Shown here: positions 1 through 64,000 of the stretch, piece after piece
How positions within the stretch are numbered: position 1 is the first letter of the stretch
How the letters are laid out: each line of letters starts with the position of its first letter
DNA from: Cenarchaeum sp.
Lineage (GTDB): Archaea > Thermoproteota > Nitrososphaeria > Nitrososphaerales > Nitrosopumilaceae
Length of the DNA: 64,000 bases
Reading direction: 5' to 3'
Assembly (NCBI GenBank): GCA_965242695.1
Contig: CBDESU010000001.1
Coordinates: forward strand, 2,148,537-2,212,536
Translations under genes and position numbers: made by a program
Notes under the pieces: model-generated
The model's input: the letters and a program-made list of their open reading frames with translations, nothing else
Database searches by the model: none
Told to the model about the DNA's origin: nothing

Positions 1-207
1 ACCATCCCGATGACCGAGGCAGACATAAAGCGGTGCTACCACCTGCAAAAGGACCCCCGCTACCAGAAGGGCATATGGAAGAAGGAGCTAGAGGTGTTCC
101 TCAAGATAAAGCGCAAGGCCGAGCTCGAGGCGTTCTCAAAGTACGGCCTGACCAACATCACCGACAAGTACCTGCCGCAAAAGCTAGAGGTCGCAAAGAG
201 CATGTAG
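1..207 (+). CDS. top6A: DNA topoisomerase VI subunit A, C-terminal fragment (5' end outside window)
   Basis: TIPMTEADIKRC...DPRY..GIWKKELEVFLKIKRKAELEAFSKYG resembles the TOPRIM-end motif (KxExEA) of Top6A/Spo11; frame open from base 1. Confidence 0.8.
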   Translation, partial: TIPMTEADIKRCYHLQKDPRYQKGIWKKELEVFLKIKRKAELEAFSKYGLTNITDKYLPQKLEVAKSM

Positions 208-226
208 GGGGCGGCGGCCTAGCCGC

Positions 227-682
227 TCACTTTATCCGCAGCGTGAGCACGCCGTTGCGGTACTTGAAGTCGTAGATGTTCATCGACGACGAGCCGTCGA
301 TGGGCACCTCCTTTGCGAACCCGCTGCCGCCGCGTATGTACAGCGTCCCGCTGATCAGGCGCACCATGATGCGGTCCTCGGGGCCCGGCACCTCGGCGAC
401 GAACACGAACTCGTCGTCGCCCTTGATGAGGTCGTACACCCAGTTCTTCGTCTCCTTTTCGCGCGGTATGTACCTAGGCTTGTGCTCGACGGCGATCTGC
501 TTGAGGCGGCGCGCCCAGTAGATCATCGTGACGGCCGCGGCGCCTATCAGGATAAAGCTGACAAAGTTCGAGTCGGTGCGCATGGACATGACGTACACCA
601 CGCCCAGGAAGAGTATGACGGCGATCGGGATGACAAAGTTGAGCGACTGCTCGTTCGAGTAGGCCCCCTTGTAGCTTGCCAC
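227..682 (-). CDS. Membrane-anchored Hsp20/alpha-crystallin domain protein
   Basis: Two hydrophobic helices then an alpha-crystallin-like C-terminus (FVAEVPG...YRNGVLTLRIK); GTG at 682 with TTTATA about 25 bp upstream. Confidence 0.75.
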   Translation of the reverse strand: MASYKGAYSNEQSLNFVIPIAVILFLGVVYVMSMRTDSNFVSFILIGAAAVTMIYWARRLKQIAVEHKPRYIPREKETKNWVYDLIKGDDEFVFVAEVPGPEDRIMVRLISGTLYIRGGSGFAKEVPIDGSSSMNIYDFKYRNGVLTLRIK

Positions 683-798
683 GCAGGGGGGCGCCCGCGT
701 GCCAATATAAAGATGATTGGCGGCCGGCTCGGAGGGGGCCGGGCAAAAGGGGCATGCCGCGGGGCGGCCCGGAGCCGGAGCGGAAGGCGCGTGCAGGA

Positions 799-941
799 CG
801 GATCGGAGTGCGCGCGGCCCGCACGCGCAGAGGGCCATGCCAGCAGAACGGACGGGCGGATCGGAGTGCGCGCGGCCCGCACGCGCAGAGGGCCATGCCA
901 GCAGAACGGACGGGCGGATCGGAGTGCGCGCGGCCCGCACA
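799..941. repeat. 58-bp tandem repeat, about 2.5 copies
   Basis: GATCGGAGTGCGCGCGGCCCGCAC starts at 801, 859 and 917, with identical sequence between the copies. Confidence 0.9.
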
Positions 942-1080
942 CATTGCCAGAGGGCGGCACACGGCGGCGCATCGCGCTGGGCGCGTGGCCGTCCGATGCT
1001 CGCTGGTGCTCGCTCGCTGGGGCGAATGGCCCCGGCGCCCATGCCGACATTTTATAGGCGGCCGCCCGTCCCGGAGCGCC

Positions 1081-1476
1081 GTGAGCGACACAAAGGGGCG
1101 GGATGCGGCAGAGTCGGAGCGCCTTGACACGATGGATCCCGACAGGTGGGAGGCCCTTGTCAAGGAGGCGTTCGAGGCCGACGGAGTAGCCGAGTACCGC
1201 CACGTGTGGGACGAGCTGATGAGGCGGGAGGGCCCCGCTAGGATGGAGGAGGCGCGGCGCAGGAGGCGCGAGGCAAGGGTCGAGAGGATGTTCAAGGAGA
1301 TGGACGAGGCGATAGACAGGGAGATGTACGAGGCGATAGACAGGGAGATGTACGAGGGGATGGACGAGGGGATACGCAAGGACATGGAGCGCCGGCTGGA
1401 CGAGTACATCCAGGTCGGCATCCACAGGGACTTTGCCCGCGACTACGCAAGGCACATGGCCGGCGCGTCGTGCTAG
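1081..1476 (+). CDS. Small helical protein of unknown function, tandem copy 1 (EAIDREM-repeat type)
   Basis: GTG start with TTTTATA about 28 bp upstream; near-identical to three downstream copies. Confidence 0.7.
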   Translation: MSDTKGRDAAESERLDTMDPDRWEALVKEAFEADGVAEYRHVWDELMRREGPARMEEARRRRREARVERMFKEMDEAIDREMYEAIDREMYEGMDEGIRKDMERRLDEYIQVGIHRDFARDYARHMAGASC

Positions 1477-1576
1477 GCGCGCGGCCGTCCGATGCTCGCT
1501 GGTGCTCGCTCGCTGGGGCGAATGGCCCCGGCGCCCATGCCGACATTTTATAGGCGGCCGCCCGTCCCGGAGCGCC

Positions 1577-1984
1577 GTGAGCGACACAAAGGGGCGGGAT
1601 GCGGCAGAGTCGGAGCGCCTTGACACGATGGATCCCGACAGGTGGGAGGCCCTTGTCAAGGAGGCGTTCGAGGCGGATGGAGTGGCCGAGTACCGCCACG
1701 TGTGGGACGAGCTGATGAGGCGGGAGGGCCCCGCTAGGATGGAGGAGGCGCGGCGCAGGAGGCGCGAGGCAAGGGTCGAGAGGATGTTCAAGGAGATGGA
1801 TAAGAGGTTGGGCGAGAGGATAGGCATGGAGATAGACAAGAGGTTGGGCGAGAGGATAGGCATGGAGATAGACAAGAGGTTGGGCGAGAGGATGGAGCAG
1901 CGGCTGGACGAGTACATCCAGGTCGGCATCCACAGGGACTTTGCCCGCGACTACGCAAGGCACATGGCCGGCGCGTCGTGCTAG
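1577..1984 (+). CDS. Small helical protein, tandem copy 2 (KRLGERIGMEID-repeat type)
   Basis: Paralog of copy 1 with its own TTTTATA box; internal 36-bp repeat. Confidence 0.7.
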   Translation: MSDTKGRDAAESERLDTMDPDRWEALVKEAFEADGVAEYRHVWDELMRREGPARMEEARRRRREARVERMFKEMDKRLGERIGMEIDKRLGERIGMEIDKRLGERMEQRLDEYIQVGIHRDFARDYARHMAGASC

Positions 1985-2085
1985 GCGCGCGGCCGCCCGA
2001 TGTTTGCCGGCGCGGCGGCCACGGGTGGGCTCGGGCCACGGCGCCCGCGGCGACATTTTATATACGAGCGCCCGTCCCAAGCCCC

Positions 2086-2469
2086 GTGAGCGTCACAAAG
2101 CAGCAGGAGCCGGCAGAGCCGGAGCGCCTTGACACGATGGATCCCGACAGGTGGGAGGCCCTTGTCAAGGAGGCGTTCGAGGCGGATGGAGTGGCCGAGT
2201 ACCGCCACGTGTGGGACGAGCTGATGAGGCGGGAGGGCCCCGCTAGGATGGAGGAGGCGCGGCGCAGGAGGCGCGAGGCAAGGGTCGAGAGGATGTTCAA
2301 GGAGATGGACGAGGCGATAGACAGGGAGATGGACGAGGCGATAGACAGGGAGATGGACGAGAGGATACGCAAGGACATGGAGCGCAGGCTGGACGAGTAC
2401 ATCCAAGTCGGCATCCACAGGGACTTTGCCCGCGACTACGCAAGGCACATGGCCGGCGCGTCGTGCTAG
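2086..2469 (+). CDS. Small helical protein, tandem copy 3 (EAIDREM-repeat type)
   Basis: Paralog; TTTTATATA upstream. Confidence 0.7.
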   Translation: MSVTKQQEPAEPERLDTMDPDRWEALVKEAFEADGVAEYRHVWDELMRREGPARMEEARRRRREARVERMFKEMDEAIDREMDEAIDREMDERIRKDMERRLDEYIQVGIHRDFARDYARHMAGASC

Positions 2470-2571
2470 GCGCGTGACCGCCCGATGTTTGCCGGCGCGG
2501 CGGCCACGGGTGGGCTCGGGCCACGGCGCCCACAGCAATATTTTATATAGGGCCACCCGCCCCCAAGATCC

Positions 2572-2943
2572 GTGAGCGTCACAAAGCAGCAGGAGCCGGC
2601 AGAGCCGGAGCGCCTTGACACGATGGATCCCGACAGGTGGGAGGCCCTTGTCAAGGAGGCGTTCGAGGCCGAGGGAGTGGCCGAGTACCGCCACGTGTGG
2701 GACGAGCTGATGAGGCGGGAGGGCCCCGCAAGGATGGAGGAGGCGCGGCGCAGGAGGCGCGAGGCAAGGGTCGAGAGGATGTTCAAGGAGATGGATAAGA
2801 GGTTGGGCGAGAGGATAGGCATGGAGATAGACAAGAGGTTGGGCGAGAGGATGGAGCAGCGGCTGGACGAGTACATCCAGGTCGGCATCCACAGGGACTT
2901 TGCCCGCGACTACGCAAGGCACATGGCCGGCGCGTCGTGCTAG
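2572..2943 (+). CDS. Small helical protein, tandem copy 4 (KRLGER type)
   Basis: Paralog; TTTTATATA upstream. Confidence 0.7.
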   Translation: MSVTKQQEPAEPERLDTMDPDRWEALVKEAFEAEGVAEYRHVWDELMRREGPARMEEARRRRREARVERMFKEMDKRLGERIGMEIDKRLGERMEQRLDEYIQVGIHRDFARDYARHMAGASC

Positions 2944-3360
2944 GCGTACGGCTAGACATGCGCATCTTTTTGTAGGTCCGATCTGTATACTGTGGGTACA
3001 TATGCAGTGCCCTGGCAAACGACGCGGGCGTCTGGGACGGCCAAGGCGCAGTTGACGCTAGAGACCTGAAGGCCTACTGTGGCATAGCTTATAGCGACGG
3101 ACTTTGCTGTGTTCATGTTGCGCTTTCTCTAGGCATACGGGTGACAGCGTTTGTGGGGGGCGCGTGAGGGCCGCGCGTGCCTCTTGACGATCAAAGTCAA
3201 CCAGAGCTCGCCCGGACTAACTGAAGCCACCTAGAGCCGCCGCTATAGAATGCTACAATTCGTAGGCATCCGCGGCCATGCGTTGTCCAGATGCTTTCTA
3301 CTCGAAGCGCGACATCGGCGAACGACTCGGCCCTGCATCCACTGCCTATGCATTGCGCAT

Positions 3361-5556
3361 CTAGTTCCCACGGTACCACCACACTCTGGCCTTACGCATC
3401 TCTGCAACCTTGTCGCGATAGTCCCTGCTCTCCGCATATCTTCCTACTTTGTCTAGCGCATGCCCCAATTTTTCACATACCTCAAAGTTGACGGGATCTA
3501 AACTGGCGGCCGACTCGTATGCCGGGACGGCGTCGGCGAAGCGGCCGGATGCGTAGAGCGCCTCGGCGAGGCCGAGCCGGGCGTCAAAGCTGTCCGGGTT
3601 CAGGGCGGCGGCCGACTCGTATGCCGGGACGGCGTCGGCGAAGCGGCCGGATGCGTAGAGCGCCTCGGCGAGGCCGAGCCGGGCGTCAAAGCTGTCCGGG
3701 TTCAGGGCGGCGGCCGACTCGTATGCCGGGACGGCGTCGGCGAAGCGGCCGGATGCGTAGAGCGCCTCGGCGAGGCCGAGCCGGGCGTCAAAGCTGTCCG
3801 GGTTCAGGGCGGCGGCCGACTCGTATGCCGGGACGGCGTCGGCGAAGCGGCCGGATGCGCGGAGCGCGTCGGCGAGGCCGAGCCGGGCGTCAAAGCTGTC
3901 CGGGTTCAGGGCGGCGGCCGACTCGTATGCCGGGACGGCGTCGGCGAAGCGGCCGGATGCATAGAGCGCCTCGGCGAGGCCGAGCCGGGCGCCAAAGCTG
4001 TCCGGGTTCAGGGCGGCGGCCGACTCGTATGCCGGGACGGCGTCGGCGAAGCGGCCGGATGCGCGGAGCGACCGGGCGAGGCCGAGCCGGGCGCCAAAGC
4101 TGTCCGGGTTCAGGGCGGCGGCCGACTCGTATGCCGGGACGGCGTCGGCGAAGCGGCCGGATGCGCGGAGCGCGTCGGCCAGGCCGAGCCGTGCATCGAA
4201 ATCGGCGCCAAGCCTCGCGGCCTTGTACAGAAAGTCGACCGCCCTGTCGGGCCGTCCAAGCTTTAGCATCGCCCTGCCCATGCCGCGGTGCGCCGCGGCC
4301 CCCCCAAGCTCGCGCACAAAGAGGCTCCAGCTCGGGCGGCCCTGTCCGTGCGGCGCGAATACCACGACATCGCTCCTCTTGATCCCGGCCTTGTACATTC
4401 CAGCGGCCTCGCTGTGCCTGCCGAGCGAAAGCAGCACGTTTCCGAGTCCCACGTACGCGGCAGCATCGCCGGAATCCAGCGCGATCGCCCTCCTGTACTG
4501 CCCGGCCGCCTCCGCGTGGCGGCCCTCCATCGCAAGCGCGGTGGCGTACTCTGTCCGAAACGGCGCAACTGCCGAGTGCCTGCGCACCGTAGCCAGGCAG
4601 TACTGCAGGATGGGAATCCCGTCGCCGTCGTTCGCCGCGGCGAGCGCCCGCCCCATGCCGGCGCGCACCGCCTCGTGGTCCGGATCGATCGCGGCCGCTT
4701 TCTCGTACCACCCGATCGCATCCCCGTAGCGCCCCAGCTGCACCAGGAGATTGGCCATGCCGGCGAGGGGAAGGATACTCACGGGGTGATCCTCGGCCGC
4801 CTCCCCGTATGCCGCCTCGGCCTCGCCTCCCCGGCCGAGGCGCGCAAGGGAGTGGGCCCTGTACAGCAGGGCCCACAGGTCGCGGCCCCCGCCCCCGGCC
4901 CTTGCCAGGTGCCGGTCGCACATCTCTAGGGCCTTTCCTGCCGCCCTGCGCGCGCGGCCTGCAATGCCGGCCGCATCCATTACCGCCGCCTCTACAATGT
5001 AGGCCGTGGCCAGGTACCTGTCGCGGCCCGCCAGGACCGCGTGCATGAACCTCTCGGCGACGCGGAGGTGCCACGCCTCGTCGAACCGGAACGCGCCGAG
5101 CGAGTGGACCAGCGCGTGGCGCAGGTCGAACAGGCGGGCAAGGTCGCCGCCCATCTTTTCCAGGCACTCCCGCAGCACGGGGAGCCCGTACCGGTCGGCA
5201 AGCCGCTCGATCGCCTTGACGCTCTGGAACCCGTGGTCGACCGCGCCGATGCGGGACACGCTCGCCCAGACGGCCCGCCTCACGCCCCTGATCCGCACTG
5301 CCATGCGCTCCCTGCCGTGCAGCAGGTCGAGCCGCTCCTCGAGCACCAGCCGCAGGAACTGCTCGAGTATGGTGACGGCCTGCGTGACGATGGCGGCCTT
5401 TAGGACGGGGTCGCGCGACCCCAGGCGCGCCTTCAGCTCCGCCATCCCTATGAAGACGTCGAGCATGCCCATGCCGACGAGCGCCAGCGTAAGCGGAAAC
5501 CTTGGCAGGTGCACGCTGCGCCCGCCCTGAGCACTCTTTGAGGCCGTCTTGTTCAC
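3361..5556 (-). CDS. Tetratricopeptide-repeat protein with putative N-terminal HEPN-like domain
   Basis: Many 34-aa TPRs; the N-terminal region has TILEQFLR, FQS and an RHALVH (Rx4H) motif; TTAAATA upstream. Confidence 0.8.
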   Translation of the reverse strand: MNKTASKSAQGGRSVHLPRFPLTLALVGMGMLDVFIGMAELKARLGSRDPVLKAAIVTQAVTILEQFLRLVLEERLDLLHGRERMAVRIRGVRRAVWASVSRIGAVDHGFQSVKAIERLADRYGLPVLRECLEKMGGDLARLFDLRHALVHSLGAFRFDEAWHLRVAERFMHAVLAGRDRYLATAYIVEAAVMDAAGIAGRARRAAGKALEMCDRHLARAGGGGRDLWALLYRAHSLARLGRGGEAEAAYGEAAEDHPVSILPLAGMANLLVQLGRYGDAIGWYEKAAAIDPDHEAVRAGMGRALAAANDGDGIPILQYCLATVRRHSAVAPFRTEYATALAMEGRHAEAAGQYRRAIALDSGDAAAYVGLGNVLLSLGRHSEAAGMYKAGIKRSDVVVFAPHGQGRPSWSLFVRELGGAAAHRGMGRAMLKLGRPDRAVDFLYKAARLGADFDARLGLADALRASGRFADAVPAYESAAALNPDSFGARLGLARSLRASGRFADAVPAYESAAALNPDSFGARLGLAEALYASGRFADAVPAYESAAALNPDSFDARLGLADALRASGRFADAVPAYESAAALNPDSFDARLGLAEALYASGRFADAVPAYESAAALNPDSFDARLGLAEALYASGRFADAVPAYESAAALNPDSFDARLGLAEALYASGRFADAVPAYESAASLDPVNFEVCEKLGHALDKVGRYAESRDYRDKVAEMRKARVWWYRGN
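3505..4200. repeat. 102-bp (one TPR) tandem repeat, about 7 near-identical copies
   Basis: GACTCGTATGCCGGG recurs at 3512, 3614, 3716, 3818, 3920, 4022 and 4124. Confidence 0.95.
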
Positions 5557-5766
5557 GAAAACTGCGGCATATAGTTCTTATTTAACTGTACGGGTAAGGA
5601 GCGCGGCCCGCACGGGCGCCACGGGCGTCGCCGGCCGCGACATGGCGGCCCCCGCGCCGGCCCGATGCGCGCCGATGCCGCCCGGCGGGCGGCGGGGCCC
5701 GATGCCGCCGCGCCGGGAGGAGCCCCGGCGACGGCTTTTATTGAAGGCGGGGCCGCGCTGCGGCAG

Positions 5767-6003
5767 TTGCCTAGCAGTTCGGGCGGCACCGCGGCGCCGT
5801 TCTCGTCGAGGGACATGCTCCTGAGGGGCACGGCCGTCGCCGCGATCGTCGCCGTGCCGTCCCTCTCGGCGTTCGGCATGGCATGGTCCGCCCTGGGCGA
5901 CTTTGTGGCCGCCACCGTGGCCGGGATCGCCGTGCACCTTGCCGGAATGGCCTTTGCCGGGCGCATATACCGCAGGCTGTTCGGCGGCGGGGCGGGGCGG
6001 TAG
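5767..6003 (+). CDS. Small two-TM membrane protein
   Basis: Two hydrophobic segments; TTTTATT about 28 bp upstream of TTG. Confidence 0.55.
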   Translation: MPSSSGGTAAPFSSRDMLLRGTAVAAIVAVPSLSAFGMAWSALGDFVAATVAGIAVHLAGMAFAGRIYRRLFGGGAGR

Positions 6004-6133
6004 GACGGAGGGGCCGCGCCGGGCGCGGCCCCCCCCCCACGCGGGAGCGCCGCGCCGGGCGCCGCTTGGGCAGGGGCGGCGATCGCCCCCGCCCGTCCGC
6101 AAGCGCTTTATGCCTGCGCCATTCCCGCCGTCC

Positions 6134-7321
6134 ATGGCACGGGAACAGGCAGCCGGCGGCGCGGGCAACCCCTGCATCGACGACGGTTCCCTGGCAACGG
6201 AGGCGGAATACGACGAGGGCTGCGCGCCGACCCCGCTCGAGTACAGCGTCGACACCATACCCGCGGACTACACCCTGTGGGAGCTCTACGGCAAGTGGCT
6301 CAACAGGGACATCTCAATCCCAAGGCTCGAGAGGCCGTACCCCTGGACGGAGGCGCAGGCATCGAGGCTGATCGAGTCGTTCATAATGGATCTTCCCGTC
6401 CCTCCCGTGTACATGCTCACCGGCGATGACGGGCGGTCGGTCGTTATTGACGGCATGCGGCGCCTGCTGACGGTGTTTTCGTACTTTGGGGGATCGCACC
6501 CCGAGACGGGCTCCCTTGCGGGCCAGAGGTTTCGCATTGTCGGGATCAACGAGGACAGCAGGCTTCACGGCAGGACGTTCCTCGAGCTTGCCGAGGAGGA
6601 CCAGTGCAGGCTCAAGGATGCAGTACTCAGGGCGATGCTGGTGAGGCGAAGGGGCGCGGGCGGCGCCGACTCTGCCGTGTACGAGATATGCGAGCGCCTC
6701 AACAGCGGCAGCACGCGCCTAGAGCCCCAAGAGGTGCGCAGCCGCGCCTACGGCGGCGGCCTCGACGACCTCCTTGACGAGATAAACAGGGACGAGAGCT
6801 GGAGGGCCATGCTCGGGAGGCCACGGCCAGATCCCGCAATGAGGGACAGGGAGATGGTGCTGCGCTGCATGGCCCTGTTCCACGAGGGGGACGAGTACGC
6901 AGGGCCGATGAAGGGGTTCCTGTCAGGGTTCATGGCCAGGCACAGGAGCCCAGGCGAAAGGTTTCTAGCGGAGGAGCGCCGGCGCTTCAAGACCGCCTGC
7001 GGCGCGGCGCTCGCCGCGCTCGGCCCCGCGCCCTTCAACAACGGGAACGGCCAGCTGCGGGCGCCCCTGCTCGACTCCGTCATTGTCGCATTCGCCCGCA
7101 GCGGCCGCGCGGGGCCCGTCAGCGGCCGCGCGGGGCCCGTCAGCATGAGGGGGCGCCTCGAGGCGCTGCGATCCGACAAGAGGTTTGCCGAGTACGCGGG
7201 ATCGTCATCGACGACGGCAGGCGCGGTAAGGGGCAGGCTCCGCCTTGCGCAGGAGATCATGTTCGGCGGCGCGAGTGGGAGCGGATCCAGGGGCCCGGCG
7301 GCCAAGGTCGCACCCAAGTAG
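6134..7321 (+). CDS. DUF262 (GmrS/ParB-like) domain protein
   Basis: IPxxxRxYxWT, SRLIES, LPVPP, VIDGxRRL and ERLNSG motifs typical of DUF262. Confidence 0.85.
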   Translation: MAREQAAGGAGNPCIDDGSLATEAEYDEGCAPTPLEYSVDTIPADYTLWELYGKWLNRDISIPRLERPYPWTEAQASRLIESFIMDLPVPPVYMLTGDDGRSVVIDGMRRLLTVFSYFGGSHPETGSLAGQRFRIVGINEDSRLHGRTFLELAEEDQCRLKDAVLRAMLVRRRGAGGADSAVYEICERLNSGSTRLEPQEVRSRAYGGGLDDLLDEINRDESWRAMLGRPRPDPAMRDREMVLRCMALFHEGDEYAGPMKGFLSGFMARHRSPGERFLAEERRRFKTACGAALAALGPAPFNNGNGQLRAPLLDSVIVAFARSGRAGPVSGRAGPVSMRGRLEALRSDKRFAEYAGSSSTTAGAVRGRLRLAQEIMFGGASGSGSRGPAAKVAPK

Positions 7322-7396
7322 CCGAGGGCGGCGCGCGGCAGGGATGCCCCCGAGCCGGCCGCTTTTGCGCCCGATGCGCCGGCCGGCCCCCCTGCG

Positions 7397-8977
7397 CTAC
7401 GGTCCGCTTCTCGACTCGCCGGCGCCCGCCCCGCCCCGCTCCGCCTCGTACCTCTCGAGCAGCCACCGGTGGTCGCCGGCCATGCGGTCGATCCGCTCGC
7501 TCATGCTCGCAATCTGCGCCCTGAGCTCGTCCGAGCCGTCCCTCCCCTCGATGACCGACGCCATCCTCGTGAACACGTTCAGGCGCGGCGCGGCCTTTGC
7601 GTACTCGCGCCGGAGCGACTCGGGGTACAGCGTCGCCTGCACCTCGTACGCGTCCTTTGGGGCGTGGCCGATCACGTGGTCGGCCACGTCGATCCTGCAC
7701 CCCGCGTCTATGAGCGTCGACTTTACGAGCTTGCGCAGCTGGTGCGAGTGGCGCGAGGGCGACTCGCGCTCGCCCGGCCGCCGCCTCACCAGGCCGGCCC
7801 TCACGGCCAGCTTTGCAAACGACCTGTGCACCCAGCTGTCCTTGATGGGGCTCCCCTGCTGCGTTATGTACAGCGGGCTGCCGTCGCCGCGCCGCAGCGG
7901 GCGGCAGGTGCGCCTCTCGCGGTCGTACAGCCAGTCCTGCAGGGCCGAGACCGCATCCCGCTCGATGAACCCCGTGTGCCGGTACGCCGTCTTGACCCTG
8001 GACAGCACGATCGGCACGGGGCACTTGTCCAGGCTCCAGTTGCGCGGGTCGTCGGTCCCCATGTGGGCCGAGACCTGGTCGAACGCCGTGTAGTTGAACC
8101 GGTCGGCGATCGTGGCCCTGTCCAGCCCGCGGTGGAACATGGACAAAAACACCGACCTCTCGAGCAGGTTCGGGCGGCCGGCCGTCAGTATCGTCGCAAA
8201 GTCGGCCAGCGTGAGCGAGTCGTCCATCCACTCGTCGCCTCCCCCCGCCTGCGCGGCCGGCCGGCCGCCGCGGGCCCTGCGCATGCGGAACTTTACGGAG
8301 TACGACACCTCGTGCGTCTCAAAGTACGACTTTAGGGCCGTCTCGGCGCTCCGCACGGACGCGACCGACAGCGACCGGTCGTCCCGGACCTCGCTGAGGA
8401 ACTCGCGCGCGATCTTGTTGAGGTCGCGCGAGCTCGACTCGGGCTCTAGGTACAGGTCGAGCAGGTCGCCGACGCCTCCGAGCGTGACCGCCTCGACGAC
8501 CTTGCCGTACGAGCCGTCCTCGCGGCGCCACCTCGTGATCTCCACCGTCCTGCCGGCGAGCCACCCGTGGAACTTGTACAGGCGGCTCGCGTACGACCGG
8601 CGCGTCCCCGTGAGGGTGCTGCTAGCCAGGTCGTGCTGAAAGTCGGTCCCGCTGAGCGTCTTGAGCCAGTAGGCGACGGACGGTATGCGCACGAACTCGG
8701 CGAGCGTGACGGACGGGCGGCTGTCTATCGCCTCGACGATCCCGGCCTTTTCCGCCGCCCGTATGGCCGCGAGGGCGCGGTTCATGCGGTGCGCGTACGA
8801 CGACGGCGGCACGTCCCTGTCGGCCGACCTCTTTGCCAGTATCGTCGACGAGACGACGTCGCCGCACCGCAGCCCGGCCAGGAAAGGGACGGCCCGGGGC
8901 GGCAGCACGCCCGACTCTACTGCCTCTACGATCTGCCGGTCAATGGCCCCTCCGTCGCCGTCGGGGCACCCCGTCAC
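7397..8977 (-). CDS. Tyrosine recombinase/integrase
   Basis: Catalytic set R (HRGLD), K (RVKT), HxLR (HQLRK), H (VIGH) and Y (DAYE); large N-terminal extension. Confidence 0.9.
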   Translation of the reverse strand: MTGCPDGDGGAIDRQIVEAVESGVLPPRAVPFLAGLRCGDVVSSTILAKRSADRDVPPSSYAHRMNRALAAIRAAEKAGIVEAIDSRPSVTLAEFVRIPSVAYWLKTLSGTDFQHDLASSTLTGTRRSYASRLYKFHGWLAGRTVEITRWRREDGSYGKVVEAVTLGGVGDLLDLYLEPESSSRDLNKIAREFLSEVRDDRSLSVASVRSAETALKSYFETHEVSYSVKFRMRRARGGRPAAQAGGGDEWMDDSLTLADFATILTAGRPNLLERSVFLSMFHRGLDRATIADRFNYTAFDQVSAHMGTDDPRNWSLDKCPVPIVLSRVKTAYRHTGFIERDAVSALQDWLYDRERRTCRPLRRGDGSPLYITQQGSPIKDSWVHRSFAKLAVRAGLVRRRPGERESPSRHSHQLRKLVKSTLIDAGCRIDVADHVIGHAPKDAYEVQATLYPESLRREYAKAAPRLNVFTRMASVIEGRDGSDELRAQIASMSERIDRMAGDHRWLLERYEAERGGAGAGESRSGP

Positions 8978-9016
8978 GCGGTACTCCCCTGCCTTGATGG
9001 GGCGCGGTTTGGTGAT

Positions 9017-9143
9017 ATGGTATTAAATGTTCATGCATTCTGGGCGCCCCGTGCTTCTGGGCGCCCCGTGCCGGCGGCATGGTATCACCAGTTCATGGAC
9101 AGGGCTGTTTGATACCATCCAGCTATATACGCTGCATGGTATC
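9017..9143. promoter_or_regulatory. Recombinase/S-layer intergenic region with four ATGGTAT motifs, a 17-bp tandem duplication and TATA-like boxes
   Basis: ATGGTAT at 9017, 9079 and 9136 (+) and GATACCAT at 9111; TTCTGGGCGCCCCGTGC x2 (9038-9071); TTAAAT at 9023, TATATA at 9124. Confidence 0.6.
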
Positions 9144-12100
9144 CAACTCCTACGTATCCCGTATTTCCGTTACTAGTATCATACTAGCCACCATCATGGT
9201 GGCCGGCGGGGTCACGTTCGCCATACCGGGAGCCATCCCGGAGGCCGCGGCCCAGTCGAGCAACGCAAACCTGTACGTGTCTGCCGAGAACAGCGCCTTT
9301 GACAACGTCTTCACGGGCCTGAACGTCGTAGAGGTCGTAGTACGCGACCCCGACCGCACCATCAGGAGCGGCAGCGACATCGCTGCCGAGCCTCGCGTGA
9401 CGGTCGACGGCGACTGGCTGAGGATGGTCCAGGGCAACGACGGCAGCTGGTACGGGTACTTTGCTGAAAACGCAAGCATTCATGTTATAGAAAATGATCA
9501 AGATAACCCTAACGCCATAGATTATGGCGAAAGATGTGATACCGGTCCGGCGGGGCTTACCGGCTACGAGTTCGAATATGCGATGTGCGCCACTGGCGCT
9601 GATCGCGATAAAGACGGCAAGCATCCGGTCATCAGGACCCCCAAGGCGATCAACAATGCAGACAACACAGGCGATCGCGTTAACTTTGGAAGCATCGGGC
9701 TCGAAAGGGCCAACCAATGGCCCTTCATCCAGGTGTACAACTTTGACGACGAGAGTGACATTGTCGTAGAGTACGAAAAGGGCGGCGATGCCCAGAGCGT
9801 CACGCTCTACTATGACAGCGATCCTGACGAGTACGGCACCGGCCTAGAGCTGGGCCGCGACAGGTATCCCTTGGGCGGCGGAGTCATCATGACCATGACC
9901 GACCTAGCGATGAATGTCGATCCGACGGACAGCGACACTTGGACGTTTACTACGGCCGACGATGGGGCATACTACTACCTGTTTGACGACAATGGCATGT
10001 GCCAGGATAACCGTAGTGATGCAAACAAGATCAACCGCGATCTTGATGGCCTTGAAGGCGTCGACGACAACCTGTACCTGACCATCGATCCCGACAAGGA
10101 CGGGTCGACGGTTCTAAAATTCATGGTGCCCCACCCGGGTAACCAGAATGACGACTGTGGTGCAGGAACAAGCACTGCCAAGACCCTGATGATGAACTCC
10201 GACACGAACAACATGGTCACCTTCATCGAGGGCGACCCGGGCGTGTTCACGAACACCAACACCAACACCGATCTGCCCAACATAGTTGTCCCCACCAACG
10301 CGGCGAGGGGCAACACAGCGGTCATCGACTACAACGACGGCGACATATCCGTGGTGGTGGGCCATACCTTTGGGACCATAACGCTAGACGACGATGCAGT
10401 CGGTGGCGTGTGGAACTCTGGTGAGGAGATACCCGTCACGCTCACGGATGCGGATATTAACCGGGCCGCCATGAACGATGAAGACATAGACGTAAGCAAT
10501 CCCGCCTTTACGATAATCCCTAGCGTGCGGATCGGCTCGCCGATCACGCTTGCGAGCGCGGAGTCGGCCATGCTGGGCAACTCCATGCTTGCTGGCTCCA
10601 ACGGCACATTCGCTGTCGATTCGTTCAGCGACGTTGGTAGGCTGATGCCCAACATGACCGCCAACACCGTAACGTTCAAGTGGGCAGAGATGGGCGAAGA
10701 GATCGGGAGCTTCCTCGCAGATGAGGAAAATAACAGGGTCTACAACGCCGACGGCAGCTTCAGGGGCGTCACTTACCCCTCTGCCACGTTCCAGTTCCTC
10801 AACTTCGATGTTCGCTCAATCGGGAGCGTAAATAGCGCAGCCTTCCAGTGGATGAACGCAAGTGGAATGCAGAGCATTCCGATTCCTGATGTCAGCGGCG
10901 GTCAGGACCTTGTCGAAATAACCAATGTCGACGTGTCCATGATTCCTGACGATGCTGACGTTTACATCATGCTGAACTTTGGTGGCAACACCCTCGAGAG
11001 CGGCATGACATACCCTGTTGTAGTCGACCTCTTTAGCTTTGGCCAGATGGGAGACGGCGTTGCCGCCAGCGAGCGGATCAACAACGCAATCTACCGGCTA
11101 GAGCTTGAGGAGAGCGGCGACAACACCGGCGTATTCGAAGGCACGATAGAGTACACGATGCTCAACCAAATTAACGTCCGTGACCCGGGCACATACAATG
11201 GCCTGGACACAATCAGTGACGCAGTCACAATGGTGGTGCACAACGACATGACCGACGAGGACTCTATCCGTGTCAACTACCTAGACCTGGGCGCCGACGG
11301 CGTTGCGACGCAGATCGCCGACCAGGTAGAGGCACCTACAACATCGGGATCGGTCTCGTTCGATGCCGACAACTACAAGGTGGCCGACACGGTCACCGTG
11401 ACCCTTGAGGATGCAGACATGAACACAGCAGTCGAGACGATCGAGATATACACGGTCGTGGACACTGCTGACGATCCAGCCTATGACATGGTCGGCGTCG
11501 AGAACTACGGCGTCAACAGCGCGGGAGATGCGTTCGGCCGCGTCCTAGACGTCACGTTCGACGACCAGCTGTGGCTTGAGGGCTGCGGCATCAGCGGCGA
11601 CAACGGCCTCGGCTCAACCGGCTTTACGCTGATCGAGACTGGCGCCGACACGGGCGTCTTCACCGGCGACTTCCAGATTCCGCTCCAGTACTGCCACAGG
11701 CTTCCCAACAACGATGTAGAAGTCCGGTCCACCACCGGCGTTGATATGGAAGTCAACTATGTTGACTACCGCGACGCCTCCGGCGAGACCCTAGAGGTCG
11801 GCGACAGCGCCGGCATCAGGGCCAACACCGGCACGGTGAGCCTAGACAGGACCGTATACCCGGTTCCGTTCGGCGTACCGGCCGACTACGGCGGCAACCC
11901 GCCGCAGGGCGCATCGATATTCCCGATCCACGCGACCGGGATAAACAGCTGGCCGGCGCCGGGCACGTTCCTGCCCAACGGCGACCTGACGATCCACATC
12001 CGGGTCAACGATCCGGACTTTGACATCTCGGCGAGCGGCGAGGACACCATTGCGGTCAACATACCTCGCGGAGACCAGACTGCGAAGACGGATGCGAGCG

Positions 12101-14076
12101 CACTTGAGCACGGGCCTTTGAAGGTCACCGTCTCGAGGGGCGCAGCATCCGTGATCGTCGCGACTGCGGGCGGCGAGGCTGCCAACGACGGCAGGATCAC
12201 CACCCTCGGCACGCGGACGTTCGTGCAGAACGAGCAGATCATGCAGGAGGTTCTCAACGACGTAATGGTCGGAACCACGCGCGAGCTTGGGCCGATCACC
12301 GAGATCGCCCCCGACGCGGGCATATTTGAGCTTGACATGGTCCTGAGGTACACCGACGGGCCGTCCGGCAACCAATGCCCGACAACGAGCGTCTTCCAGG
12401 CGCTCGACGGCAGCGACGGCACCGACGCAAATAACAGGTTTACCGACAACGTCAACACGCACTGCATACAGCAGGGCGACATCATCACCGTAGAGTACAC
12501 CGACCCGACCGACTCGTCGGGCAACCCGAACACCGTGACCGACTCGGCCACGTTCGACCTGCGCAACGGCGTGCTCCAGTCCGACAAGTCCGTCTACATC
12601 ATCGGCCAGGACATGATCCTGACGCTGATCGAGCCGGACCTCGACCTGGAGAGCGACGAGGCCGAGACGTACGATCTCGACCTGATCGAGTGGGACTCGG
12701 ACGCGGCCGGCACGACCATGGGCAACATGGGCGGCGGCGCGGTATTCGACCCCGAGCCTTCCGACCTTAGGGAGACCGGCGACAGCACTGGTATATTCCA
12801 GGTTGTAGTCGAGATACCCGAGGCGTTCGGGAACAACCGCGTAGAGCGGGGCGAGGAGATCGAGCTCGAGTACACCGACTTTGGCCCGTCTGGCGCCGAC
12901 TACGTCGGCGACGACACCGAGGACATCAACCTGACCGTCTTCACCTCCAACTTTGGGGCTACGATCGAGCTGGACCAGAAGGTCTACACGTGGACCGACA
13001 AGGTCTACATTACGATCGTCGCGCCCGACCACAACTTCGACTCGGACCTTGTCGACGAGATCGGCGAGACCTCTAGCGACCCGATCAGGGTATCCACGAG
13101 GAGCGCCGAGCTCGAGCAGTACCGCTTGGTCGAGACGGGCACCGACACCGGCATATTCGCCGGCGAGGTGATCCTGACAGGCTTCAGCCACGACGCGGAC
13201 GGCGACACCACAACGGGCAACAACGGCTACGACATCGTCAACACCCCAGCGTCCGGCACCGGCCCGACCGACGGCAAGCTTCCGACGGGCGACGACGACG
13301 GCATTACCGTGTCGTTCGAGTTCTCCGAGGACGAGACCGTCGTGACGACGGCGCTAGTGCGCTGGAGCATAGGCGAAGTGCAGTGGCTAGAGACGAGCTA
13401 CCCGGCGCAGGGCACGGGCATTGTCAGGGTCATCGACCCCGACATGAACCTGGACCCAGAGTCGGTGGACAACTTCGGCATCGACGTGTACTCGGACTCG
13501 GACTCGGGAGGCATCGACCTCACCGTGACCGAGACCAACGAGGCCACGGGCGTGTTCGAGGGGACGGTCTTCTTCACGACTACCGACGAGTCGTCGGGCC
13601 ACAGGCTGCGCGTCGCCGAGGGCGACACGATAACGGCCGAGTACACCGACGGCACGCTCCCGAACCCGTACAGCACCAACGACGATATCGACGTAACGGC
13701 AGCCGCAATCATCGGCACGATCGTGCCTCCGCTCGAGAGGGCGCCGGTCTCGAACGCCCGGGTAGTCGATTCCTTCGGGAACACGCTATCCTCGGTGTCC
13801 GTGGACCAGCAGGTGCAGATAACGGCCGACGTGATCAACGGGCAGGACCGGACGCAGTCGTTCGCGTACCTTGTCCAGATCCAGGATGCCAACGGCGTCA
13901 CCGTCTCGCTCTCGTGGATAGAGGGCTCGCTCAATCCGGGCCAGTCCCTCTCGCCAGCGCAGTCTTGGACGCCCGACATGCCAGGCTCGTACACCGCAAC
14001 GGTGTTCGTCTGGGAGTCGGTCGACAACCCGACCGCGCTGTCTCCGCCGGGCACCGTAACGGTCAACGTAAGGTAG
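9136..14076 (+). CDS. S-layer glycoprotein (Nitrosopumilus-type), copy 1
   Basis: Signal peptide TIMVAGGVTFAIPG, LYVSAEN, repeated ETGxDTGxFxG Ig-like domains and C-terminal FVWESVDNPTALS; highly acidic. Confidence 0.9.
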   Translation: MVSNSYVSRISVTSIILATIMVAGGVTFAIPGAIPEAAAQSSNANLYVSAENSAFDNVFTGLNVVEVVVRDPDRTIRSGSDIAAEPRVTVDGDWLRMVQGNDGSWYGYFAENASIHVIENDQDNPNAIDYGERCDTGPAGLTGYEFEYAMCATGADRDKDGKHPVIRTPKAINNADNTGDRVNFGSIGLERANQWPFIQVYNFDDESDIVVEYEKGGDAQSVTLYYDSDPDEYGTGLELGRDRYPLGGGVIMTMTDLAMNVDPTDSDTWTFTTADDGAYYYLFDDNGMCQDNRSDANKINRDLDGLEGVDDNLYLTIDPDKDGSTVLKFMVPHPGNQNDDCGAGTSTAKTLMMNSDTNNMVTFIEGDPGVFTNTNTNTDLPNIVVPTNAARGNTAVIDYNDGDISVVVGHTFGTITLDDDAVGGVWNSGEEIPVTLTDADINRAAMNDEDIDVSNPAFTIIPSVRIGSPITLASAESAMLGNSMLAGSNGTFAVDSFSDVGRLMPNMTANTVTFKWAEMGEEIGSFLADEENNRVYNADGSFRGVTYPSATFQFLNFDVRSIGSVNSAAFQWMNASGMQSIPIPDVSGGQDLVEITNVDVSMIPDDADVYIMLNFGGNTLESGMTYPVVVDLFSFGQMGDGVAASERINNAIYRLELEESGDNTGVFEGTIEYTMLNQINVRDPGTYNGLDTISDAVTMVVHNDMTDEDSIRVNYLDLGADGVATQIADQVEAPTTSGSVSFDADNYKVADTVTVTLEDADMNTAVETIEIYTVVDTADDPAYDMVGVENYGVNSAGDAFGRVLDVTFDDQLWLEGCGISGDNGLGSTGFTLIETGADTGVFTGDFQIPLQYCHRLPNNDVEVRSTTGVDMEVNYVDYRDASGETLEVGDSAGIRANTGTVSLDRTVYPVPFGVPADYGGNPPQGASIFPIHATGINSWPAPGTFLPNGDLTIHIRVNDPDFDISASGEDTIAVNIPRGDQTAKTDASALEHGPLKVTVSRGAASVIVATAGGEAANDGRITTLGTRTFVQNEQIMQEVLNDVMVGTTRELGPITEIAPDAGIFELDMVLRYTDGPSGNQCPTTSVFQALDGSDGTDANNRFTDNVNTHCIQQGDIITVEYTDPTDSSGNPNTVTDSATFDLRNGVLQSDKSVYIIGQDMILTLIEPDLDLESDEAETYDLDLIEWDSDAAGTTMGNMGGGAVFDPEPSDLRETGDSTGIFQVVVEIPEAFGNNRVERGEEIELEYTDFGPSGADYVGDDTEDINLTVFTSNFGATIELDQKVYTWTDKVYITIVAPDHNFDSDLVDEIGETSSDPIRVSTRSAELEQYRLVETGTDTGIFAGEVILTGFSHDADGDTTTGNNGYDIVNTPASGTGPTDGKLPTGDDDGITVSFEFSEDETVVTTALVRWSIGEVQWLETSYPAQGTGIVRVIDPDMNLDPESVDNFGIDVYSDSDSGGIDLTVTETNEATGVFEGTVFFTTTDESSGHRLRVAEGDTITAEYTDGTLPNPYSTNDDIDVTAAAIIGTIVPPLERAPVSNARVVDSFGNTLSSVSVDQQVQITADVINGQDRTQSFAYLVQIQDANGVTVSLSWIEGSLNPGQSLSPAQSWTPDMPGSYTATVFVWESVDNPTALSPPGTVTVNVR
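9169..9204 (+). other. Conserved palindromic site at the S-layer 5' end (putative recombination core), copy 1
   Basis: GTTACTAGTATCATACTAGCCACCATCATGGTGGCC is identical in all four copies; identity with copies 2-4 breaks within 2 bp upstream. Confidence 0.55.
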
Positions 14077-14094
14077 ACAACACACAGATACTAG

Positions 14095-14140
14095 TTTCAC
14101 TTTTCCTTTTTTCATTTTTTTGAATCCTTCTTTGTGGGGG
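14095..14140 (+). terminator. T-rich archaeal terminator after S-layer copy 1
   Basis: Poly-T runs just after the stop codon, conserved after all four S-layer genes. Confidence 0.65.
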
Positions 14141-14489
14141 GCACTGTGCCCCTGCATCCTCAACTCAGTGGGGGAGAGGGTGCGTTCATGAGTAAGCACG
14201 GCTGATCTTGGCTGAAAGTGTATGGCATCATCCGATGTCGACATGCAGGAACGCTTTGAGTTACACACACATCGTGGCGACGGGTGTCGGACCTGCCACC
14301 ATCCCGCAACGTAGCAGATGAAACATGATCGCGACATGATCTCAATGCCGCGCCTCTCCCATGCCCATGTCAGGGGAATGACGTACACGACGCGTCGCGA
14401 CGGGATTGCCGCAGGGCGCGAACTGATGCGCGGTAAGAGTGGGGGCGGTCCAGACCGTCGCATGCAAGTCGCCGGCAGGGCATAGCATC

Positions 14490-14534
14490 CCCCACGAAGA
14501 GGGATTCAAAAAAATGAAAAAAGGAAAAGTGAAA
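14490..14534 (-). terminator. T-rich terminator after S-layer copy 2
   Basis: Reverse complement of the copy 1 terminator region. Confidence 0.6.
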
Positions 14535-14552
14535 CTAGTATCTGTGTGTTGT

Positions 14553-17500
14553 CTACCTTACGTTGACCGTTACGGTGCCCGGCGGAGACAGCGCGGTCGG
14601 GTTGTCGACCGACTCCCAGACGAACACCGTTGCGGTGTACGAGCCTGGCATGTCGGGCGTCCAAGACTGCGCTGGCGAGAGGGACTGGCCCGGATTGAGC
14701 GAGCCCTCTATCCACGAGAGCGAGACGGTGACGCCGTTGGCATCCTGGATCTGGACAAGGTACGCGAACGACTGCGTCCGGTCCTGCCCGTTGATCACGT
14801 CGGCCGTTATCTGCACCTGCTGGTCCACGGACACCGAGGATAGCGTGTTCCCGAAGGAATCGACTACCCGGGCGTTCGAGACCGGCGCCCTCTCGAGCGG
14901 AGGCACGATCGTGCCGATGATTGCGGCTGCCGTTACGTCGATATCGTCGTTGGTGCTGTACGGGTTCGGGAGCGTGCCGTCGGTGTACTCGGCCGATATC
15001 GTGTCGCCCTCGGCGACGCGCAGCCTGTGGCCCGACGACTCGTCGGTAGTCGTGAAGAAGACCGTCCCCTCAAACACGCCCGTGGCCTCGTTGGTCTCGG
15101 TCACGGTGAGGTCGATGCCTCCCGAGTCCGAGTCCGAGTACACGTCGATGTCGAAGTTGTCCACGGCCTCTGGGTCCAAGTTCATGTCACGGTCAATGAC
15201 CCTGACAATCCCCGTGCCCTGCGCCGGGTAGCTCGTTTCTAGCCACTGCACTTCGCCTATGCTCCAGCGCACTAGCGCCGTCGTCACGACGGTCTCGTCC
15301 TCGGAGAACTCGAACGACACGGTAATGCCGTCGTCGTCGCCCGTCGGAAGCTTGCCGTCGGTCGGGCCGGTGCCAGATGCAGGCGTGTCGACAATGTCGT
15401 AGCCGTTGGTGCCCGTCCTAGTGTTTCCGTCCGCGTCGTGGCTGAAGCCTGTCAGGATCACCTCGCCGGCGAATATGCCGGTGTCGGTGCCCGTCTCTAC
15501 GAGGCGATACGGCTCGAGCTCGGCGCCGCGGGTCGAGACCCGTATCGGGTCGGATCCCGTCTCGCCGATCTCGTCGACAAGGTCAGAGTCGAAGTTGTGG
15601 TCTGGCGCGACGATCGTAATGTAGACCTTGTCGGTCCACGTGTAGACCTTCTGGTCCAGCTCGATCGTTGCCCCAAAGTTGGATGTGAAGACGGTCAGGT
15701 TGATGTCCTCGTCGTCGTCGCCGACGTAGTCGGCGCCAGACGGGCCCCAGTCGGTGTACTCGAGGGTGATCTCTTCGCCCCTCTCGACCCTGTCGCCGCC
15801 TAGCTCCTCGGGTATCTCGACTACAACCTGGAATATTCCAGTGCTGTCGCCGGTCTCCCTCAGGTCGGACGGTTCGGGATCGAAGTTGACGCTGCCTCTC
15901 GGCTGGCCCACGGTGCCCATTGAAAGGGCAGCCGCGTCAGAGTCCCACTCGATCAGGTCTAGGCTATACGTCTCTGCCTCGTCGCTCTCCAGGTCGAGAT
16001 CCGGCTCGATCAGCGTCAGGATCATGTCCTGGCCGATGATGTAGACGGACTTGTCGGACTGGAGGACGCCGTTGCGCAGGTCGAACGTGGCCGAGTCGGT
16101 CACGGTGTTCGGGTTGCCCGACGCATCTGTCGGATCGGTGTACTCTACGGTCAGAATGTCGCCCTGCAGGATGCAGTGGTTTGTCTGCCCGTCGGAGAAC
16201 CTGGTAAGGGCGCTCTCGGTCTTCATGTTCGTCTCGGATATCCTCTCGCCCTCAAGCGGCTCGAAGGATCCCGTCTCGGGACACTGCGAGCTGGCCGGGC
16301 CATCAGTGTACCTGATCGGCAGGTCGAGCTCGAATATGCCGGCGTCGGGGGCGATCTCGGTGATCGGCCCTAGCTCTCTGGTCTGGGACACGTCGCGTAT
16401 CCGCTCCTGGATGGTTCCGTCAGCCATTCTCACGATGGTAGATGCCGTCCCTGCAGAGGCCACATCCGAGCCGGACGTGATCACGCCGCCCATATTGTCT
16501 TCGTTGCCTATCTTTGCTGGACCTCCTGCGGTAGCGATAACCACTGTATCAGCACCCCTCGAGATTGACACCTTGAGGGGGCCATGTGTCTTGTCGTCAC
16601 CGCGATCGATCGCTTCGCTTATCACGTCTTCGCCGCTAGCCGATATGTCGTAGTCGGGATCGTTGATCCGGACATGCACTGTCAGATCGCCCGTCGGCAG
16701 GTATGTGTTGACGGTGCCTACGTTGCCACCGTGGCCGGTGGAGTGTATCGGGAATATGGTGTTGGGAGTCATGCGAGTAAAGCTGTTGTCGTTGTTCCTC
16801 GTGGTAAAGTCATTGGCAGTACCGAACGGAACGGGATAGACAGTCCTGTCTAGACTGACAGTACCGGTGTTGGCCCTGATGCCGGCGCTGTCGCCGACTT
16901 CTATAGTCTCGCCGGAGGCGTCACGGTAGTCAACATAGTTGACCTCCATGTCGACGCCGGTGGTAGACCTAGACTCGTCACCGATGCTGGTCCTGTGGCA
17001 GTAGTTTGACGGAATCTGGAAGTCGCCGGTAAAGACGCCGGTATCGGCGCCCGTCTCGATCAGCGTAAAGCCGGTCTCGCCGAGGCCGTTGTCTACGTCA
17101 TCGTCTATGCTTGCTTCGCAACCCTTAAGCCATAGCTGGTCGTCGAACGTAATGTCTAGGACGCGTCCCAGTGCAGCGCCGCTGGCGACACCGCCAAGGC
17201 GCCCGTACCCGGGCTCGCCAATCATGTCAAATGCAGGATCGCGTATGTCGGGAAGTTCGTTGCCCTGCGCGTCCACAGCCTTGTAGGTCGTGTCGACCGC
17301 AGTGTAGATGTCCACCGTCTCGACGGCAGTGTTCAGGTCGGCATCTTCGAGTGTGACTGTGACCGTGTCGGCCACCTTGTAGTTGTCAGCATCGAATGAT
17401 ACCGACCCCGATACCGTCGGAGCCTCCACTTGGTCGGCGATCTGCGTCGCAACGCCGTCGGCTCCCAAGTCGCGGTAGTTGACGCGGACAGAGTCCTCGT

Positions 17501-19667
17501 CAGTCATGTCATTGTGGACAATCAAGACGATTGCATCGCTTATTGGGTCAATGTCCTCATAGGTAGATTCCTGTCGGACGTTGATCTGGTTGAGCATGAT
17601 GTATTCCATGCTTCCCTCGAAGACGCCCGTGTTGTCGCCGCTCTCCTCCAGCTCCAGCCGGTAGATGGCGTTGTTGATCCTGTCGCCAGGTGCAACGCCG
17701 TCGCCCATCTGCCCAAAGCTGAAGAGGTCGACCGCTACAGGGTAAGTCTTGTCGGCTTCAAGAGTAGTAATCCCGAAGTCCAGCACTATGTCGACTTGCG
17801 CATTGTCTGGAATGTTGTTGATCTCGGTCATGTTGGCAGTTATGCCGACAAGGCCCTGATCCATGCCATTGACAGCACCTATCGCTGTCTCCATGTCGTC
17901 ACCCCATTGGAATGACGCGCCAGTAAGTTCACCGATCGAGCGCACGTCAAAGTTGAGGAATTGGAACGTGGCTGGCTTGGGTGCAACGTGCGTTGCTGTC
18001 CCTTGTGCCGGATCATCCTCCAGGAACGACTTGAGCGTCTCGCCCGTTGTCACTCCCTTGAACGTCAGGTCCACGTTGATGGTGTCCATTGCTGGCATCA
18101 GCCTGACAATGTCGCTAAAAGCGTCCTTCGTAAAGTTGCCCGCCATAGCCATATCCGTGGAAGCTAGCGTGAGATTTTCATTGCTTCCGACCATTACCAT
18201 CGAGTCAACCCCGCCAAGCGTAATGGGTGAACCAATGCGCACGCTAGGAATAATCGTGATCTTGTCGTTATACAGCTCTAGATCCTCGTCGTTCATGGCC
18301 ATGCGGTTAACATCTGCATCTGTAAGCGTGACGGGTATCTCCTCGCCAGAGTTCCACACTCCGCCGACTGCGTCGTCGTCAATCGTTATGGTTGCAGTGG
18401 AGTAACCCACCACCACGGACATAGTGCCGTCGTTGTGGTCAATGACGGCGGTAGTGCCCCTATTCGCACTCATTGGCACGTAGAGGTTGGGCGTATCGCT
18501 GTCACTATCAGTGTTTGTGAACACGCCAGAGTCACCTTCGATAAAAGTGACCATCCGGATGTTTTCATTGTTGTTGTTCATGTTGCTATCGCGGTTCACA
18601 GCATTGGCAACGATCAGGTCTGCACCGCGGCTATTGATTGCACTGTCATCTGCACATGTGCGCGTGCCATCTCTCTTGACAGGATCATCCTGGCTACCCT
18701 CATGAGGCGCCCTGAACTCAACTGCCATGCTGCCATCCTTATCGGTGTCAATGGTAAGGTAGAGGTTGTCTTCAACACCCTCGAGTCCCTCACCGTCAAC
18801 GCCATCCCGGGGAAGCATAGGCGGATTCCTGTCTTGGCACACACCATCGTCATCGAAGAGATAGTAGTATGCAGCTTGGTAGTTGTCATGCTCAGAATTG
18901 TCTGTAGTCATGAACGTCCACGTGTCGCTGTCCGTCGGGTCCACGTCCATGGCGAAGTCCGTCATGGTCATGATGACGCCGCCGCCCAGGGGATACCTGT
19001 CGCGGCCCAGCTCCAAGCCGACGCCGTAGTCAGTGGGATCGCTGTCGTAGTAGAGGGTGACACTCTGCGAGTCGCCTCCCTTTTCGTACTCTACGACAAT
19101 GTCGCTCTCGTCGTCAAAGTCGTACACCTGGATGAATGGCCACTGGTTTGCATCAGCGCTACTAAGCCTGATGCTACCCAAGTTGGCGCGGTCCGCCGCA
19201 TCGTTGATCGCCTTTGGCGTCCTGATAACATCGTTGGCGCTACACCTTAGCGAGACGGACTCGGTATTTCCGAGGCTCTCCATCGTGCATTCAGTGCCGT
19301 AGTTTATTGCAGGACCGACATTATCAATGTTGACCTCTGCAAAGTACCCGTACCAGTTGCCGTCGTTGCCGTGGACCATCCTCAGAAGGTCTCCGTCTAC
19401 CGTCACGCGAGGCTCGGCGGCTATGTCGCTGCCGCTCCGTATGGTGCGGTCGGGGTCGCGAACGACCACCTCTACGACGTTGAGGCCGCTGATGGCGTTG
19501 TTGGTGTCGGCGTTCTCTGCCGACACGTACAGGTTTGCGTTGCTCGACTGGGCCGCTGCCTCCGGGATGGCTCCCGGTATGGCGAACGTGACCCCGCCGG
19601 CCACCATGATGGTGGCTAGTATGATACTAGTAACAGCATGCCGGTTCCTTGCTGTTTTTGATACCAT
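14553..19667 (-). CDS. S-layer glycoprotein, copy 2
   Basis: Paralog of copy 1 with near-identical C-terminus and divergent N-terminal/central blocks; no TATA box upstream. Confidence 0.9.
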   Translation of the reverse strand: MVSKTARNRHAVTSIILATIMVAGGVTFAIPGAIPEAAAQSSNANLYVSAENADTNNAISGLNVVEVVVRDPDRTIRSGSDIAAEPRVTVDGDLLRMVHGNDGNWYGYFAEVNIDNVGPAINYGTECTMESLGNTESVSLRCSANDVIRTPKAINDAADRANLGSIRLSSADANQWPFIQVYDFDDESDIVVEYEKGGDSQSVTLYYDSDPTDYGVGLELGRDRYPLGGGVIMTMTDFAMDVDPTDSDTWTFMTTDNSEHDNYQAAYYYLFDDDGVCQDRNPPMLPRDGVDGEGLEGVEDNLYLTIDTDKDGSMAVEFRAPHEGSQDDPVKRDGTRTCADDSAINSRGADLIVANAVNRDSNMNNNNENIRMVTFIEGDSGVFTNTDSDSDTPNLYVPMSANRGTTAVIDHNDGTMSVVVGYSTATITIDDDAVGGVWNSGEEIPVTLTDADVNRMAMNDEDLELYNDKITIIPSVRIGSPITLGGVDSMVMVGSNENLTLASTDMAMAGNFTKDAFSDIVRLMPAMDTINVDLTFKGVTTGETLKSFLEDDPAQGTATHVAPKPATFQFLNFDVRSIGELTGASFQWGDDMETAIGAVNGMDQGLVGITANMTEINNIPDNAQVDIVLDFGITTLEADKTYPVAVDLFSFGQMGDGVAPGDRINNAIYRLELEESGDNTGVFEGSMEYIMLNQINVRQESTYEDIDPISDAIVLIVHNDMTDEDSVRVNYRDLGADGVATQIADQVEAPTVSGSVSFDADNYKVADTVTVTLEDADLNTAVETVDIYTAVDTTYKAVDAQGNELPDIRDPAFDMIGEPGYGRLGGVASGAALGRVLDITFDDQLWLKGCEASIDDDVDNGLGETGFTLIETGADTGVFTGDFQIPSNYCHRTSIGDESRSTTGVDMEVNYVDYRDASGETIEVGDSAGIRANTGTVSLDRTVYPVPFGTANDFTTRNNDNSFTRMTPNTIFPIHSTGHGGNVGTVNTYLPTGDLTVHVRINDPDYDISASGEDVISEAIDRGDDKTHGPLKVSISRGADTVVIATAGGPAKIGNEDNMGGVITSGSDVASAGTASTIVRMADGTIQERIRDVSQTRELGPITEIAPDAGIFELDLPIRYTDGPASSQCPETGSFEPLEGERISETNMKTESALTRFSDGQTNHCILQGDILTVEYTDPTDASGNPNTVTDSATFDLRNGVLQSDKSVYIIGQDMILTLIEPDLDLESDEAETYSLDLIEWDSDAAALSMGTVGQPRGSVNFDPEPSDLRETGDSTGIFQVVVEIPEELGGDRVERGEEITLEYTDWGPSGADYVGDDDEDINLTVFTSNFGATIELDQKVYTWTDKVYITIVAPDHNFDSDLVDEIGETGSDPIRVSTRGAELEPYRLVETGTDTGIFAGEVILTGFSHDADGNTRTGTNGYDIVDTPASGTGPTDGKLPTGDDDGITVSFEFSEDETVVTTALVRWSIGEVQWLETSYPAQGTGIVRVIDRDMNLDPEAVDNFDIDVYSDSDSGGIDLTVTETNEATGVFEGTVFFTTTDESSGHRLRVAEGDTISAEYTDGTLPNPYSTNDDIDVTAAAIIGTIVPPLERAPVSNARVVDSFGNTLSSVSVDQQVQITADVINGQDRTQSFAYLVQIQDANGVTVSLSWIEGSLNPGQSLSPAQSWTPDMPGSYTATVFVWESVDNPTALSPPGTVTVNVR
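19599..19634 (-). other. Putative recombination core, copy 2
   Basis: Exact reverse complement of 9169-9204. Confidence 0.55.
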
Positions 19668-19893
19668 ATCCCGCCGGGCCATCGGGGCGGCGCCAGCCGT
19701 CGGCGTGCATTCGGCAGGGTGGGCCGGACATTGGCGCGGGCGGAACCGGGACTCGGCCTCTGACCTTGGCGCGCTGTCGGGCGGGCGGCTTGGCGCCGCA
19801 TGGTGCGGGATTGTCCTCCCATCCCACTCCGCCGGCCCGTTCGCTCGCCGTCAAAAGGCAGGGTACATAACCCACCCAAGTTTTCCCACGGAC

Positions 19894-20079
19894 ATGGCAA
19901 TGAGGGAAGTCAAACCGCTCGGCGACAAGCAGTGGGCTATGCTAGTAGAGCAGCTGGAGAAGGGACCCACACCGGAGATGGTCCATGCCGTTGAGCTTGC
20001 CCAAGAGCGCGTCAAGCACATAAAGGAGGTGGGTCCCTACGAGTTCCAAGAGCGTCGCAGGCGGGCATCAGGAGCGTGA
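19894..20079 (+). CDS. Small protein, probable antitoxin
   Basis: 61 aa; TACATAA about 28 bp upstream; sits directly before a GNAT-toxin-like fragment. Confidence 0.5.
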   Translation: MAMREVKPLGDKQWAMLVEQLEKGPTPEMVHAVELAQERVKHIKEVGPYEFQERRRRASGA

Positions 20080-20285
20080 TATCTCGCCGGTGCTTCCAGA
20101 CACCGTTCCCGATCCAAGGTTCGAGTGTCGCAACGACGAGTTCAACGAATACTACAAGGTCAACTGCTACAGCGACATGGAGGAGGGGTTGAACAGAACA
20201 TGGATGTGCGGCGACGGGCGCGGCGGCGTCCTTGGCTACCTCTCAATAGCCGCAGCGCACCCGCGCCCCGATCGCGATCCTGTCC
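20076..20285 (+). pseudogene. Truncated GNAT-family toxin (N-terminal part)
   Basis: FECRNDEFNEYY...GLNRTW...VLGYLSI resembles the N-terminus of GNAT toxins; the frame runs into repeated DNA at about 20287. Confidence 0.5.
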
Positions 20286-20457
20286 TGTGCAGCCAGCTGG
20301 GCTCGCCATCTGCAGCCGTAGGCGGCGCACGCTGGCAGATGTCGGCATCGGAGTGGGCGCCACGCAGGCTCCACGACGCCTCAGGGTGCGGTTCAGCCGC
20401 ATCCGCGTCGAACGCTACGGCGGCTACGCATGCGCTTACGCTACGGCGGTGTTCGTG

Positions 20458-20980
20458 TCAGGCAACACGGTACATTTCATTGGTGTCGTCATCGTAGGCA
20501 AGCTTGATTACGCGATAGTTGGGCGGGTAGTTGCCGTTCGCGTCGGGCTCCAGCTGGGGGTCGAGCTTTTCCAGGTCCTTCCGAAAGGCCTTTGCGAGTC
20601 CTGCCGCAAACGCCTTGTCCCAGAGCGCCAGCTTTTTATCGATCATCTCCTCGCCGTCATGATCGTCCACGTCCGGCCTGATGGTGGACGACTCTATAAT
20701 GTCTGCGATCTCGGGGAGCACGCCCAGGCCGTCAAGGGCCGCGCGCCTCCTCGAACCTGTCGATCATGTCGCACAGCACGAATCCCGCAAGGCAGAGTGG
20801 ATCGTAAAACCAAAAGTTGTTCTCATTGTCCTGTTTGACCCATTCGTCCGCCAGCGACACCGCGGTCGAATGCAGGTGGCGAAGGTCGGCAAGCACAGCC
20901 TGCCCGTCGCCGCCGCCCTGTCCAGACGACGCCCGCGCCGCGCGTTCCGCCATGTCAGCAAGCGCCAGTGCCTGGCTCAC
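20458..20980 (-). pseudogene. Disrupted copy of the 'SQALALAD' PIN-partner gene
   Basis: Split into two frames by a deletion near 20745 relative to the intact copy at 45671-46216. Confidence 0.75.
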
Positions 20981-21439
20981 GGCCGCCCCGTTCGTGGTTG
21001 CCATATGTGCCTTGCCCGCCCGTAAAAATCCTGGGAGTCGCGCCTATGCACCGGCCCGCGCCCGGCGCCGTGCCCGACCCTGTCGTCTTTTCCGATGCGG
21101 CACCCTGTGGAGCGGCAGCGGCGGTCGTGCGCGGATGCATGCCGCCCCGCAGGGCTCGGATCGTAACGCTTGGGGCAGGGCAGGAGGATCCCGAATGTGT
21201 AAGGGCGCAGCGGCCGGCGCCGTGCCAGGCCGCGTCTCGGGTGAGCATGCGGGGAAAGAGAGACGCCCCAAGTCAGCGCGGCGGCGCGAGTGCACCCCTG
21301 CGGCGGCCATTGCATCGGCCATGCAAAGCCGCGCCGCCCGGGGCCTGCCAAGGCGCGCCTGGCCTGCCATGCGGGGCCGTTCCGGCCCGGCAGAGGCGGC
21401 GGGGGGCCGCAGGCTCGGTCTGCGTGCCGGCGGCCAGAA

Positions 21440-21726
21440 GGCCGGCCGGCTGGATCGGCATAGGCCTCGGCACGGTCGGCAAGCCGAACTGGCGACGCCG
21501 CTCGGAAGGTTCAAGGCGTACCGCACGCTTGCTTGCATCGGGATCCTGTGCAAGGGACGGAGGATCGGCCTGGGAAAAGTCCCGCCTCTATTCCCAAAAA
21601 GGGCGGTCCCATCTTGGGAATCGTCATAATATCATCGCAGGACGGTCGAACGTTTTTAGCCAGTATTCGACAAAGTTTGACGGCTACAGACAGATCCTGA
21701 CCATGAAAAGGGCGGGCCGGGAGTAG
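21440..21726 (+). pseudogene. Fragment of retropepsin-like aspartyl protease gene
   Basis: Degenerate, frameshifted copy of the 3' half of 22773-23381. Confidence 0.7.
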
Positions 21727-22329
21727 ACTCCGCCTGCGGGCAGGGGCGGGGGCGGGGGCGCCCTGGCGGGGTGAGGGGCGGCAGGGGCGGCAGGGGCGGG
21801 GGGCAGGGCGACGCCCTCTGGCGCCCGGGCGGGCTCGCGCGGCGCCCCTGCCGGGTCGCCCGCAGTATCCGCCCCGCGCCGCGCGCCCGGTCGAGAGGGG
21901 CGCCGATGCAACCATTCGGCCGGCCGCGGCGCCGCGCGGCATCCGGCCTGCGCAGGCGGCGCCGGGGCGGAAAAAACTTGGACTCCGGGCAGGATGGCAG
22001 GGACGATGGCAGGGAGTCGCCTGGCCGGGCCGGGCCGGGCCGGGCCGACGCGGCGTCCGCAAAAAGGCCGCCCCTCGCCGTGCATGCGGCAGGGCGCGGA
22101 GGAGGCGCCGCTGCAACCCGCCCCTCGGCACTGTCGGGACGCCGCAGGGCTGCATGCGCGCCCCCGAGCGGGGCGGGGGCCCTGCGGGGCCTGCAAAGTC
22201 GGCTGCGCGCACACCCTCTCACTCCACCTTCTTCGGCAGCCTGCCCGCCCCGGCGCCGCACGGGCAGGGGCGTCCGAACGCGGCCTCCCGCAGGATACTG
22301 TCAAATAGGCGGCGCCGCGGCCGCGGCAG

Positions 22330-22770
22330 ATGTACCAGGAAGAGACGGTCTACAACGTGAGGCAGGCGCCGAACAGCCCGGAGGAAGAGGCCTTTTGGAA
22401 GTCGATGACGCTCAAGGACAAGGCCCCGTACAGGGGCGAGTGGATCGCCATACACGAGAGCAGGATCGTCGCGCACGGGCCCGGCCTGGACGCGGTGAAC
22501 AAGGCGGGGCGCCGGGCCGCCGGCAGGTGGCCCATGATCCGCTTCGTGTCGTTCGACAGGGGCGTCCCAGAGATGGAGTTTTACGAGGAGCTGATGCCGT
22601 GCGACCTGGATCCGTACAGGGAAGGGTGGATAGCCATACACGGGCGCAAGATCGTCGCGCACGGCAAGGACGAGCTGGAGGTGCACAAGGCGGCGCACAA
22701 GGCGACGTCGGGCACGGACTCGTTCATGTACTACATTGACAAGCCCGGCATATACTCGGTGATGGCCTGA
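22330..22770 (+). CDS. Tandem DUF5678-like domain protein
   Basis: Two YRxxWIAIHxxxIVAHG repeats; directly upstream of an aspartyl protease. Confidence 0.7.
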   Translation: MYQEETVYNVRQAPNSPEEEAFWKSMTLKDKAPYRGEWIAIHESRIVAHGPGLDAVNKAGRRAAGRWPMIRFVSFDRGVPEMEFYEELMPCDLDPYREGWIAIHGRKIVAHGKDELEVHKAAHKATSGTDSFMYYIDKPGIYSVMA

Positions 22771-22772
22771 CA

Positions 22773-23381
22773 ATGGCGCAGGAAGGCAAGCCGTGGGATC
22801 GAATGGCGTTCTGCTACGCCGGGGACGCCGAAGTGGACAGCAGGGGCGTACTGCGCACGGTGATGCGGCCGAGAATCCCGATCAGAATCACCAACGTCCG
22901 TTCGGCAAGGAGGGGCGGATCCGACCGCGGCTACGGGGCCGCCGCCCTGGCGGACTCGGGTGCCGATGCCACGTTTATCACCAGAAAGGCGGCCGACGCG
23001 ATTGGCATAGACCTTGATGCGCTGGACAAGGCGGAGCTGGCTACGCCGTTCGGAAGGTTCAAGGTGCACCGCACGCTTGTGCGCGTCGCGGTCCTGTACA
23101 GGGGGCGAAGGGTCGGCCTGGGAAAAGTCCCCGCCTCTATACCCGAAAAGGACATTGTCCAGCTGGGGAATCGCCCGTACGTCGTCATGGGGCGGTCGAA
23201 TGTCTTTAATCAGTACTCGGTAAAGTTTGACGACTACAGACAGATACTGACCACGGAAAGAATAGCTTCAGGACAGGCTCCGCCTGCGGGCGCGGACGCG
23301 GCGCAGGCCGTCGGCGCCCTGGCGGGAGGGGGCGGCGCTCTGCCGCGCGGGGAGCGGCCGGCACGGCGCGCCGCTGCCTAG
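22773..23381 (+). CDS. Retropepsin-like (clan AA) aspartyl protease
   Basis: RPRIPI...ALADSGADATFI (DSG motif)...VVMGR..VF. Confidence 0.8.
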   Translation: MAQEGKPWDRMAFCYAGDAEVDSRGVLRTVMRPRIPIRITNVRSARRGGSDRGYGAAALADSGADATFITRKAADAIGIDLDALDKAELATPFGRFKVHRTLVRVAVLYRGRRVGLGKVPASIPEKDIVQLGNRPYVVMGRSNVFNQYSVKFDDYRQILTTERIASGQAPPAGADAAQAVGALAGGGGALPRGERPARRAAA

Positions 23382-23815
23382 CGCATCGCCGTCCGGCAGC
23401 GCGCAGAGCGGCGCATTCCGCCCGCATGCGGCCCCGCCGAAGCAGGGGCGCCAGCGGCATTCGCCAAGGGCGCGCGGCGCCTTTCGCGGCGACGGTCGCG
23501 GCCCATTTGCGGCCGGGGCGGCATCGGCGCAGGGCGCCGCGGCATTGCCCCCTCCCCTCTTTGCCGGCAAGTGCCCAACGATTGATATGCGCGCCCCGGC
23601 CGGCCGCGGCCGTGTCGGTGCACCGTACCGGGGCCGGCGGCCGCCCCGCCGGGCGGCGCGCGGCCGGAGATGCGCGCGGCCCAGATGGGCCGGGCGAGGC
23701 GCCCGCCGCAGGGGCGCGTGGCGCGTCCCCCCGGCGCAGGCGGGAACGGCCGGCAGGGCCCGAGCCGTCGTCCCCGAGCAGGGGAGCGCGCAGTCCGGGG
23801 AGCCCCGCGGGGAAT

Positions 23816-24688
23816 ATGGAGCTTGACGGCCAGACCGTTCACTTTGCCGACTCCCGCGACATGTCGTTCATCGAGGACAACTCGGTCGACTTCATCATGA
23901 CGAGCCCCCCGTACTGGAACCTAAAGGACTACGGCCACAGCGGGCAGATCGGGCAGTGCGGGTACGAAGAGTACCTGGAGCAGCTCAACGCGGTATGGGA
24001 CGAGTGCTACAGGGTCGCAAAGCCGAGCGCCGTGTTTGTCCTCAACGTCGGAAACCGGCGGCACGACAGGACGTACCGCCCGATAGGGTTCGACGTGTAC
24101 GCCAGGATGCAAAGGTGGACCCTGTGGGACACGCTCATATGGTACATACCAAACGCCCTCCCCCAGCCGGCATCGTACATAGAGCGGCTGTTCGACAACA
24201 AGTACGAGTTTTTGCTCATGTTCACAAAGGACGGCGGGCGCAGCGAATACACGTTCCACAAGCCGCGCGTGCCGAACAAGTACAGGGACGCCGACCCGCG
24301 AAGGCACAAGATGAACGAGAGGGGCAGGTGCCTCGGGAACATCGTGCGCATCCCCGCGTACAGGCCACCCAACGTCAGGTCCATGAACTACCACATCGCC
24401 TCGTACCCCGAGGAGCTCGTGTCGCTCATGCTGCATACGATGACGGACGCCGGCGACACGGTCCTGGACCCCTTCCTCGGGTCGGGCACCACCCTGAAGG
24501 TGGCGCGGGCGATGGGGCGGAGGGGGATGGGCGTCGAGATCAACGAAGACTACCGGCCCGTCATACGGGGAAAGATTGCCGAGAAGTTCGCCGTCCCCGA
24601 CTGGAGGACGGTCGACATAATGCACTCGACGACGATGGAGACGGGCATGGCGGCGCCGAGAAAGGCCCACCTGCTCAGGGAGGGGTGA
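23816..24688 (+). CDS. Site-specific DNA methyltransferase (N4-C/N6-A, beta class)
   Basis: TSPPY (motif IV) N-terminal; VLDPFLGSGTT (motif I) C-terminal. Confidence 0.9.
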   Translation: MELDGQTVHFADSRDMSFIEDNSVDFIMTSPPYWNLKDYGHSGQIGQCGYEEYLEQLNAVWDECYRVAKPSAVFVLNVGNRRHDRTYRPIGFDVYARMQRWTLWDTLIWYIPNALPQPASYIERLFDNKYEFLLMFTKDGGRSEYTFHKPRVPNKYRDADPRRHKMNERGRCLGNIVRIPAYRPPNVRSMNYHIASYPEELVSLMLHTMTDAGDTVLDPFLGSGTTLKVARAMGRRGMGVEINEDYRPVIRGKIAEKFAVPDWRTVDIMHSTTMETGMAAPRKAHLLREG

Positions 24689-25169
24689 GCGGCGCGGCCG
24701 CCCGAGGGCGGGCGCGCCGGGCTTCCTGCCCGCGCGCGGGATCGCGCCGCCGATCCCCCCCTTCATGTCTTTCAGGATCTGGCGGCCGCGCCAGAGCCGC
24801 CCTAGATCTTTTGCAATGTCACGGCCGCGCAAGGGGGCAGAGGCCCAATTCGGAATGTGGGCGCGCCAAGCCTAGGCGGGGGGGGGGATCGCACTGCAAA
24901 GAAACACAGTCCGCTGCGCCAAGCGGCCCGGCGGCCGCGACCCTGCGCAGGCCATAGCCATGAACACAGGTTTCCGGCCCTTGCACGGGCGTCAATCCGG
25001 CGCGATGCAGGAAAAAAAAAGGCCGCGAATACGTGCCCGCTGCTGTGCGGGCATCTGCGGGAACGGAATCTTGGCCTCGATCCGATCCGCGGCCTCGCCG
25101 GCCGCTCTGCGGCGGTCGTCCCCGAGCCTGCCCGCCGCGGTGCCGCGCCCGCATGCTCGTCGGGCAGGA

Positions 25170-25411
25170 ATCACTGTAGCCCTTGAGCACCCGTCGCATC
25201 TCCCCCGACTCGCCCGCTCCCCTCAAGGTGGCTCCAGGGCGCGCGCCCCGTCTCCTTGACGGGCCGGCAGCTTATCCTGTGCACAGAGTAGAACAGCGCG
25301 GCAATCTTCCAGTCGCAGGCATCGTTGGGCCGAGTGGTGCAGAGCCGCTCGCAGAACCGCCGGCTGCACCCGCTTTGCCCCCGTACCATTCCGACGCGGG
25401 GGACGCGTTAT
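25170..25411 (-). pseudogene. HEPN-like partner, pair 1 (degraded)
   Basis: DWKIAALFYSVHRI remnant; start codon lost, frameshifted. Confidence 0.6.
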
Positions 25412-25710
25412 TGCACGGCCTCCCTTTCGTAGATGACCTTGCTGTCGGCGAGGATGCCCTCGGGCAGGTCTGGTCCGTCGTTGATTTCCAGCGGGCTGAT
25501 CATGCGATCGCGTATCTCTCGTCCAATCTCCCTTCCCCTGTCTCCGATCTCGCGAATGGTCTTGCTCACCCTGCCAGGATCGTCGTCGTGCACGACCAGG
25601 ACGGTCACCTCCCGCCCGTCGTCGATGTACCCCACCCTCTTGACATAGTCGAGGCTGCATATCTTCTCGGCTATGAGCGACTCCAGCATCGATACCTGCA
25701 GCGCCGGCAT
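25408..25710 (-). CDS. MNT-like small protein, pair 1
   Basis: ESLIxEKICxLxYVxxVGYIDDG...SKVIYER family. Confidence 0.7.
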   Translation of the reverse strand: MPALQVSMLESLIAEKICSLDYVKRVGYIDDGREVTVLVVHDDDPGRVSKTIREIGDRGREIGREIRDRMISPLEINDGPDLPEGILADSKVIYEREAVQ

Positions 25711-25921
25711 CGGGCGGCTGGCACGCGTGGACTTGATAAGGCTTCGGGGCCGGGCGCCGCCTTGCCGTCGGCGCCCCGTTGCGCGGGGCGCGCGGGGCGC
25801 GCGGGCCGCGGGCGGGAGGGCAGGGGAGGGCCGGGGAGGGCGGGCCGGAGGCGGCGTGCCCGCGCCCTCCCGCCGCGCGCGGGGTTGAAGGCCTAAATAG
25901 CAACCTGCCGCGCCCGGCCGC

Positions 25922-26344
25922 GTGAGGCCCGACCCCGAGACGTGCTCGCGCCAGCCCGTGTACCTGGGCGTCGTCAACATCAACGTGCAGGAGCGCACCA
26001 TAGGCTCGGTCGACGTGTGGCACTGCGGCGCGTGCAAAAAGCGGTTCTGCGAGGAAAAGCAGCTCGGCATAGAGGCGCTCGCCGAGCAGGTCGGCATGCC
26101 AAGGATTGCGCCCGGCGAGAGGTGGGGCGTCGTCGTCTGCCGCCTGCAAAAGGGCAGGGACAGGTGGCGCCTGGCGCGGCTCGCCGAGTCCGGCCACGTG
26201 CCCCACGAGTGCCTTGGGGAGCAACAGGTCCGCCTCCCCGTCAAAGACTATGCCGTCGTCGACGACGGAAGCGAGGGCGGGCCGCCCGGCACGCACTGGA
26301 GCTTTTTGATCGACGATCACCTGAACAAGGCGGTCGAGATATGA
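25922..26344 (+). CDS. Hypothetical protein with CxxC
   Basis: TAAATA about 28 bp upstream; normal amino-acid composition; HCGAC motif. Confidence 0.7.
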   Translation: MRPDPETCSRQPVYLGVVNINVQERTIGSVDVWHCGACKKRFCEEKQLGIEALAEQVGMPRIAPGERWGVVVCRLQKGRDRWRLARLAESGHVPHECLGEQQVRLPVKDYAVVDDGSEGGPPGTHWSFLIDDHLNKAVEI

Positions 26345-26724
26345 TGGGCGGGGAGGCCGCCTGCGGAGACGGCGACAACTGCTGCGGCGATGCGCCGGCC
26401 AGGATGGGCCTCGATGCCGCCCCGGGAACGGCCGCCGGGATAGGCGCAGTGCGCATATCCGACGTGCGCGGCACGCAGATGGCGGCCGAGGTCGAGGGCA
26501 CGTTCGAGGTCGGCGGCGAGCCGCTCGCCTTTACGGCCATTGCGTTCGGGCGCATAGGGGGCCAGAACATCGGGGCAAGGCTCGGCGCTGACACGGAGGC
26601 GCGCCTCAGGGAGATGGGGCGCGACCCCGAAGAGACCGTACTGGCGCTGCAGCAGATGCTGGTGCGCGGCGACATCGAGATACCAGACGGCGTGACAAGG
26701 GAGACGTTCGCCGACCGCCCGTGA
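26341..26724 (+). CDS. Hypothetical protein
   Basis: ATGA overlap with the previous gene; FTAIAFGRIGGQNIG segment; exact start uncertain. Confidence 0.65.
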   Translation: MMGGEAACGDGDNCCGDAPARMGLDAAPGTAAGIGAVRISDVRGTQMAAEVEGTFEVGGEPLAFTAIAFGRIGGQNIGARLGADTEARLREMGRDPEETVLALQQMLVRGDIEIPDGVTRETFADRP

Positions 26725-26728
26725 GCCG

Positions 26729-27553
26729 TCAGAGCTCGGCGTCGGCCAGGGCGTCTGCGCACCCGCAGCCCCTCGTGTCCGGCACGCTGCCGATCGCCTC
26801 GGCCAGCACGGCCCTCGTCTTCTCGACGTTGGCCGACAGGGTGGCGAGCACCTCTTTTGCCGTGACGGGGCGGTCGGCCCACACGTCGTAGTCCGTCACG
26901 GACGACACGGACGCGTAGCACACCTGCGCCTCGCGCGCGAGCTGGCACTCGGGGACGAGCGTCATGCCGATGATGTCGGCGCCGAGGCCGCGGAACATGC
27001 GCGACTCGGCGCGCGTCGAAAACCGGGGCCCCTCGATGCACGCGTATGTGCACCCGTCGCGGATGCGCGCGCCGGCCCGAGACGCCGCGTCTGCCACCGT
27101 CCGGCGCAGCTCGGGGCAGAACGGGTCGGCCACGGATATGTGGACGACGCGGCCGTTCTCGCCGCCGCCGAACGTGCCCGTACGGGTCCGGGTAAAGTCG
27201 ATGAACTGGTCGGGGGATGCGAGGTCGCCCGGCTCTATCTCCTCGCGCAGGCTGCCGACGGCCGACGGGGACAGTATGCGGGTGACGCCGAGGCTCTTCA
27301 TGGCCCACACGTTGGCCCTGTAGTTTATCATGTGCGGGGCGATCGTGTGCCCCCGGCCGTGGCGCGGCATGAACGCGACGCGCCGGCCGTTGTACGAGCC
27401 GACCGTGATGGAGTCGGACGGCCTGCCGTACGGCGTGTCGACGTCGACCTGCTCGGCATCCTCGAGCAGGCCAGAGTCGTAGATTCCGGTGCCTCCGAAT
27501 ATGCCGATCTCGGCGGCGGCACCGCCCCTGCCTTCGCCCGCCATCCCGCGCAC
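26729..27553 (-). CDS. mtnP: S-methyl-5'-thioadenosine phosphorylase
   Basis: [42 protein letters not shown] and VTDYD motifs. Confidence 0.95.
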
Positions 27554-27556
27554 CGC

Positions 27557-28069
27557 CTAGTACCTGACGAGCGAGTGCACGGGGTACCGCGACAGCCTCG
27601 ATGCGCCGCCGAGCTCGGTCAGCTCGGCGACGAACACGAGGCCGGCGACGCGCCCGCCGGCCCTCTCGACTAGGCCGGCCGCGGCCTCGGCCGTCCCGCC
27701 CGTCGCGAGCAGGTCGTCGCACACGAGGATGCGCTGGCCGGGCGCGACGGCGCCTTCCTGGATCTCGATCGTGTCGCGCCCGTACTCTATCTCGTACGAC
27801 GCCTGCAGCGTCCTGCCGGGGAGCTTGCCTGCCTTGCGGATCATGACCATCCCCTTGCCGTACCTGACGGCCGCGGCGGCGGCCACGACGAACCCGCGCG
27901 CGTCGATGCCGGCCACGGCGTCGAAGGCGTTGTGGTGGAAGCGCCTCTCGATCTCGTCGAGGGCGAGCGAGACGGCCTGCGGGTCGGCCAGGAGCGGGCC
28001 AAAGTCGCGGAACAGCACGCCGGGCTTTGGAAAGTCGGGGTGCTCGGATATCGCGTCGCGCAGGTTCAC
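27557..28069 (-). CDS. apt: Adenine phosphoribosyltransferase
   Basis: PDFPKPGVLFRD, IDARGF, RKAGKLPG, EYG and DDLLATGGT motifs. Confidence 0.95.
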   Translation of the reverse strand: MNLRDAISEHPDFPKPGVLFRDFGPLLADPQAVSLALDEIERRFHHNAFDAVAGIDARGFVVAAAAAVRYGKGMVMIRKAGKLPGRTLQASYEIEYGRDTIEIQEGAVAPGQRILVCDDLLATGGTAEAAAGLVERAGGRVAGLVFVAELTELGGASRLSRYPVHSLVRY

Positions 28070-28311
28070 GGCGGGGCGCCCGATCGGGCCGATAAATACC
28101 ATGGACGGCGGGCGGGCGGGCGGGCGGGCGGCGTCCTTGCTCAGGAGGCGCAGGCGGCAGGCTCTGGCGCGCGCCGGGCCGCGGCCGTGCATGGATGCGG
28201 TTCGACCCCTTGGCCGCGGGCCGGGGGGACGCCGGGCGCAGGGCGCACGCGGCACGCACGGTTGCATCAGGCCTCCTGCCTCTCCAGGCTAGCGATCGCG
28301 GCTCGCGCAGG

Positions 28312-28667
28312 CTAGATGGAAGCTTTTCCTCTATGTTGCGCAGCGGCTCGTCGGCCGCCTGGCGTGGTCGTCGCTGCGCCTGAACTCCTCGCAGTACCGC
28401 GCCCGAGTGCTCGTCATATGGAGATCGCCGTACTCGTCGCGCGCCTGAGGCAGATTGTGCCTGACCCGCCGGTTCCTCTCAAAACGGTTTTGGAGGGCCC
28501 GTCCGTCTGCCCGACAAGCGGAAGTTTATCCTGTGCAGCCCCGAGCAGAACCGCGCGTTCACCTTCCAGACACGGAATTTGTCGGGGCAGGCCACCTGAA
28601 CCAGCTCGTAGAAGGCCCGGTTGTGCTCGCTCTGCTCCCTGTACCATTCCAGCGTCGGAGGCGTCAT
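28312..28667 (-). pseudogene. HEPN-like partner, pair 2 (frameshifted)
   Basis: MTPPTLEWYREQSEHNRAFYE... followed by frame disruption. Confidence 0.65.
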
Positions 28668-28969
28668 TGCCTGGCCTCCCGCTCGTAGATGACCTTGCTG
28701 TCGGCAAGAATGCCCTCTGGCAGGTCGGGGCCGTCGTGGATGGACAGCGGGCTGATCATGCGATCGCGTATTTCCCTCCCGATCGCCCGCCCCCCGTTGC
28801 CGATGCCGCGGACTATTGCAAGGTCCCTGTCTGGATCGTGGTCGTGTATGACCAGGATGGTCACCTCCACGCTCCCGTCGTCGATGTATCCGACCTTTGA
28901 GACGTACTCTAGGCTGCATATCTTCTCGAGTATGAGCGACTCGAGCCTAGACACCTGTATCGTCGACAA
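28664..28969 (-). CDS. MNT-like small protein, pair 2
   Basis: Family paralog; TTAATA upstream. Confidence 0.7.
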   Translation of the reverse strand: MSTIQVSRLESLILEKICSLEYVSKVGYIDDGSVEVTILVIHDHDPDRDLAIVRGIGNGGRAIGREIRDRMISPLSIHDGPDLPEGILADSKVIYEREARQ

Positions 28970-29289
28970 CGGGCGCACGGCACACGGCGCCCTATTAAGT
29001 CATCCGATGCAGGATCTGGCGCGCCCGGCGGGCACATGCGGCCTCCACTCGAATGTGTGCATGGGCGCCGCGGGCGGCAGTGCGGGGCAGGCGGCCGAAG
29101 AGCAGGGGACTCGAGGCGGTGCATGGCGGGAGGCAAACGGTAGACGCAGGCGCGACGGCGGCGAGGCGGAAATCTCTGCAACCGGTCGACGTCAAGATCG
29201 TCCAAGGCCAGTGATGTCCTGCATTGGAGGCACTGCGCCCGCGCGCCGGCCGGCCCGGCGGCCGTGGCCCCGCGCGGGCCACCGGAACG

Positions 29290-29634
29290 GAGTCTTGCCC
29301 CCGATCCCGTCCGCCGACTCAACGACGGACCTGCGGCGGGCATCCTTGGGTCTGTGCCCCTAGCGGCACCGCGCCTGCGTGCTCACCAAGTGAGATCGCC
29401 GCAGCCTTTGCGCATACGTGGCGGCACGCAGTCGACCCTTCAGTTTCTTCTAAAGTGACTCTAGATCGCCCGCCCCGTCTGCATGGCGAGCCAGTAGTTT
29501 GCCCTGTGCAGCCACGAGAACATCGCGCCCGCCTTCCAGCAGTGGCCTCCTCCACTAGGCAGCCCAAGGCCGCTCGTAGGTATCCGGCAGTACTCGCTCT
29601 GCCCCCTGTGCCACCCCGGCGTCGGGGCCGTCAT
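29290..29634 (-). pseudogene. HEPN-like partner, pair 3 (degraded)
   Basis: MTAPTPGW...LHRANYWL with a premature stop. Confidence 0.6.
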
Positions 29635-29927
29635 TGCCCGGCCTCCCGCTCGTAGATGACCTTGCTGTCGGCAATGTCGTCCTTGGTCGAGTCGGGGATT
29701 GGCAGCGCGGTGATCATGCGACCGGGCATCTCGTCCTCGATCGCCGTCCCTCCGTCGCCGATGCCGCGGACTATTGCAAGATCCCTGTCGGGATCGTGGT
29801 CGTGGACGACCAGGATGAACACCTCTTCGCTCCCGTCGTCGATGTACCCGACCTTTGAGACGTACTCCAAGCCGCATATCTTTTCGAGTATGAGCGACTC
29901 CAGCTTGGACGCGCGCGCCGTCGACAT
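29631..29927 (-). CDS. MNT-like small protein, pair 3
   Basis: Family paralog; TTAATA upstream. Confidence 0.7.
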   Translation of the reverse strand: MSTARASKLESLILEKICGLEYVSKVGYIDDGSEEVFILVVHDHDPDRDLAIVRGIGDGGTAIEDEMPGRMITALPIPDSTKDDIADSKVIYEREAGQ

Positions 29928-30113
29928 TGTGTGCCCTGCGCACGCCTCCCTATTAAGGAGCATGAACGACGGATCCGGAGCACTCGGCTGGCGCCTGCAC
30001 CCTGCGCCAGTTGTGCGAGTATGAGTGTCGGAGGGAGCGGATTGGGCTGCCTGCGGCAACGGCGGCCTGTCTCCGCAGGCCGCCGCCAGGCTGGAGGCGT
30101 CCAGCGGACGCCC

Positions 30114-30485
30114 TCACGGAGCAATCTGGAACGGAAGCATCACCTCTATGCGGCATAGCTGCTCGTAGGCGGACTTGTGGCGGTAGTCCTTGAGCCTGTG
30201 CCCCTCGCGGTACCGCGCCCGCATGCTCAGTAGGTAGAGATCACCGTAGTCGACGCGCACCTGCGGCATCTCGCCCCTGACCCGTCGGTTCCTCTCGGCA
30301 TGGTTTCGGGGCGCCCACCCCGTCTGCATGACGAGCCAGTAGTTTATCCTGTGCAGGGCAGAATAGAACAGCGCGTTCACTTTCCAGTTGTGAAATTTGT
30401 CGGGCCATGTCGCCTGAACCAGCTCGTAGAAGGCCCTGTTGTACTCGCTCTGCTCCCTGTGTCATTCCAGCGCCGGGGCCGTCAT
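30114..30485 (-). pseudogene. HEPN-like partner, pair 4 (nonsense at Trp8)
   Basis: Trp8 TGG reads TGA at 30462-30464; the rest of the frame is intact. Confidence 0.75.
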
Positions 30486-30787
30486 TTCTTGGCCCCCCGC
30501 TCGTAGATGACCTTGCTGTCGGCAAGAATGCCCTCTGGCAGGTCGGGGCCGTCGTGGATTGCAAGCGGGCTGATCATGCGATCGGGCATCTCATCCTCGA
30601 TCGCCCGTCCCCCGTCGCCGATGCCGCGGACTATTGCGCTGTCCCTGTCGGGATCGTCGTCGTGTACGACCAGGATGGTCACCTCTTCGCTCCCGTCGTC
30701 GATGTACCCGACCTTTGAGACGTACTCCAAGCCGCATATCTTCCCTAGTATGAGCGACTCTAGCTTTGAGACCTGTACCGTCGACAT
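30482..30787 (-). CDS. MNT-like small protein, pair 4
   Basis: Family paralog; TTAATA upstream. Confidence 0.7.
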   Translation of the reverse strand: MSTVQVSKLESLILGKICGLEYVSKVGYIDDGSEEVTILVVHDDDPDRDSAIVRGIGDGGRAIEDEMPDRMISPLAIHDGPDLPEGILADSKVIYERGAKK

Positions 30788-30969
30788 CGGCCGGCCGGCG
30801 CGTGGCTCCCTATTAAGGGGCGTGAACGACGGATCCGGAGCCTCGGCTGGCGCCTGCGCCCTGCGCCAGCTGTGCGAGTATGAGTGTCGAGGGGGGATCG
30901 GGCTGCCCGCGGCAACGGCGGCCTGTCTCCGCAGGCCGTCGCCGGACTGGAGGCAGCTCGCTGACACCC

Positions 30970-31341
30970 TCACGTACCAATCTGGAACGGAAGCATCTCC
31001 TCTATACTGCACAGCAGTTCGTGGGCGGACTTGCGGCGGTCGTCTTCGAGCATGTGCCCCTTGCGGTACCGCGCCTGCATGCTCAGTTCGTAGAGATCCC
31101 TGTAGTCTTTGAAGACTTGCGGCAGCTCGCCCTCGACCCGTTGGTTCCTCTCGGCATGGTTCCTAGGCTCCCGCCCCGTCTGCAGGACAAGCCAGTAGTT
31201 TATCCTGTGCAGGGCAGAATAGAACAGCGCGTTCACCTTCCAGTTGTGAAATTTGTCGGGCCAAGTTGCCTGAACCAGCTCGTAGAAGAGTCGGTTCTGT
31301 TCGCTCTCCTCTTTGTACCATTCCAGCGTCGGGGCCATCAC
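30970..31341 (-). CDS. HEPN-like protein, pair 5 (intact)
   Basis: FYSALH, PRNH and YxxLYxxSxxARY pattern, as in HEPN partners of MNT. Confidence 0.7.
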   Translation of the reverse strand: MMAPTLEWYKEESEQNRLFYELVQATWPDKFHNWKVNALFYSALHRINYWLVLQTGREPRNHAERNQRVEGELPQVFKDYRDLYELSMQARYRKGHMLEDDRRKSAHELLCSIEEMLPFQIGT

Positions 31342-31634
31342 TGCCTAGCCTCCCGCTCGTAGATGATCTTGCTGTCGGCAATGTCGTCCTTGGTCGAGTC
31401 GGGGATTGGCAGCGCTGTGATCATGCGACCGGGCATCTCGTGATCGATCGCCGTCCCTCCGTCGCCGATGCCGCGGACCATTGCCTTGTCCCTGTCGGGA
31501 TCGTGGTCGTGGACGACCAGAATGAACACCTCCACGCTCCCGTCGTCGATGTACCCGACCTTTGAGACGTACTCCAAGCCGCATATTTTCTCTAGTATGA
31601 GAGACTCTAGCTTTGAGACCTGTATCGTCGACAT
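31338..31634 (-). CDS. MNT-like small protein, pair 5
   Basis: Family paralog; TTAATA upstream. Confidence 0.7.
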   Translation of the reverse strand: MSTIQVSKLESLILEKICGLEYVSKVGYIDDGSVEVFILVVHDHDPDRDKAMVRGIGDGGTAIDHEMPGRMITALPIPDSTKDDIADSKIIYEREARQ

Positions 31635-31855
31635 CGGGCGCCCGGCGCGCGGCTCCCTATTAAGTCCTATGAACGCCGGATCCGGGCGGCCTGCGGGCGC
31701 CTACGCCGCCGCCCTACGGCGTGGGCGCCAGCGGCAGAAGCGGCGCAGAAGGGGGGCCGTCCCTAGACCCCGGCCGCGGGACGATCACTCGATCGCGCAA
31801 CCCGCCTCAGCTCCCCGTCCCGTCTAGGATGCCGCGGGCGGAACGCCTGCCCGCC

Positions 31856-34276
31856 CTACGGCGGGTACGCAAACGTCGCGTTCGCGGACAGCTTGCCGGC
31901 CGTCGCCTGCATCGTGTACACGCCCTTTTCGAGCCCGTCCGGCACGGGCCACTTTGACGGATAGTCCGACGCCCTGCCGGGCAGGCTCAGCCCGTCGCCG
32001 ACCTCGTCCCCGCCTGCGTCCACCACCGCGATGCTGATCGGGTTGTTGGCAGCCCCGATCACCCTAAAGTTGAGCAGGTCGCCGCCCGTGGACGCAAGCG
32101 GCTCGAACCCCTCGATGAGCAGCGTGATCCCCTCGGCCCTCTCCTCCTCGACCTCGAACTCGGCGCTCGCAAAGTTCGTGCCGGCCTCGGCGCGCAGCGT
32201 CCACATGCCGGCGGCCGCGTCCGCCGGCACCCTGAACGTGCTCACCGACAGCTTGCCGTCGGCATCGACCGTCTCGGCCTTGTCGGTAATGACGTCGCGC
32301 GAGCTGACGGTCTGGCCGCCGGGGCCGATCAACGACAGCGTCACCAGCACGCTCTCCTTGTTCTCGACCGTGCCGAGTATTACAATCTGCTCGCCCGGCA
32401 GGTACTTTTGCCGGGTCGTCTGCACGGTGATCCTGCCCGAGCCCTCCTCGAGCCCCACCGAGAAGAGCGTCGACGCCTGCGAGGCCGCGTGGGACACGAC
32501 GACCGTGTACACCCCGGACGAGTACCCGAACAGGTCGAGGGGATACTCGAACCTGCCGAGCGCGTCGAGCACGCCGGCGCTCGCAAACCTCTCGGTCTCG
32601 CCGAGCAGCACGGACAGCGTGACGGTCGCGCCGGGCGGGCCGTCGACGGCGAACACGGCAAGGTCGCCGGCCTGGTAGTTTACGCTGCCCGCGCGCACCG
32701 CAAGGCGCGGCTTGGGCGGCTCGCCGAGCCCCACGTTGACCGTCGCCACGTGGGCCCCCTGGAATGCGAACGCCGTGTACGTCCCCTCGATGCTGTCTAT
32801 CGTGGTGGGCATCTCGAATGCGAACTCGCCGGTGGCCGACACGTTGGCGGTCTCGGAATAGACCTCCTGCCCGCGCGGGCTCTCTATAATGGCAGTGAGG
32901 GCCCCGGACGGCTCGCCCCTGCCCGAGAAGCGGAGGGCCTCGCCCGGCTCGAACCGCTCCTTTGCCGCCTCTAGGGCGACCCTCGACTCGTCGGCGACCT
33001 GCCACGAGCGCTCCTCGGACGTCGTCCCGTCCGTAATGGTCGCCGTGTAGTTGCCGATGCCGGCGGCTATGGGCATGAGCAGGCCGTACGACCAGTCTCC
33101 GCCTGCGCCGACCTCGGTCTGGCGCGCCGTCACGGGCGCGCCCGTGCCGTCGGTTATGGTGATCGTAACGGACGCGCCCGGCGCGCCGGTCCCCGAAAAC
33201 GCGAGCGCGCCACCCGGGTGCGTCGAGCCGGGCGACTCCGTTATGGCGAGCTGGATGCCAGGAGCCGCGCCGCCGCCGACCGCCGCCGCGCCGCCCCCGC
33301 CGGACCTCGCCCCGCCGGGCACCTCGGCTATCCGCACGCTGTACGTGCGCTCGTTTCCGTGCCCGTCGCGGACGGCAAACTCGGCCCTGTCGGCAGGCAG
33401 GTCCGGCGGGAGCGCGGCCGATGCGACGAACCTGCCCGACTGGTCGGCGGCAAACTGCGCGAGCTGGGACCCTCCAAGGTGCAGCGTGAGCGGCTGCCCG
33501 GCGCCGAACCCCTGGCCGACGACCCTGATGTGGGCGCCGACGTGCGGCGCGTCCGGCACGAGCCAGAACTCTGATCCCGGGAGGACGCCGTCCTTTGGCT
33601 GCGCGTCAAGCTCGGCCTGGCGCCTGCGCTCCTCCTCGAGCCGCTGCCGCTCCTCCTCGAGCCGCTGCCGCTCGTCGGCAATGCGCTGCTCCTCGGCGAG
33701 CCGCTCGGCCTCGATGCGCTCCTCCTCGGCCACGCGCTCGGCCTCTGCCGCGCGCGCCTCTAGCGCAATGCTCGACGGGGGCCCCGACGCTATCGTAACG
33801 CCCAGGCCGATCTCGTCCCTGTTCCCGTCCAGGGCCCGCCAGTTGACCGACGGCGATGCGGCGTCGGACTTTATGCCAAACTTTACGTCCTGCCCCGGCC
33901 CGACTGCGCGGTCGGGCGCGGCCGTAAAGACGAGGACGCCCTGCGGGAGGCGCTCGCCCGTCCAGCCCTTTTCGGCCTTGAACGACTTGAAGGTCGCGTT
34001 GCCGCTCAGCCACAGGCGGAACGTCTCGGCCGTGCCGGGCCCCGAGTTTGCAAACCTCACGACGGTGGTCGCATCGTGGCCGACGCCGGCGGCGCTGATG
34101 GCCGCGTGGGCCGCCGGCGGCCAGGCCGCCTGGTGGCCGAGGCCGTCGGGGGGCGCATCCCCGGCAAGGCCGGCAAGGGCGGCTGTGGCGGCCGCCAGCG
34201 CGCACGCAAGGACGGCGGCGGCTCGGAGCGGCGGATGCAGCCGGCACGCCCGGCCGCCCCGCACTGTGCGAATCAC
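31856..34276 (-). CDS. Large secreted/surface protein with Ig-like repeats and a charged coiled-coil insert
   Basis: Hydrophobic signal segment, FKSFKAEKGWTG...VKFGIKSD domain, EEERQRL repeats and multiple beta-sandwich-like segments; start approximate. Confidence 0.75.
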   Translation of the reverse strand: MIRTVRGGRACRLHPPLRAAAVLACALAAATAALAGLAGDAPPDGLGHQAAWPPAAHAAISAAGVGHDATTVVRFANSGPGTAETFRLWLSGNATFKSFKAEKGWTGERLPQGVLVFTAAPDRAVGPGQDVKFGIKSDAASPSVNWRALDGNRDEIGLGVTIASGPPSSIALEARAAEAERVAEEERIEAERLAEEQRIADERQRLEEERQRLEEERRRQAELDAQPKDGVLPGSEFWLVPDAPHVGAHIRVVGQGFGAGQPLTLHLGGSQLAQFAADQSGRFVASAALPPDLPADRAEFAVRDGHGNERTYSVRIAEVPGGARSGGGGAAAVGGGAAPGIQLAITESPGSTHPGGALAFSGTGAPGASVTITITDGTGAPVTARQTEVGAGGDWSYGLLMPIAAGIGNYTATITDGTTSEERSWQVADESRVALEAAKERFEPGEALRFSGRGEPSGALTAIIESPRGQEVYSETANVSATGEFAFEMPTTIDSIEGTYTAFAFQGAHVATVNVGLGEPPKPRLAVRAGSVNYQAGDLAVFAVDGPPGATVTLSVLLGETERFASAGVLDALGRFEYPLDLFGYSSGVYTVVVSHAASQASTLFSVGLEEGSGRITVQTTRQKYLPGEQIVILGTVENKESVLVTLSLIGPGGQTVSSRDVITDKAETVDADGKLSVSTFRVPADAAAGMWTLRAEAGTNFASAEFEVEEERAEGITLLIEGFEPLASTGGDLLNFRVIGAANNPISIAVVDAGGDEVGDGLSLPGRASDYPSKWPVPDGLEKGVYTMQATAGKLSANATFAYPP

Positions 34277-34685
34277 GCGGCCGGCGCGATCGCCGTCTAT
34301 TTTTACCGTTTGGGCGGGGGGCGGGACGCGCTGCGCGCGCGGGGCGGGTGGGGGAGGGAGGGGCGGAGCCCGAGTGCCGCTTGCGAGGGGGAGGGGACGC
34401 CGGGGCCGGGGAAGAGGCCCCTGCCGTCCGGCCCGCCAGCGCCACTGTAGGGGCGCTACGTCGCGGCCGCTCCCTCTTCCGCCCCCGTGCATCAGCCACA
34501 TGGCATGGCCGTGCAGGGCGGCCCTGCAGGCTTCCTGTGGACCATGGAGGGATGCCGGACATGCGGCGCATGCGCTGCGCCCGGCGCGGCCGCAACTGCC
34601 GGCAGGGGCGCCGATGCGGGCGGGGCGCAGTGAGGATCGCGCCGATCCGCCGCCTTTATTAGAGGATCGCCGCCCCGCCCGGTCG

Positions 34686-34991
34686 TTGTCCACCATCCAG
34701 GTGTCCAAGATAGAGTCGCTCATACTAGAGAAGATATGCAGCTTGGACTACGTCTCAAGGGTCGGGTACATCGACGACGGGGGCGAGGAGGTGACCATCT
34801 TGGTCATCCACGACTACGACCCCGACAGGCTCAGCGAGATGATTAGCGGCATCGGCGACGGGGGGAGGGCGATCGGGAGGGAGATACGAGATCGGATGTT
34901 CAGCCCGCTGTCCATTCACGACGGCCCAGACCTGCCAGAGGGCATCATCGACGACAGCAAGATCATCTACGAGCGGGAGGCCAAGAAATGA
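34686..34991 (+). CDS. MNT-like small protein, pair 6
   Basis: Family paralog; TTTATTA upstream. Confidence 0.7.
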   Translation: MSTIQVSKIESLILEKICSLDYVSRVGYIDDGGEEVTILVIHDYDPDRLSEMISGIGDGGRAIGREIRDRMFSPLSIHDGPDLPEGIIDDSKIIYEREAKK

Positions 34992-35350
34992 CGGCCCCTA
35001 CGCTGGAATGGTACAGGGAGCAGAGCAAGCACAGCCGGGCCTTCTACGAGCTGGTTCATGCGACCTGGCCCGACAAATTTCACGACTGGAAGGTGAACCC
35101 ACTGTTCTACTCTGCCCTGCACAGGGTAAACTACTGGCTTGTCAGGGAGACGGGGCAGGCCCCCAGGAACCACGTCGAGAGGAACCGGCGCGTCGAGGTC
35201 GAGCTGCCGCAAGTGTTCGGCATCTACAATGATCTCTACCTGATGAGCATGCGGGCACGCTACCGCGCGGGGTTCAGGATGGAAGACTTGCACCGCCGCG
35301 ACGCCCTAGGTCGGCTGAACCGGCTGGAGCGGAAGCTTCCGTTTACGTAG
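34988..35350 (+). CDS. HEPN-like protein, pair 6 (intact)
   Basis: ATGA overlap; FYSALH/PRNH/ARY motifs. Confidence 0.7.
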   Translation: MTAPTLEWYREQSKHSRAFYELVHATWPDKFHDWKVNPLFYSALHRVNYWLVRETGQAPRNHVERNRRVEVELPQVFGIYNDLYLMSMRARYRAGFRMEDLHRRDALGRLNRLERKLPFT

Positions 35351-35899
35351 ACAGGAGGATTCCGCGGGCTCGACGCCCCCCGCGGGGCGCCGCGCCTGCC
35401 AGCCGCACTATGCCTGCGGAGGGACGGGGGAGGAGCTCGGGGCGCGGCGGCGGAGTGGATGTTTTGTGCGGGCAATGCCGCGGCCGCCGCGCAGCCGGCC
35501 TGCACCGCACCAAGACGCAAGGCATGAGCGGGTTCGCGGCGGGGCGCCTCGATCTTTCGAGGTCGACGCCGCGCGCCTCGCATTGGATGCAGGCCGATCG
35601 TCGGCCCGCGAGAACGGACTGCGACAGGGCGCGGCCCCGTGACATGGCGAAGGCGGGGCGGATCCGCTGGTAGTCACTGCCGAACGCACCGCATTGCCGC
35701 ACCGCATTGCCGCACCGCCAGGGCCATCCGCCGCTCCGTCCATCACACTCTCCGCGCCAACGGGCATATGCGCCCGTTCCGCGGCAGGGTGAGGTGCGCG
35801 GGAGAGTGGGCGGGATCGGCCAAACGCACAATTGCCCTCCGCACCCGCCCTCCATGCCAGATCCGATGTTTTATTAGGGGGCCTCCGTCCCAAGCGGCG

Positions 35900-36277
35900 A
35901 TGCCCACGCCAGCGGCCGGCGATCCCGGCGGGTCGACGACAGACGAGGACGCCGGCGTTCCCGTCCACCAGCTGTACCCACTGCGGCCATCGAAACTCGA
36001 GCCGCTTATACACGAAAAGATATGCAGCCTCGACTACGTCTCAAAGGTCGGGTACATCGACGGGGGACGCGAAGAGGTGTTCATCTTGGTCATCCACGAC
36101 TACGATCCCGACAGGCTCGGCGAGATGATTAGCGGTATCGGCGACGGTGGGAGGGCGATCGAGGACGAATTCCCCGATCGCATGTTCAGCCCGCTGGCAA
36201 TCCACGACGGCCCCGATCTGCCCGAGGGCATACTCGCCGACAGCAAGGTCATCTACGAGAGGAATGCCAAGAAATGA
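35900..36277 (+). CDS. MNT-like small protein, pair 7 (N-terminally extended)
   Basis: Family paralog; TTTTATTA upstream. Confidence 0.65.
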   Translation: MPTPAAGDPGGSTTDEDAGVPVHQLYPLRPSKLEPLIHEKICSLDYVSKVGYIDGGREEVFILVIHDYDPDRLGEMISGIGDGGRAIEDEFPDRMFSPLAIHDGPDLPEGILADSKVIYERNAKK

Positions 36278-36624
36278 CGGCCCCGCGATGAGGCCGCACA
36301 GAAGGGAGATCGAGTACAGCGCGGTTTCTATGAGTGGCCCTGGTTGCATGGCCCAACGACTTTGATTGCTGGAAGGTGAACACACTGTCATACTCGGGCC
36401 GCACAGGGTACTGGCCTGTCAAGCAGACGGGGCGGCCCGAGGAGACGCTCTGAGAGGCACTGGAGGTCGAGAACGGGATGCCGCAGGTGCGTGGCGACTA
36501 CGTGGGCCTCCACCTTGCGAGCATGCGGGCGCGGTACCGCGACATGTTCAGGACAGGGGACTTGCGCCGCAGCCGCGCCCTGACCCGGCTGAGCCGGCTG
36601 GAGAGGACGCTTCCGTTTGCGTAG
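36274..36624 (+). pseudogene. HEPN-like partner, pair 7 (degraded)
   Basis: Early stop and frameshifts; SMRARYR and LERTLPF remnants. Confidence 0.6.
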
Positions 36625-37060
36625 CCGGCAGACTCGAGAACCCTGCGCACTCTTCCCCGAAGGGCGCCGTTGCTGCCGCTACGCCTGTCGCCGAGTGCGG
36701 GCCGCGTCGGAGGATGTTGGGTGCGGCGTTTGCGGCGAGTGGGTGCTTTGAGCCGGCGGTCGCGCTGCCGCTGCGCGGCCGACTTGTCCCCGAGCGAAGC
36801 ACAGGGCATTGGCAGGATCGCGGCGCGGCTGGTATCGCGCCCCATCACACTGCCGCCTTTGATCGTCCTGCAAGCACCGGGTTTCTGCACCAGCGGGCGG
36901 CAATGGAGCAACGGCCGGCGGAAGTAGCCTCGCCCCCGATTTCCGCCCCCTCTTCCGCGCCATCCCTAGGCCAGCGGCCCTGCGGGACCTCCGGCGGCGG
37001 GCACGACCGGATCCCGACGATCCGCCGCCTTTATCATGGGGTCGCAACCCCGCCCGGCCG

Positions 37061-37366
37061 TTGTCCACCATACAGGTGTCCAAGATAGAGCCGCTCATAC
37101 TAGAGAAGATATGCACCCTCGACTACGTCTCAAAGGTCGGGTACATCGACGCGGGGCGCGGTGAGGTGACCATCCTAGTCATACACGACGACGATCCTAG
37201 CAGGGTCGGCGAGATGATTCGAAGTATAGGGGACGGCGGGACGGCAATCGAGGATGAAATGCCCGGTCGGATGGTCAGTGCGGTGGCGATCCCGTGCGGC
37301 CCCGACCTGCCAGAGGGCATCATCGCAGACAGCAAGATCATCTACGAGAGGGAGACTGGGCAATGA
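37061..37366 (+). CDS. MNT-like small protein, pair 8
   Basis: Family paralog; TTTATCA upstream. Confidence 0.7.
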   Translation: MSTIQVSKIEPLILEKICTLDYVSKVGYIDAGRGEVTILVIHDDDPSRVGEMIRSIGDGGTAIEDEMPGRMVSAVAIPCGPDLPEGIIADSKIIYERETGQ

Positions 37367-37640
37367 CGGCCCCGACGCTGGAATGGTACAGGGAGCAGAG
37401 CGAGCACAATCGTGGCATCTACGAGCTGCTTCAGGCGACAAGCCCGGCGGCGCGCACGACTGAAGGCCGCCGCGCTGTCCTGCCAGGGCTCGCACAGGGC
37501 AGGCCGCCGGCCGGCCAGGCAGGCGGAGCGGGCGCCCGAGCGCCGCCTTGATGGAACCTGCGGGGGAGCGTGAGCTGCCGCGGGCGTTTGACGGCTGCAG
37601 GGAGTCCCTGCCTGACGGGACTGCGGGCGCGCCGCCGCGG
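37363..37640 (+). pseudogene. HEPN-like partner, pair 8 (degraded)
   Basis: MTAPTLEWYREQSEHN followed by a frameshift. Confidence 0.6.
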
Positions 37641-37839
37641 CGGGTCGTGACTGGGATTCCGGCCGCAACAGCGCCCCTGCCCTGCCGATCCTACCGGAGG
37701 AGATTCCCGCCTGCGCGACGGAACCGCTGCAGGAGGCCCGCGGCTACATGGACCGCAGTCTTCCCCAGCAGCCCCGATGCATCCGCGCGGCGATGCCCGG
37801 CGGCGGAGCGGGCAAGAGGCGGGCCGCCCCAGAGCCGGC

Positions 37840-39957
37840 CTAGCCCTCGGACCCTGCCCCGCGGACGCCGCCGCCCCTCCCCCTCGGGTCGGGGCGCGCC
37901 TCCATGTTCTGGTACTGCCGTATGCGCTCGGCCACGAGCCTGTACAGCGACCTGAACTGGTCCTTTGTCCGGTCAGACAAAAACTCGGTCTCGCCGAGCG
38001 CGATCTTTTCGCACACGTACCTCGTAATCTCCTCGTTCTCGAACCGCCCCCACCCGTCCTCGCGGCGCTCGGCCCATATCGCATCTAGGTTGGCGAGCAC
38101 CCCGTCGTGGCCCATGCCCTCGACGTCCCCGACGGACAGGCTGCGGTACCCCTCGCGCCGGAGCTTTATCTCGTACGTCTGGTTTACGGCGTGCATGTAG
38201 TCCTCGGCGGCCATGTAGTCCTCTATGGACCTCACCGGCCGGCCGTCCCTCTCGAAGAATATCGCCTGCACCTTCGAGAGGCCGTTGTCGACGAGCTGCG
38301 ACGCTATCCGCTTGGACTCCTCGCTGTTGTCGAGCAGGACGAACGTGCGGTACCCGTGCCTCTTGTAGAATATGGCTAGCGGCAGGACGGAGTTCTTGCT
38401 GAACGCCGGCACGACGTTGAGCGGGTTCATAGAGATGTTGGGGTCCTCCAGGAACCGGTCGAACGCGTTGAGGTACATGCTGTCCGAGAGCGTCTCGACG
38501 ATGATGATCGGGCGCGAGTTCGTGCCGATCTCCCTGTCCACGATCGACTGGACGAGCCCCCTGGACAGCCCGTACAGGACGGGCGTGAGCGTCTTGTCGT
38601 CGGCGCTCCAGTAGTCGTAGAATATGCGGCTCAGGTGGCGGCGCTTGTCGAGCTCGACAACGAGCAGGTTGCCCGGCGTGTAGTCGAATATCATGAACGG
38701 CGAGTGCGTCGCGTACAGGACCTGGTTGGATCCCGCCAGGTCCCTGAGCAGGTCCGATATGCCCATCTGCTGCGTCGGGTGCAGGTTGCGCGCCGGCTCG
38801 TCGAGCAGGAGTATGGCCTCCTTCAGCTCGGCGCGCTGCGTCTCGGCCGCAAAGTTTACGATGAACGAAAACGTCCACTTGAACCCCTCGGCCCTGCGGT
38901 TGAGCAGGCCCGTGTTCGTTATCGTCCCGTCGTGGTGCACGTCGGATATGACGACGCTCATAATGTTGCCCGGCTGGTACCGCAGGTCGACGTGTATCGG
39001 GTCGCCCTTCCACGCGGGGTTGAGCCGCTCCGTTAGCCGGTTGCTCGCCGTGTTTAGGAACTTTATGAGCCGCGACGGGCTGTCGTGGAGCCGCTCCATC
39101 TCCTCGACGTCGAGCTCGGCCAGGTAGAACAGGTTGCGGACCGTCTCGGCCCTGTCGAACTCCTCGATGTACTCTATCCCGGCGGCCCTCTTCTCGCCCT
39201 TGGACTCGCGGATGTACTCGTTGAGGTTTATGTTGCCGTATATCTTCTTGTAGTCGGAAAAGTAGACGAACCTCGGGTGGATATTCTCCTCGATGTAGTT
39301 CTCTAGCGCGATGCGGTCGGTCGTCCCCGTGAGCAGCGCCTCGAACCTGTTGCCGGGGTCCCTGTACAGCTTTTGCCACTCGGAGACGACCTGCGGCTCG
39401 TCGGCGGCCCTCACGTGGAACTGGTTGCTAAAGCTCGCCATCGCGTCGTCGAACTCGTCCTTTGTAGCCGGCGGGCGCGGCCCACGAAAGAAGGACGGGT
39501 CGAGCTGTATCCGGATGTGGTTTGGTATGGTGTCCAGGAACGCCATGATGCGCTCCTTGAAGTTCTCCCAGGAGTTGAGGCCCTTGTTCTCCTCGGCGCT
39601 TATGGCGAGCGGGCCAAAGTCGTACTCTGCCTTTGGCGACCTGTTGGTGCGGTATATGCGGAGGGTGCGCACCTCCGGTATGGCCGGAAACCGCTCCCGT
39701 ATGAGGCGCGTCTCGTTGGCGTTCAGGTCGAACTCGCCGTCGGCGAGGCGTATCTCGCCCTTCAAGTCCTCGGACATCTCGTCGCACAGGTCGAGCTCGG
39801 AGACGGGCGCGTCCTTGTTGAGGAGCGTAAGCGCCTGCAGTATGGTCGTCTTGCCGCTCTCGTTGCGGCCGACGAACGCGGCAAGGTCGCCGACCCTTAT
39901 CTCGCCCGAGTCGTGTATGCACCGGTATGCCCTCACCCGGAACTTGCGCAGCCGCAC
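37840..39957 (-). CDS. OLD-family-like ABC ATPase with TOPRIM domain
   Basis: Walker A GRNESGKT, LLLDEP, ATHSPF and TOPRIM IIVE..SD / LLD motifs; TTAAAT upstream. Confidence 0.85.
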   Translation of the reverse strand: MRLRKFRVRAYRCIHDSGEIRVGDLAAFVGRNESGKTTILQALTLLNKDAPVSELDLCDEMSEDLKGEIRLADGEFDLNANETRLIRERFPAIPEVRTLRIYRTNRSPKAEYDFGPLAISAEENKGLNSWENFKERIMAFLDTIPNHIRIQLDPSFFRGPRPPATKDEFDDAMASFSNQFHVRAADEPQVVSEWQKLYRDPGNRFEALLTGTTDRIALENYIEENIHPRFVYFSDYKKIYGNINLNEYIRESKGEKRAAGIEYIEEFDRAETVRNLFYLAELDVEEMERLHDSPSRLIKFLNTASNRLTERLNPAWKGDPIHVDLRYQPGNIMSVVISDVHHDGTITNTGLLNRRAEGFKWTFSFIVNFAAETQRAELKEAILLLDEPARNLHPTQQMGISDLLRDLAGSNQVLYATHSPFMIFDYTPGNLLVVELDKRRHLSRIFYDYWSADDKTLTPVLYGLSRGLVQSIVDREIGTNSRPIIIVETLSDSMYLNAFDRFLEDPNISMNPLNVVPAFSKNSVLPLAIFYKRHGYRTFVLLDNSEESKRIASQLVDNGLSKVQAIFFERDGRPVRSIEDYMAAEDYMHAVNQTYEIKLRREGYRSLSVGDVEGMGHDGVLANLDAIWAERREDGWGRFENEEITRYVCEKIALGETEFLSDRTKDQFRSLYRLVAERIRQYQNMEARPDPRGRGGGVRGAGSEG

Positions 39958-40254
39958 AGGGCGCGGCCGGGCCGCGTTTGATTTAACTCATGCGCGGGGC
40001 GGCCGGGCGGGCGCCGGCCGCGGGCGTGCCGGGGGGCAGGGGCGGGCGAAGGGCCTGCGGAGACCTGTCGGGCGTCGCCGGGAAAGAGGGGCTGGGCAGG
40101 GCGGGGCGGCTGCGGCCGGTCGCCGGGAAGGCGCGGCAGTCCCGCAGGCGGCCGGGCTTCCCGAGCCTCCCCCCGGCGCGCCCGGGGGGCGGCCGCGGGG
40201 GGGGGCGCATGCACCGATGACAGGCCAAAGTTTTTATCGGGAGTCGGGACACGC

Positions 40255-40857
40255 GTGGGCATGGGCATGGCTGAAAAGATGCTCGCGACGTGCAATCCGC
40301 TGCACAGGATTGTCATACTGCTAGCCTCCTCCAACGGGGGCGAGCCGATCAGGGGCAGGACAAAGCTGCAAAAGATGGTGTTCATGCTGACCCGGGGGGA
40401 AGGCTGGAAAGACTTCCCGTGCGGGTACGCCGCGGGCGAATGCGGCCCGCACAGCGACGTTGTCGAGGAAGAGGCCTGCCGCTTGGAGGAGGCGGGGGTT
40501 CTGCGCACCGATGGCGGCAACATCTCCGTCACGCAGCTGGGCAGGGAGGTTGCCAGCAAGATCGCCGTGGGCGAAGACCGCCTCACGCTAGCCATGATCG
40601 ACGAGCACAAGGACATGTTCAACGACCTGACGGCCGACGAGCTTCTGGCGTACGTCTACACTGCATATCCGGGCATGTCGACAAGGTCGTCTACGTACGA
40701 CCGGATAATGCCCGACCAAGAGCGGCATGTCATGTCGATGCTGAAAAAGGAAAAGATCACGTCGGAGCGCGCGTCCGAGCTTCTCGGCCGCCCACTCGAG
40801 GATGTCCTGAGGCTGACCGGCAGGCTGCACACACTGGCGCGAGGCGGCCGCGTCTGA
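40255..40857 (+). CDS. Winged-helix antitoxin-like protein (YwgA/SocA-like N-terminus, UPF0175-like C-terminus)
   Basis: IRGRTKLQKMVF and GPHS motifs; C-terminal ITSERASELLG; TTTTTAT upstream. Confidence 0.6.
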   Translation: MGMGMAEKMLATCNPLHRIVILLASSNGGEPIRGRTKLQKMVFMLTRGEGWKDFPCGYAAGECGPHSDVVEEEACRLEEAGVLRTDGGNISVTQLGREVASKIAVGEDRLTLAMIDEHKDMFNDLTADELLAYVYTAYPGMSTRSSTYDRIMPDQERHVMSMLKKEKITSERASELLGRPLEDVLRLTGRLHTLARGGRV

Positions 40858-41390
40858 AGATAATGGACACGCCTGCGCTGATCGGCATCCTTGACGAACT
40901 TGACCGCCCCCACCTGATCGACGACATACTCAAACTGGGGCACACACTGGCCATCGCAGGCCATGTCAAGCCCGAGCTGCGCCGCAGCAAAGTCAGGGAA
41001 GGGGCAGAGGACATGGTGCGCCAAGGCAAGATCCGAATTTTTGCAGGCAGTACGGCCACAGAGATGCGGCGGATAAGGGAGGGCTTTCCGGGCCCAGGCC
41101 CCGGCGAGTGCGATGCGCTGCCGCTGCACGGAAGAGTGCGCGCGCAGGGAAGGTCGTACTGCACACTTGACGAAAGGCGTGCCAGATCGGCGGCCAGGAG
41201 GCTCGGCATACCGTTCACGGGCCTGCTCGGACTGCCCGGCCTGCTCAAGGAGCGGGGGATCGTCGACAAGCGCGAGGCCGGCAAGATAGCCGACGGGCTG
41301 AGGGCGCCGGCTTTTGGATGCCTGCGAACTTTGCCATATGACCCATCGCGGGGCCCCGGCACGGGAAGAGATCGATCCCGCCTCGGTTGA
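40854..41390 (+). CDS. PIN-domain protein (DUF3368-like), possibly degenerate at both ends
   Basis: IMDT, GPGE, LDERRAR and GxLG motifs; overlaps the upstream stop; C-terminus probably frameshifted. Confidence 0.6.
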   Translation: MKIMDTPALIGILDELDRPHLIDDILKLGHTLAIAGHVKPELRRSKVREGAEDMVRQGKIRIFAGSTATEMRRIREGFPGPGPGECDALPLHGRVRAQGRSYCTLDERRARSAARRLGIPFTGLLGLPGLLKERGIVDKREAGKIADGLRAPAFGCLRTLPYDPSRGPGTGRDRSRLG

Positions 41391-41544
41391 AGGCCTGCGG
41401 CGCGGGCGGCGCCTGTCGCGGTGATCGCACTGCGAGTCCGCCAGTCCAACGGGGCCGCTGCTCCCTGCGGCGGGCGGCGGCGCGGCGCGCGGGTCCCACT
41501 CCAGGTACCCACAAATCGGCATTGGGCTATGACACAGGTCGGAC

Positions 41545-41619
41545 CGCCTGAAGCCAGTCGTAGAACCGCCTGCAGCGCTCGCTCTGCTCCCTGTACCATC
41601 CGAGCGTCGGGGCCGTCAT
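41545..41619 (-). pseudogene. HEPN-like partner, pair 9 (5' stub only)
   Basis: MTAPTLGWYREQSER, after which homology stops. Confidence 0.55.
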
Positions 41620-41921
41620 TTCTTGGCCCCCCGCTCGTATATGATCTTGGTGCCAAAGAGTATGCCCTCGGGCAGGTCTGGGCCGTCGTGGATTGCCATG
41701 GTGATGATCACGCAGTCGGGCATTTCATGCTCGATCTCCGTCCCCCCGTTGCCGATGCCTCGGACTATCGCCGCATCCCTTTTGCGATCGTCGTCGTGTA
41801 TGACCCGGATGGTCACCTCCCCGTTCCCCCCGTCGATGTACCCGACCTTTGAGACGTACTCTAGGCCGCATATCTTTTCGAGTATGAGCGATTCTAGCTT
41901 CGACACCTGGACCGTCGACAT
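41616..41921 (-). CDS. MNT-like small protein, pair 9
   Basis: Family paralog; TTATTA upstream. Confidence 0.7.
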   Translation of the reverse strand: MSTVQVSKLESLILEKICGLEYVSKVGYIDGGNGEVTIRVIHDDDRKRDAAIVRGIGNGGTEIEHEMPDCVIITMAIHDGPDLPEGILFGTKIIYERGAKK

Positions 41922-42142
41922 CGGGCGTCCGGCACACAGCCCTCTAATAAGTCGCCGGATGCCGGTTCCGGGCGGTGCCCCTGCGGCCCGTCTCCCCCCC
42001 CCCACCTTCCACCCCACGGTTGCAAGGGCAATGCGGGGCGGAGGGCGAACAGGAGGCGGTACAAGCCGTCACTACGGGCCGGCATTGAGTGGCGAAGGCG
42101 GCCGCGGCGGCCTTGCCCCACCGGGCCGGTTGGCACAGTCTG

Positions 42143-42502
42143 CTAGAACAGAAGCGCCTTTTCGATCCTGCACAGCAGTTCGTAGGCTACCTCGCGCCTG
42201 TCGTCGGTGACTCCGAATCCCTCGTAGTACCGTGCTTGCAGGCTCATCATGTAGAGGTCCCTGTAGTCGTTAAACACCTGCGGCAGCTCCCTCTCGACCC
42301 GCCGGTTCCTCTCGACGTGGTTCTTTGGGTCACGTCCCGTCTGCTTGACAAGCCAGTAGTTTATCCTGTGCAGGATAGAGTAGAACAGCGCGACGACCTT
42401 CCAGTCGTGCGCATCGCCGGGCCGAACCGCCTGAAGCCAGTCGTAGAACCACCGGCAGCGCTCGCTCTGCTCCCTGTACTATCCGAGCGTCGGGGCCGTC
42501 AT
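42143..42502 (-). pseudogene. HEPN-like partner, pair 10 (nonsense at Trp8)
   Basis: Trp8 TGG reads TAG at 42479-42481; downstream homology retained. Confidence 0.7.
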
Positions 42503-42804
42503 TTCTTGGCCTCCCGCTCGTAGATGATCTTGCTGCCAAAGAGGTTGCCCCCGGGCAGGTTGGGGCCGTTGTGGATCGGTATGGTGAGGATCACGCGATC
42601 GGGCATTTCGTGCTCGATCTCCGTCCCTCCGCTGCAGATGCCTTGGACTATCGCTGCATCCCTTTTGCGGTCGTCGTCGTGTATGACCAGGATGGTCACC
42701 TCCTCGCGCCCCCCGTCGATGTACCCGACCTTTGAGACGTACTCTAGGCCGCATATCTTCTCGAGTATGAGCGATTCTAGCTTCGACACCTGTACCGTCG
42801 ACAT
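42499..42804 (-). CDS. MNT-like small protein, pair 10
   Basis: Family paralog; TTTATCA upstream. Confidence 0.7.
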   Translation of the reverse strand: MSTVQVSKLESLILEKICGLEYVSKVGYIDGGREEVTILVIHDDDRKRDAAIVQGICSGGTEIEHEMPDRVILTIPIHNGPNLPGGNLFGSKIIYEREAKK

Positions 42805-43761
42805 TCGGACGCCCGGCACACGGCCCTCTGATAAACCGTCGGATCGCCGTCCCCGGGCGGCCCCCGGCGGCCTGCTCCCCCCCCACGATTGTGAGGGCAT
42901 GCGGGCTGAGGGGTGCAGGGGCGGGGGCGGGGGCGGGGGCGGCGCCCTGTGCAGGCGTGCATCGAGCATCAAGGCCGCCCGCAGGCGGCCTTGTCCCCGC
43001 CAGTCTGGCAGCGCCGGCCCGCCTGCCTGAAGGAATCGGCTTTTCAATCCTACACGGCCGCCCCCCGGCGGCCCTGCGCCGACAGTCTCGCGCCTACGCC
43101 TCACACGGTGCCGCGCAGCATGCTCATCATGCGGCGACCAGCCTGCCGCCGTGCGCCTCGGGCCGCTTGTGCCCGACATGCGGTTCCGCGGAGCGGCCCC
43201 TTGCCCCTCCCGGACCGCATGGGGGCCGGTGAACCGCCCCGTGCGCGCCCGCCGTCCGTCCGCCGCTTCTGCCGGGCCGGAACGGCCCCTCGTGGCAAGC
43301 CAGGCGCGCGTCTTGGCTGGCCTAGGGCGGCGCGTCTTTGCATGAAAGATGCGGCGACCGCCGCAGGGCGGCCATGGTGCCGCCGGGTCGGCGAGAGGAC
43401 GGACGATGCGGCCCCGGCCTCCCGCGCGGCCATACGCTGCAGGGAGGCGCTCGCGCCGCCGCGCAGGCTCGGGATGCTCCTCTCCCCGCATGCTCGCCCG
43501 AGACGCGGCATGGCCAGGCGCCGGCCGCCGCGCCCTTGCGCGTTCGGACTTCATCTACCATGGGCCGGGAGATGCGATCCGAGCCCTGCGGGGCAGCATG
43601 CAACCGCGCACAACAGATTCCGCGCCACAGGGTACTAGGAAAAAACGGCTGCGCTCGCGCCTAGCACCCGCTGCGCCGGGCGGGGATTTGGTGCCCGGAC
43701 GCGCACGCCTAGCTTTTCACGGGCGGGCAAGGCACATATGCTAACCCCGTCGGGGGCGACC

Positions 43762-44303
43762 ATGAGCCAGGCACTGGCGCTTGCGGACATAGCGGGACGC
43801 GCGGCACGGGCGTCGTCGGGGCAGGGCGGCGACGGACAGGCGGTGCTTGCCGACCTGCGCCACCTGCATTCGACCGCGGTGTCGCTGACGGACGAGTGGC
43901 TCAAACAGGACAATGAGAACAACTTTTGGTTTTACGATGCACTCTGCCTTGCGGGATTCGTGCTGTGCGACATGATCGACAGGTTCGAGGAGGCGCGCGC
44001 CGACCCGTCAATGAGGCGCGCGGCCCTTGACGGACTGGCCATGCTCCCCGAGATCGCGACATTATAGAGTCGTCCGCCGTCCGGCCGGACGTGGACGATC
44101 ATGACGGCGACGAGATGATCGATAAAAAGCTTGTGCTCTGGAACAAAGCGTTTGCAGCAGGGCTTGTAAAGACTGTGGAGAAAGACCTTGAAAAGCGTGG
44201 CCCCCAGATAGAGCCCGACGCGAACGGCAACTACCCGCCCCACTATCGCATAATCCAGCTTGCCTACGATGACGATACCAACGAAATGCACCGTGTTGCC
44301 TGA
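43762..44303 (+). pseudogene. 'SQALALAD' PIN-partner gene, frameshifted
   Basis: 1-bp deletion near 44058 relative to 45671-46216. Confidence 0.7.
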
Positions 44304-45083
44304 CACGAATGTCGTCATAGCGGCAAGCATATACGACGCCAGTGATGTGTTCGGCACAGTTGTTTACGAGCCACACCATAAAGAGTCGAAGCGCCTGCTT
44401 GACGCCCTCTTGGATGCCGACAGCGGCTGCCGGTGCGTGGTGTCACCCACTGTCGCCGACGAGGTGTATCGTGTGGCCCAGCGCGCAGCAACGCGTGCAG
44501 TTCATAAAAACACAGACATACAGCGCGCCAAAAAAAAAAAACAGGCGCAGAATTTACCGAGATGCGCCGGATGATTGCCAAGTGTGTAGGGCAGGCATCT
44601 AGATATGTTTTGTCAATGACCCCGTATGATCTGCCTCCGTCTCTGGTCGAAGCGCATCTTGCCGAGGTCGACAAAATTGTCGAGGAGATCGGGAAGAGGC
44701 GTGCAGAGTTGCTGGCAGAACTGGCGTCCCGCCAGGCCGCCGGAGCACAGGCCGGGCCCGCCGGCGCCGAGCGCCTTGGAGCGGGCCGGACGTTGGCCTG
44801 GCCCGGGCAGGACGACCTGGCGCAGTACGAAAGGCTTCTCAAGAGGGAGCCTCTGGGGAACACGAAGGACAAGAGAATACTCGCAGAGGCAGCCGCCATT
44901 CGCGACATTGTCCCTGACGGGTCGGGGAGGTTCTGCATCGCGTCAAACGACATGGGGATTTTTGCCCCGGTCGGGCTGCCCGGCGGGCGGGAGTCCCGCC
45001 CGATCGTGGACATGATCCACGACAGGTTTGGAATCACGAGCGGGCTGCCGCGCACGATCCGCACGCTGTGCACGCGAGGGTGA
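44281..45083 (+). pseudogene. PIN-domain gene frameshifted at a poly-A tract
   Basis: A12 at 44530-44541 versus A7 in the intact paralogs. Confidence 0.7.
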
Positions 45084-45670
45084 AAGGGCGGCGGCGGGGA
45101 GCGGCGCGGGCATTGCCTGTGGTCCCGCCCCATCTTGCGGCGGCGGGCGATTCACCCACAGCCGCAACCCGAGCCGAGGTCGGCGGCGGCGGGCGGATGC
45201 CGCGAGGGGGTGGCGGCCATCCGCATGGTGGCATTTTTGGCCAACGGGCCCCGCCCGGCGGCGGACATGTCGCCCGCGGCTGTGGGTTCCGTGCGTGCCT
45301 AACCGCCCGCCCGCGCTTCTGCCGGGCCGGAACGGCCCCCCGTGCCAGTAAGGCACTCGCGCCGCCGCGCCGGCTCGGCATACCCTCTTTCCCGCATGCC
45401 CGGCCGAGCCGCGGCACGGCCGGCGCCGGCCGCCTCGCCCTAGCGCATTCAGACTCCGCCTACCACGGACCGAACGATGCGATCCGAGCCCTGCGGGGCA
45501 GTATGCAACCACGCACAACCGTTGCCGCGCCACAGGGGACGGACTTGGAAAAGAGCAACGGCGCTCGCGTCCGACGCCCACCGAGGCGAACGGGAAGATG
45601 GTGCCCGGACGCGCACGCCCGGGTTTTGCGGGTGGGCAAAGCACATATAGCAGCCCTGACGGGGGCGCCC

Positions 45671-46216
45671 ATGAGCCAGGCACTGGCGCTTGCGGACATA
45701 GCAGAGCGGGTGAAGAGGATAACGTCGGGGTCGGGCGGCGGCTACGGGCAGGCCGTGCTTGCCGACCTGCGCCACCTGCACTCAACCACGGTGTCGCTGA
45801 CGGACGAGTGGCTCAAACAGGACAATGAGAACAACTTTTGGTTTTACGATGCACTCTGCCTTGCGGGATTCGTGCTGTGCGACATGATCGACAGGTTTGA
45901 GGAGGCGCGCGCCGACCCGTCAAGGGCGCGCGCGGCCCGTGACGGCCTGGCCGCGCTCCCCGAGATCGCCGACATTATAGAGTCGTCCGCCGTCAGGCCG
46001 GACGTGGACGATCATGACGGCGAGGAGATGATCGATAAAAAGCTGGCGCTCTGGGACAAGGCGTTTGCGGCAGGGCTTGTAAAGACTGTGGAGAAAGACC
46101 TTGAAAAGCTTGGCCCCCAGATAGAGCCCGACGCGAACGGCAACTACCCTCCCAACTATCGCGTAATCAAGCTTGCCTATGATGATGACACCGATGAAAT
46201 GTACCGTGTTGCCTGA
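45671..46216 (+). CDS. 'SQALALAD' protein, putative antitoxin of the downstream PIN protein
   Basis: Intact 181-aa ORF; CATATA upstream; overlaps the PIN gene. Confidence 0.7.
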   Translation: MSQALALADIAERVKRITSGSGGGYGQAVLADLRHLHSTTVSLTDEWLKQDNENNFWFYDALCLAGFVLCDMIDRFEEARADPSRARAARDGLAALPEIADIIESSAVRPDVDDHDGEEMIDKKLALWDKAFAAGLVKTVEKDLEKLGPQIEPDANGNYPPNYRVIKLAYDDDTDEMYRVA

Positions 46217-46985
46217 CACGAATGTCGTCATAGCGGCAAGCATACGGGTCATCAGCAATACATTAGGCACAGTTGTTGAGCCGCACCACAAAGAGTCGAA
46301 GCGCCTGCTTGACGCGCTCTTGGATGCAGACAGCGGCTGTCGGTGCGTGGTGTCCCCCACCGTAGCCGGCGAGGTGCGTCGAGTGGCCCGGCGTGCGGCA
46401 ACTCAAGCAGTTCATAAAAACACAGCGATACAGCAGGCCAAAAAAACAGGCGTCGAATTCACCGAAATGCGTCGAATGATTGTCAAGTGTGTAGGGCAGG
46501 CGTCCCGATTTCTTTCGTCAATGACCCCGTATGATCCGCCCCCGTCTCTAGTCGAAGCGTATCATGGCGAGGTCGACAAAATGATCGGGGAGATCGGGAC
46601 GACGTATACGGGGATGCTGGCAGAACGGGCGGCTCGCCAGGCCGCCGGCATGCAGACCGGCCCTGCCGGCGCCGCGCGCCTTGGAGCCGATTGGGCCTTG
46701 GACTGGCCCGAGGACGACTTGGCGCAGTACAAAAGGTTTCTCAGGAGGGAGCCTCTGGGGAACACGAAGGACAAGAGAATACTCGCAGAGGCCGCCGCCA
46801 TTCGCAACATGGTCGGGGGCAGGTCGGGGAGGTTCTGCATCGCGTCAAACGACATGGGGATTTTTGCCCCGGTCGGGCTGCCCGGCGGGCGGGAGTCCCG
46901 CCCGATCGTGGACATGATCCACGACAGGTTTGGAATCACGAGCGGGCTGCCGCGCACGATCCGCACGCTGTGCACGCGAGGGTGA
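46194..46985 (+). CDS. PIN-domain (VapC-like) protein
   Basis: LPDTNVV, VVSPTVxxE, DKRILAEA and IASND motifs. Confidence 0.7.
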   Translation: MKCTVLPDTNVVIAASIRVISNTLGTVVEPHHKESKRLLDALLDADSGCRCVVSPTVAGEVRRVARRAATQAVHKNTAIQQAKKTGVEFTEMRRMIVKCVGQASRFLSSMTPYDPPPSLVEAYHGEVDKMIGEIGTTYTGMLAERAARQAAGMQTGPAGAARLGADWALDWPEDDLAQYKRFLRREPLGNTKDKRILAEAAAIRNMVGGRSGRFCIASNDMGIFAPVGLPGGRESRPIVDMIHDRFGITSGLPRTIRTLCTRG

Positions 46986-47713
46986 AAGGGCGGCGGCGGG
47001 GAGCGGCGCGGGCATGCCCGTGGTCCCGCCCCATCCTGCGGCGGCGGGCGATTCGCCCACAGCCGCATCCCGGGCAGAGGGCGGCGGCGGGCGGATGCCG
47101 CGAGGGGGTGGCGGCCATCCGCATGGTGGCATTTTTGGCCAACGGGCCCAGCCCGGCGGCGGACATGTCGCCCGCGCGTGGTGGGTTTAGTGCGCGCCCG
47201 CCGCCCGTCCGCCGCTTCTGCCGGGCTGGACCTCTCGGCAAGCTCGGCACATGCCCCGGCTAGCCCAAGTCGGCGCGGCCTTGCATGACAGATGCAACTA
47301 CCGCCGCGGGGCGGCCATGGTGTCGCCGGGTCGGCGGGTGGACGGACGATGCGGCCCCGGCATCCCGCGCGGCCATATGCTGCAGAGAGGCACCCGTGCC
47401 GCAGCGCAGGCTCGGACTGCGCCTCTTTCCCCGCATGCTCGCCCGAGACACGGCATGGCATAGCGCCGCGCCGGCCGTCGCGCCCTTGCGCGTTCGGACT
47501 CCTGCCTCGCCCCAAGCGATGCGATCCGAGCCCTGCGGGGCAGCATGCATCCCCCGCGCAACCGCTGTTGCCGCCACCGGGTACCGACTCGGAAAAGAGC
47601 GACTGCGCCCGGCGCCCGCCGCGCCTGGCGTGGGCCCGGTGCCCTGACGATCACGCCCTGGCTTTTTACGGGGGGGGGGCAAGGCACATATAGCGACCCT
47701 GACGAGGGCGGCC

Positions 47714-48280
47714 ATGAGCCAGGCACTGGCGCTTGCGGACATAGCAGAACGCGCAGCGCGGGCATCGTCAGGGAGGCTTGGCGGCGACGGGCAGGCTATG
47801 CTTGCCGACCTGCGCCACCTGCATTCGACCACGGTGACGCTGAAGAGCGAGTGGTTCGAACAGGACAATGACAACAACTTTTGGTTTTACGATGCACTCC
47901 GTTTTGCGGGATTAGTGCTGTGCGACATGATCGACAGGTTCGAGGAGGCGCGAGACGACCCGTCGAGGAGGCGCGCGGCCCTTGACGGCCTGGCCGCGCT
48001 CCCCGAGATCGCCGACATTATAGAGTCGTCCGCCGTCAGGCCGGACGTGGACGATCATGACGGCGAGGAGATGATCGATAAAAAGCTGGCGCTCTGGGAC
48101 AAGGCGTTTGCGGCAGGGCTTGTAAAGACTGTGGAGAAGGACCTTGAAAAGCTCGGCCCCCAGATAGATCCCGACGCGAACGGCAACTACCCGCCCAACT
48201 ATCGCGTAATCCGGCTTGCCTACGACGACGACACCAATGAATTTCACGTGTTGGCTGACACGGACACCGCCGCAGCGTAA
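47714..48280 (+). CDS. 'SQALALAD' protein, copy without an intact PIN partner
   Basis: Intact paralog. Confidence 0.7.
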   Translation: MSQALALADIAERAARASSGRLGGDGQAMLADLRHLHSTTVTLKSEWFEQDNDNNFWFYDALRFAGLVLCDMIDRFEEARDDPSRRRAALDGLAALPEIADIIESSAVRPDVDDHDGEEMIDKKLALWDKAFAAGLVKTVEKDLEKLGPQIDPDANGNYPPNYRVIRLAYDDDTNEFHVLADTDTAAA

Positions 48281-48491
48281 GCGCATGCGCAGCCGCCGTA
48301 GCGTTCGACGCGGATGCGGCGGAAGCGCACCCTGAGGCGTCATGGAGCCTGCGTGGCGCCCGCCCCAATGCCGACATCTGTGCCGGTGAGCGCCGCCTAC
48401 GGCTGCCGACGGCAAGCGCAGCTGGCTGCCCGACGCGCGCTGCCGGACCGCGCCGGATGCACAACGGGGCCGGCCGCTGGCGCGGCGGGAT

Positions 48492-51400
48492 ATGGTATCA
48501 AAAACAGCAAGGAACGGGCATGCCGTTACTAGTATCATACTAGCCACCATCATGGTGGCCGGCGGGGTCACGTTCGCCATACCGGGAGCGATCCCGGAGG
48601 CCGCGGCCCAAACGCCGAACGACAACCTGTACGTGTCTGCCGAGAACAGCGCCTTTGACAACGTCTTCAGCGGCCTCAACGTGGTGGAGGTAGTCGTTCG
48701 CGACTCCGACATCAACTTCCGCGGCGACAGGGACGACGATCCGTCGGCCGAGCCGCGCGTCGAGGTTGACGGCGACCAGCTGAGGATGGTCCAGGGCAAC
48801 GACGGCAACTGGTACGGGTACTTTGCAGCTGCAAACGTCATGGATGCCGACACCAACGACGGCAACGGCTTGGACTATGGTACGTACTGCTCCACTAGCG
48901 ATCTGAACAACGATAGGATCACGGGCTCAGACGGAGCCTATGTCGAGAGTGTTATACGTGGCGACTTTGCGTCAACGGCGGGTGTTTTCCTAAAGGGTAC
49001 ACTCGAGTATGACATCCCTGGCACAGACTGTGACGGAACCGCAGATAGGAATCTGCAAAACGTCATCAGGACTACAAAGATCGTTAGTAACACAGTGCCC
49101 GATGGCGTGAACATTGGAAGTGTGACTCTAGGCGCCGAAGCAATGTGGCCGTTCATCCAAGTATACAGCTTTGACGACGAATCCGACATTGACGTAGAGT
49201 ACCAGAAGGGAGGCGACAAACAAATCGTCACCCTTTACTACGACAGCGATCCTGACGAGTACGGCACCGGCTTGGAGCTGGGCCGCGACAGGTATCCGCA
49301 GGGCGGCGGCATCATCATGACCATGACCGACCTTGCGATGAACGTCGATCCGACAGACGAGGACACTTGGACGTTTGATACCACGGGCAACCAAGCTGCC
49401 TACTACCGCATCTTTAACGATGATGGTGAGAGACAGTATCCAGGAATGCCTAGAACTGATGATAACCTTAATGACGCGGTTGACCGTGAACTCCAGGGAA
49501 TTGACGATAACCTATATCTGACAATCGATCGTAATGCAGAGAATGCGGAAAATCCCGCTGTCGAGATAAAAAGACAGAAGGATGGCAACCAGAACGACGG
49601 CCTCACGATAGCTGAAATAAACAGTGCCGGTGGCGTAGCTGCCATGGAACACATCGTCACCTTCATTGAGACGGGATCAAACACCGGTGTATTCACCAAC
49701 ACAGACAGTGACAGTGACACGCCCAACATTCTGGTTAGCGAAAATGCCGAGAGGGGAACCTCTGCGGTCGTTGACCACAACGACAGTAGTCAGTCCATAG
49801 TGGTGGGCAGCTCCTTTGCAACCATAACGCTAGACGACGATGCAGTCGGCGGCGTGTGGAATTCTGGCGAAGAGATACCCGTCACGCTCACGGATGCGGA
49901 TATTAACCGCAAGGCCATGGCAGATGAGGACATTGACGTGAGTGATTCCACCTTCACAATAATCCCAAGCGTGCGAATCGGCTCGCCGATTACGCTAGCA
50001 GGGACCATAAACGGTGACAAGGGAATGGTGACGATAGGAACCAGCACGATGCCGAATAAGATGATGCTCAACTTTAGCGACAATGACAATGACAATGACG
50101 ATCAGTTTACCGTAGATGCGTTCAGCGACGTAGCTCGCTTGAACCCCCCTGCGATGACCACTGACGACATAGTGACATTCAAGGCAGTGACGACGGGCAA
50201 GGAGCTCCTGTCGTTCCTCAAGAACGACACGGCACAGCCCGCGGACATGGTGAACATAAAGCCCAAGCCAGCAACGTTTCAGTTCCTAAACTTTGACGTT
50301 GGCTCGATCGGAAAGGTAAGCAGCGTAATGTTCCAGTGGAAGAACACAACCGACAGTGAGGTACAGAACCAAGAAATCAAAAACCAAAAAGGCGAGTCAA
50401 TCACGGGTAGCGATGGTCTTGTGGACATAACTAATGTGACTCTAACCAATATTGCAGATACGGATACTGCGCAAGTCGACATAGTGTTGGACTTTGCAAG
50501 TACCGATTTCAAGAAAGGAGATGCGTATCCCGTTGTAGTCGACCTCTTTAGCTTTGGCCAAAAAGGCGACGGTGTTGCCCCTGGTGACAGGATCAACAAC
50601 GCCATCTATAGGCTTGAGCTGGAGGAGAGCGGCGACAACACCGGCGTGTTTGAGGGCACGATGGAGTACATCATGCTCAACCAGATCAACGTCCGGCAAG
50701 CTTCCACCTACGAGGACATCGACCCCATAAGCGACGCAGTCGTTATGATTGTGCACAACGACATGACCGACGAGGACTCTGTCCGCGTCAACTACCTAGA
50801 CCTGGGCGCCGACGGCGTTGCGACGCAGATCGCCGACCAGGTAGAGGCACCTACGACATCGGGCTCGGTCTCGTTCGACGCCGACAACTACAAGGTGGCC
50901 GACACGGTCACTGTGACCCTAGAAGACGCCGACATGAACACTGCTGTCGAGACGATCGAGATCTACACGGTCGTGACTCAGACTTATGCTTCGAAGAATG
51001 CCGATGGAAAGGACATTACTGTCAACGATCCCGCCTTCGACATGGTAGGTGTGGGGGAATATGGCAGGGCCGGCGGCATCGCCAGCGGCGACGCCCTTGG
51101 CCGCGTCCTAGACATTACATTCGACGACCAGCTGTGGCTCAAGGGCTGCGGCATCAGCGGCGACAACGGCCTCGCCTCGACCGGCTTTACACTGATCGAG
51201 ACGGGCGCTGACACAGGCGTCTTTACCGGCGACTTCCAGATTCCGTTGCAGTACTGCCACAGGGTTGGCAACACGATGGAAGCCAGGTCTACCACCGGCG
51301 TCGACATGGAGGTCAACTATGTCGACTATCGGGATGCATCCGGCGAGACCATTGAGGTCGGCGACAGCGCCGGCGTCAGGGCCAACACTGGCTCCGTAAA

Positions 51401-53687
51401 CCTAGACAGGACAGTTTACCCTGTTCCGTTTGGGACTCCTGCCAACTTTGCAGGACAGAACCTGCAGGGCGCGTCGATTTTCCCGATCCATGCGACGGGA
51501 ATCCTCAACAACCAGCTTGTACCCGGCACTTACATTCCCAACGGAGACCTTACGATCCACGTGCGCATCAACGATCCGGACTTTGATGTCTCGGCCAGCG
51601 GCGAGGACTCGATTGCGGTAAACGTGCCACGCGGCATGCAGACTGCATCGAGCCCGAACCTTGAGCACGGCCCACTCAAAGTCACGATATCGAGGGGCGC
51701 ATCGTCGGTGATCGTGGCGACCGCCGGCGGCGAATCGTCCAACGACGGCCGCATTACCACCTTGGGAGCCACGACTTCCGTCCAGAACGGCCAGCTTGTC
51801 ACTACACTGTTTGATGACGTCAGGGTCTACGATCCAAACCTGAAATATCCTAACAACACAGAAATTCCGCGCACTCTGCAGCCTATAACTAGGGAACTTG
51901 GGCCGATCACCGAGATCGCGCCCGACGCGGGCATATTCGAGCTCGACCTGACCCTGAGGTACACCGATGGGCCGGCTGGGCCGCAATGCCCGAACACTGT
52001 CAACTTTGACGGACTCGGCGGCAGAGCCGACGGCAACACGGCGGACGTAAGGTTCACCGATACTGTGTCCCGCCACTGCATACAGCAGGGCGACATCATC
52101 ACCGTAGAGTACACCGACCCGACCGACTCGTCGGGCAATCCGAACACCGTGACCGACTCGGCCACGTTCGACCTGCGCAACGGCGTCCTCCAGTCCGACA
52201 AGTCCGTCTACATCATCGGCCAGGACATGATCCTGACGCTGATCGAGCCGGACCTCGACCTGGAGAGCGACGAGGCCGAGACGTACGATCTCGACCTGAT
52301 CGAGTGGGACTCTGACGCGGCCGGCCTTACCATGGGCAACATCGGCGGCGGCAACTTCGATCCCGAGCCTTCCGACCTGAGGGAGACCGGCGACAGCACT
52401 GGAATATTCCAGGTTGTAGTCGAGATACCCGAGGCGTTCGGCAACAACCGCGTAGAGCGGGGCGAGGAGATCGAACTGGAGTACATCGACTACGGGCCGT
52501 CCGGAGCCGACTACGTCGGCGACGACACCGAGGACATCAACCTGACCGTCTTCACCTCCAACTTTGGGGCAACGATCGAGCTGGACCAGAAGGTCTACAC
52601 GTGGACCGACAAGGTCTACATTACGATCGTCGCGCCCGACCACAACTTCGACTCGGACCTTGTCGACGAGATCGGCGAGACGCCTAACGACCCGATCAGG
52701 GTCTCTACGCGTAGCGCCGAGCTCGAACGCTACCGCCTCGTCGAGACTGGAACCGACACCGGCATATTCGCCGGCGAGGTGATCCTGACCGGCTTTGCCC
52801 ACGACGCGGACGGCGACACGACCACGGGTGACCGTGGACTTGATGTTGTCGACACGGAGGCATCCGGCAGCGGTCCGACCGACGGCAAGCTTCCGACGGG
52901 CGACGACGACGGCATTACCGTGTCGTTCGAGTTCTCCGAGGACGAGACCGTCGTGCAGACGGCGCTTGTGCGCTGGAGCATCGGCGAGGTGCAGTGGCTA
53001 GAGACCAGCTACCCGGCCCAGGGCACGGGCATCGTCAGGGTCATCGACCCCGACATGAACCTAGACCCCGAGGCCGTAGACAACTTCGGCATCGACGTGT
53101 ACTCGGACTCGGACTCGGGAGGCATCGACCTCACCGTGACCGAGACCAACGAGGCCACGGGCGTGTTCGAGGGGACGGTCTTCTTCACCACGACGGACGA
53201 GTCGTCGGGCCACAGGCTGCGCGTCGCCGAGGGCGACACGATCACGGCCGAGTACACCGACGGCACGCTCCCGAACCCGTACAGCACCAACGACGACATT
53301 GACGTGACGGCAGCCGCAATCATCGGCACGATCGTGCCTCCGCTCGAGAGGGCGCCGGTCTCGAACGCCCGGGTAGTCGATTCCTTCGGGAACACGCTAT
53401 CCTCGGTGTCCGTGGACCAGCAGGTGCAGATAACGGCCGACGTGATCAACGGGCAGGACCGGACGCAGTCGTTCGCGTACCTTGTCCAGATACAGGATGC
53501 CAACGGCGTCACCGTCTCGCTCTCGTGGATAGAGGGCTCGCTCAATCCGGGCCAGTCCCTCTCGCCAGCGCAGTCTTGGACGCCCGACATGCCAGGCTCG
53601 TACACCGCAACGGTGTTCGTCTGGGAGTCGGTCGACAACCCGACCGCGCTGTCTCCGCCGGGCACCGTAACGGTCAACGTAAGGTAG
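48492..53687 (+). CDS. S-layer glycoprotein, copy 3
   Basis: Paralog of copy 1; no TATA box upstream. Confidence 0.9.
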   Translation: MVSKTARNGHAVTSIILATIMVAGGVTFAIPGAIPEAAAQTPNDNLYVSAENSAFDNVFSGLNVVEVVVRDSDINFRGDRDDDPSAEPRVEVDGDQLRMVQGNDGNWYGYFAAANVMDADTNDGNGLDYGTYCSTSDLNNDRITGSDGAYVESVIRGDFASTAGVFLKGTLEYDIPGTDCDGTADRNLQNVIRTTKIVSNTVPDGVNIGSVTLGAEAMWPFIQVYSFDDESDIDVEYQKGGDKQIVTLYYDSDPDEYGTGLELGRDRYPQGGGIIMTMTDLAMNVDPTDEDTWTFDTTGNQAAYYRIFNDDGERQYPGMPRTDDNLNDAVDRELQGIDDNLYLTIDRNAENAENPAVEIKRQKDGNQNDGLTIAEINSAGGVAAMEHIVTFIETGSNTGVFTNTDSDSDTPNILVSENAERGTSAVVDHNDSSQSIVVGSSFATITLDDDAVGGVWNSGEEIPVTLTDADINRKAMADEDIDVSDSTFTIIPSVRIGSPITLAGTINGDKGMVTIGTSTMPNKMMLNFSDNDNDNDDQFTVDAFSDVARLNPPAMTTDDIVTFKAVTTGKELLSFLKNDTAQPADMVNIKPKPATFQFLNFDVGSIGKVSSVMFQWKNTTDSEVQNQEIKNQKGESITGSDGLVDITNVTLTNIADTDTAQVDIVLDFASTDFKKGDAYPVVVDLFSFGQKGDGVAPGDRINNAIYRLELEESGDNTGVFEGTMEYIMLNQINVRQASTYEDIDPISDAVVMIVHNDMTDEDSVRVNYLDLGADGVATQIADQVEAPTTSGSVSFDADNYKVADTVTVTLEDADMNTAVETIEIYTVVTQTYASKNADGKDITVNDPAFDMVGVGEYGRAGGIASGDALGRVLDITFDDQLWLKGCGISGDNGLASTGFTLIETGADTGVFTGDFQIPLQYCHRVGNTMEARSTTGVDMEVNYVDYRDASGETIEVGDSAGVRANTGSVNLDRTVYPVPFGTPANFAGQNLQGASIFPIHATGILNNQLVPGTYIPNGDLTIHVRINDPDFDVSASGEDSIAVNVPRGMQTASSPNLEHGPLKVTISRGASSVIVATAGGESSNDGRITTLGATTSVQNGQLVTTLFDDVRVYDPNLKYPNNTEIPRTLQPITRELGPITEIAPDAGIFELDLTLRYTDGPAGPQCPNTVNFDGLGGRADGNTADVRFTDTVSRHCIQQGDIITVEYTDPTDSSGNPNTVTDSATFDLRNGVLQSDKSVYIIGQDMILTLIEPDLDLESDEAETYDLDLIEWDSDAAGLTMGNIGGGNFDPEPSDLRETGDSTGIFQVVVEIPEAFGNNRVERGEEIELEYIDYGPSGADYVGDDTEDINLTVFTSNFGATIELDQKVYTWTDKVYITIVAPDHNFDSDLVDEIGETPNDPIRVSTRSAELERYRLVETGTDTGIFAGEVILTGFAHDADGDTTTGDRGLDVVDTEASGSGPTDGKLPTGDDDGITVSFEFSEDETVVQTALVRWSIGEVQWLETSYPAQGTGIVRVIDPDMNLDPEAVDNFGIDVYSDSDSGGIDLTVTETNEATGVFEGTVFFTTTDESSGHRLRVAEGDTITAEYTDGTLPNPYSTNDDIDVTAAAIIGTIVPPLERAPVSNARVVDSFGNTLSSVSVDQQVQITADVINGQDRTQSFAYLVQIQDANGVTVSLSWIEGSLNPGQSLSPAQSWTPDMPGSYTATVFVWESVDNPTALSPPGTVTVNVR
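48525..48560 (+). other. Putative recombination core, copy 3
   Basis: Identical to 9169-9204. Confidence 0.55.
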
Positions 53688-53704
53688 ACGACAAAAGATA
53701 CTAG

Positions 53705-53750
53705 TTTCACTTTCCTTTTTTCATTTTTTTAAATCCTTCTTCGTGGGGGA
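53705..53750 (+). terminator. T-rich terminator after S-layer copy 3
   Basis: Poly-T runs after the stop codon. Confidence 0.6.
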
Positions 53751-54317
53751 TGCTGTGCCCCCACATGCACGTCATGTTTGATATGGGCCAACTGTGAGAT
53801 ACATGATGTTGCCAAGTCGTTGACCTGCCCAGTCTCGGGAAGTGCCCCGCTGCCTGTTGACGAGTCCCGACCGGCCACCGCACCGCTGTCGCTGCCCCCT
53901 GACGAGGGCAGCGGGCGGAATACCGTCGAGTGTCGATCTATATGGCATCCGGACATGTCGTGCCTTGTCAAGCGGCGCACGGCCGCGGATGATCCGTTGG
54001 TTATCCGTCCCCCGCTTAGCAGGCGCAGTGTAGGTTGGTTCCGATCGACAATGGCGGTGCACGACCACCGCATGCCTCCGAGAGTCCCGTTGTCCCTGCA
54101 CCCGGTAAGAGACCGACATGAACGCAACCGTTCCGCCGCTATAGGGGGCAGGCCGCCTGTTCGGACGCCTGTCGGGACGTTTGTCGCCGAGTGCACCCCG
54201 CCTGTCCCCGACCCCTAGGCGCCGTGCGTTCCCGTGCTGGCGCGCGGGCTTGCACGGCTTGTGATTTTTCGTCCTGCCGGGCGCCAGGGCCCTGATGGCG
54301 CCCGTGCCATGTGCATG

Positions 54318-55103
54318 TCATCTGCTACCAGGTACCGCTGCGCGGGCGGTGGCCGCCCATGCGGCCGCCGCATTGCCTGCAGCTGTGGCGAATTCAGTCC
54401 ATGCATCCGCCGCCGCGGACGTTTCCTTCGCACCGGCATCCGCCGCCGCCGCTGCGTCCTTCATCGCCGCTATTGCCTGCTTATCTGCCTCGGCCGCATC
54501 GGCGGCCACCGGAACCAGGTCTATCCGCACCCCCGCACTCGCCGCCGCCGCCGCATGCATGGCCGCGGCGGCGGCGGCGGCCGCAACCGACGCTGCGCGG
54601 GATGCCGCCGCATCAGCCGCCTGCTCATCCGCCGCTGCGCGGGATGCCGCTGCCGCTGCGCGGGATGCCGCTGCCGCTGCCGACGCATCCGCCTCTTCCT
54701 TTGCCGCCGCCGCCTGCGCGTCAGCGGCCCGCACCGCGGCCTGCTCTTCCTTCGCCGCCGTCCCGTGCGCGCTTGCCCGCGTTATCGCCGCCGCCGCCGC
54801 GTGGCGCGCATTGGATCGCAGTTCATACTCCGCCGCTTGTCGCTCGTACTCCGCCGCCGCCTTGTACGCCACCACTGCCAGTTCGTGCGCCATTGCCGCG
54901 CGGCCATCGGCTAGACGCGCCGCGCGGCCATCGGCTAGACGCGCCGCACCGGCCATGTCGTCAGCAACCGCCCGGTGCGCGACGGCCCGTTCGTATGCCG
55001 CCGTTGCCCTATGCGCCGCTACTGCCGCCCGGTGCGCGACGGCGGCCGCCGCCGCCCATGCCGCCGCTGCGCCACCCGCCAACGCATCTGCCGCTAATGC
55101 CAT
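54318..55103 (-). CDS. Ala-rich low-complexity helical protein
   Basis: TTAAAA about 25 bp upstream of ATG; internal 21-bp and 24-bp repeats. Confidence 0.45.
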   Translation of the reverse strand: MALAADALAGGAAAAWAAAAAVAHRAAVAAHRATAAYERAVAHRAVADDMAGAARLADGRAARLADGRAAMAHELAVVAYKAAAEYERQAAEYELRSNARHAAAAAITRASAHGTAAKEEQAAVRAADAQAAAAKEEADASAAAAASRAAAAASRAAADEQAADAAASRAASVAAAAAAAAMHAAAAASAGVRIDLVPVAADAAEADKQAIAAMKDAAAAADAGAKETSAAADAWTEFATAAGNAAAAWAATARAAVPGSR

Positions 55104-55216
55104 CAAAGTGCCGCATGGGTTGTATGTTTTAACCTTGACGCTGTGCCCGCGTGCTCGCATGCGGTGCAGTTTGAGCACCATGTTTGGACTGCAGGTTGGC
55201 GGCACCTAGATGATTG

Positions 55217-55618
55217 TCACTGTGCCGCTTGCATGGGCATGCGGCATTCTCTTGTCGCCGCACGTGCCTCGTCTGCCGCCGCCCGCGCCGCCCGCGCGGC
55301 GGCGCGGGCGGCCTCTATTATGCCGGCGTCGGCGGCGGGTGGTGACCCGCGAGACGGCGCGGCAACATAAAGGGCGGCCTGTTCGGCCTCGTCGGCGGCC
55401 TGTTCGGCCTCGTCGGCGGCACTCTTGGAGTTCCGCCACGCCAGGTGCGCGACGGCCTGTTCGGTGCGCTCAATGCTGGCGTCGATGGTCTTGCCGCTGC
55501 CGAGTGTTATCATCATCTCAACGGCGCGCGTTGCGGCGGCGGCTGATGCGGCAGCGACCCCATATGCGGTCGCACGGTCCGTAGCATCTTTGGCCGCGGC
55601 GCGCCGCGCGTCGTCCAT
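55217..55618 (-). CDS. Ala-rich helical protein
   Basis: TTAAGTA about 25 bp upstream; AADEAEQ x2 repeat. Confidence 0.45.
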   Translation of the reverse strand: MDDARRAAAKDATDRATAYGVAAASAAAATRAVEMMITLGSGKTIDASIERTEQAVAHLAWRNSKSAADEAEQAADEAEQAALYVAAPSRGSPPAADAGIIEAARAAARAARAAADEARAATRECRMPMQAAQ

Positions 55619-55945
55619 GCCGCGCGCACGCGCCGACGCTACTTAACTGCTTCGGCCCGCGCGGCCGCATGTGCGGAGGGCTTTGGGCTTACGCACTTGT
55701 GCCCGGCGGGCGCCCCGGCGCCCGCGGCGGCCATCCGCATGCTCCTTCAACGGGCCGCCGCCCGCTACCTGTCCTCCGCTCCGCCTCTGGGGTGCCGCAC
55801 CCGTGCCGGCAGGTGCGTCCCGAGGGTGCCGAACGGGCGCCAACGCTTAGCGGCTCCAGACAGCATTAAAAACACCCGTAGGCCGCCTGCTCGCGATGGC
55901 GGGCCAGCACAGCTGGGGCGAGGCTGGTCCCGGGGGCGATCAGAC

Positions 55946-56353
55946 ATGGGCGACATGGGCGCGATCACCACCAGCCTTCACCTCGCCTCAGAGCTCCTCC
56001 GGCCGTACATGGCGACCCTAAAAGATGCCAGGTCGCGCGGCGGCTTTACAGAGCGGCAGGACGAAGTCCAGAGCCTCTTGGACGTCCTCGTTCCGATGAG
56101 CCTCCACCTCCGGGACATGTCCTGCTTTAACCTTGGCATTGACGGCGAGAGGATGTCAGAATTCCTGCGCCGCCGTCACCGCGAGGGCTGGCCTGCAGCT
56201 AGGGACGACATCATCTCGCTCGCCTTGAGGCTCGAAAAAAGCGGCGGTTCCAAGGCGGCCCTCTCGGGGAAGGATATGTCCGTCCTTGACGGCGTGGCCG
56301 TGTCCCTCGACAGTGTGTGCTCGTATCTGTACAGGAAGACGCGCCGGAGATGA
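55946..56353 (+). CDS. Hypothetical protein
   Basis: Normal amino-acid composition; ATGA overlap with a short downstream ORF (56350-56559). Confidence 0.5.
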   Translation: MGDMGAITTSLHLASELLRPYMATLKDARSRGGFTERQDEVQSLLDVLVPMSLHLRDMSCFNLGIDGERMSEFLRRRHREGWPAARDDIISLALRLEKSGGSKAALSGKDMSVLDGVAVSLDSVCSYLYRKTRRR

Positions 56354-56854
56354 ACGTGGAATATCTGAGGCGCACGATCCGCGATCAGATCGACAGGGCG
56401 CAGTCGCTAGCGGATGGGATCCCGCGCAGGTCCGGGCATGCCGTCTTGGGGCGCTTGGCCGCCTCGTGCAGGGCCGCACTGGAAGGGGGGGGGCGCAGCC
56501 GTTCAACGCCGGAACACGCCCACTGGCGCATGAATGCGGGCGCTGCGGATGAAGGATGAGGAGATGCGATGGTACGGGTGTGCAGTGATCCCCTGCTAGA
56601 GTACGACCACGCCTTTCCGCCTCTGACGGCCGAGAGGCTGCCGAGTCTGTAATTCCGGTTCGGCCGATCGGGCCGAGAGCTATTCCAACGAGAAGGACGC
56701 AAGACAGGGACTGCCACATGCCGTCTCCCTTTTGAACAATGCCGGCGGGGTTTTCCAGGGCGAGGGTGACGCGGACTTCAGTCCTGAACAGAAACTCGTC
56801 GCCAAGCCGCCCCCTGCACCACATCCATGTGCATCACAGGCGGGGGCACAGCAT

Positions 56855-56900
56855 CCCCCACAAAGAAGGATTCAAAAAAATGAAAAAAGGAAAAGTGAAA
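56855..56900 (-). terminator. T-rich terminator after S-layer copy 4
   Basis: A-rich on the + strand; same block as after the other copies. Confidence 0.6.
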
Positions 56901-56920
56901 CTAGTATCTGTGTGTGTTGT

Positions 56921-59900
56921 CTACCTTACGTTGACCGTTACGGTGCCCGGCGGAGACAGCGCGGTCGGGTTGTCGACCGACTCCCAGACGAACACCGTTG
57001 CGGTGTACGAGCCTGGCATGTCGGGCGTCCAAGACTGCGCTGGCGAGAGGGACTGGCCCGGATTGAGCGAGCCCTCTATCCACGAGAGCGAGACGGTGAC
57101 GCCGTTGGCATCCTGTATCTGGACAAGGTACGCGAACGACTGCGTCCGGTCCTGCCCGTTGATCACGTCGGCCGTTATCTGCACCTGCTGGTCCACGGAC
57201 ACCGAGGATAGCGTGTTCCCGAAGGAGTCTACCACCCTGGCGTTCGAGACCGGCGCCCTCTCGAGCGGAGGCACGATCGTGCCGATGATTGCGGCTGCCG
57301 TTACGTCAATGTCGTCGTTGGTGCTGTACGGGTTCGGGAGCGTGCCGTCGGTGTACTCGGCCGTTATCGTGTCGCCCTCGGCGACGCGCAGCCTGTGGCC
57401 CGACGACTCGTCCGTTGTGGTGAAGAAGACCGTCCCCTCGAACACGCCCGTGGCCTCGTTGGTCTCGGTCACGGTGAGGTCGATGCCTCCCGAGTCCGAG
57501 TCCGAGTACACGTCGATGCCGAAGTTGTCCACGGCCTCGGGGTCTAGGTTCATGTCGGGGTCGATGACCCTGACGATGCCCGTTCCCTGTGCCGGGTAGC
57601 TCGTCTCTAGCCACTGCACCTCGCCGATGCTCCAGCGCACTAGCGCCGTCGTCACGACGGTCTCGTCCTCGGAGAACTCGAACGACACGGTAATGCCGTC
57701 GTCGTCTCCCGTCGGAAGCTTGCCGTCGGTCGGGCCGGTGCCGGACGCTGGGGTGTTGACGATGTCGTAGCCGTTGGTGCCCGTTGTGGTGTCGCCGTCC
57801 GCGTCGTGGCTGAAGCCGGTCAGGATCACCTCGCCGGCGAATATGCCGGTGTCGGTGCCCGTCTCGACCAGGCGGTACTGCTCGAGCTCGGCGCTCCTCG
57901 TGGAGACCCTGATCGGGTCGCTAGAGGTCTCGCCGATCTCGTCGACGAGGTCCGAGTCGAAGTTGTGGTCCGGCGCGACGATCGTGATGTAGACCTTGTC
58001 GGTCCATGTGTAGACCTTCTGGTCCAGCTCGATAGTCGCACCAAAGTTGGAGGTGAAGACGGTCAGGTTGATGTCCTCGGTGTCGTCGCCAACGTAGTCG
58101 GCGCCAGACGGGCCAAAGTCGGTGTACTCGAGCTCGATCTCCTCGCCCCGCTCTACGCGGTTGTTGTTGAACGCCTCGGGTATCTCGACTACAACCTGGA
58201 ATATACCAGTGCTGTCGCCGGTCTCCCTCAGGTCGGAAGGCTCGGGGTCGAACACGGCGCCGCCGCCAAGGTTGCCCATGGTAAGGCCGGCCGCGTCGGA
58301 GTCCCACTCGATCAGGTCGAGATCGTACGTCTCGGCCTCGTCGCTCTCCAAGTCGAGATCCGGCTCGATCAGCGTCAGGATCATGTCCTGGCCGATGATG
58401 TAGACGGACTTGTCGGACTGGAGGACGCCGTTGCGCAGGTCGAACGTGGCCGAGTCGGTCACGGTGTTCGGGTTGCCCGACGAGTCGGTCGGGTCGGTGT
58501 ACTCTACGGTCAGAATGTCGCCCTGCTGTATGCAGTGGGTCGGAACGTTGTCGGTAAACCTGTTCTGGGCTGCAGTGCCGTCGCTACCGTCGAGCGCCTG
58601 GAAGACGCTCGTTGTCGGACACTGCGAGCCGGACGGCCCGTCGGTGTACCTCAGGACCAGGTCTAGCTCGAATATGCCCGCGTCGGGGGCGATCTCGGTG
58701 ATTGGACCAAGTTCCCTCGTCATGGACTCGCCGGTAGAGACTATCTCGTTGAGCGTGACTTGCCGCGATATGAACTGCGCCGGATCGGTGTCCGGAACCT
58801 GTTCTATGATGTTGGCAGTGCCCAAGGTCGTGATTCGTCCATCGTTAGCCTCTGGACCGCCCGCAGTGCCGACTATGACGCTGGATGCGCCCCTCGAGAC
58901 CGTAATCTTGAGAGGCCCATGCGTGCTCACGCCGTTGCGTTCTACGGTCGTCTCTATCTTGTCCTCGCCGCTTGCCGAGACATCAAAGTCCGGGTCGTTG
59001 ATGCGCACGTGGATTGTCAGGTCGCCGTTGGGCAGGAACGTGCCCGCCGCGGGCCAAGTTCCGAGCCCGGTCGCGTGGATCGGGAACACGGATGCGCCCT
59101 GAGGCGGGTTGCCGCCGTAGTCGGCCGGTACGCCGAACGGAACCGGGTATACGGTCCTGTCTAGGCTCACCGTGCCGGTGTTGGCCCTGATGCCGGCGCT
59201 GTCGCCGACCTCTAGGGTCTCGCCAGAGGCGTCGCGGTAGTCAACATAGTTGACCTCCATGTCGACGCCGGTGGTGGACCTGGCCTCTGCCGCGTTGTTG
59301 CCAAGCCTGTGGCAGTACTGCAACGGGATCTGGAAGTCGCCGGTAAAGACGCCCGTGTCAGATCCCGTCTCGATCAGCGTAAAGCCGGTAGCGCCGAGGC
59401 CGTTGTCAACACTGGCATCTATTGGAGTTCTATCCTCCCCTAGGGCGGGATCTCCAACCATGCAGCCTTCGAGCCACAGCTGGTCGTCGAACGTAATGTC
59501 CAAGACGCGGCCGAACGACTCGCGGGCGCTGTTGAGGCCGTAGCCGTCAACGCCGACCATGTCATATGCCGGATCGTCAGGGGTGTCCACAACGGTGTAG
59601 ATCTCGATCGTCTCGACATCTACGTTGAGGTCGGCATCTTCCAGCGTCACGGTGACCGTGTCGGCCACCTTGTAGTTGTCGGCATCGAACGAGACCGAAC
59701 CAGATGTCGTCGGAGCCTCTACCTGGTCGGCGATCTGCGTCGCAACGCCATCGGCGCCCAGGTCTCGGTAGTTGACGCGCACAGAGTCCTCGTCGGTGAG
59801 GTCGTTGTGCACTATCAGGTTGATCGTGTCGCTGATCGTGTCAAGGTTATCTAGGTATGTGTTGCGATCGCGGACGTTGATCTGGTTGAGCATCGTGTAC

Positions 59901-61855
59901 TCCATCGTGCCCTCAAACACGCCAGTGTTGTCGCCGCTCTCCTCCAGCTCCAGCCGGTAGATGGCGTTGTTGATCCGCTCGCTGGCGGCAACGCCGTCGC
60001 CCATCTGGCCAAAGCTAAAGAGATCGACTGCGACGGGGTATGTCATGCCGTTATCAAGAGTGGCGCTTCCAAAGTCCAGCATTATGTCGACAGACTCAGC
60101 ATCTGCGAGTCTGCTGACATCAACACTGGTTATGTCCACAAGGCCTTGGTTGCTACCCCTGACGTTCGGTATGTTGATACTCTGCGCAGTGCCGTTGTTC
60201 CACTGGAACTCTGCGCTGCGAAGATCGCCGATTGAGCGAACGTCGAAGTTGAGGAACTGGAACGTGGCAGAGGGATAGCTTACACCTATGAGGCTGCCGT
60301 CCCTGTAGACCTTGTTGTTTTCCTCGTCAGCAAGGAACGAGTCAAGCGCTTCACCGGTAGTCACTCCCTCGAACGTGACAGTGCTGTCGCCGGTCGCGTT
60401 AAGCGTAAGCCTAGCGACGTCACTGAACAAGTCGACTGCAAACGTACCGTTGTTGCCTGCTAGTGGCCTGTCCCCTACCATGGCAGAGGTGGCGCCGGCG
60501 AGCGTGATCGGCGAGCCGATACGCACGCTTGGAATTATCGTGAAGTCTGGATCGCTCACGGTAATGTCTTCGTCGTTCATGGCCTTCCGGTTTACGTCTG
60601 CATCCGTCAGTGTGACGGGTATCTCCTCGCCAGAGTTCCACACGCCGCCGACTGCATCGTCGTCGAGCGTTATGGTTCCAAAGGCGTGACCCACCACCAC
60701 GGACTGGATGGCGTCGTTGTGGTCAACGACGGCAGAGGTTCCCCTCTTTGCCATGTCGCTGACGACGACGTTGGGGGTGTCACTGTCACTGTCGGTGTTC
60801 GTGAACACGCCGCTGTTTGATCCCGTCTCGATAAATGTGACTATGTATTCCATGGCACCTACACCGGTGCTAGGAATGCCATCGGAGTTCTGGTTGCCAC
60901 CTTTCTGCTCCATGATCATTACTGCGTCATTTTCAGCACCTTCCGCATTGCGGTTGATCGTCAGATATAGATTGTCGTCAATCCCAGCAAGATCGCGATT
61001 AATTGCGTCAGGATCAGTATTGGGTGTTGCATCGCCGTCGTCGTCAAAGACATAGTAGTATGCCCCTTGGCTACCGGTAGTGTCAAACGTCCAAGTGTCC
61101 TCGTCCGTCGGATCCACGTTCATTGCAAGGTCGGTCATGGTCATGATGACGCCGCCGCCCTGCGGATACCTGTCGCGGCCCAGCTCCAAGCCGGTGCCGT
61201 ACTCGTCAGGATCGCTGTCGTAGTAGAGGGTGACGCTCTGTGTGTTGCCACCCTTCTGATACTCTACGACGATGTCGGTCTCGTCGTCAAATCCATACAC
61301 CTGTATAAAGGGCCAGTCATTCACATCTGCAAGGTTGATGCTCCCAGTGTTGCCGGGAGCCGCCGTGTTGGCGGCCTTGTCGGTTCGGATGACCGGGTGA
61401 TTGCCCTCGCGGGCGCAGAAGACATCGTCCGTGCCATATGTAGGCACACCAATGTCGCATGTGGGGTCGCCATAGTCTATGGCGCCAGAAGTGTCTGCAT
61501 CCATAATGTTAGCATGTGCAAAGTACCCGTACCAGTTGCCGTCGTTGCCCTGGACCATCCTCAGCTGGTCGCCGTCAACCTCGACGCGAGGCTCGGCCGA
61601 CGGAATGTCGTCGGCATCGCCGCGGAAGTTGATGTCGGAGTCGCGAACGACTACCTCCACCACGTTGAGGCCGCTGAAGACGTTGTCAAAGGCGCTGTTC
61701 TCGGCGGACACGTACAGGTTGTTGTCGTTGCTCGACTGGGCCGCGGCCTCCGGGATCGCTCCCGGTATGGCGAACGTGACCCCGCCGGCCACCATGATGG
61801 TGGCTAGTATGATACTAGTAACGGCATGCCCGTTCCTTGCTGTTTTTGATACCAT
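56921..61855 (-). CDS. S-layer glycoprotein, copy 4
   Basis: Paralog of copy 1; no TATA box upstream. Confidence 0.9.
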   Translation of the reverse strand: MVSKTARNGHAVTSIILATIMVAGGVTFAIPGAIPEAAAQSSNDNNLYVSAENSAFDNVFSGLNVVEVVVRDSDINFRGDADDIPSAEPRVEVDGDQLRMVQGNDGNWYGYFAHANIMDADTSGAIDYGDPTCDIGVPTYGTDDVFCAREGNHPVIRTDKAANTAAPGNTGSINLADVNDWPFIQVYGFDDETDIVVEYQKGGNTQSVTLYYDSDPDEYGTGLELGRDRYPQGGGVIMTMTDLAMNVDPTDEDTWTFDTTGSQGAYYYVFDDDGDATPNTDPDAINRDLAGIDDNLYLTINRNAEGAENDAVMIMEQKGGNQNSDGIPSTGVGAMEYIVTFIETGSNSGVFTNTDSDSDTPNVVVSDMAKRGTSAVVDHNDAIQSVVVGHAFGTITLDDDAVGGVWNSGEEIPVTLTDADVNRKAMNDEDITVSDPDFTIIPSVRIGSPITLAGATSAMVGDRPLAGNNGTFAVDLFSDVARLTLNATGDSTVTFEGVTTGEALDSFLADEENNKVYRDGSLIGVSYPSATFQFLNFDVRSIGDLRSAEFQWNNGTAQSINIPNVRGSNQGLVDITSVDVSRLADAESVDIMLDFGSATLDNGMTYPVAVDLFSFGQMGDGVAASERINNAIYRLELEESGDNTGVFEGTMEYTMLNQINVRDRNTYLDNLDTISDTINLIVHNDLTDEDSVRVNYRDLGADGVATQIADQVEAPTTSGSVSFDADNYKVADTVTVTLEDADLNVDVETIEIYTVVDTPDDPAYDMVGVDGYGLNSARESFGRVLDITFDDQLWLEGCMVGDPALGEDRTPIDASVDNGLGATGFTLIETGSDTGVFTGDFQIPLQYCHRLGNNAAEARSTTGVDMEVNYVDYRDASGETLEVGDSAGIRANTGTVSLDRTVYPVPFGVPADYGGNPPQGASVFPIHATGLGTWPAAGTFLPNGDLTIHVRINDPDFDVSASGEDKIETTVERNGVSTHGPLKITVSRGASSVIVGTAGGPEANDGRITTLGTANIIEQVPDTDPAQFISRQVTLNEIVSTGESMTRELGPITEIAPDAGIFELDLVLRYTDGPSGSQCPTTSVFQALDGSDGTAAQNRFTDNVPTHCIQQGDILTVEYTDPTDSSGNPNTVTDSATFDLRNGVLQSDKSVYIIGQDMILTLIEPDLDLESDEAETYDLDLIEWDSDAAGLTMGNLGGGAVFDPEPSDLRETGDSTGIFQVVVEIPEAFNNNRVERGEEIELEYTDFGPSGADYVGDDTEDINLTVFTSNFGATIELDQKVYTWTDKVYITIVAPDHNFDSDLVDEIGETSSDPIRVSTRSAELEQYRLVETGTDTGIFAGEVILTGFSHDADGDTTTGTNGYDIVNTPASGTGPTDGKLPTGDDDGITVSFEFSEDETVVTTALVRWSIGEVQWLETSYPAQGTGIVRVIDPDMNLDPEAVDNFGIDVYSDSDSGGIDLTVTETNEATGVFEGTVFFTTTDESSGHRLRVAEGDTITAEYTDGTLPNPYSTNDDIDVTAAAIIGTIVPPLERAPVSNARVVDSFGNTLSSVSVDQQVQITADVINGQDRTQSFAYLVQIQDANGVTVSLSWIEGSLNPGQSLSPAQSWTPDMPGSYTATVFVWESVDNPTALSPPGTVTVNVR
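61787..61822 (-). other. Putative recombination core, copy 4
   Basis: Reverse complement of 9169-9204. Confidence 0.55.
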
Positions 61856-62066
61856 ATCCCGCCGCGCCAGCGGCCGGCCCCGTTGTGCATCCGGCGCGGT
61901 CCGGCAGCGCGCGTCGGGCAGCCAGCTGCGCTTGCCGTCGGCAGCCGTAGGCGGCGCTCACCGGCACAGATGTCGGCATTGGGGCGGGCGCCACGCAGGC
62001 TCCATGACGCCTCAGGGTGCGCTTCCGCCGCATCCGCGTCGAACGCTACGGCGGCTGCGCATGCGC

Positions 62067-62633
62067 TTACGCTGCGGCGGTGTCCGTGTCAGCCAACACG
62101 TGAAATTCATTGGTGTCGTCGTCGTAGGCAAGCCGGATTACGCGATAGTTGGGCGGGTAGTTGCCGTTCGCGTCGGGATCTATCTGGGGGCCGAGCTTTT
62201 CAAGGTCCTTCTCCACAGTCTTTACAAGCCCTGCCGCAAACGCCTTGTCCCAGAGCGCCAGCTTTTTATCGATCATCTCCTCGCCGTCATGATCGTCCAC
62301 GTCCGGCCTGACGGCGGACGACTCTATAATGTCGGCGATCTCGGGGAGCGCGGCCAGGCCGTCAAGGGCCGCGCGCCTCCTCGACGGGTCGTCTCGCGCC
62401 TCCTCGAACCTGTCGATCATGTCGCACAGCACTAATCCCGCAAAACGGAGTGCATCGTAAAACCAAAAGTTGTTGTCATTGTCCTGTTCGAACCACTCGC
62501 TCTTCAGCGTCACCGTGGTCGAATGCAGGTGGCGCAGGTCGGCAAGCATAGCCTGCCCGTCGCCGCCAAGCCTCCCTGACGATGCCCGCGCTGCGCGTTC
62601 TGCTATGTCCGCAAGCGCCAGTGCCTGGCTCAT
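62067..62633 (-). CDS. 'SQALALAD' protein (duplicate of 47714-48280)
   Basis: Identical translation. Confidence 0.7.
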   Translation of the reverse strand: MSQALALADIAERAARASSGRLGGDGQAMLADLRHLHSTTVTLKSEWFEQDNDNNFWFYDALRFAGLVLCDMIDRFEEARDDPSRRRAALDGLAALPEIADIIESSAVRPDVDDHDGEEMIDKKLALWDKAFAAGLVKTVEKDLEKLGPQIDPDANGNYPPNYRVIRLAYDDDTNEFHVLADTDTAAA

Positions 62634-63362
62634 GGCCGCCCTCGTCAGGGTCGCTATATGTGCCTTGCCCCCCCCCCCGTAAAAAGCCAGGGCGTGATCG
62701 TCAGGGCACCGGGCCCACGCCAGGCGCGGCGGGCGCCGGGCGCAGTCGCTCTTTTCCGAGTCGGTACCCGGTGGCGGCAACAGCGGTTGCGCGGGGGATG
62801 CATGCTGCCCCGCAGGGCTCGGATCGCATCGCTTGGGGCGAGGCAGGAGTCCGAACGCGCAAGGGCGCGACGGCCGGCGCGGCGCTATGCCATGCCGTGT
62901 CTCGGGCGAGCATGCGGGGAAAGAGGCGCAGTCCGAGCCTGCGCTGCGGCACGGGTGCCTCTCTGCAGCATATGGCCGCGCGGGATGCCGGGGCCGCATC
63001 GTCCGTCCACCCGCCGACCCGGCGACACCATGGCCGCCCCGCGGCGGTAGTTGCATCTGTCATGCAAGGCCGCGCCGACTTGGGCTAGCCGGGGCATGTG
63101 CCGAGCTTGCCGAGAGGTCCAGCCCGGCAGAAGCGGCGGACGGGCGGCGGGCGCGCACTAAACCCACCACGCGCGGGCGACATGTCCGCCGCCGGGCTGG
63201 GCCCGTTGGCCAAAAATGCCACCATGCGGATGGCCGCCACCCCCTCGCGGCATCCGCCCGCCGCCGCCCTCTGCCCGGGATGCGGCTGTGGGCGAATCGC
63301 CCGCCGCCGCAGGATGGGGCGGGACCACGGGCATGCCCGCGCCGCTCCCCGCCGCCGCCCTT

Positions 63363-64000
63363 TCACCCTCGCGTGCACAGCGTGCGGATCGTGCGCGGCA
63401 GCCCGCTCGTGATTCCAAACCTGTCGTGGATCATGTCCACGATCGGGCGGGACTCCCGCCCGCCGGGCAGCCCGACCGGGGCAAAAATCCCCATGTCGTT
63501 TGACGCGATGCAGAACCTCCCCGACCTGCCCCCGACCATGTTGCGAATGGCGGCGGCCTCTGCGAGTATTCTCTTGTCCTTCGTGTTCCCCAGAGGCTCC
63601 CTCCTGAGAAACCTTTTGTACTGCGCCAAGTCGTCCTCGGGCCAGTCCAAGGCCCAATCGGCTCCAAGGCGCGCGGCGCCGGCAGGGCCGGTCTGCATGC
63701 CGGCGGCCTGGCGAGCCGCCCGTTCTGCCAGCATCCCCGTATACGTCGTCCCGATCTCCCCGATCATTTTGTCGACCTCGCCATGATACGCTTCGACTAG
63801 AGACGGGGGCGGATCATACGGGGTCATTGACGAAAGAAATCGGGACGCCTGCCCTACACACTTGACAATCATTCGACGCATTTCGGTGAATTCGACGCCT
63901 GTTTTTTTGGCCTGCTGTATCGCTGTGTTTTTATGAACTGCTTGAGTTGCCGCACGCCGGGCCACTCGACGCACCTCGCCGGCTACGGTGGGGGACACCA
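63363..64000 (-). CDS. PIN-domain protein (duplicate of 46194-46985; 5' end outside window)
   Basis: Identical translation over the visible part. Confidence 0.7.
   Translation of the reverse strand, partial: VSPTVAGEVRRVARRAATQAVHKNTAIQQAKKTGVEFTEMRRMIVKCVGQASRFLSSMTPYDPPPSLVEAYHGEVDKMIGEIGTTYTGMLAERAARQAAGMQTGPAGAARLGADWALDWPEDDLAQYKRFLRREPLGNTKDKRILAEAAAIRNMVGGRSGRFCIASNDMGIFAPVGLPGGRESRPIVDMIHDRFGITSGLPRTIRTLCTRG

Follow-up and report, generated by a model that had tools for sequence, protein, structure and literature searches.

The analysed window comprises the last 64 kb (64,000 nt) of contig C1, and the contig ends at window position 64000. Four full-length S-layer genes, arranged as two convergent pairs, and an intact tyrosine recombinase gene were found in it (Table 1). 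This inventory, proposed in the first-pass annotation, was confirmed by the open reading frames (ORFs), by homology to the solved S-layer protein of Nitrosopumilus maritimus (NmSLP type; PDB 8c8k), and by a match to PF00589. The plus-strand ORF of copy 1 starts at 9079 or 9136, and the minus-strand ORF of copy 4 extends beyond its body to 61855. The encoded proteins (~1,640-1,730 aa) show full-length homology to the N. maritimus protein (E = 0); 8c8k_A (1,734 aa) was matched with 1531.5 bits in two stretches, the best of which covers residues 1134-1730 of both proteins. The Pfam scan of the ORFs gave no model for NmSLP-type S-layer proteins.

Table 1. Features of the S-layer locus (window positions).
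Feature	Position	Strand	Remarks
Tyrosine recombinase, 526 aa, GTG start	7397-8977	-	intact; head-to-head with cassette 1
U1, divergent intergenic region between recombinase and cassette 1	8978-9170	.	sequence and motif positions
S-layer cassette 1	9136-14076	+	intact ORF, promoterless position (U1)
Site 1, 63-nt block	9171-9233	+	perfect palindromes at 9173-9187 and 9188-9202
S-layer cassette 2	14553-19682	-	intact ORF, promoterless position (U2), convergent with cassette 1
Site 2, 63-nt block	19570-19632	-	palindromes at 19601-19630
U3, upstream DNA of cassette 3	46347-48526	+	GC-rich, TATA-less
S-layer cassette 3	48492-53687	+	intact ORF, promoterless position (U3)
Site 3, 63-nt block	48527-48589	+	palindromes at 48529-48558
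Spacer, 3.2 kb, between convergent cassettes 3 and 4	53688-56920	.	ORFs without family match
S-layer cassette 4 body	56921-61821	-	identical body on contig C2 joined to promoter-bearing expression site
Site 4, 63-nt block	61758-61820	-	palindromes at 61789-61818
Fold-back: reverse complement of U3 joined to cassette 4 body, up to contig end	61822-64000	-	alignment to U3

The PF00589 domain of the recombinase (residues 326-439) scored 28.8 bits (cut-off 27.1; E 1.3e-6) and 30.5 bits in the whole-genome scan. It is the sole PF00589 match in the 3.89-Mb genome, and a profile search of the same genome for PF00239 gave no matches. The residues R327, K329, H412, R415, H438, and Y451 (also Y444) are invariant among 26 homologues of 31-90% identity; we take the first six to have the catalytic roles (R, K, HxxR, H/W, and Y) of the family motif. 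The AlphaFold2 model (mean pLDDT 80.3) has the core-binding and catalytic domain fold of the tyrosine recombinase superfamily. A Foldseek search against the PDB gave 22 matches at E ≤ 0.001 (best E 1.7e-5); XerA, lambda Int, XerH, Tn1549 Int, an integron integrase, and the phage Brujita integrase were among the matches listed, with target-normalised TM values of 0.40-0.53, and Cre fell just above the E cut-off (5.7e-3). By sequence, no match to the family was found in the PDB. An identity as archaeal XerA (chromosome dimer resolution) was rejected, the NCBIfam equivalog scoring 24.3 bits against a cut-off of 220. The distribution is not that of such a housekeeping gene either, because homologues were found in no more than 5 of the 41 related genomes (the present one included), and genome G002 (single contig, 96% complete) has no PF00589 match. 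Members of the wider recombinase family, at 33-48% identity, have a patchy distribution among related archaea, mostly not beside S-layer genes, and may include mobile-element integrases.

The four S-layer genes become identical at one point inside the signal-peptide codons, where a T is followed by TACTAGTATC (9170/9171, 19632/19633, 48526/48527, and 61820/61821); sequence comparison thus bore out, in all four copies, the onset of identity claimed previously. From this point, perfect identity extends for 63 nt when all copies are compared and for 85 nt when cassettes 3 and 4 are; the next ~300 bp are 85-93% identical. The block starts with two abutting perfect 15-bp palindromes (7-1-7), and among 1,171 such palindromes genome-wide, abutting pairs occur only at these sites. 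The strands of the blocks follow a + - + - order, copies 2 and 4 being inverted relative to copies 1 and 3, in agreement with the orientation first noted relative to copy 1. The block is identical in all eight S-layer genes of the present genome and the congeneric genome G004 (four in each), despite dS of ~0.4-0.5 in the conserved C-terminal part. Its sharp upstream edge and its synonymous sites frozen between species indicate a sequence-specific site.

Immediately upstream of the junction, ~40 bp are common to copies 2-4. These copies are preceded by GC-rich DNA, and no TATA box could be read from the sequence of U2 or U3; the upstream DNA of copy 1 is different and more AT-rich. All these features had been described correctly in the first-pass annotation. 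A co-directional ORF of a repeated family lies inside U3 and ends ~210 bp 5' of cassette 3. U1 contains ATGGTATCA at 9079 (+) with an inverted copy at 9111 (-), ATGGTATC at 9136 (+, MVS start), and TATATA at 9124-9129. The expression site of the locus had been placed at 8980-9168, upstream of copy 1; this was rejected because only 6 nt separate TATATA from the ATG and the sister genome G004 shows no conservation of the region. The counterpart of U1 in G004 keeps an inverted ATGGTATC pair, and no TATA was found in it.

The candidate expression site, U5, was located instead on another contig, C2. Positions 1-12526 of C2 correspond to window positions 49296-61821 with 100.000% identity over 12,526 bases, and the two contigs diverge at 61821/61822, the junction of copy 4; their other ends overlap too, so they represent one chromosome. 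From C2:12527 onward, TTATATA stands 26 nt before an ATG, and a new N-terminus, MKNEIHRKL, is joined to copy 4, the resulting ORF (C2:7626-12551) starting MKNEIHRKLTSIILAT. A TATA box together with an N-terminus of the same type, MK/MN...(R)K..TS, likewise marks the S-layer genes with their own promoters in G002 and G003, as well as the expression-site copies in G004 and G001. Judging from these sequences, U5 is the native S-layer promoter and the real expression site, currently joined to copy 4. It had been considered that all four copies might be silent and the expression site lie outside the window; the latter part holds, whereas the former does not, as three copies are promoterless and copy 4 stands at U5.

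On C1, copy 4 is continued by a fold-back, which aligns with 46347-48525 over 2,179 nt with no mismatches and one gap in a G-run, so that copies 3 and 4 share 2,179 bp of upstream DNA identical but for this indel. The assembly contains both the cassette 4-U5 and the cassette 4-U3 junctions. The passage of C1 into the reverse complement of U3 and of C2 into U5 is the walk expected of an assembly graph holding both orientations of the segment between sites 3 and 4. We take the fold-back to be the reciprocal product, a U3-cassette 4 junction, that an inversion between these sites would leave, or else an assembly artefact; an assembler or library artefact could have formed at the 63-85-nt identical repeat. 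For 14 listed runs, represented by k-mer contigs, the contigs stop at the shared block and hence none bridges a junction.

The combination of this recombinase with several S-layer genes, for which a search in relatives had been suggested, was present in G004 and G001, both of the same genus. The G004 genome has one U5-type site and three GC-rich promoterless sites in + - + - order, and its recombinase, also the sole PF00589 match there, is an 80% identical orthologue in the same position, head-to-head with the end cassette. The G001 genome has one TATA site and three cassettes, each closely preceded by in-frame stops and lacking an ATG ahead of the hydrophobic core, two of them open over 1,690-1,747 codons; its site carries a tandem 9-bp repeat and no palindromes. 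A recombinase homologue is located 4.4 kb from the G001 end cassette, and the 4-kb locus of a second copy is free of S-layer genes. Overall, the recombinase (43-80% identity) stands beside an end cassette in each of three species, and three species also retain sites of alternating orientation and a single native promoter. G002 has one self-promoted S-layer gene and G003 two, in direct orientation; a search of the G003 genome gave no homologue of the recombinase. Within the genus, the presence and absence of cassettes and recombinase agree, as far as can be seen from these genomes. The recombinase is linked to the sites only by position and co-occurrence. The promoterless cassettes of G004 and of the present genome keep in-frame ATG codons, and their independent expression at a low level is possible. 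In these two genomes the outer flanks are collinear, but what lies between the cassette pairs is in opposite orientation; this inversion could equally have come from homologous recombination in the 3' regions of the cassettes and is no proof of exchange at the 5' sites.

The S-layer bodies are open throughout in seven of the eight genes of the present genome and G004. Their dN/dS values were 0.15-0.29, including three pairs with both members promoterless, for which dS reached up to 1.2; by this measure, the promoterless cassettes are under purifying selection and kept functional. The last 600 bp of the bodies are 97-100% identical within a genome vs. 91-93% between genomes, and the inverted 1.9-kb 3' regions of the cassettes show 92-96% identity. 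The gene bodies are evidently mosaics from gene conversion, and their orthology between species is blurred. The variable N-terminal two thirds of the protein match the portion of the solved homologue that contains its outer, glycan-bearing domains.

On balance, we favour the view that the locus switches the whole S-layer gene through multiple inversions, much as a shufflon does, with a single expression site and probably with the recombinase as the driving enzyme. U5, just beyond the window, would alone provide the native S-layer TATA promoter, the start codon, and the first nine signal-peptide codons, and transcription would presumably begin there. Reciprocal recombination between the U5 site and an oppositely oriented site would invert the intervening DNA and fuse the other body in frame to U5. 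The partners would be site 3 at 13.3 kb, with the spacer between cassettes 3 and 4 travelling along, and site 1 at 52.7 kb; two steps would be needed to bring cassette 2 to U5. In the main arrangement, cassette 4 is predicted to be the expressed one. Catalysis would probably fall to the neighbouring tyrosine recombinase, working on or close to the pair of palindromes with which the block begins, and the exchange, whatever its rate, would presumably be reversible. The scheme originally suggested, with one expression site, silent cassettes, inversion at a site in the signal peptide, and an adjoining recombinase, is supported by the layout, by two related genomes, and by the alternative assembly junction. 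Since the variability falls in the outer glycan-bearing part, its likely purpose is a change of the exposed coat, and the swapping would likely serve the evasion of viruses or of a host. The organism, an ammonia-oxidising-type archaeon, has four interchangeable coat genes and apparently only one promoter.

Switching might also proceed by general homologous recombination or gene conversion, dependent on RadA much as the Campylobacter fetus sap system depends on RecA, between the 5' blocks and/or the 3' regions, with the recombinase as a bystander, e.g., a domesticated or relic integrase. The mosaic bodies with their homogenised ends point to active gene conversion, inverted 3' repeats are present, and the recombinase family is widespread and mostly located away from S-layer genes, as is the second G001 copy. 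Nevertheless, we regard this explanation as unlikely, given a common 5' block of only 63 nt that is sharply bounded upstream and frozen between species, twin palindromes exclusive to these sites, and a recombinase that keeps its end-cassette position in three species, is the sole one in two of them, and is absent from two cassette-free congeners. Less probable still is that there is no programmed switching at all, the genes being ordinary paralogues, duplication relics, or genes served by weak or unrecognised promoters or by read-through, and the fold-back being an assembly artefact. The retained in-frame ATG codons would fit this, read-through from the ORF in U3 is conceivable, and in another sponge-associated thaumarchaeon six putative S-layer proteins are expressed, according to the available part of the report (PMC6790972). 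However, the G001 cassettes have no start and carry upstream stops, and yet two of the three are long open frames; selection is evident in promoterless pairs; the alternating sites and single native promoter have been kept in three species; and an artefact would have had to connect two sites lying 13 kb from each other, precisely at the homologous base.

An idea raised at the outset, that the shared block is an attachment site in S-layer genes used by a mobile element with the recombinase as its integrase, is highly improbable. The Pfam family is integrase-like, and the locus lies amid defence genes typical of variable islands; however, the present genome and G004 are collinear over the recombinase, over U1, and for at least 20 kb of the flank beyond, no other mobile-element genes were recognised beside the recombinase, and the arrangement of four alternating sites, one at the 5' end of each complete paralogue, is not an attL/attR pattern.

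The flipping of coat genes onto one promoter is known in bacteria, and no description of it in archaea was found in the literature consulted. The sap locus of Campylobacter fetus has ~600 bp of 5' homology, is RecA-dependent, and carries its promoter on the invertible segment. Like the proposed switch, it has one promoter for a set of complete S-layer homologues, which lie in both orientations, have conserved 5' ends, and are exchanged by nested inversions; it differs from the present locus, which has a 63-nt block, an adjoining recombinase, and the promoter at one end of the array. A 5' homology of sap length was ruled out by the short perfect block and the divergence following it. In the R64 shufflon, the tyrosine recombinase Rci acts on sfx sites and exchanges the C-terminal parts of a plasmid-encoded pilus adhesin. 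One tyrosine recombinase, alternating sites, a conserved arm on one side of the crossover, and nested inversions would be common to both systems, but here everything after the first 9-11 codons would be swapped, on an archaeal chromosome. In Lactobacillus acidophilus, the silent gene of the slpA/slpB pair is moved to the active promoter by a chromosomal inversion between two oppositely oriented S-layer genes, a likeness to the present locus; that system, as described in the available part of the source, involves two genes of a bacterium and no dedicated recombinase, whereas four sites and nested inversions are proposed here (PMC3666127).

The closest resemblance appears to be to vsa of Mycoplasma pulmonis with the tyrosine recombinase HvsR, where a single site bears the promoter and the 5' coding end and silent paralogues are brought to it by site-specific inversions, as given in the accessible part of the source (PMC2268961); M. 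agalactiae vpma/Xer1 and M. bovis vsp are of the same kind. As in the vsa/vpma type, the present locus, G004, and G001 each seem to have one promoter-bearing site and several promoterless paralogues; identical, inverted 5' sites are indicated by the sequences; and a recombinase lies beside the locus, head-to-head with the end cassette in the present genome and G004 and 4.4 kb off in G001. The differences, as far as the same excerpt allows a comparison, are that the recombinase here belongs to a divergent family without a PDB sequence match, its catalysis being predicted, that only 9 codons accompany the promoter vs. 714 nt in vsa (PMC2268961), that the organism is an archaeon with an archaeal TATA-box promoter, and that the cargo is a complete lattice-forming S-layer protein instead of a lipoprotein.

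The window, with a G+C content of 57-72%, contains four full-length S-layer gene bodies, designated cassettes 1-4, and one tyrosine recombinase gene, which are listed below together with the neighbouring genes and repeats. The four S-layer products are 1,644-1,731 aa long. The Pfam models gave no family for any of the four proteins, and a match at E = 0 was obtained between the product of cassette 3 and the Nitrosopumilus maritimus S-layer protein of known structure (1,734 aa, PDB 8c8k). From this match and the locus content, the organism is an ammonia-oxidiser-type archaeon, as had been supposed in the first-pass annotation. Sequence and profile searches of the recombinase against the PDB returned nothing at E <= 1, whereas a fold search with its model (26 homologues, pLDDT 80) revealed resemblance to XerA, lambda integrase, XerH, and Cre. 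Throughout the family alignment, the expected catalytic residues were invariant. According to genome scans, this recombinase is the sole PF00589 match both in the studied genome (G000) and in the same-genus genome G004, and no PF00239 match was found in G000.

Features of the S-layer locus and its surroundings (window coordinates)
Feature	Position	Strand	Evidence or remark
Tandem repeat, unit roughly 500 bp	956-2946		83-96% identity
102-bp tandem repeat	3505-4201		within a 731-aa TPR protein
NsnA/GmrSD_N-like nuclease	5825-7321	+	E 1e-42
Tyrosine recombinase, 526 aa	7397..8977	-	PF00589 score slightly above threshold; head-to-head with copy 1
S-layer ORF copy 1	9079/9136..14076	+	ORF listing
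S-layer ORF copy 2	14553..19682	-	ORF listing
Repeated unit of ~1-1.9 kb	20289-21305, 43241-48262, 62085-64000		82-88% identity
Unit of ~1 kb, single copy	22279-23295		
Type II DNA methyltransferase	23231-24688	+	E 3.6e-41
Repeated unit of 350-700 bp	28318-31707, 34684-37481, 41537-42884		76-89% identity; many copies, both orientations
955-aa protein	31856-34723		MG2 and Ig-like domains
AriA/OLD-like AAA ATPase	37840-39987	-	E 1.7e-21
S-layer ORF copy 3	48492..53687	+	ORF listing
S-layer ORF copy 4	56921..61855	-	ORF listing
~330-aa ORF of the ~1-1.9-kb unit	62067-63059		copy at the contig end

The cassettes are located among defence genes, which fits a region shaped by virus pressure. The unit of ~1-1.9 kb is present in three tandem copies upstream of cassette 3 and in one degenerate copy upstream of cassette 2, and its ~330-aa ORF had no Pfam, NCBIfam, or PADLOC match. 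In the DNA upstream of cassette 3 (U3), this ORF is shortened to 210 codons by a one-base difference in a G run (10 vs 11 G), which may reflect either slippage in this tract or a mistake in the consensus. The 350-700-bp unit occupies the space between the cassette pairs, and its small ORFs (~110-160 aa) had no family match. The unit of ~1 kb forms four tandem copies with 82-85% identity on the other contig of the genome, C2 (23268-27878; loci L010 and L009).

Alignment of the 5' regions, together with their direct listing, confirmed the first-pass observation that all four copies are identical from ..T|TACTAGTATC.. onward, and the alignment also bore out that ~40 bp before this junction are common to copies 2-4, while the upstream DNA of copy 1 differs. 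The shared stretch is a block of 63 nt, at the start of which two perfect palindromes of 15 bp each (CTAGTATCATACTAG and CCACCATCATGGTGG) adjoin one another. Perfect 7-1-7 palindromes number 1,171 in this genome but abut in pairs solely at the S-layer sites, and the first palindrome of the block has no other occurrence in the genome. The block is identical in all eight S-layer genes of G000 and G004 despite a dS of ~0.4-0.5 even in the conserved parts of these genes; a rough estimate predicts about six synonymous differences over its 21 codons. Such conservation points to constraint acting at the DNA level, by which the block would have been frozen. The motif ATGGTATC(A) is kept 35-36 nt from the junction in the DNA upstream of cassettes 1, 2, and 3 (U1, U2, and U3) of both genomes, with the intervening letters diverged. 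Five of the eight genomic occurrences of ATGGTATCA fall within these upstream regions, U1 carries an inverted pair of it in both G000 and G004, and the upstream motif is hypothesised to be a candidate arm-type binding site. Exact-pattern scans of the genome-contig and metagenome-contig collections, from which records near the window may be excluded, gave no stretch carrying the 29-nt core of this block.

The genome G000 was assembled into two contigs, C1 (ending with the window) and C2, with a size of 3.89 Mb. The first 12,526 bases of C2 correspond to window positions 49296-61821 at 100.000% identity, which ends exactly at the copy 4 junction. Past the junction, C2 reads on the gene strand ..TTATATA, 26 nt, ATG AAA AAC GAA ATA CAC AGG AAA CT|T ACT AGT..., giving a fusion product MKNEIHRKL-TSIILATIMVAGG.. 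encoded by an ORF of 1,641 aa. This upstream region (U5) is, judging from its sequence, of the native S-layer promoter type, as found in two other genomes of the genus: the single S-layer gene of G002 has TTTATAT ~30 nt before the ATG and the N-terminus MKDRNIYRKM-TSIILATIM, and the two directly oriented S-layer genes of G003 each have their own TATA box and begin with MK(D/N)KI.NDKIRKTTSLIIMTIM. U2 and U3 are GC-rich and have no AT-rich element. The first-pass annotation had placed the expression site at U1 and regarded the other three copies as silent; U1 is not supported in this role because its TATATA lies just 6 nt before the ATG and is not conserved in G004, while U5 is of the native type. 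Directly past the expression site, L009 (12680-15000) comprises ~2.3 kb whose G+C content is extremely high and in which no ORF is convincing; each of the six frames is open, with translations rich in Arg, Pro, Gly, and Ala, and G004 has no counterpart there.

On C1, the copy 4 junction is followed to the contig end by the reverse complement of U3 (2,179 nt, 0 mismatches, 1 G-run gap). The opposite ends of the contigs also overlap, with G000 C1:1-28698 matching the terminal 28.7 kb of C2 at 96.5% identity through a tandem array of ~384-bp repeats, and the overlaps at both ends thus indicate one circular chromosome that the assembler failed to close at two places. In our reading, the main arrangement would be U3-cassette 3 ... 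cassette 4-U5, and the C1 end would record a U3-cassette 4 junction, the reciprocal product of an inversion of the 13.3 kb that separate the shared blocks of cassettes 3 and 4 (sites 3 and 4), as judged from the assembly rather than from reads. The walk at the C1 end is exactly what a bidirected assembly graph holding both orientations permits, and the separate homopolymer call suggests that the two U3 copies were built from different read piles. The 14 listed public runs, none of them RNA, were all available as k-mer contigs, and four of them (X1, X3, X4, and X5) were compared with C2:6001-16000. The run contigs end ~30 nt inside the shared block (e.g., X1 record 8 begins at 12497), and no junction was bridged. 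At the loose ends at 12526, the onward letters were U3-like in X3 and U2-like in X5, where the matching part need be only the shared block. The contig depth in X3 was 340-400 for cassette 4 and the spacer vs 245-353 for the U5 flank, which hints that the 12.5-kb overlap of C1 and C2 is present once, not twice; depth does not equal copy number, and this was given no weight. In runs labelled as sponge metagenomes, only 0.22-0.24 of the words were present.

Recombinase homologues were detected in 5 of the 41 genomes searched, G000 included: G000, G004 (80%), G001 (43% and 40%), G005 (32%, two stops), and G037. The combination of the recombinase with multiple S-layer genes, for which the first-pass annotation had proposed a search in relatives, has the same layout in G004 and G001. 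In G004, four S-layer copies form two convergent pairs, and the recombinase gene faces an end copy head-to-head; one of the 5' ends is a near-identical U5 (TATA, MKNEIHRKL), and the other three are GC-rich. In G001, the two convergent pairs lie ~150 kb apart around contig ends, and a recombinase homologue is located 4.4 kb from the end cassette. One G001 copy has TTTTATA and the start MNNKLGRKITS|LTIMTIM; the other three are identical from TCTTACGATAATG, with in-frame stops closely upstream and no ATG ahead of the hydrophobic core, features by which they are predicted to be true silent cassettes. One of these three is split into frames of 482 and 1,267 codons. The G001 site is devoid of the palindromes and contains a 9-bp tandem repeat; the 43%-identical enzyme, if acting at this site, would recognise something else. 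No PF00589 match was found in the genome scan of G002, and the four PF00589 matches of G003 were unrelated and distant from the S-layer genes. Cassettes and recombinase occur together in three of the five genomes of the genus and neither occurs in two, a pattern among few related genomes rather than a statistic.

The outer flanks of the locus are collinear between G000 and G004, for at least 20 kb (recombinase side) and 8 kb (U5 side), and the DNA between the cassette pairs is inverted, so that U5 pairs with U2 in G004 and with U3 in G000. This inversion is consistent with exchange at the 5' sites, either between sites 1 and 4 or between sites 2 and 3, and is not proof of it, since the flanks would be arranged in the same way after either exchange or after homologous recombination through the 3' repeats.

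Of the eight bodies in the two genomes G000 and G004, seven have an uninterrupted frame between the site and the stop codon. The exception, the recombinase-adjacent copy of G004, has a 1-nt deletion ~110 nt past the site that breaks the frame (L019, G004 C2:1115001-1135000, ~15640-15680); this copy is a pseudogene, or the deletion is an error of the consensus. The dN/dS values (Nei-Gojobori) were 0.15-0.29 in all nine pairs, including three interspecies pairs with both members promoterless; for these three, dS was 0.8-1.25 over the 1,000 N-terminal codons, which form the variable part. Given such purifying selection, the promoterless cassettes must, on this measure, undergo translation at some point. 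The bodies have a mosaic structure: identity over their final 600 bp is 97-100% within a genome and 91-93% between genomes, which indicates concerted evolution, and the first two thirds show 30-75% identity in many windows. Orthology mapping of the bodies across species was blurred by this mosaicism. In the available excerpt of the N. maritimus structure paper, most glycans are placed in the N-terminal segment, mainly in the outermost domains 1, 2, and 4 (PMC11153153), so the variable part of the cassettes would include the exposed part.

Taken together, S-layer switching by inversion at these sites is probably real, and the adjacent recombinase is slightly favoured as its catalyst. The joint reading, evenly balanced in our judgement, is that this would be the first programmed multi-inversion antigenic variation in Archaea, in which recombinase-catalysed nested inversions exchange the whole S-layer protein in a genus of ammonia-oxidising-type archaea. 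Through these inversions, one of at least four full-length cassettes would be placed behind a sole promoter with its signal-peptide start, and further, mosaic diversity would arise by gene conversion between cassettes. A divergent tyrosine-recombinase family would recognise the twin-palindrome core, perhaps together with the upstream arm-type motif ATGGTATCA ~35 nt off.

The S-layer is the sole cell wall in most archaea, and coat switching through DNA inversion is a textbook bacterial strategy. In ammonia oxidisers, S-layers also concentrate ammonium, as stated in the excerpt available (PMC11153153). In the accessible part of a long-read survey, archaeal chromosomal invertons are described as only minimally investigated, and its 42 archaeal datasets cover Euryarchaeota and Crenarchaeota only (bioRxiv 10.1101/2023.03.11.532203); archaea were also outside the scan in a survey of gene-altering inversions in bacteria (PMC9881135). 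Full-text literature searches found no description of S-layer switching in an archaeon. If true, the joint reading would imply strong, fluctuating selection on the archaeal surface, from viruses or a host, and would account for the "expanded" S-layer gene sets of sponge-associated thaumarchaea mentioned in the accessible text of PMC6790972. It would also yield a naturally occurring series of interchangeable lattice proteins, along with a recombinase-site pair that is new.

The archaeal locus resembles both the sap system of Campylobacter fetus and the R64 shufflon. Its logic, in which silent paralogues share one promoter site and a tyrosine recombinase gene lies alongside, is also that of the mycoplasma vsa/vpma/vsp systems, as far as the available part of the source describes them (PMC2268961). 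The locus likewise matches the slpA/slpB inversion of Lactobacillus acidophilus, according to the corresponding excerpt (PMC3666127). The archaeal locus differs from these known systems in the domain of life, in its cargo, which is a whole archaeal lattice protein, in the recombinase family, and in the very short constant part of 9 codons.

Follow-up and report, generated by a model that had tools for sequence, protein, structure and literature searches.

The window, by which we mean the whole 64,000-nt stretch of DNA analysed, carries four full-length S-layer paralogs (c1 to c4, 1644-1731 aa) in two tail-to-tail pairs, in a sponge-associated, Cenarchaeum-like ammonia oxidiser (Table 1). The copies are 76-84% identical overall and strongly acidic (D+E 16-17%, K+R 4-5%), and all four have retained an open frame, a start codon and a signal peptide with the N-terminal hydrophobic segment ..TSIILATIMVAGGVTFAIPG.. 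For c1, the preliminary description took 9136 as the start; a longer open reading frame opens at 9079. No partial S-layer cassettes were found when the genome was searched with the S-layer query used. Defence genes surround the array.

Pfam assigned no family to the paralogs. Chain 8c8k_A of the N. maritimus S-layer protein (PDB 8C8K) matched over the full length (E=0, 1566 bits, query 9-1643), in three stretches (query 9-136, 147-1013 and 1045-1643), and the family first proposed for these genes was thus the right one. Judged by homology, length, composition and signal segment, the four copies are NmSLP-type S-layer proteins of the Nitrosopumilaceae; a further mark of this type is a set of ten Ig-like domains forming a hexagonal lattice on the cell.

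Table 1. Positions of the genes, flanks, spacers and sequence blocks in the window
Feature	Position	Strand	Remarks
Tyrosine-recombinase-like gene	7397..8977	-	526 aa; divergent from c1
c1, S-layer paralog	9079..14076	+	1665 aa from 9079; in-frame internal ATG at 9136 (MVSNSY...)
c1/c2 spacer	14077..14552	.	Outer ~75 bp on each side form an inverted repeat
c2, S-layer paralog	14553..19682	-	1709 aa; tail to tail with c1, gap 476 bp
U3, upstream flank of c3	46348..48491	+	Includes a 188-aa ORF, 47714-48280
c3, S-layer paralog	48492..53687	+	1731 aa
c3/c4 spacer	53688..56920	.	3.2 kb; ends carry the ~75-bp inverted repeats of the c1/c2 spacer
c4, S-layer paralog	56921..61855	-	1644 aa; tail to tail with c3, gap 3.2 kb
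Inverted U3 copy joined to c4	61856..64000	-	End of contig 1; differs from U3 only by G10 vs G11 at 47669
AT-rich palindrome ACTAGTATCATACTAG	48528..48543; also 9172, 19616, 61804	+; +, -, -	Opens the conserved signal-peptide block
5' block	c1 9160..10346; c2 19643-18421; c3 48516-49792; c4 60705-61831	c1 +	Pairing 12|34
Core block	c1 10362..13251; c2 18405-15378; c3 49808-52862; c4 57746-60689	c1 +	14|23 dominant, short 13|24 patches
Homogenised 3' block	c1 13371..14073; c2 15258-14556; c3 52982-53684; c4 56924-57626	c1 +	dS 0.04-0.13

The preliminary description saw the paralogs as block mosaics whose pairing conflicts along the gene, and every motif pairing that it listed was recovered in a protein alignment of the four copies. 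c1 and c2 share RDPDRTIRSGSDIAAEPRVTVDGD, YPLGGG and PTDSDTW, and c3 and c4 share RDSDINFRGD..PSAEPRVEVDGDQ, YPQGGG and PTDEDTWTFDTTG. A second arrangement joins c1 with c4 (FLADEENN..YPSATFQ, GDGVAASERINN, FGVPADYGGNPPQGAS and CPTTSVFQALDGSDGT) and c2 with c3 (PKPATFQ, GDGVAPGDRINN and EYIMLNQINVRQ.STYEDIDPISDA), and one motif, GCGISGDNGL, is common to c1 and c3. Counted over ungapped columns only, the 308 parsimony-informative sites were divided into 123 for 12|34, 116 for 14|23 and 69 for 13|24. Adjacent informative sites agreed 176 times vs 107.3 +/- 8.2 expected (10,000 shuffles, maximum 143), and local incompatibility was 0.556 vs 0.651 in shuffled data, with none of 2000 shuffles as low. 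With third codon positions alone the clustering was weaker yet present (observed value reached in 26 of 5000 shuffles); for the middle segment these positions give thin support, 15 sites vs 9 and 9.

AU tests on aligned segments under GTR+G favoured 12|34 at nt 1-1500 (alternatives p<=3.5e-5), 14|23 at nt 1801-2850 (alternatives p<=4.4e-4) and 12|34 again over the last 800 nt, nt 4751-5550 (alternatives p<=8.4e-5). A single topology along the whole gene, which the preliminary description had named as the outcome opposed to its own reading, does not hold, the alternatives being rejected in three segments at p<0.001. At nt 3301-3600 the 13|24 arrangement was best, non-significantly (p 0.16 and 0.05). 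The topology switches thus bear out the earlier proposal of recombination or gene conversion among the paralogs; the c1/c3 block that was part of it has shrunk to a short, non-significant patch.

Divergence also changes along the gene. By aligned nucleotides, dS is 0.60-1.31 at 1-2850, 0.13-0.35 at 3901-4749 and 0.04-0.13 at 4750-5550, and the genes end in identical tracts of 440 nt between c1 and c2, 303 nt between c3 and c4 and 192 nt among all four. The variable 5' two-thirds have a GC3 of 0.62-0.78 and the 3' third one of 0.84-0.92 (genome median 0.853, 5-95% range 0.77-0.90, 131 long ORFs), which agrees with the earlier impression that the variable blocks are the more AT-rich. Positive selection was considered and set aside: the variable parts have a mean dN/dS of 0.13-0.37, scored without the gapped hypervariable columns, which gives no demonstration of diversifying selection.

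The blocks can be placed on the N. maritimus protein. The outer N-terminal module, about residues 35-453 of NmSLP, is the counterpart of the 5' block, and the cell-facing domains 9-10, about 1500-1734, are that of the 3' block (PMC11153153). The structure paper splits the protein into 35-455 and 466-1498; the first pairing switch (c4 aa 383-389) aligns beside this split, with NmSLP 447-453, and the second (c4 aa 1370-1410) aligns with ~1459-1499, the end of domain 8 (PMC11153153). By this alignment, both switches lie close to borders between structural modules.

We compared the genome under study (G000) with a sister genome that also has four copies (G004; G4a-G4d), using trees that included an outgroup. 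In the 5' segment c3 and c4 group together (support 99). At nt 3361-4320 the groupings cross between the species: c2 with G4d (100), c4 with G4c (99) and c3 with G4a (87). Over the last ~900 nt the G004 copies form one clade (100), separate from the G000 copies. The paralogs thus group by genome in the 3' part, where dS is lower, and by ortholog in the middle, and the nearest neighbour alternates along each gene between its own paralogs and G004 copies; c2, for example, is closest to G4d over aligned nt 3241-4921. Clustering of quartet sites recurs in G004 and in a further genome, G001 (0 of 5000 shuffles in each).

No donor lineage for the low-GC3 blocks was found in 150-aa windows, for which the nearest sequences outside the genome were always the G004 copies; nothing among the loci searched is closely related to c3 aa 301-450 (44%) or c4 aa 451-600 (50-52%). 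In a metagenome collection, 43 loci were recovered, the best being 72% identical across a C-terminal fragment, and no close alleles that would reveal block reassortment in populations were among them. Two sponge-metagenome runs from other studies (X1 and X2) cover the spacer and the 3' ends, with little or no cover of most of the variable parts; the uncovered parts carry no evidential weight.

Taken together, the topology switches, the cross-species pairing in the middle, the roughly 10-fold drop in dS and the replication in two genomes give good support to the reading that the four paralogs have repeatedly undergone intragenic recombination or gene conversion. The gene comprises at least three zones of differing history. 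Gene conversion, strongest between tail-to-tail partners, keeps its last ~800 nt and, at the 5' end, a ~64-90-nt signal-peptide block near-identical. The long middle carries allelic blocks older than the split from the sister species, and the combination of blocks differs between copies. The 5' module of c3 and c4 was exchanged between these partners more recently.

We consider it probable that the four genes encode alternative forms of the main S-layer protein and evolve by homologous recombination with one another. Crossovers would lie in the conserved stretches that separate the variable blocks. Where an exchange is non-reciprocal, one copy would be patched with sequence from another; where it is reciprocal, gene ends would be swapped and, as the partners form inverted repeats, the segment between the crossovers would be inverted. 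The base that faces the cell and the lattice core would stay uniform and the outward-facing modules would be reassorted, and the driver would likely be pressure by viruses or the sponge host. The exchanges may be ancient rather than a working mechanism of variation, and coat variants beyond the four visible alleles, which the preliminary description proposed as their product, are a conjecture.

Other readings have to be weighed against recombination of this kind, and the strongest is a switch. Promoters would stand at one or two expression sites, the remaining full-length genes would be promoterless stores, and DNA inversion, either at the conserved 5' block or inside the genes, would place one of the stored bodies downstream of a promoter and create new chimeras; the cell's own homologous recombination or the tyrosine recombinase next to the array would catalyse it. 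We think this unlikely, and it draws on several features of the locus. The c4 body occurs in two upstream contexts within one assembly: on contig 1 it is joined to the inverted U3 copy, on contig 2 to another upstream region with a TATA-like box. The two paths part at 61821/61822, just upstream of the palindrome, and a single crossover between the inverted c3 and c4 5' blocks would yield both exactly. Strain variation or an artefact of the assembly graph may also account for the two paths; at the other contig junction the sequences differ by 3.5%, which marks the sample as non-clonal. The palindrome that opens the 5' block occurs in the genome only at the 5' ends of the four copies, plus a duplicate on contig 2, and 7 aligned copies from two genomes share an identical 64-nt 5' block.

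The upstream regions themselves point the same way, with the reservation that promoters were assessed by an AT-rich scan alone. The box on contig 2, TTGTTATATACTA, lies 37-24 nt before the ATG, and G4a retains both this box and the MKNEIHRKL start; c1 and G4d have a TATA-like box farther upstream. For the inner copies (c2, c3, G4b and G4c) the scan found no AT-rich box in the 250-350 nt upstream, so that in both genomes such boxes precede outer copies only. Against a promoterless store, c3 may share a transcript with the ORF at 47714-48280. Open frames are retained in all copies, which favours a switch. The ~75-bp inverted repeat of the c1/c2 spacer is also kept behind c3, c4 and the sister-genome copies; between the species this spacer can be aligned only at its ~75-bp ends, and an inversion there is therefore not readable. 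Contigs of four public runs held no strand-changing joints and three 'skip' joints with sides of 21-24 letters. When 12 loose contig ends were sought in the genome, 10 were unmatched, one led to the c1 5' region and one elsewhere on contig 1.

The neighbouring gene is a candidate catalyst. Its match to the PF00589 profile is marginal (28.8 bits vs a cut-off of 27.1), and the NCBIfam XerA/XerC models score far under their cut-offs. The motifs RGLD, H(Q/E)(L/F)R, IGH and (A/S)YE are conserved in all four homologues, and the order of RGLD, HxLR, GH and Y makes them candidates for the catalytic Arg, His-x-x-Arg, His and Tyr. G000 and G004 carry the gene next to the array (80% identity), and G001 has it ~6.5 kb away from a gene pair. 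On the other side, it was found in just 4 of the 31 related genomes searched, and with this query was not found in genomes with several S-layer copies such as G015-G017. An archaeal switch of this design, with a palindrome-led 5' block, inversion between promoter and storage sites, intragenic chimeras and possible catalysis by the recombinase, is one that we entertain tentatively, as a minority view.

Some known devices were tried and rejected. Shuffling of the shufflon type was rejected on the one candidate site searched, the palindrome, which is confined to the 5' ends and absent at the internal block borders. A diversity-generating retroelement was rejected on the many indels, changes in all base classes and the lack of a reverse-transcriptase family among 44 selected ORFs of the window.

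We consider it very improbable that the mosaics are assembly chimeras, formed where reads of strains or paralogs were misjoined in conserved stretches. The assembly looks unsettled at this locus: the contig break and its 12.5-kb overlap lie inside the S-layer family, contig 2 begins inside c3 in a conserved stretch, the sample contains variants, and short contigs from public runs also break nearby, at 49281. Within the genes, these Logan contigs (four runs) are no longer than 960 nt and end in conserved stretches, and none runs across a block junction into the next variable block, so the long-range phase of the blocks comes from the assembly only. Yet contigs 1 and 2 agree at 100% over 12,526 nt before they diverge, and c3 pieces of 480 and 757 nt are present in run X10, from another study, without any difference. 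The same type of clustering appears in two further assemblies from the genus, one of which has its array within a 3.3-Mb contig, and block types of G000 reappear as long tracts in G004, as for c2 and G4d.

It is scarcely credible that there was no recombination and that the conflict stems from uneven constraint, convergence or misalignment: the variable blocks are indel-rich and uncertainly aligned and the third-position signal is the weaker one, but the counts were restricted to ungapped columns, the AU tests reject the alternatives in three segments, the ~10-fold change along the gene is in dS and not in dN alone, and a 3' end grouped by genome beside a cross-species middle cannot arise from constraint.

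The S-layer genes here have an opposite orientation and a shared conserved region, as in inversion-type switches of the slp and sap kind. In L. acidophilus, slpA and slpB are oppositely oriented. As set out in PMC3666127, a chromosomal inversion brings the silent gene behind the active promoter, and the C-terminal cell-binding region is conserved. Inverted partners, a uniform C-terminal part, a shared short 5' block and one copy that appears in two upstream contexts are the points of likeness. The L. acidophilus system differs in being bacterial, with an unrelated protein family, and in that its inversion was demonstrated by experiment, whereas here one is suggested by two contig paths; there are also four copies here, with internal block exchange. 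The sap genes of the bacterial pathogen Campylobacter fetus are several homologues with a conserved region, and genetics has shown that DNA inversion lets one promoter serve different copies. Conservation in sap is 5' and variation 3', whereas the long conserved part here is 3'. Neisseria pilE/pilS and Borrelia vlsE build mosaic surface proteins from paralogous donor segments held in truncated silent cassettes, with one expression locus. Mosaic surface proteins and donor segments flanked by conserved stretches are common to those systems and to this one; unlike them, all four copies here are full-length, with start codon and signal peptide.

The closest comparison by protein family is N. maritimus itself. 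According to PMC11153153, NmSLP (Nmar_1547; PDB 8C8K) and its paralog Nmar_1201 are 91% identical, with a unique segment at 911-977; the outermost, glycosylated domains are N-terminal and domain 9 is the cell-facing base. The 911-977 segment aligns with the indel block that carries GCGISGDNGL here. Set against these two paralogs, the present locus has two tail-to-tail pairs of genes, the four copies being 76-84% identical overall and showing demonstrable block exchange; the sections of PMC11153153 consulted give no recombination analysis. A limited literature search found no report of mosaic or switching S-layer paralogs in Thaumarchaeota/Nitrososphaerota, and a preprint on marine AOA microdiversity touches on S-layer genes in passing only.

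If the two upstream contexts of c4 are real isomers, programmed surface rearrangement in archaea becomes directly testable. A switch of this kind, if real, would be the first case in archaea of programmed surface variation through DNA rearrangement, as far as a limited literature search goes, and it would occur in an animal symbiont. Recombining coat paralogs are a classic theme in bacterial pathogens; for archaea, the same limited search turned up none. The S-layer is the sole wall in most archaea. In ammonia oxidisers it is thought, according to PMC11153153, to concentrate ammonium at the cell surface. The fixed parts in this family are the signal peptide and the cell-facing domains 9-10, and the reassorted parts are the outer N-terminal module and the core loops; the block pattern is thus a natural map of tolerated variation, useful for structural work. 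A patchwork S-layer may allow the surface to change, and recombining coat paralogs in a sponge symbiont point to sustained pressure from viruses or host recognition.

The genome (two contigs, 3.89 Mb, 68% G+C) carries in the final 64 kb of contig 1 four very large ORFs, c1-c4, arranged as two tail-to-tail pairs with gaps of 476 bp (c1/c2) and 3.2 kb (c3/c4). None matched a Pfam family; all match the Nitrosopumilus maritimus S-layer protein (NmSLP; PDB 8C8K, 1734 aa) over their full length (E=0), and the encoded proteins are strongly acidic. N-glycosylation sequons are scarce (4-7 per copy): 10 of the 14 sequon columns are unique to one copy, one is common to all four, and the last two domains have none. 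Multi-copy S-layer genes are common in Nitrosopumilaceae. The stretch is present in public runs, which are sponge metagenomes or are filed under two coded organism names, and the organism is a Cenarchaeum-like member of this family, probably sponge-derived.

The preliminary description held that the four genes pair differently along their length, and every motif pairing it listed is present in our alignment. We scored 308 informative quartet sites, which divide into 123 for 12/34 (c1 with c2, c3 with c4), 116 for 14/23 and 69 for 13/24. These sites are clustered, not interleaved at random: agreement between neighbouring sites was 176 versus 107 +/- 8 in 10,000 shuffles (largest 143), and PHI-like local incompatibility was below that of 2000/2000 shuffles. 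Penalised segmentation gave three zones (Table). In AU tests under GTR+G, both alternative topologies were rejected at nt 1-1500 (p<=3.5e-5), at nt 1801-2850, where 14/23 was best (p<=4.4e-4), and at nt 4751-5550 (p<=8.4e-5). For the block said to pair c1 with c3, 13/24 is locally the best topology (nt 3301-3600 and the GCGISGDNGL indel block) but not significantly so. With third codon positions only, clustering persists (26/5000 shuffles reach the observed value), the middle zone being thin (15/9/9 sites). The mosaic observation is real and statistically strong.

Table. Features of the stretch (window positions) and zones of the c1-c4 alignment (aligned nt); zones list informative sites for 12/34, 13/24 and 14/23
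Feature	Position	Strand	Remark
Tandem repeats	956-2946		~500 bp
731-aa TPR protein gene	3361-5556		102-bp-period repeats at 3505-4201
Defence-type genes	5903-7321, 23426-24688, 37840-39957		around the array: GmrSD N-terminal domain protein, N6/N4 DNA methylase, AAA_15/AAA_21 ATPase
c1-recombinase intergenic region	9014-9143		ATGGTATC at 9079 (+), 9111 (-), 9136 (+); near copy at 9015
c1	9079-14076	+	very large ORF
c2	14553-19682	-	very large ORF
Unit related to 188-aa ORF	20289-21293		one copy upstream of c2, split into two ORFs
Repeat unit in island between gene pairs	25108-42884	both	at least 12 copies, 300-690 bp each, 73-89% identity, overlapping small ORFs with no Pfam match
955-aa protein	31856-34723		MG2 domain
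Units related to 188-aa ORF	43241-48262		three repeats upstream of c3
G run	47660-47669		ten G, about 45 nt before 188-aa ORF, between AT-rich elements; eleven G in inverted copy near 62680
188-aa ORF	47714-48280	+	acidic; directly upstream of c3; no family match
c3	48492-53687	+	very large ORF
c4	56921-61855	-	very large ORF
Zone 1	nt 82-1505		79/15/18
Zone 2	nt 1521-4728		34/54/98
Zone 3	nt 4848-5358		10/0/0

The sister genome has a matching layout, with two tail-to-tail pairs (copies G4a-G4d) and a recombinase gene adjoining one outer copy. In segment trees of the eight copies and an outgroup, the 5' part grouped c3 with c4 (99), nt 3361-4320 grouped c2 with G4d (100), c4 with G4c (99) and c3 with G4a (87), and the last ~900 nt placed all sister copies in one clade (100). 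The cross-genome pairs indicate that the middle blocks predate the species split; the 5' and 3' parts to which these blocks are joined differ between the two genomes, and the 3' end has been homogenised within each. Along each gene the nearest neighbour alternates repeatedly between its own paralogs and the sister copies. Conflicting sites are also clustered among the four sister copies (0/5000 shuffles as extreme) and among those of a third member of the genus, also four in number (0/5000 shuffles), the latter scored on the 3' two-thirds because one copy is truncated. In the recombinase-proximal G4d, alignment to c1 shows a one-base gap immediately past the signal peptide (sister locus L031, about 11850-12600), and its long ORF therefore begins without a signal peptide; either the gene is frameshifted or the assembly is in error here.

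Pairwise dS among c1-c4 falls from 0.60-1.31 (nt 1-2850) through 0.13-0.35 (nt 3901-4749) to 0.04-0.13 over the final 800 nt, which marks the uniform 3' end as young and not simply under constraint. Identical 3' tracts span the last 440 nt in c1/c2, 303 nt in c3/c4 and 192 nt in all four. The variable blocks are, as first described, more AT-rich, with GC3 of 0.62-0.78 versus 0.84-0.92 in the 3' third (genome median 0.853). The sister copies show the same gradient with allele-specific values, down to 0.42 in one block. The loci compared included no lower-GC donor. Low GC3 may reflect import from other lineages or fast AT-biased change in the absence of homogenising conversion.

Positions were mapped to NmSLP by sequence alignment only. 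Switch 1 (c4 aa 383-389) aligns to NmSLP 447-453, followed by a conserved stretch at 453-485, and switch 2 (c4 aa 1370-1410) falls at the border of domains 8 and 9, at about 1459-1499. In the structural report (PMC11153153), residues 35-455 and 466-1498 are handled as separate rigid parts; domains 1-8 span 37-1499, domain 9 runs to 1616 and domain 10 lies beyond; the outermost glycosylated domains (1, 2, 4) are N-terminal and domain 9 is the cell-facing base. Placed thus, the young uniform block corresponds to domains 9-10 and the first block to the outer N-terminal module. The GCGISGDNGL indel block aligns to NmSLP 911-977, the segment in which the two N. maritimus paralogs differ.

Clustered conflicting sites, AU topology rejection, segment trees and the drop in dS support the proposed recombination among the paralogs, and the data fit homologous recombination. 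Conversion is most frequent between closely spaced inverted partners, at the 3' ends and a short 5' block, with block exchange between these regions rarer. Were such partners to exchange reciprocally, the DNA lying between them would be inverted and the gene ends swapped. New variants may still be arising in this way.

The assembly is itself ambiguous in the region of the S-layer genes. Contig 2 starts inside c3 (window 49296), equals contig 1 at 100% identity over 12,526 nt (contig 2 positions 1-12526) and leaves its path 34 nt inside c4 (window 61821/61822). Past this divergence, contig 1 enters the c3 upstream flank in inverted copy, with G10 versus G11 as the sole difference over about 2.26 kb, and ends there after 2.2 kb; contig 2 enters another flank, in which the start reads MKNEIHRKL. 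The c4 body is so found in two upstream contexts. Both would result if c3 and c4 had crossed over once at their inverted 5' blocks; alternatively, they may reflect strain variation or an artefact of the assembly graph. The G run may stem from faulty polishing or be prone to slippage. At the other contig junction the sequences differ by 3.5%, with only 96.5% identity between contig 1 positions 1-28698 and the end of contig 2; this region holds a long tandem array (units about 384 bp).

In the contig-2 flank, a TATA-like box sits 37-24 nt ahead of the ATG, and box and start are kept in G4a. A TATA-like box lies farther upstream in c1 and G4d, and the inner copies of both genomes (c2, c3, G4b, G4c) have none within 250-350 nt upstream. 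The common 5' block opens with the palindrome ACTAGTATCATACTAG, which has AT-ending codons in a GC3-rich genome and, in a genome search, occurs only at these S-layer genes. Seven aligned copies from two species share an identical 64-nt run here, which exceeds every such run in the 3' part, and G4d, the eighth copy, has the same 60 nt. ATGGTATC also forms the start (MVS..) of c2, c3 and c4, is kept in the sister genome even where the reading frame differs, and has 35 copies genome-wide.

Divergent from c1 lies a tyrosine-recombinase-like gene (526 aa; Pfam 28.8 bits versus a cut-off of 27.1). Its homologue in the sister genome shares 80% identity and occupies the same position, and that in the third genome is 6.5 kb from an S-layer gene pair. 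Residues that fit the catalytic motif are conserved in 4/4 homologues. A search of 31 related genomes recovered the gene in only 4; multi-copy genomes of other genera gave no match with this query.

A literature search returned no description of S-layer paralogs that are mosaic or that switch in ammonia-oxidising archaea. Of the two closest working models, one is the Campylobacter fetus sap system. The other is the Lactobacillus acidophilus slpA/slpB inversion, as reviewed in PMC3666127. On the evolutionary side, the closest model is that of gene-conversion antigen families. As signs of a working switch, the two c4 contexts, the TATA-like boxes, the 5' block and the recombinase are leads.

Follow-up and report, generated by a model that had tools for sequence, protein, structure and literature searches.

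We propose that the S-layer genes of a Cenarchaeum sp. are governed by an inversion switch, in which a single expression site would be joined to one or another of several silent cassettes, and that a 36-mer carrying two palindromes within the signal-peptide codons of these genes marks the 5′ edge of an invariant recombination zone. We assign this reading a probability of roughly 0.6. The window, that is, the whole stretch of 64,000 nucleotides that was analysed, represents the final 64 kb of contig C1 of genome G000 (2 contigs, 3.89 Mb, 68% GC). Fourteen sequencing runs are listed for this stretch, sponge metagenomes among them and none recorded as RNA. Four S-layer cassettes, g1 to g4, a tyrosine recombinase gene and the repeated sites at the cassette 5′ ends are located in the window as given in Table 1.

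Table 1 Features of the S-layer locus, in window coordinates
Feature	Position	Strand	Remark
Tyrosine recombinase, 526 aa, divergent from g1	7397..8977	-	PF00589
Three ATGGTATC motifs (9079+, 9111-, 9136+) and ATGGTATT at 9017	9079..9143		between recombinase gene and g1
S-layer cassette g1	9136..14076	+	1646 aa
Reported 36-mer in cassette g1	9169..9204	+	reads GTTACTAGTATCATACTAGCCACCATCATGGTGGCC; contains palindromes 1 and 2
Invariant 64-nt stretch	9170..9233	+	identical in 8/8 cassettes of G000 and G004; codes for signal-peptide core ..TSIILATIMVAGGVTFAIPGA
S-layer cassette g2	14553..19667	-
Site copy in cassette g2	19599..19636	-	1 mismatch, located upstream of TTACTAG
S-layer cassette g3	48492..53687	+
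ATGGTATC motif in g3	48492..48499	+	34 nt before TTACTAG
Site copy in cassette g3	48523..48560	+
g3-g4 exchange interval, 85 nt	48526..48610	+	TTACTAG to first g3/g4 difference, 48611
13.3-kb segment, g3 and g4 bodies tail to tail	48526..61821		both orientations in assembly
S-layer cassette g4	56921..61855	-	on contig C2 this body is preceded by the flank that carries the promoter
Site copy in cassette g4	61787..61824	-	contigs C1 and C2 separate at 61821/61822
C1 end, inverted copy of 46348-48522 (g3 flank)	61822..64000	-	one-G difference in a G10/G11 run; read as flipped-state junction

S-layer cassettes share an invariant 5′ zone

The cassette proteins match the PDB entry 8c8k_A, annotated as 'Cell surface protein', over residues 490-1645 (E=0, 1522 bits); we take this entry to be the S-layer protein of an ammonia-oxidising archaeon. 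A Pfam search of the same proteins returned no match. In genes of 1645-1731 codons, the site copies correspond to codons 12-23 and encode (V/L)TSIILATIMVAGGVTFAIPGA, which forms the hydrophobic signal-peptide core. The window contains four copies of the surrounding 38-mer, at 9167(+), 19636(-), 48523(+) and 61824(-), with 0, 1, 0 and 0 mismatches, respectively, whereas the number expected by chance is 0.00. Looking the site up across the whole genome brought the count to five, the fifth copy being located on the second contig (C2:12492-12527). The preliminary description of this locus, made from the window sequence, had stated that the stretch is unchanged in all four genes and that it begins where copy 1 diverges from the others. 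Both statements hold: the stretch is identical in the four genes, and homology of g1 to the other copies starts at 9167-9170.

The invariance reaches well past the 36-mer. In an alignment of eight cassettes, from G000 and the sister genome G004, it runs for 64 nt from TTACTAG, and no fixed difference between the two genomes is found in the first 76 nt. From +76 onward, each genome displays species-specific substitutions common to all four of its cassettes, a pattern of concerted evolution over the 5′ 300 nt, and the sequence directly upstream of the zone is unalignable across the flank classes described below. Because the zone is invariant between species even at synonymous sites, selection acts at the level of DNA (or RNA) and over more than the 36-mer. 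The shared species-specific substitutions, in turn, indicate that gene conversion homogenises the 5′ region within each genome, which leaves room for homologous recombination. The 3′ ends of the cassettes are likewise similar, with 1.8 kb at 92-96% identity. The cassette bodies are mosaic and show no clean one-to-one orthology between G000 and G004: the variable part of the bodies is a mosaic at 0.54-0.81, and clear partners are confined to the C-terminal 40% (g2/sD, 0.94; g4/sC, 0.92) and occupy non-matching positions. These comparisons are suggestive of a shuffling of bodies between the two genomes.

A single flank class carries a promoter-like sequence

Upstream of the site, three classes can be distinguished among the five flanks, namely, A (g1), B (g2, g3 and g4) and C (contig C2). 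By sequence inspection, class C is the only one among the five flanks with a TATA box at the expected distance: TTATATA is positioned ~33 nt before ATGAAAAACGAAATACACAGGAAA, which encodes MKNEIHRK, and the arrangement corresponds by sequence to a canonical archaeal promoter. Promoter and start match those of the S-layer genes of G002, a genome of the same genus with a single-copy gene, and of the expressed-type copies in G001 and G362, genomes of other lineages, all of which are preceded by similar TATA boxes. The flanks of classes A and B have a high GC content and begin with ATGGTATC, located 34 nt before TTACTAG. Neither class shows a TATA box at the distance expected; in g1, a TATATA is found 7 nt upstream of the ATG and is unconserved in G004. 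Transcription would be expected from the class C site only.

With 35 occurrences in the genome against ~34 expected, ATGGTATC is not enriched overall; its six copies in the window, including those at 19660-19667(-) and 61848-61855(-), all lie either where a cassette begins or in the spacer that separates g1 from the recombinase gene, and further copies mark the three promoter-less cassettes of G004. In one of the latter, the distance to TTACTAG is 35 nt rather than 34 nt, which puts the motif out of frame and therefore identifies it as a DNA element, not a start codon. The motifs at 9079-9143 form conserved islands in G004, separated by spacers that have diverged, and the conserved intergenic islands in the G000/G004 alignment comprise ATGGTATW, ATGGTATCA, an inverted GATACCAT and ATGGTATC itself. 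ATGGTATC represents a putative accessory or operator site.

In the proposed mechanism, the class C flank would supply the promoter and the normal signal-peptide start. If two copies of the zone in opposite orientation underwent reciprocal exchange, the intervening DNA would be inverted, and a different cassette body would thereby be placed behind the promoter and the signal-peptide start. An inversion that pairs the class C site with site 3 would bring g3 to the promoter, and one that pairs it with site 1 would bring g1; g2 would get there in two inversion steps, following the logic of 'interwoven inversions' as in Mycoplasma vsa.

Contig junctions point to two orientations of the g3-g4 segment

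The second contig overlaps the end of the window in a manner that bears directly on this mechanism. C2:1-12526 equals window positions 49296-61821 at 100.000% identity; this overlap comprises g4 in full, the spacer and the 3′ portion of g3. C2 and the window cease to match at the G/C immediately before TTACTAG, beyond which C2 carries the class C flank. In the assembly, g4 is found next to class C as well as next to the g3 flank in inverted form. A sample containing the 13.3-kb segment in both orientations would be expected to give such junctions: in state 1, the class B flank would be followed by g3 and then by g4 against the class C flank, and in state 2, by g4 and then by g3 against the class C flank. 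In the 2.5-kb inverted repeat, all remaining differences are located after 48610, within the genes; the palindromes occupy the first 34 nt of the exchange interval. A fold-back read was considered as the source of the C1 tail and rejected, given that such a read would repeat its own sequence, and the tail instead represents the inverted flank of the other copy. For window positions 44001-64000, the Logan contigs (X1, X3, X5 and X6) are at most 3.3 kb long, which is too short to join flank to body over the 85-nt shared zone, and their opposite-strand joints are found inside homologous gene bodies.

The sister genome G004 is contiguous here and displays a mirror layout, with the class C copy (+), a second copy (-), a 20-kb gap, two further copies, (+) and (-), and then the recombinase. 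It encodes four cassettes, not five, as the overlap model predicts; the sites in the window share the + - + - order with the G004 cassettes, and the flank on C2 shows synteny with that of the promoter-bearing copy of G004. We consider real inversion switching at the zone to be quite probable, and the switch is probably programmed.

The neighbouring tyrosine recombinase

The recombinase encoded next to g1 matches the Phage_integrase family over residues 326-439 by a narrow margin (28.8 bits versus a cutoff of 27.1; E 1.3e-6). Six residues, R283, K329, H412, R415, H438 and Y444, are kept in 94-100% (31-33/33) of the aligned homologues; going by motif order, these presumably fill the catalytic roles. 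Assignment to the XerA or XerC equivalogs was rejected, the scores being 24.3 bits for XerA in NCBIfam (cutoff 220) and 24.1 for XerC (cutoff 335). G004 encodes a recombinase with 80% identity in the equal divergent position, and, among 401 genomes of the family, 55 encode homologues at 30-44% identity, many of them more than one. An S-layer 5′ end adjoins the recombinase in one of 27 other recombinase loci with 1.5-kb flanks, namely, that of G362, and most members of the recombinase family are not near S-layer genes among the matches listed (150 of 675 S-layer matches). A single clade of S-layer-linked recombinases is not supported, as three changes are needed on the tree and the best grouping has an SH-aLRT of 92. 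We also looked for signs of a mobile element or attachment sites around the recombinase and discarded this option, as the window contains no tRNA genes and the left flank is syntenic with G004. Overall, we lean towards this enzyme as the probable catalyst of the exchange.

Palindromes and codon usage at the site

The two adjoining perfect inverted repeats that drew attention to the site are present as originally described: palindrome 1, CTAGTAT-C-ATACTAG, occupies positions 9173-9187, and palindrome 2, GCCACCAT-C-ATGGTGGC, positions 9187-9203, so that they abut with the G at 9187 common to both. A genome-wide count gave 1171 odd palindromes with arms of ≥7 nt, together with eight pairs that abut, of which five are the cassette copies and three represent unrelated GC-rich sites; the double palindrome is therefore rare, not unique. 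When the peptide TSIILATIMVA was back-translated in 200,000 synonymous draws according to the codon usage of these genes, palindrome 1 appeared in 0.42%, palindrome 2 in 10.9%, and both in 0.036% of the draws. Most of palindrome 2 follows from the peptide A-T-I-M-V-A, which fixes 6 of its 8 pairs, and near-versions of it recur wherever the peptide is (A/T/S)-I-M-V-A, as in G015 (GGCGATCATGGTCGCC), a genome in which no recombinase homologue was found. The palindromic appearance stems, for the most part, from the codons for TSIIL and ATIMVA; the palindromes may have been recruited as a binding site and brought to perfection in that role. The predicted fold of the 36-mer has an energy of -13 kcal/mol (z -2.8). 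Searches of two contig collections, from both of which records near the genome of the window were possibly left out, yielded no matches to the exact 35-mer or to its degenerate back-translation among metagenome contigs and, among genome contigs, none to a longer degenerate pattern and only G002 to a shorter one.

The AT-rich codons of the site, which had been singled out as conspicuous, are indeed rare in these S-layer genes (ACT, 0.12; AGT, 0.06; CTA, 0.13; GTT, 0.11), but ACT AGT is shared by most of the relatives examined. The site of the single-copy gene in G002 (67% GC) reads ACT AGT ATA ATA CTG GCA ACG ATA ATG ATC GCG, and no recombinase homologue was found in that genome with the present recombinase as query. 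Such codons are, thus, not specific to genomes with the recombinase and, by this comparison, are therefore ancestral, and only the perfection of the palindromes is specific to G000 and G004. In G002, the palindromes are present in degenerate versions, with palindrome 1 at 6/7 (the hairpin being kept via a G-U pair) and palindrome 2 at 5/8; the same palindrome, which in a single-copy relative of this kind would have spoken against the original suggestion, was thus not encountered there.

The core of a tyrosine recombinase site consists of two inverted binding arms around an overlap region of 6-8 bp, a geometry that perfect palindromes centred on 1 nt do not have. If the 36-mer were the core, the alternative reading GTTACTAG / TATCATA / CTAGCCAC, with arms complementary at 6/8 positions, would be more plausible than the 1-nt-centred palindromes. 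The original suggestion that the 36-mer is the crossover site agrees with the fact that the junctions part at its 5′ edge and that a recombinase with six catalytic residues adjoins g1. It fares less well where it equates the palindromes with the crossover core, since the exchange is placed only within 85 nt, the palindromic centres are 1 nt long and palindrome 2 is mostly dictated by the peptide; the near-copy in G015 and the loci of G001, G362 and G406, with cassettes and recombinase but no palindromes, speak against it as well. We regard it as doubtful that the 36-mer itself is the recombination core.

Cassettes and recombinases in other lineages

Comparable layouts are found in three further genomes. 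In G362, the cassette beside the recombinase has no start codon, and an expressed-type copy is located, inverted, 31 kb away; G406 displays the same pairing of a start-less cassette at the recombinase with an expressed-type copy, and in both genomes the expressed-type gene is arranged tail to tail with a copy that has neither promoter nor start codon. In G001, a pair of start-less cassettes is found 4.4 kb from a recombinase homologue, the expressed-type copy being located elsewhere. None of the three loci carries the double palindrome, and no core comparable to the TATCATA-centred site was found in G001 or G362. Homology boundaries in G001, G362 and G406 fall between T/C and ATACTAGC, at CTACAGAAAA..., and between T and CTTACGATAATG, a few to 12 nt away from the position of the boundary in G000, and G001 contains ACGATAATG twice as a direct repeat. 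A second contig of G406 (45.9 kb) was discarded for mapping of the crossover, as it represents a 93-97% variant of the locus rather than identical DNA, with differences within the body.

Alternative explanations

The locus could undergo the same switching through homologous recombination or gene conversion over the conserved 5′ region, in which case the palindromes would be incidental and the recombinase an uninvolved resident integrase. In line with this possibility, the 5′ 300 nt have evolved in concert within each species, the bodies are mosaic and without clean orthology between G000 and G004, the recombinase family is mostly not linked to S-layer genes among the matches listed, and the layout recurs in other lineages without a shared palindrome. 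However, perfect identity is limited to 64-85 nt, and the 1.8 kb at the 3′ ends would be the better substrate for homologous exchange; conversion within one genome does not explain invariance of the zone between species; the recombinase adjoins cassettes in at least two separate lineages; and ATGGTATC is conserved at each promoter-less cassette as well as beside the recombinase gene. We consider this explanation unlikely, although it is the stronger of the two alternatives.

It is also conceivable that no programmed switching takes place, the cassettes being ordinary S-layer paralogues with a conserved signal peptide, the palindromes a consequence of codon constraint or an mRNA hairpin, and the overlap and tail an assembly artefact, a recent duplication or a mixture of two strains. 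Consistent with this, palindrome 2 arises in 11% of synonymous draws, hairpin 1 is retained in G002 and a near-palindrome exists in G015, the 36-mer is predicted to fold, the genome contains three unrelated abutting pairs, and the case for inversion is drawn from the assembly alone. Yet an overlap of 12.5 kb at 100% that stops precisely at the zone, combined with an inverted-flank tail, resembles neither a fold-back read nor a random chimera, and the four cassettes of G004, rather than five, are in the layout that the overlap model predicts. The start-less cassettes beside the recombinase in G362 and the invariance of synonymous sites of the zone between species are similarly at odds with ordinary paralogues. 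We consider the absence of switching improbable, and the inversion switch with a single expression site is the reading that we retain.

Relation to known systems and implications

By mechanism, the closest analogues of the proposed switch are Mycoplasma pulmonis vsa and M. agalactiae vpma (Xer1). In vsa, one expression site is described as holding the promoter and the amino-terminal coding DNA, the silent genes being without functional promoters but equipped with recombination sites, and site-specific inversions link the 5′ end of the expression site to a formerly silent gene (PMC4534519, PMC5634654). As in vsa and vpma, a tyrosine recombinase gene is present at the locus. In contrast to these systems, which vary small lipoproteins with tandem repeats, the present one belongs to an archaeon, involves 5-kb S-layer cassettes and a 526-aa relative of thaumarchaeal integrases, not Xer, and is known from sequence alone.

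By cargo, Lactobacillus acidophilus slpA/slpB and Campylobacter fetus sap are the closest. In L. acidophilus, an active and a silent S-layer gene are oppositely oriented, the silent one coming under the active promoter when the segment is inverted, and the flipped state is a minority, at 0.3% of chromosomes (PMC3666127). That system is bacterial and comprises two genes on ~6 kb, whereas here four cassettes extend over ~53 kb with interwoven sites, and the recombinase gene adjoins a cassette. The sap locus of C. fetus contains several S-layer cassettes with a conserved 5′ region and one promoter, and inversions choose the expressed cassette; the process is RecA-dependent, involves ~600 bp of homology and is not known to employ a dedicated recombinase. 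The Cenarchaeum locus differs in its identical stretch, of 64-85 nt, and in the presence of a recombinase next to it. A further parallel is offered by shufflons (R64 Rci/sfx), in which one tyrosine recombinase acts on multiple inverted sites, each with one conserved and one variable arm, and interwoven inversions re-assort coding segments. Shufflons, however, swap the C-terminal segments of a pilus-tip protein; here, the promoter and the signal-peptide start would be swapped before whole genes.

No description of such a switch in Archaea was found in the literature searched, and a survey preprint characterises archaeal invertons as minimally investigated. The odds seem evenly balanced for the most far-reaching version of our proposal, in which a domesticated integrase-type recombinase would, by programmed and interwoven inversions, bring each of four S-layer genes in turn to one expression site in a sponge-symbiotic Cenarchaeum, with the recombination site embedded in signal-peptide codons, ATGGTATC as an accessory element and two-cassette versions in other Nitrosopumilaceae; this would constitute the first antigenic-variation-type surface switch described in an archaeon. 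In ammonia-oxidising archaea, the S-layer makes up the whole cell surface. If the switch is real, a heritable and reversible change of that surface inside a sponge would bear on how the symbiont avoids phagocytosis and viruses. It would also break long-read assemblies at the locus, and the G000 assembly is split exactly here.

Repeats and inverted sequences around the S-layer cassettes

Immediately upstream of g1, the S-layer gene cassette that adjoins the tyrosine recombinase gene, lies a 17-nt inverted repeat, the arms of which (GTTTGATACCATCCAGC and GCTGCATGGTATCCAAC) are 88% complementary and surround the sequence TATATAC. Only the ATGGTATC cores of this repeat are retained in G004, the sister species with four cassettes and a recombinase.

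The promoter-less cassettes g2, g3, and g4 are each preceded by a repeated unit of ~1 kb (82–88% identity), which is present in tandem copies before g3 and the ORFs of which gave no match in Pfam. The 29-kb spacer separating the two cassette pairs harbors another family, with approximately ten copies of a ~0.3–0.7-kb unit (71–89% identity); its small ORFs likewise had no Pfam match. Near the start of the window, a ~500-nt unit occurs in three tandem copies (83–89%), and a gene encoding a TPR protein contains an internal 102-nt periodic repeat. Defence-type genes are located around and between the cassettes, with matches to the GmrSD_N endonuclease domain, N6_N4 DNA methylase, and AAA_15/AAA_21 (AbiEii-like) ATPase.

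Coordinates of repeats, genes, and related loci
Feature	Location	Position
~500-nt unit; TPR protein gene repeat	window	956–2946, 3505–4201
Defence-type genes	window	5903–7321, 23426–24688, 37840–39957
17-nt inverted repeat	window	9107–9147
~1-kb upstream unit	window	20289–21293, 43241–48429, 61918–64000
DUF5678 and aspartyl-protease-like genes	window	22279–23295
~0.3–0.7-kb spacer units	window	25108–42884
Stretch beyond class C promoter	same genome, C2 (L041/L042)	12700–31400
1-nt gap	G004, L035	~10640–10650
1-nt gap	G004, C2	~1130640–1130652
S-layer cassettes	G406, C2	31454–48869
Variant of the locus	G406, C1 (45.9 kb)	

Related loci

On contig C2 of the same genome, ~19 kb separates the class C promoter, borne by a cassette flank, from the flank syntenic with G004. 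This stretch carries four copies of a ~1-kb unit similar to the window segment with genes for a DUF5678 protein and an aspartyl-protease-like protein.

In the recombinase-adjoining cassette of G004, a 1-nt gap ~122 nt past TTACTAG, the 5′ edge of the stretch invariant across cassettes, breaks the reading frame after residue 52; either this silent cassette is truly broken, or the assembly is wrong at this point.

In G406, which belongs to another genus, S-layer cassettes are again found near contig starts. Its separate 45.9-kb contig represents a 93–97% variant of the locus, in which the same promoter flank is followed by a different body.
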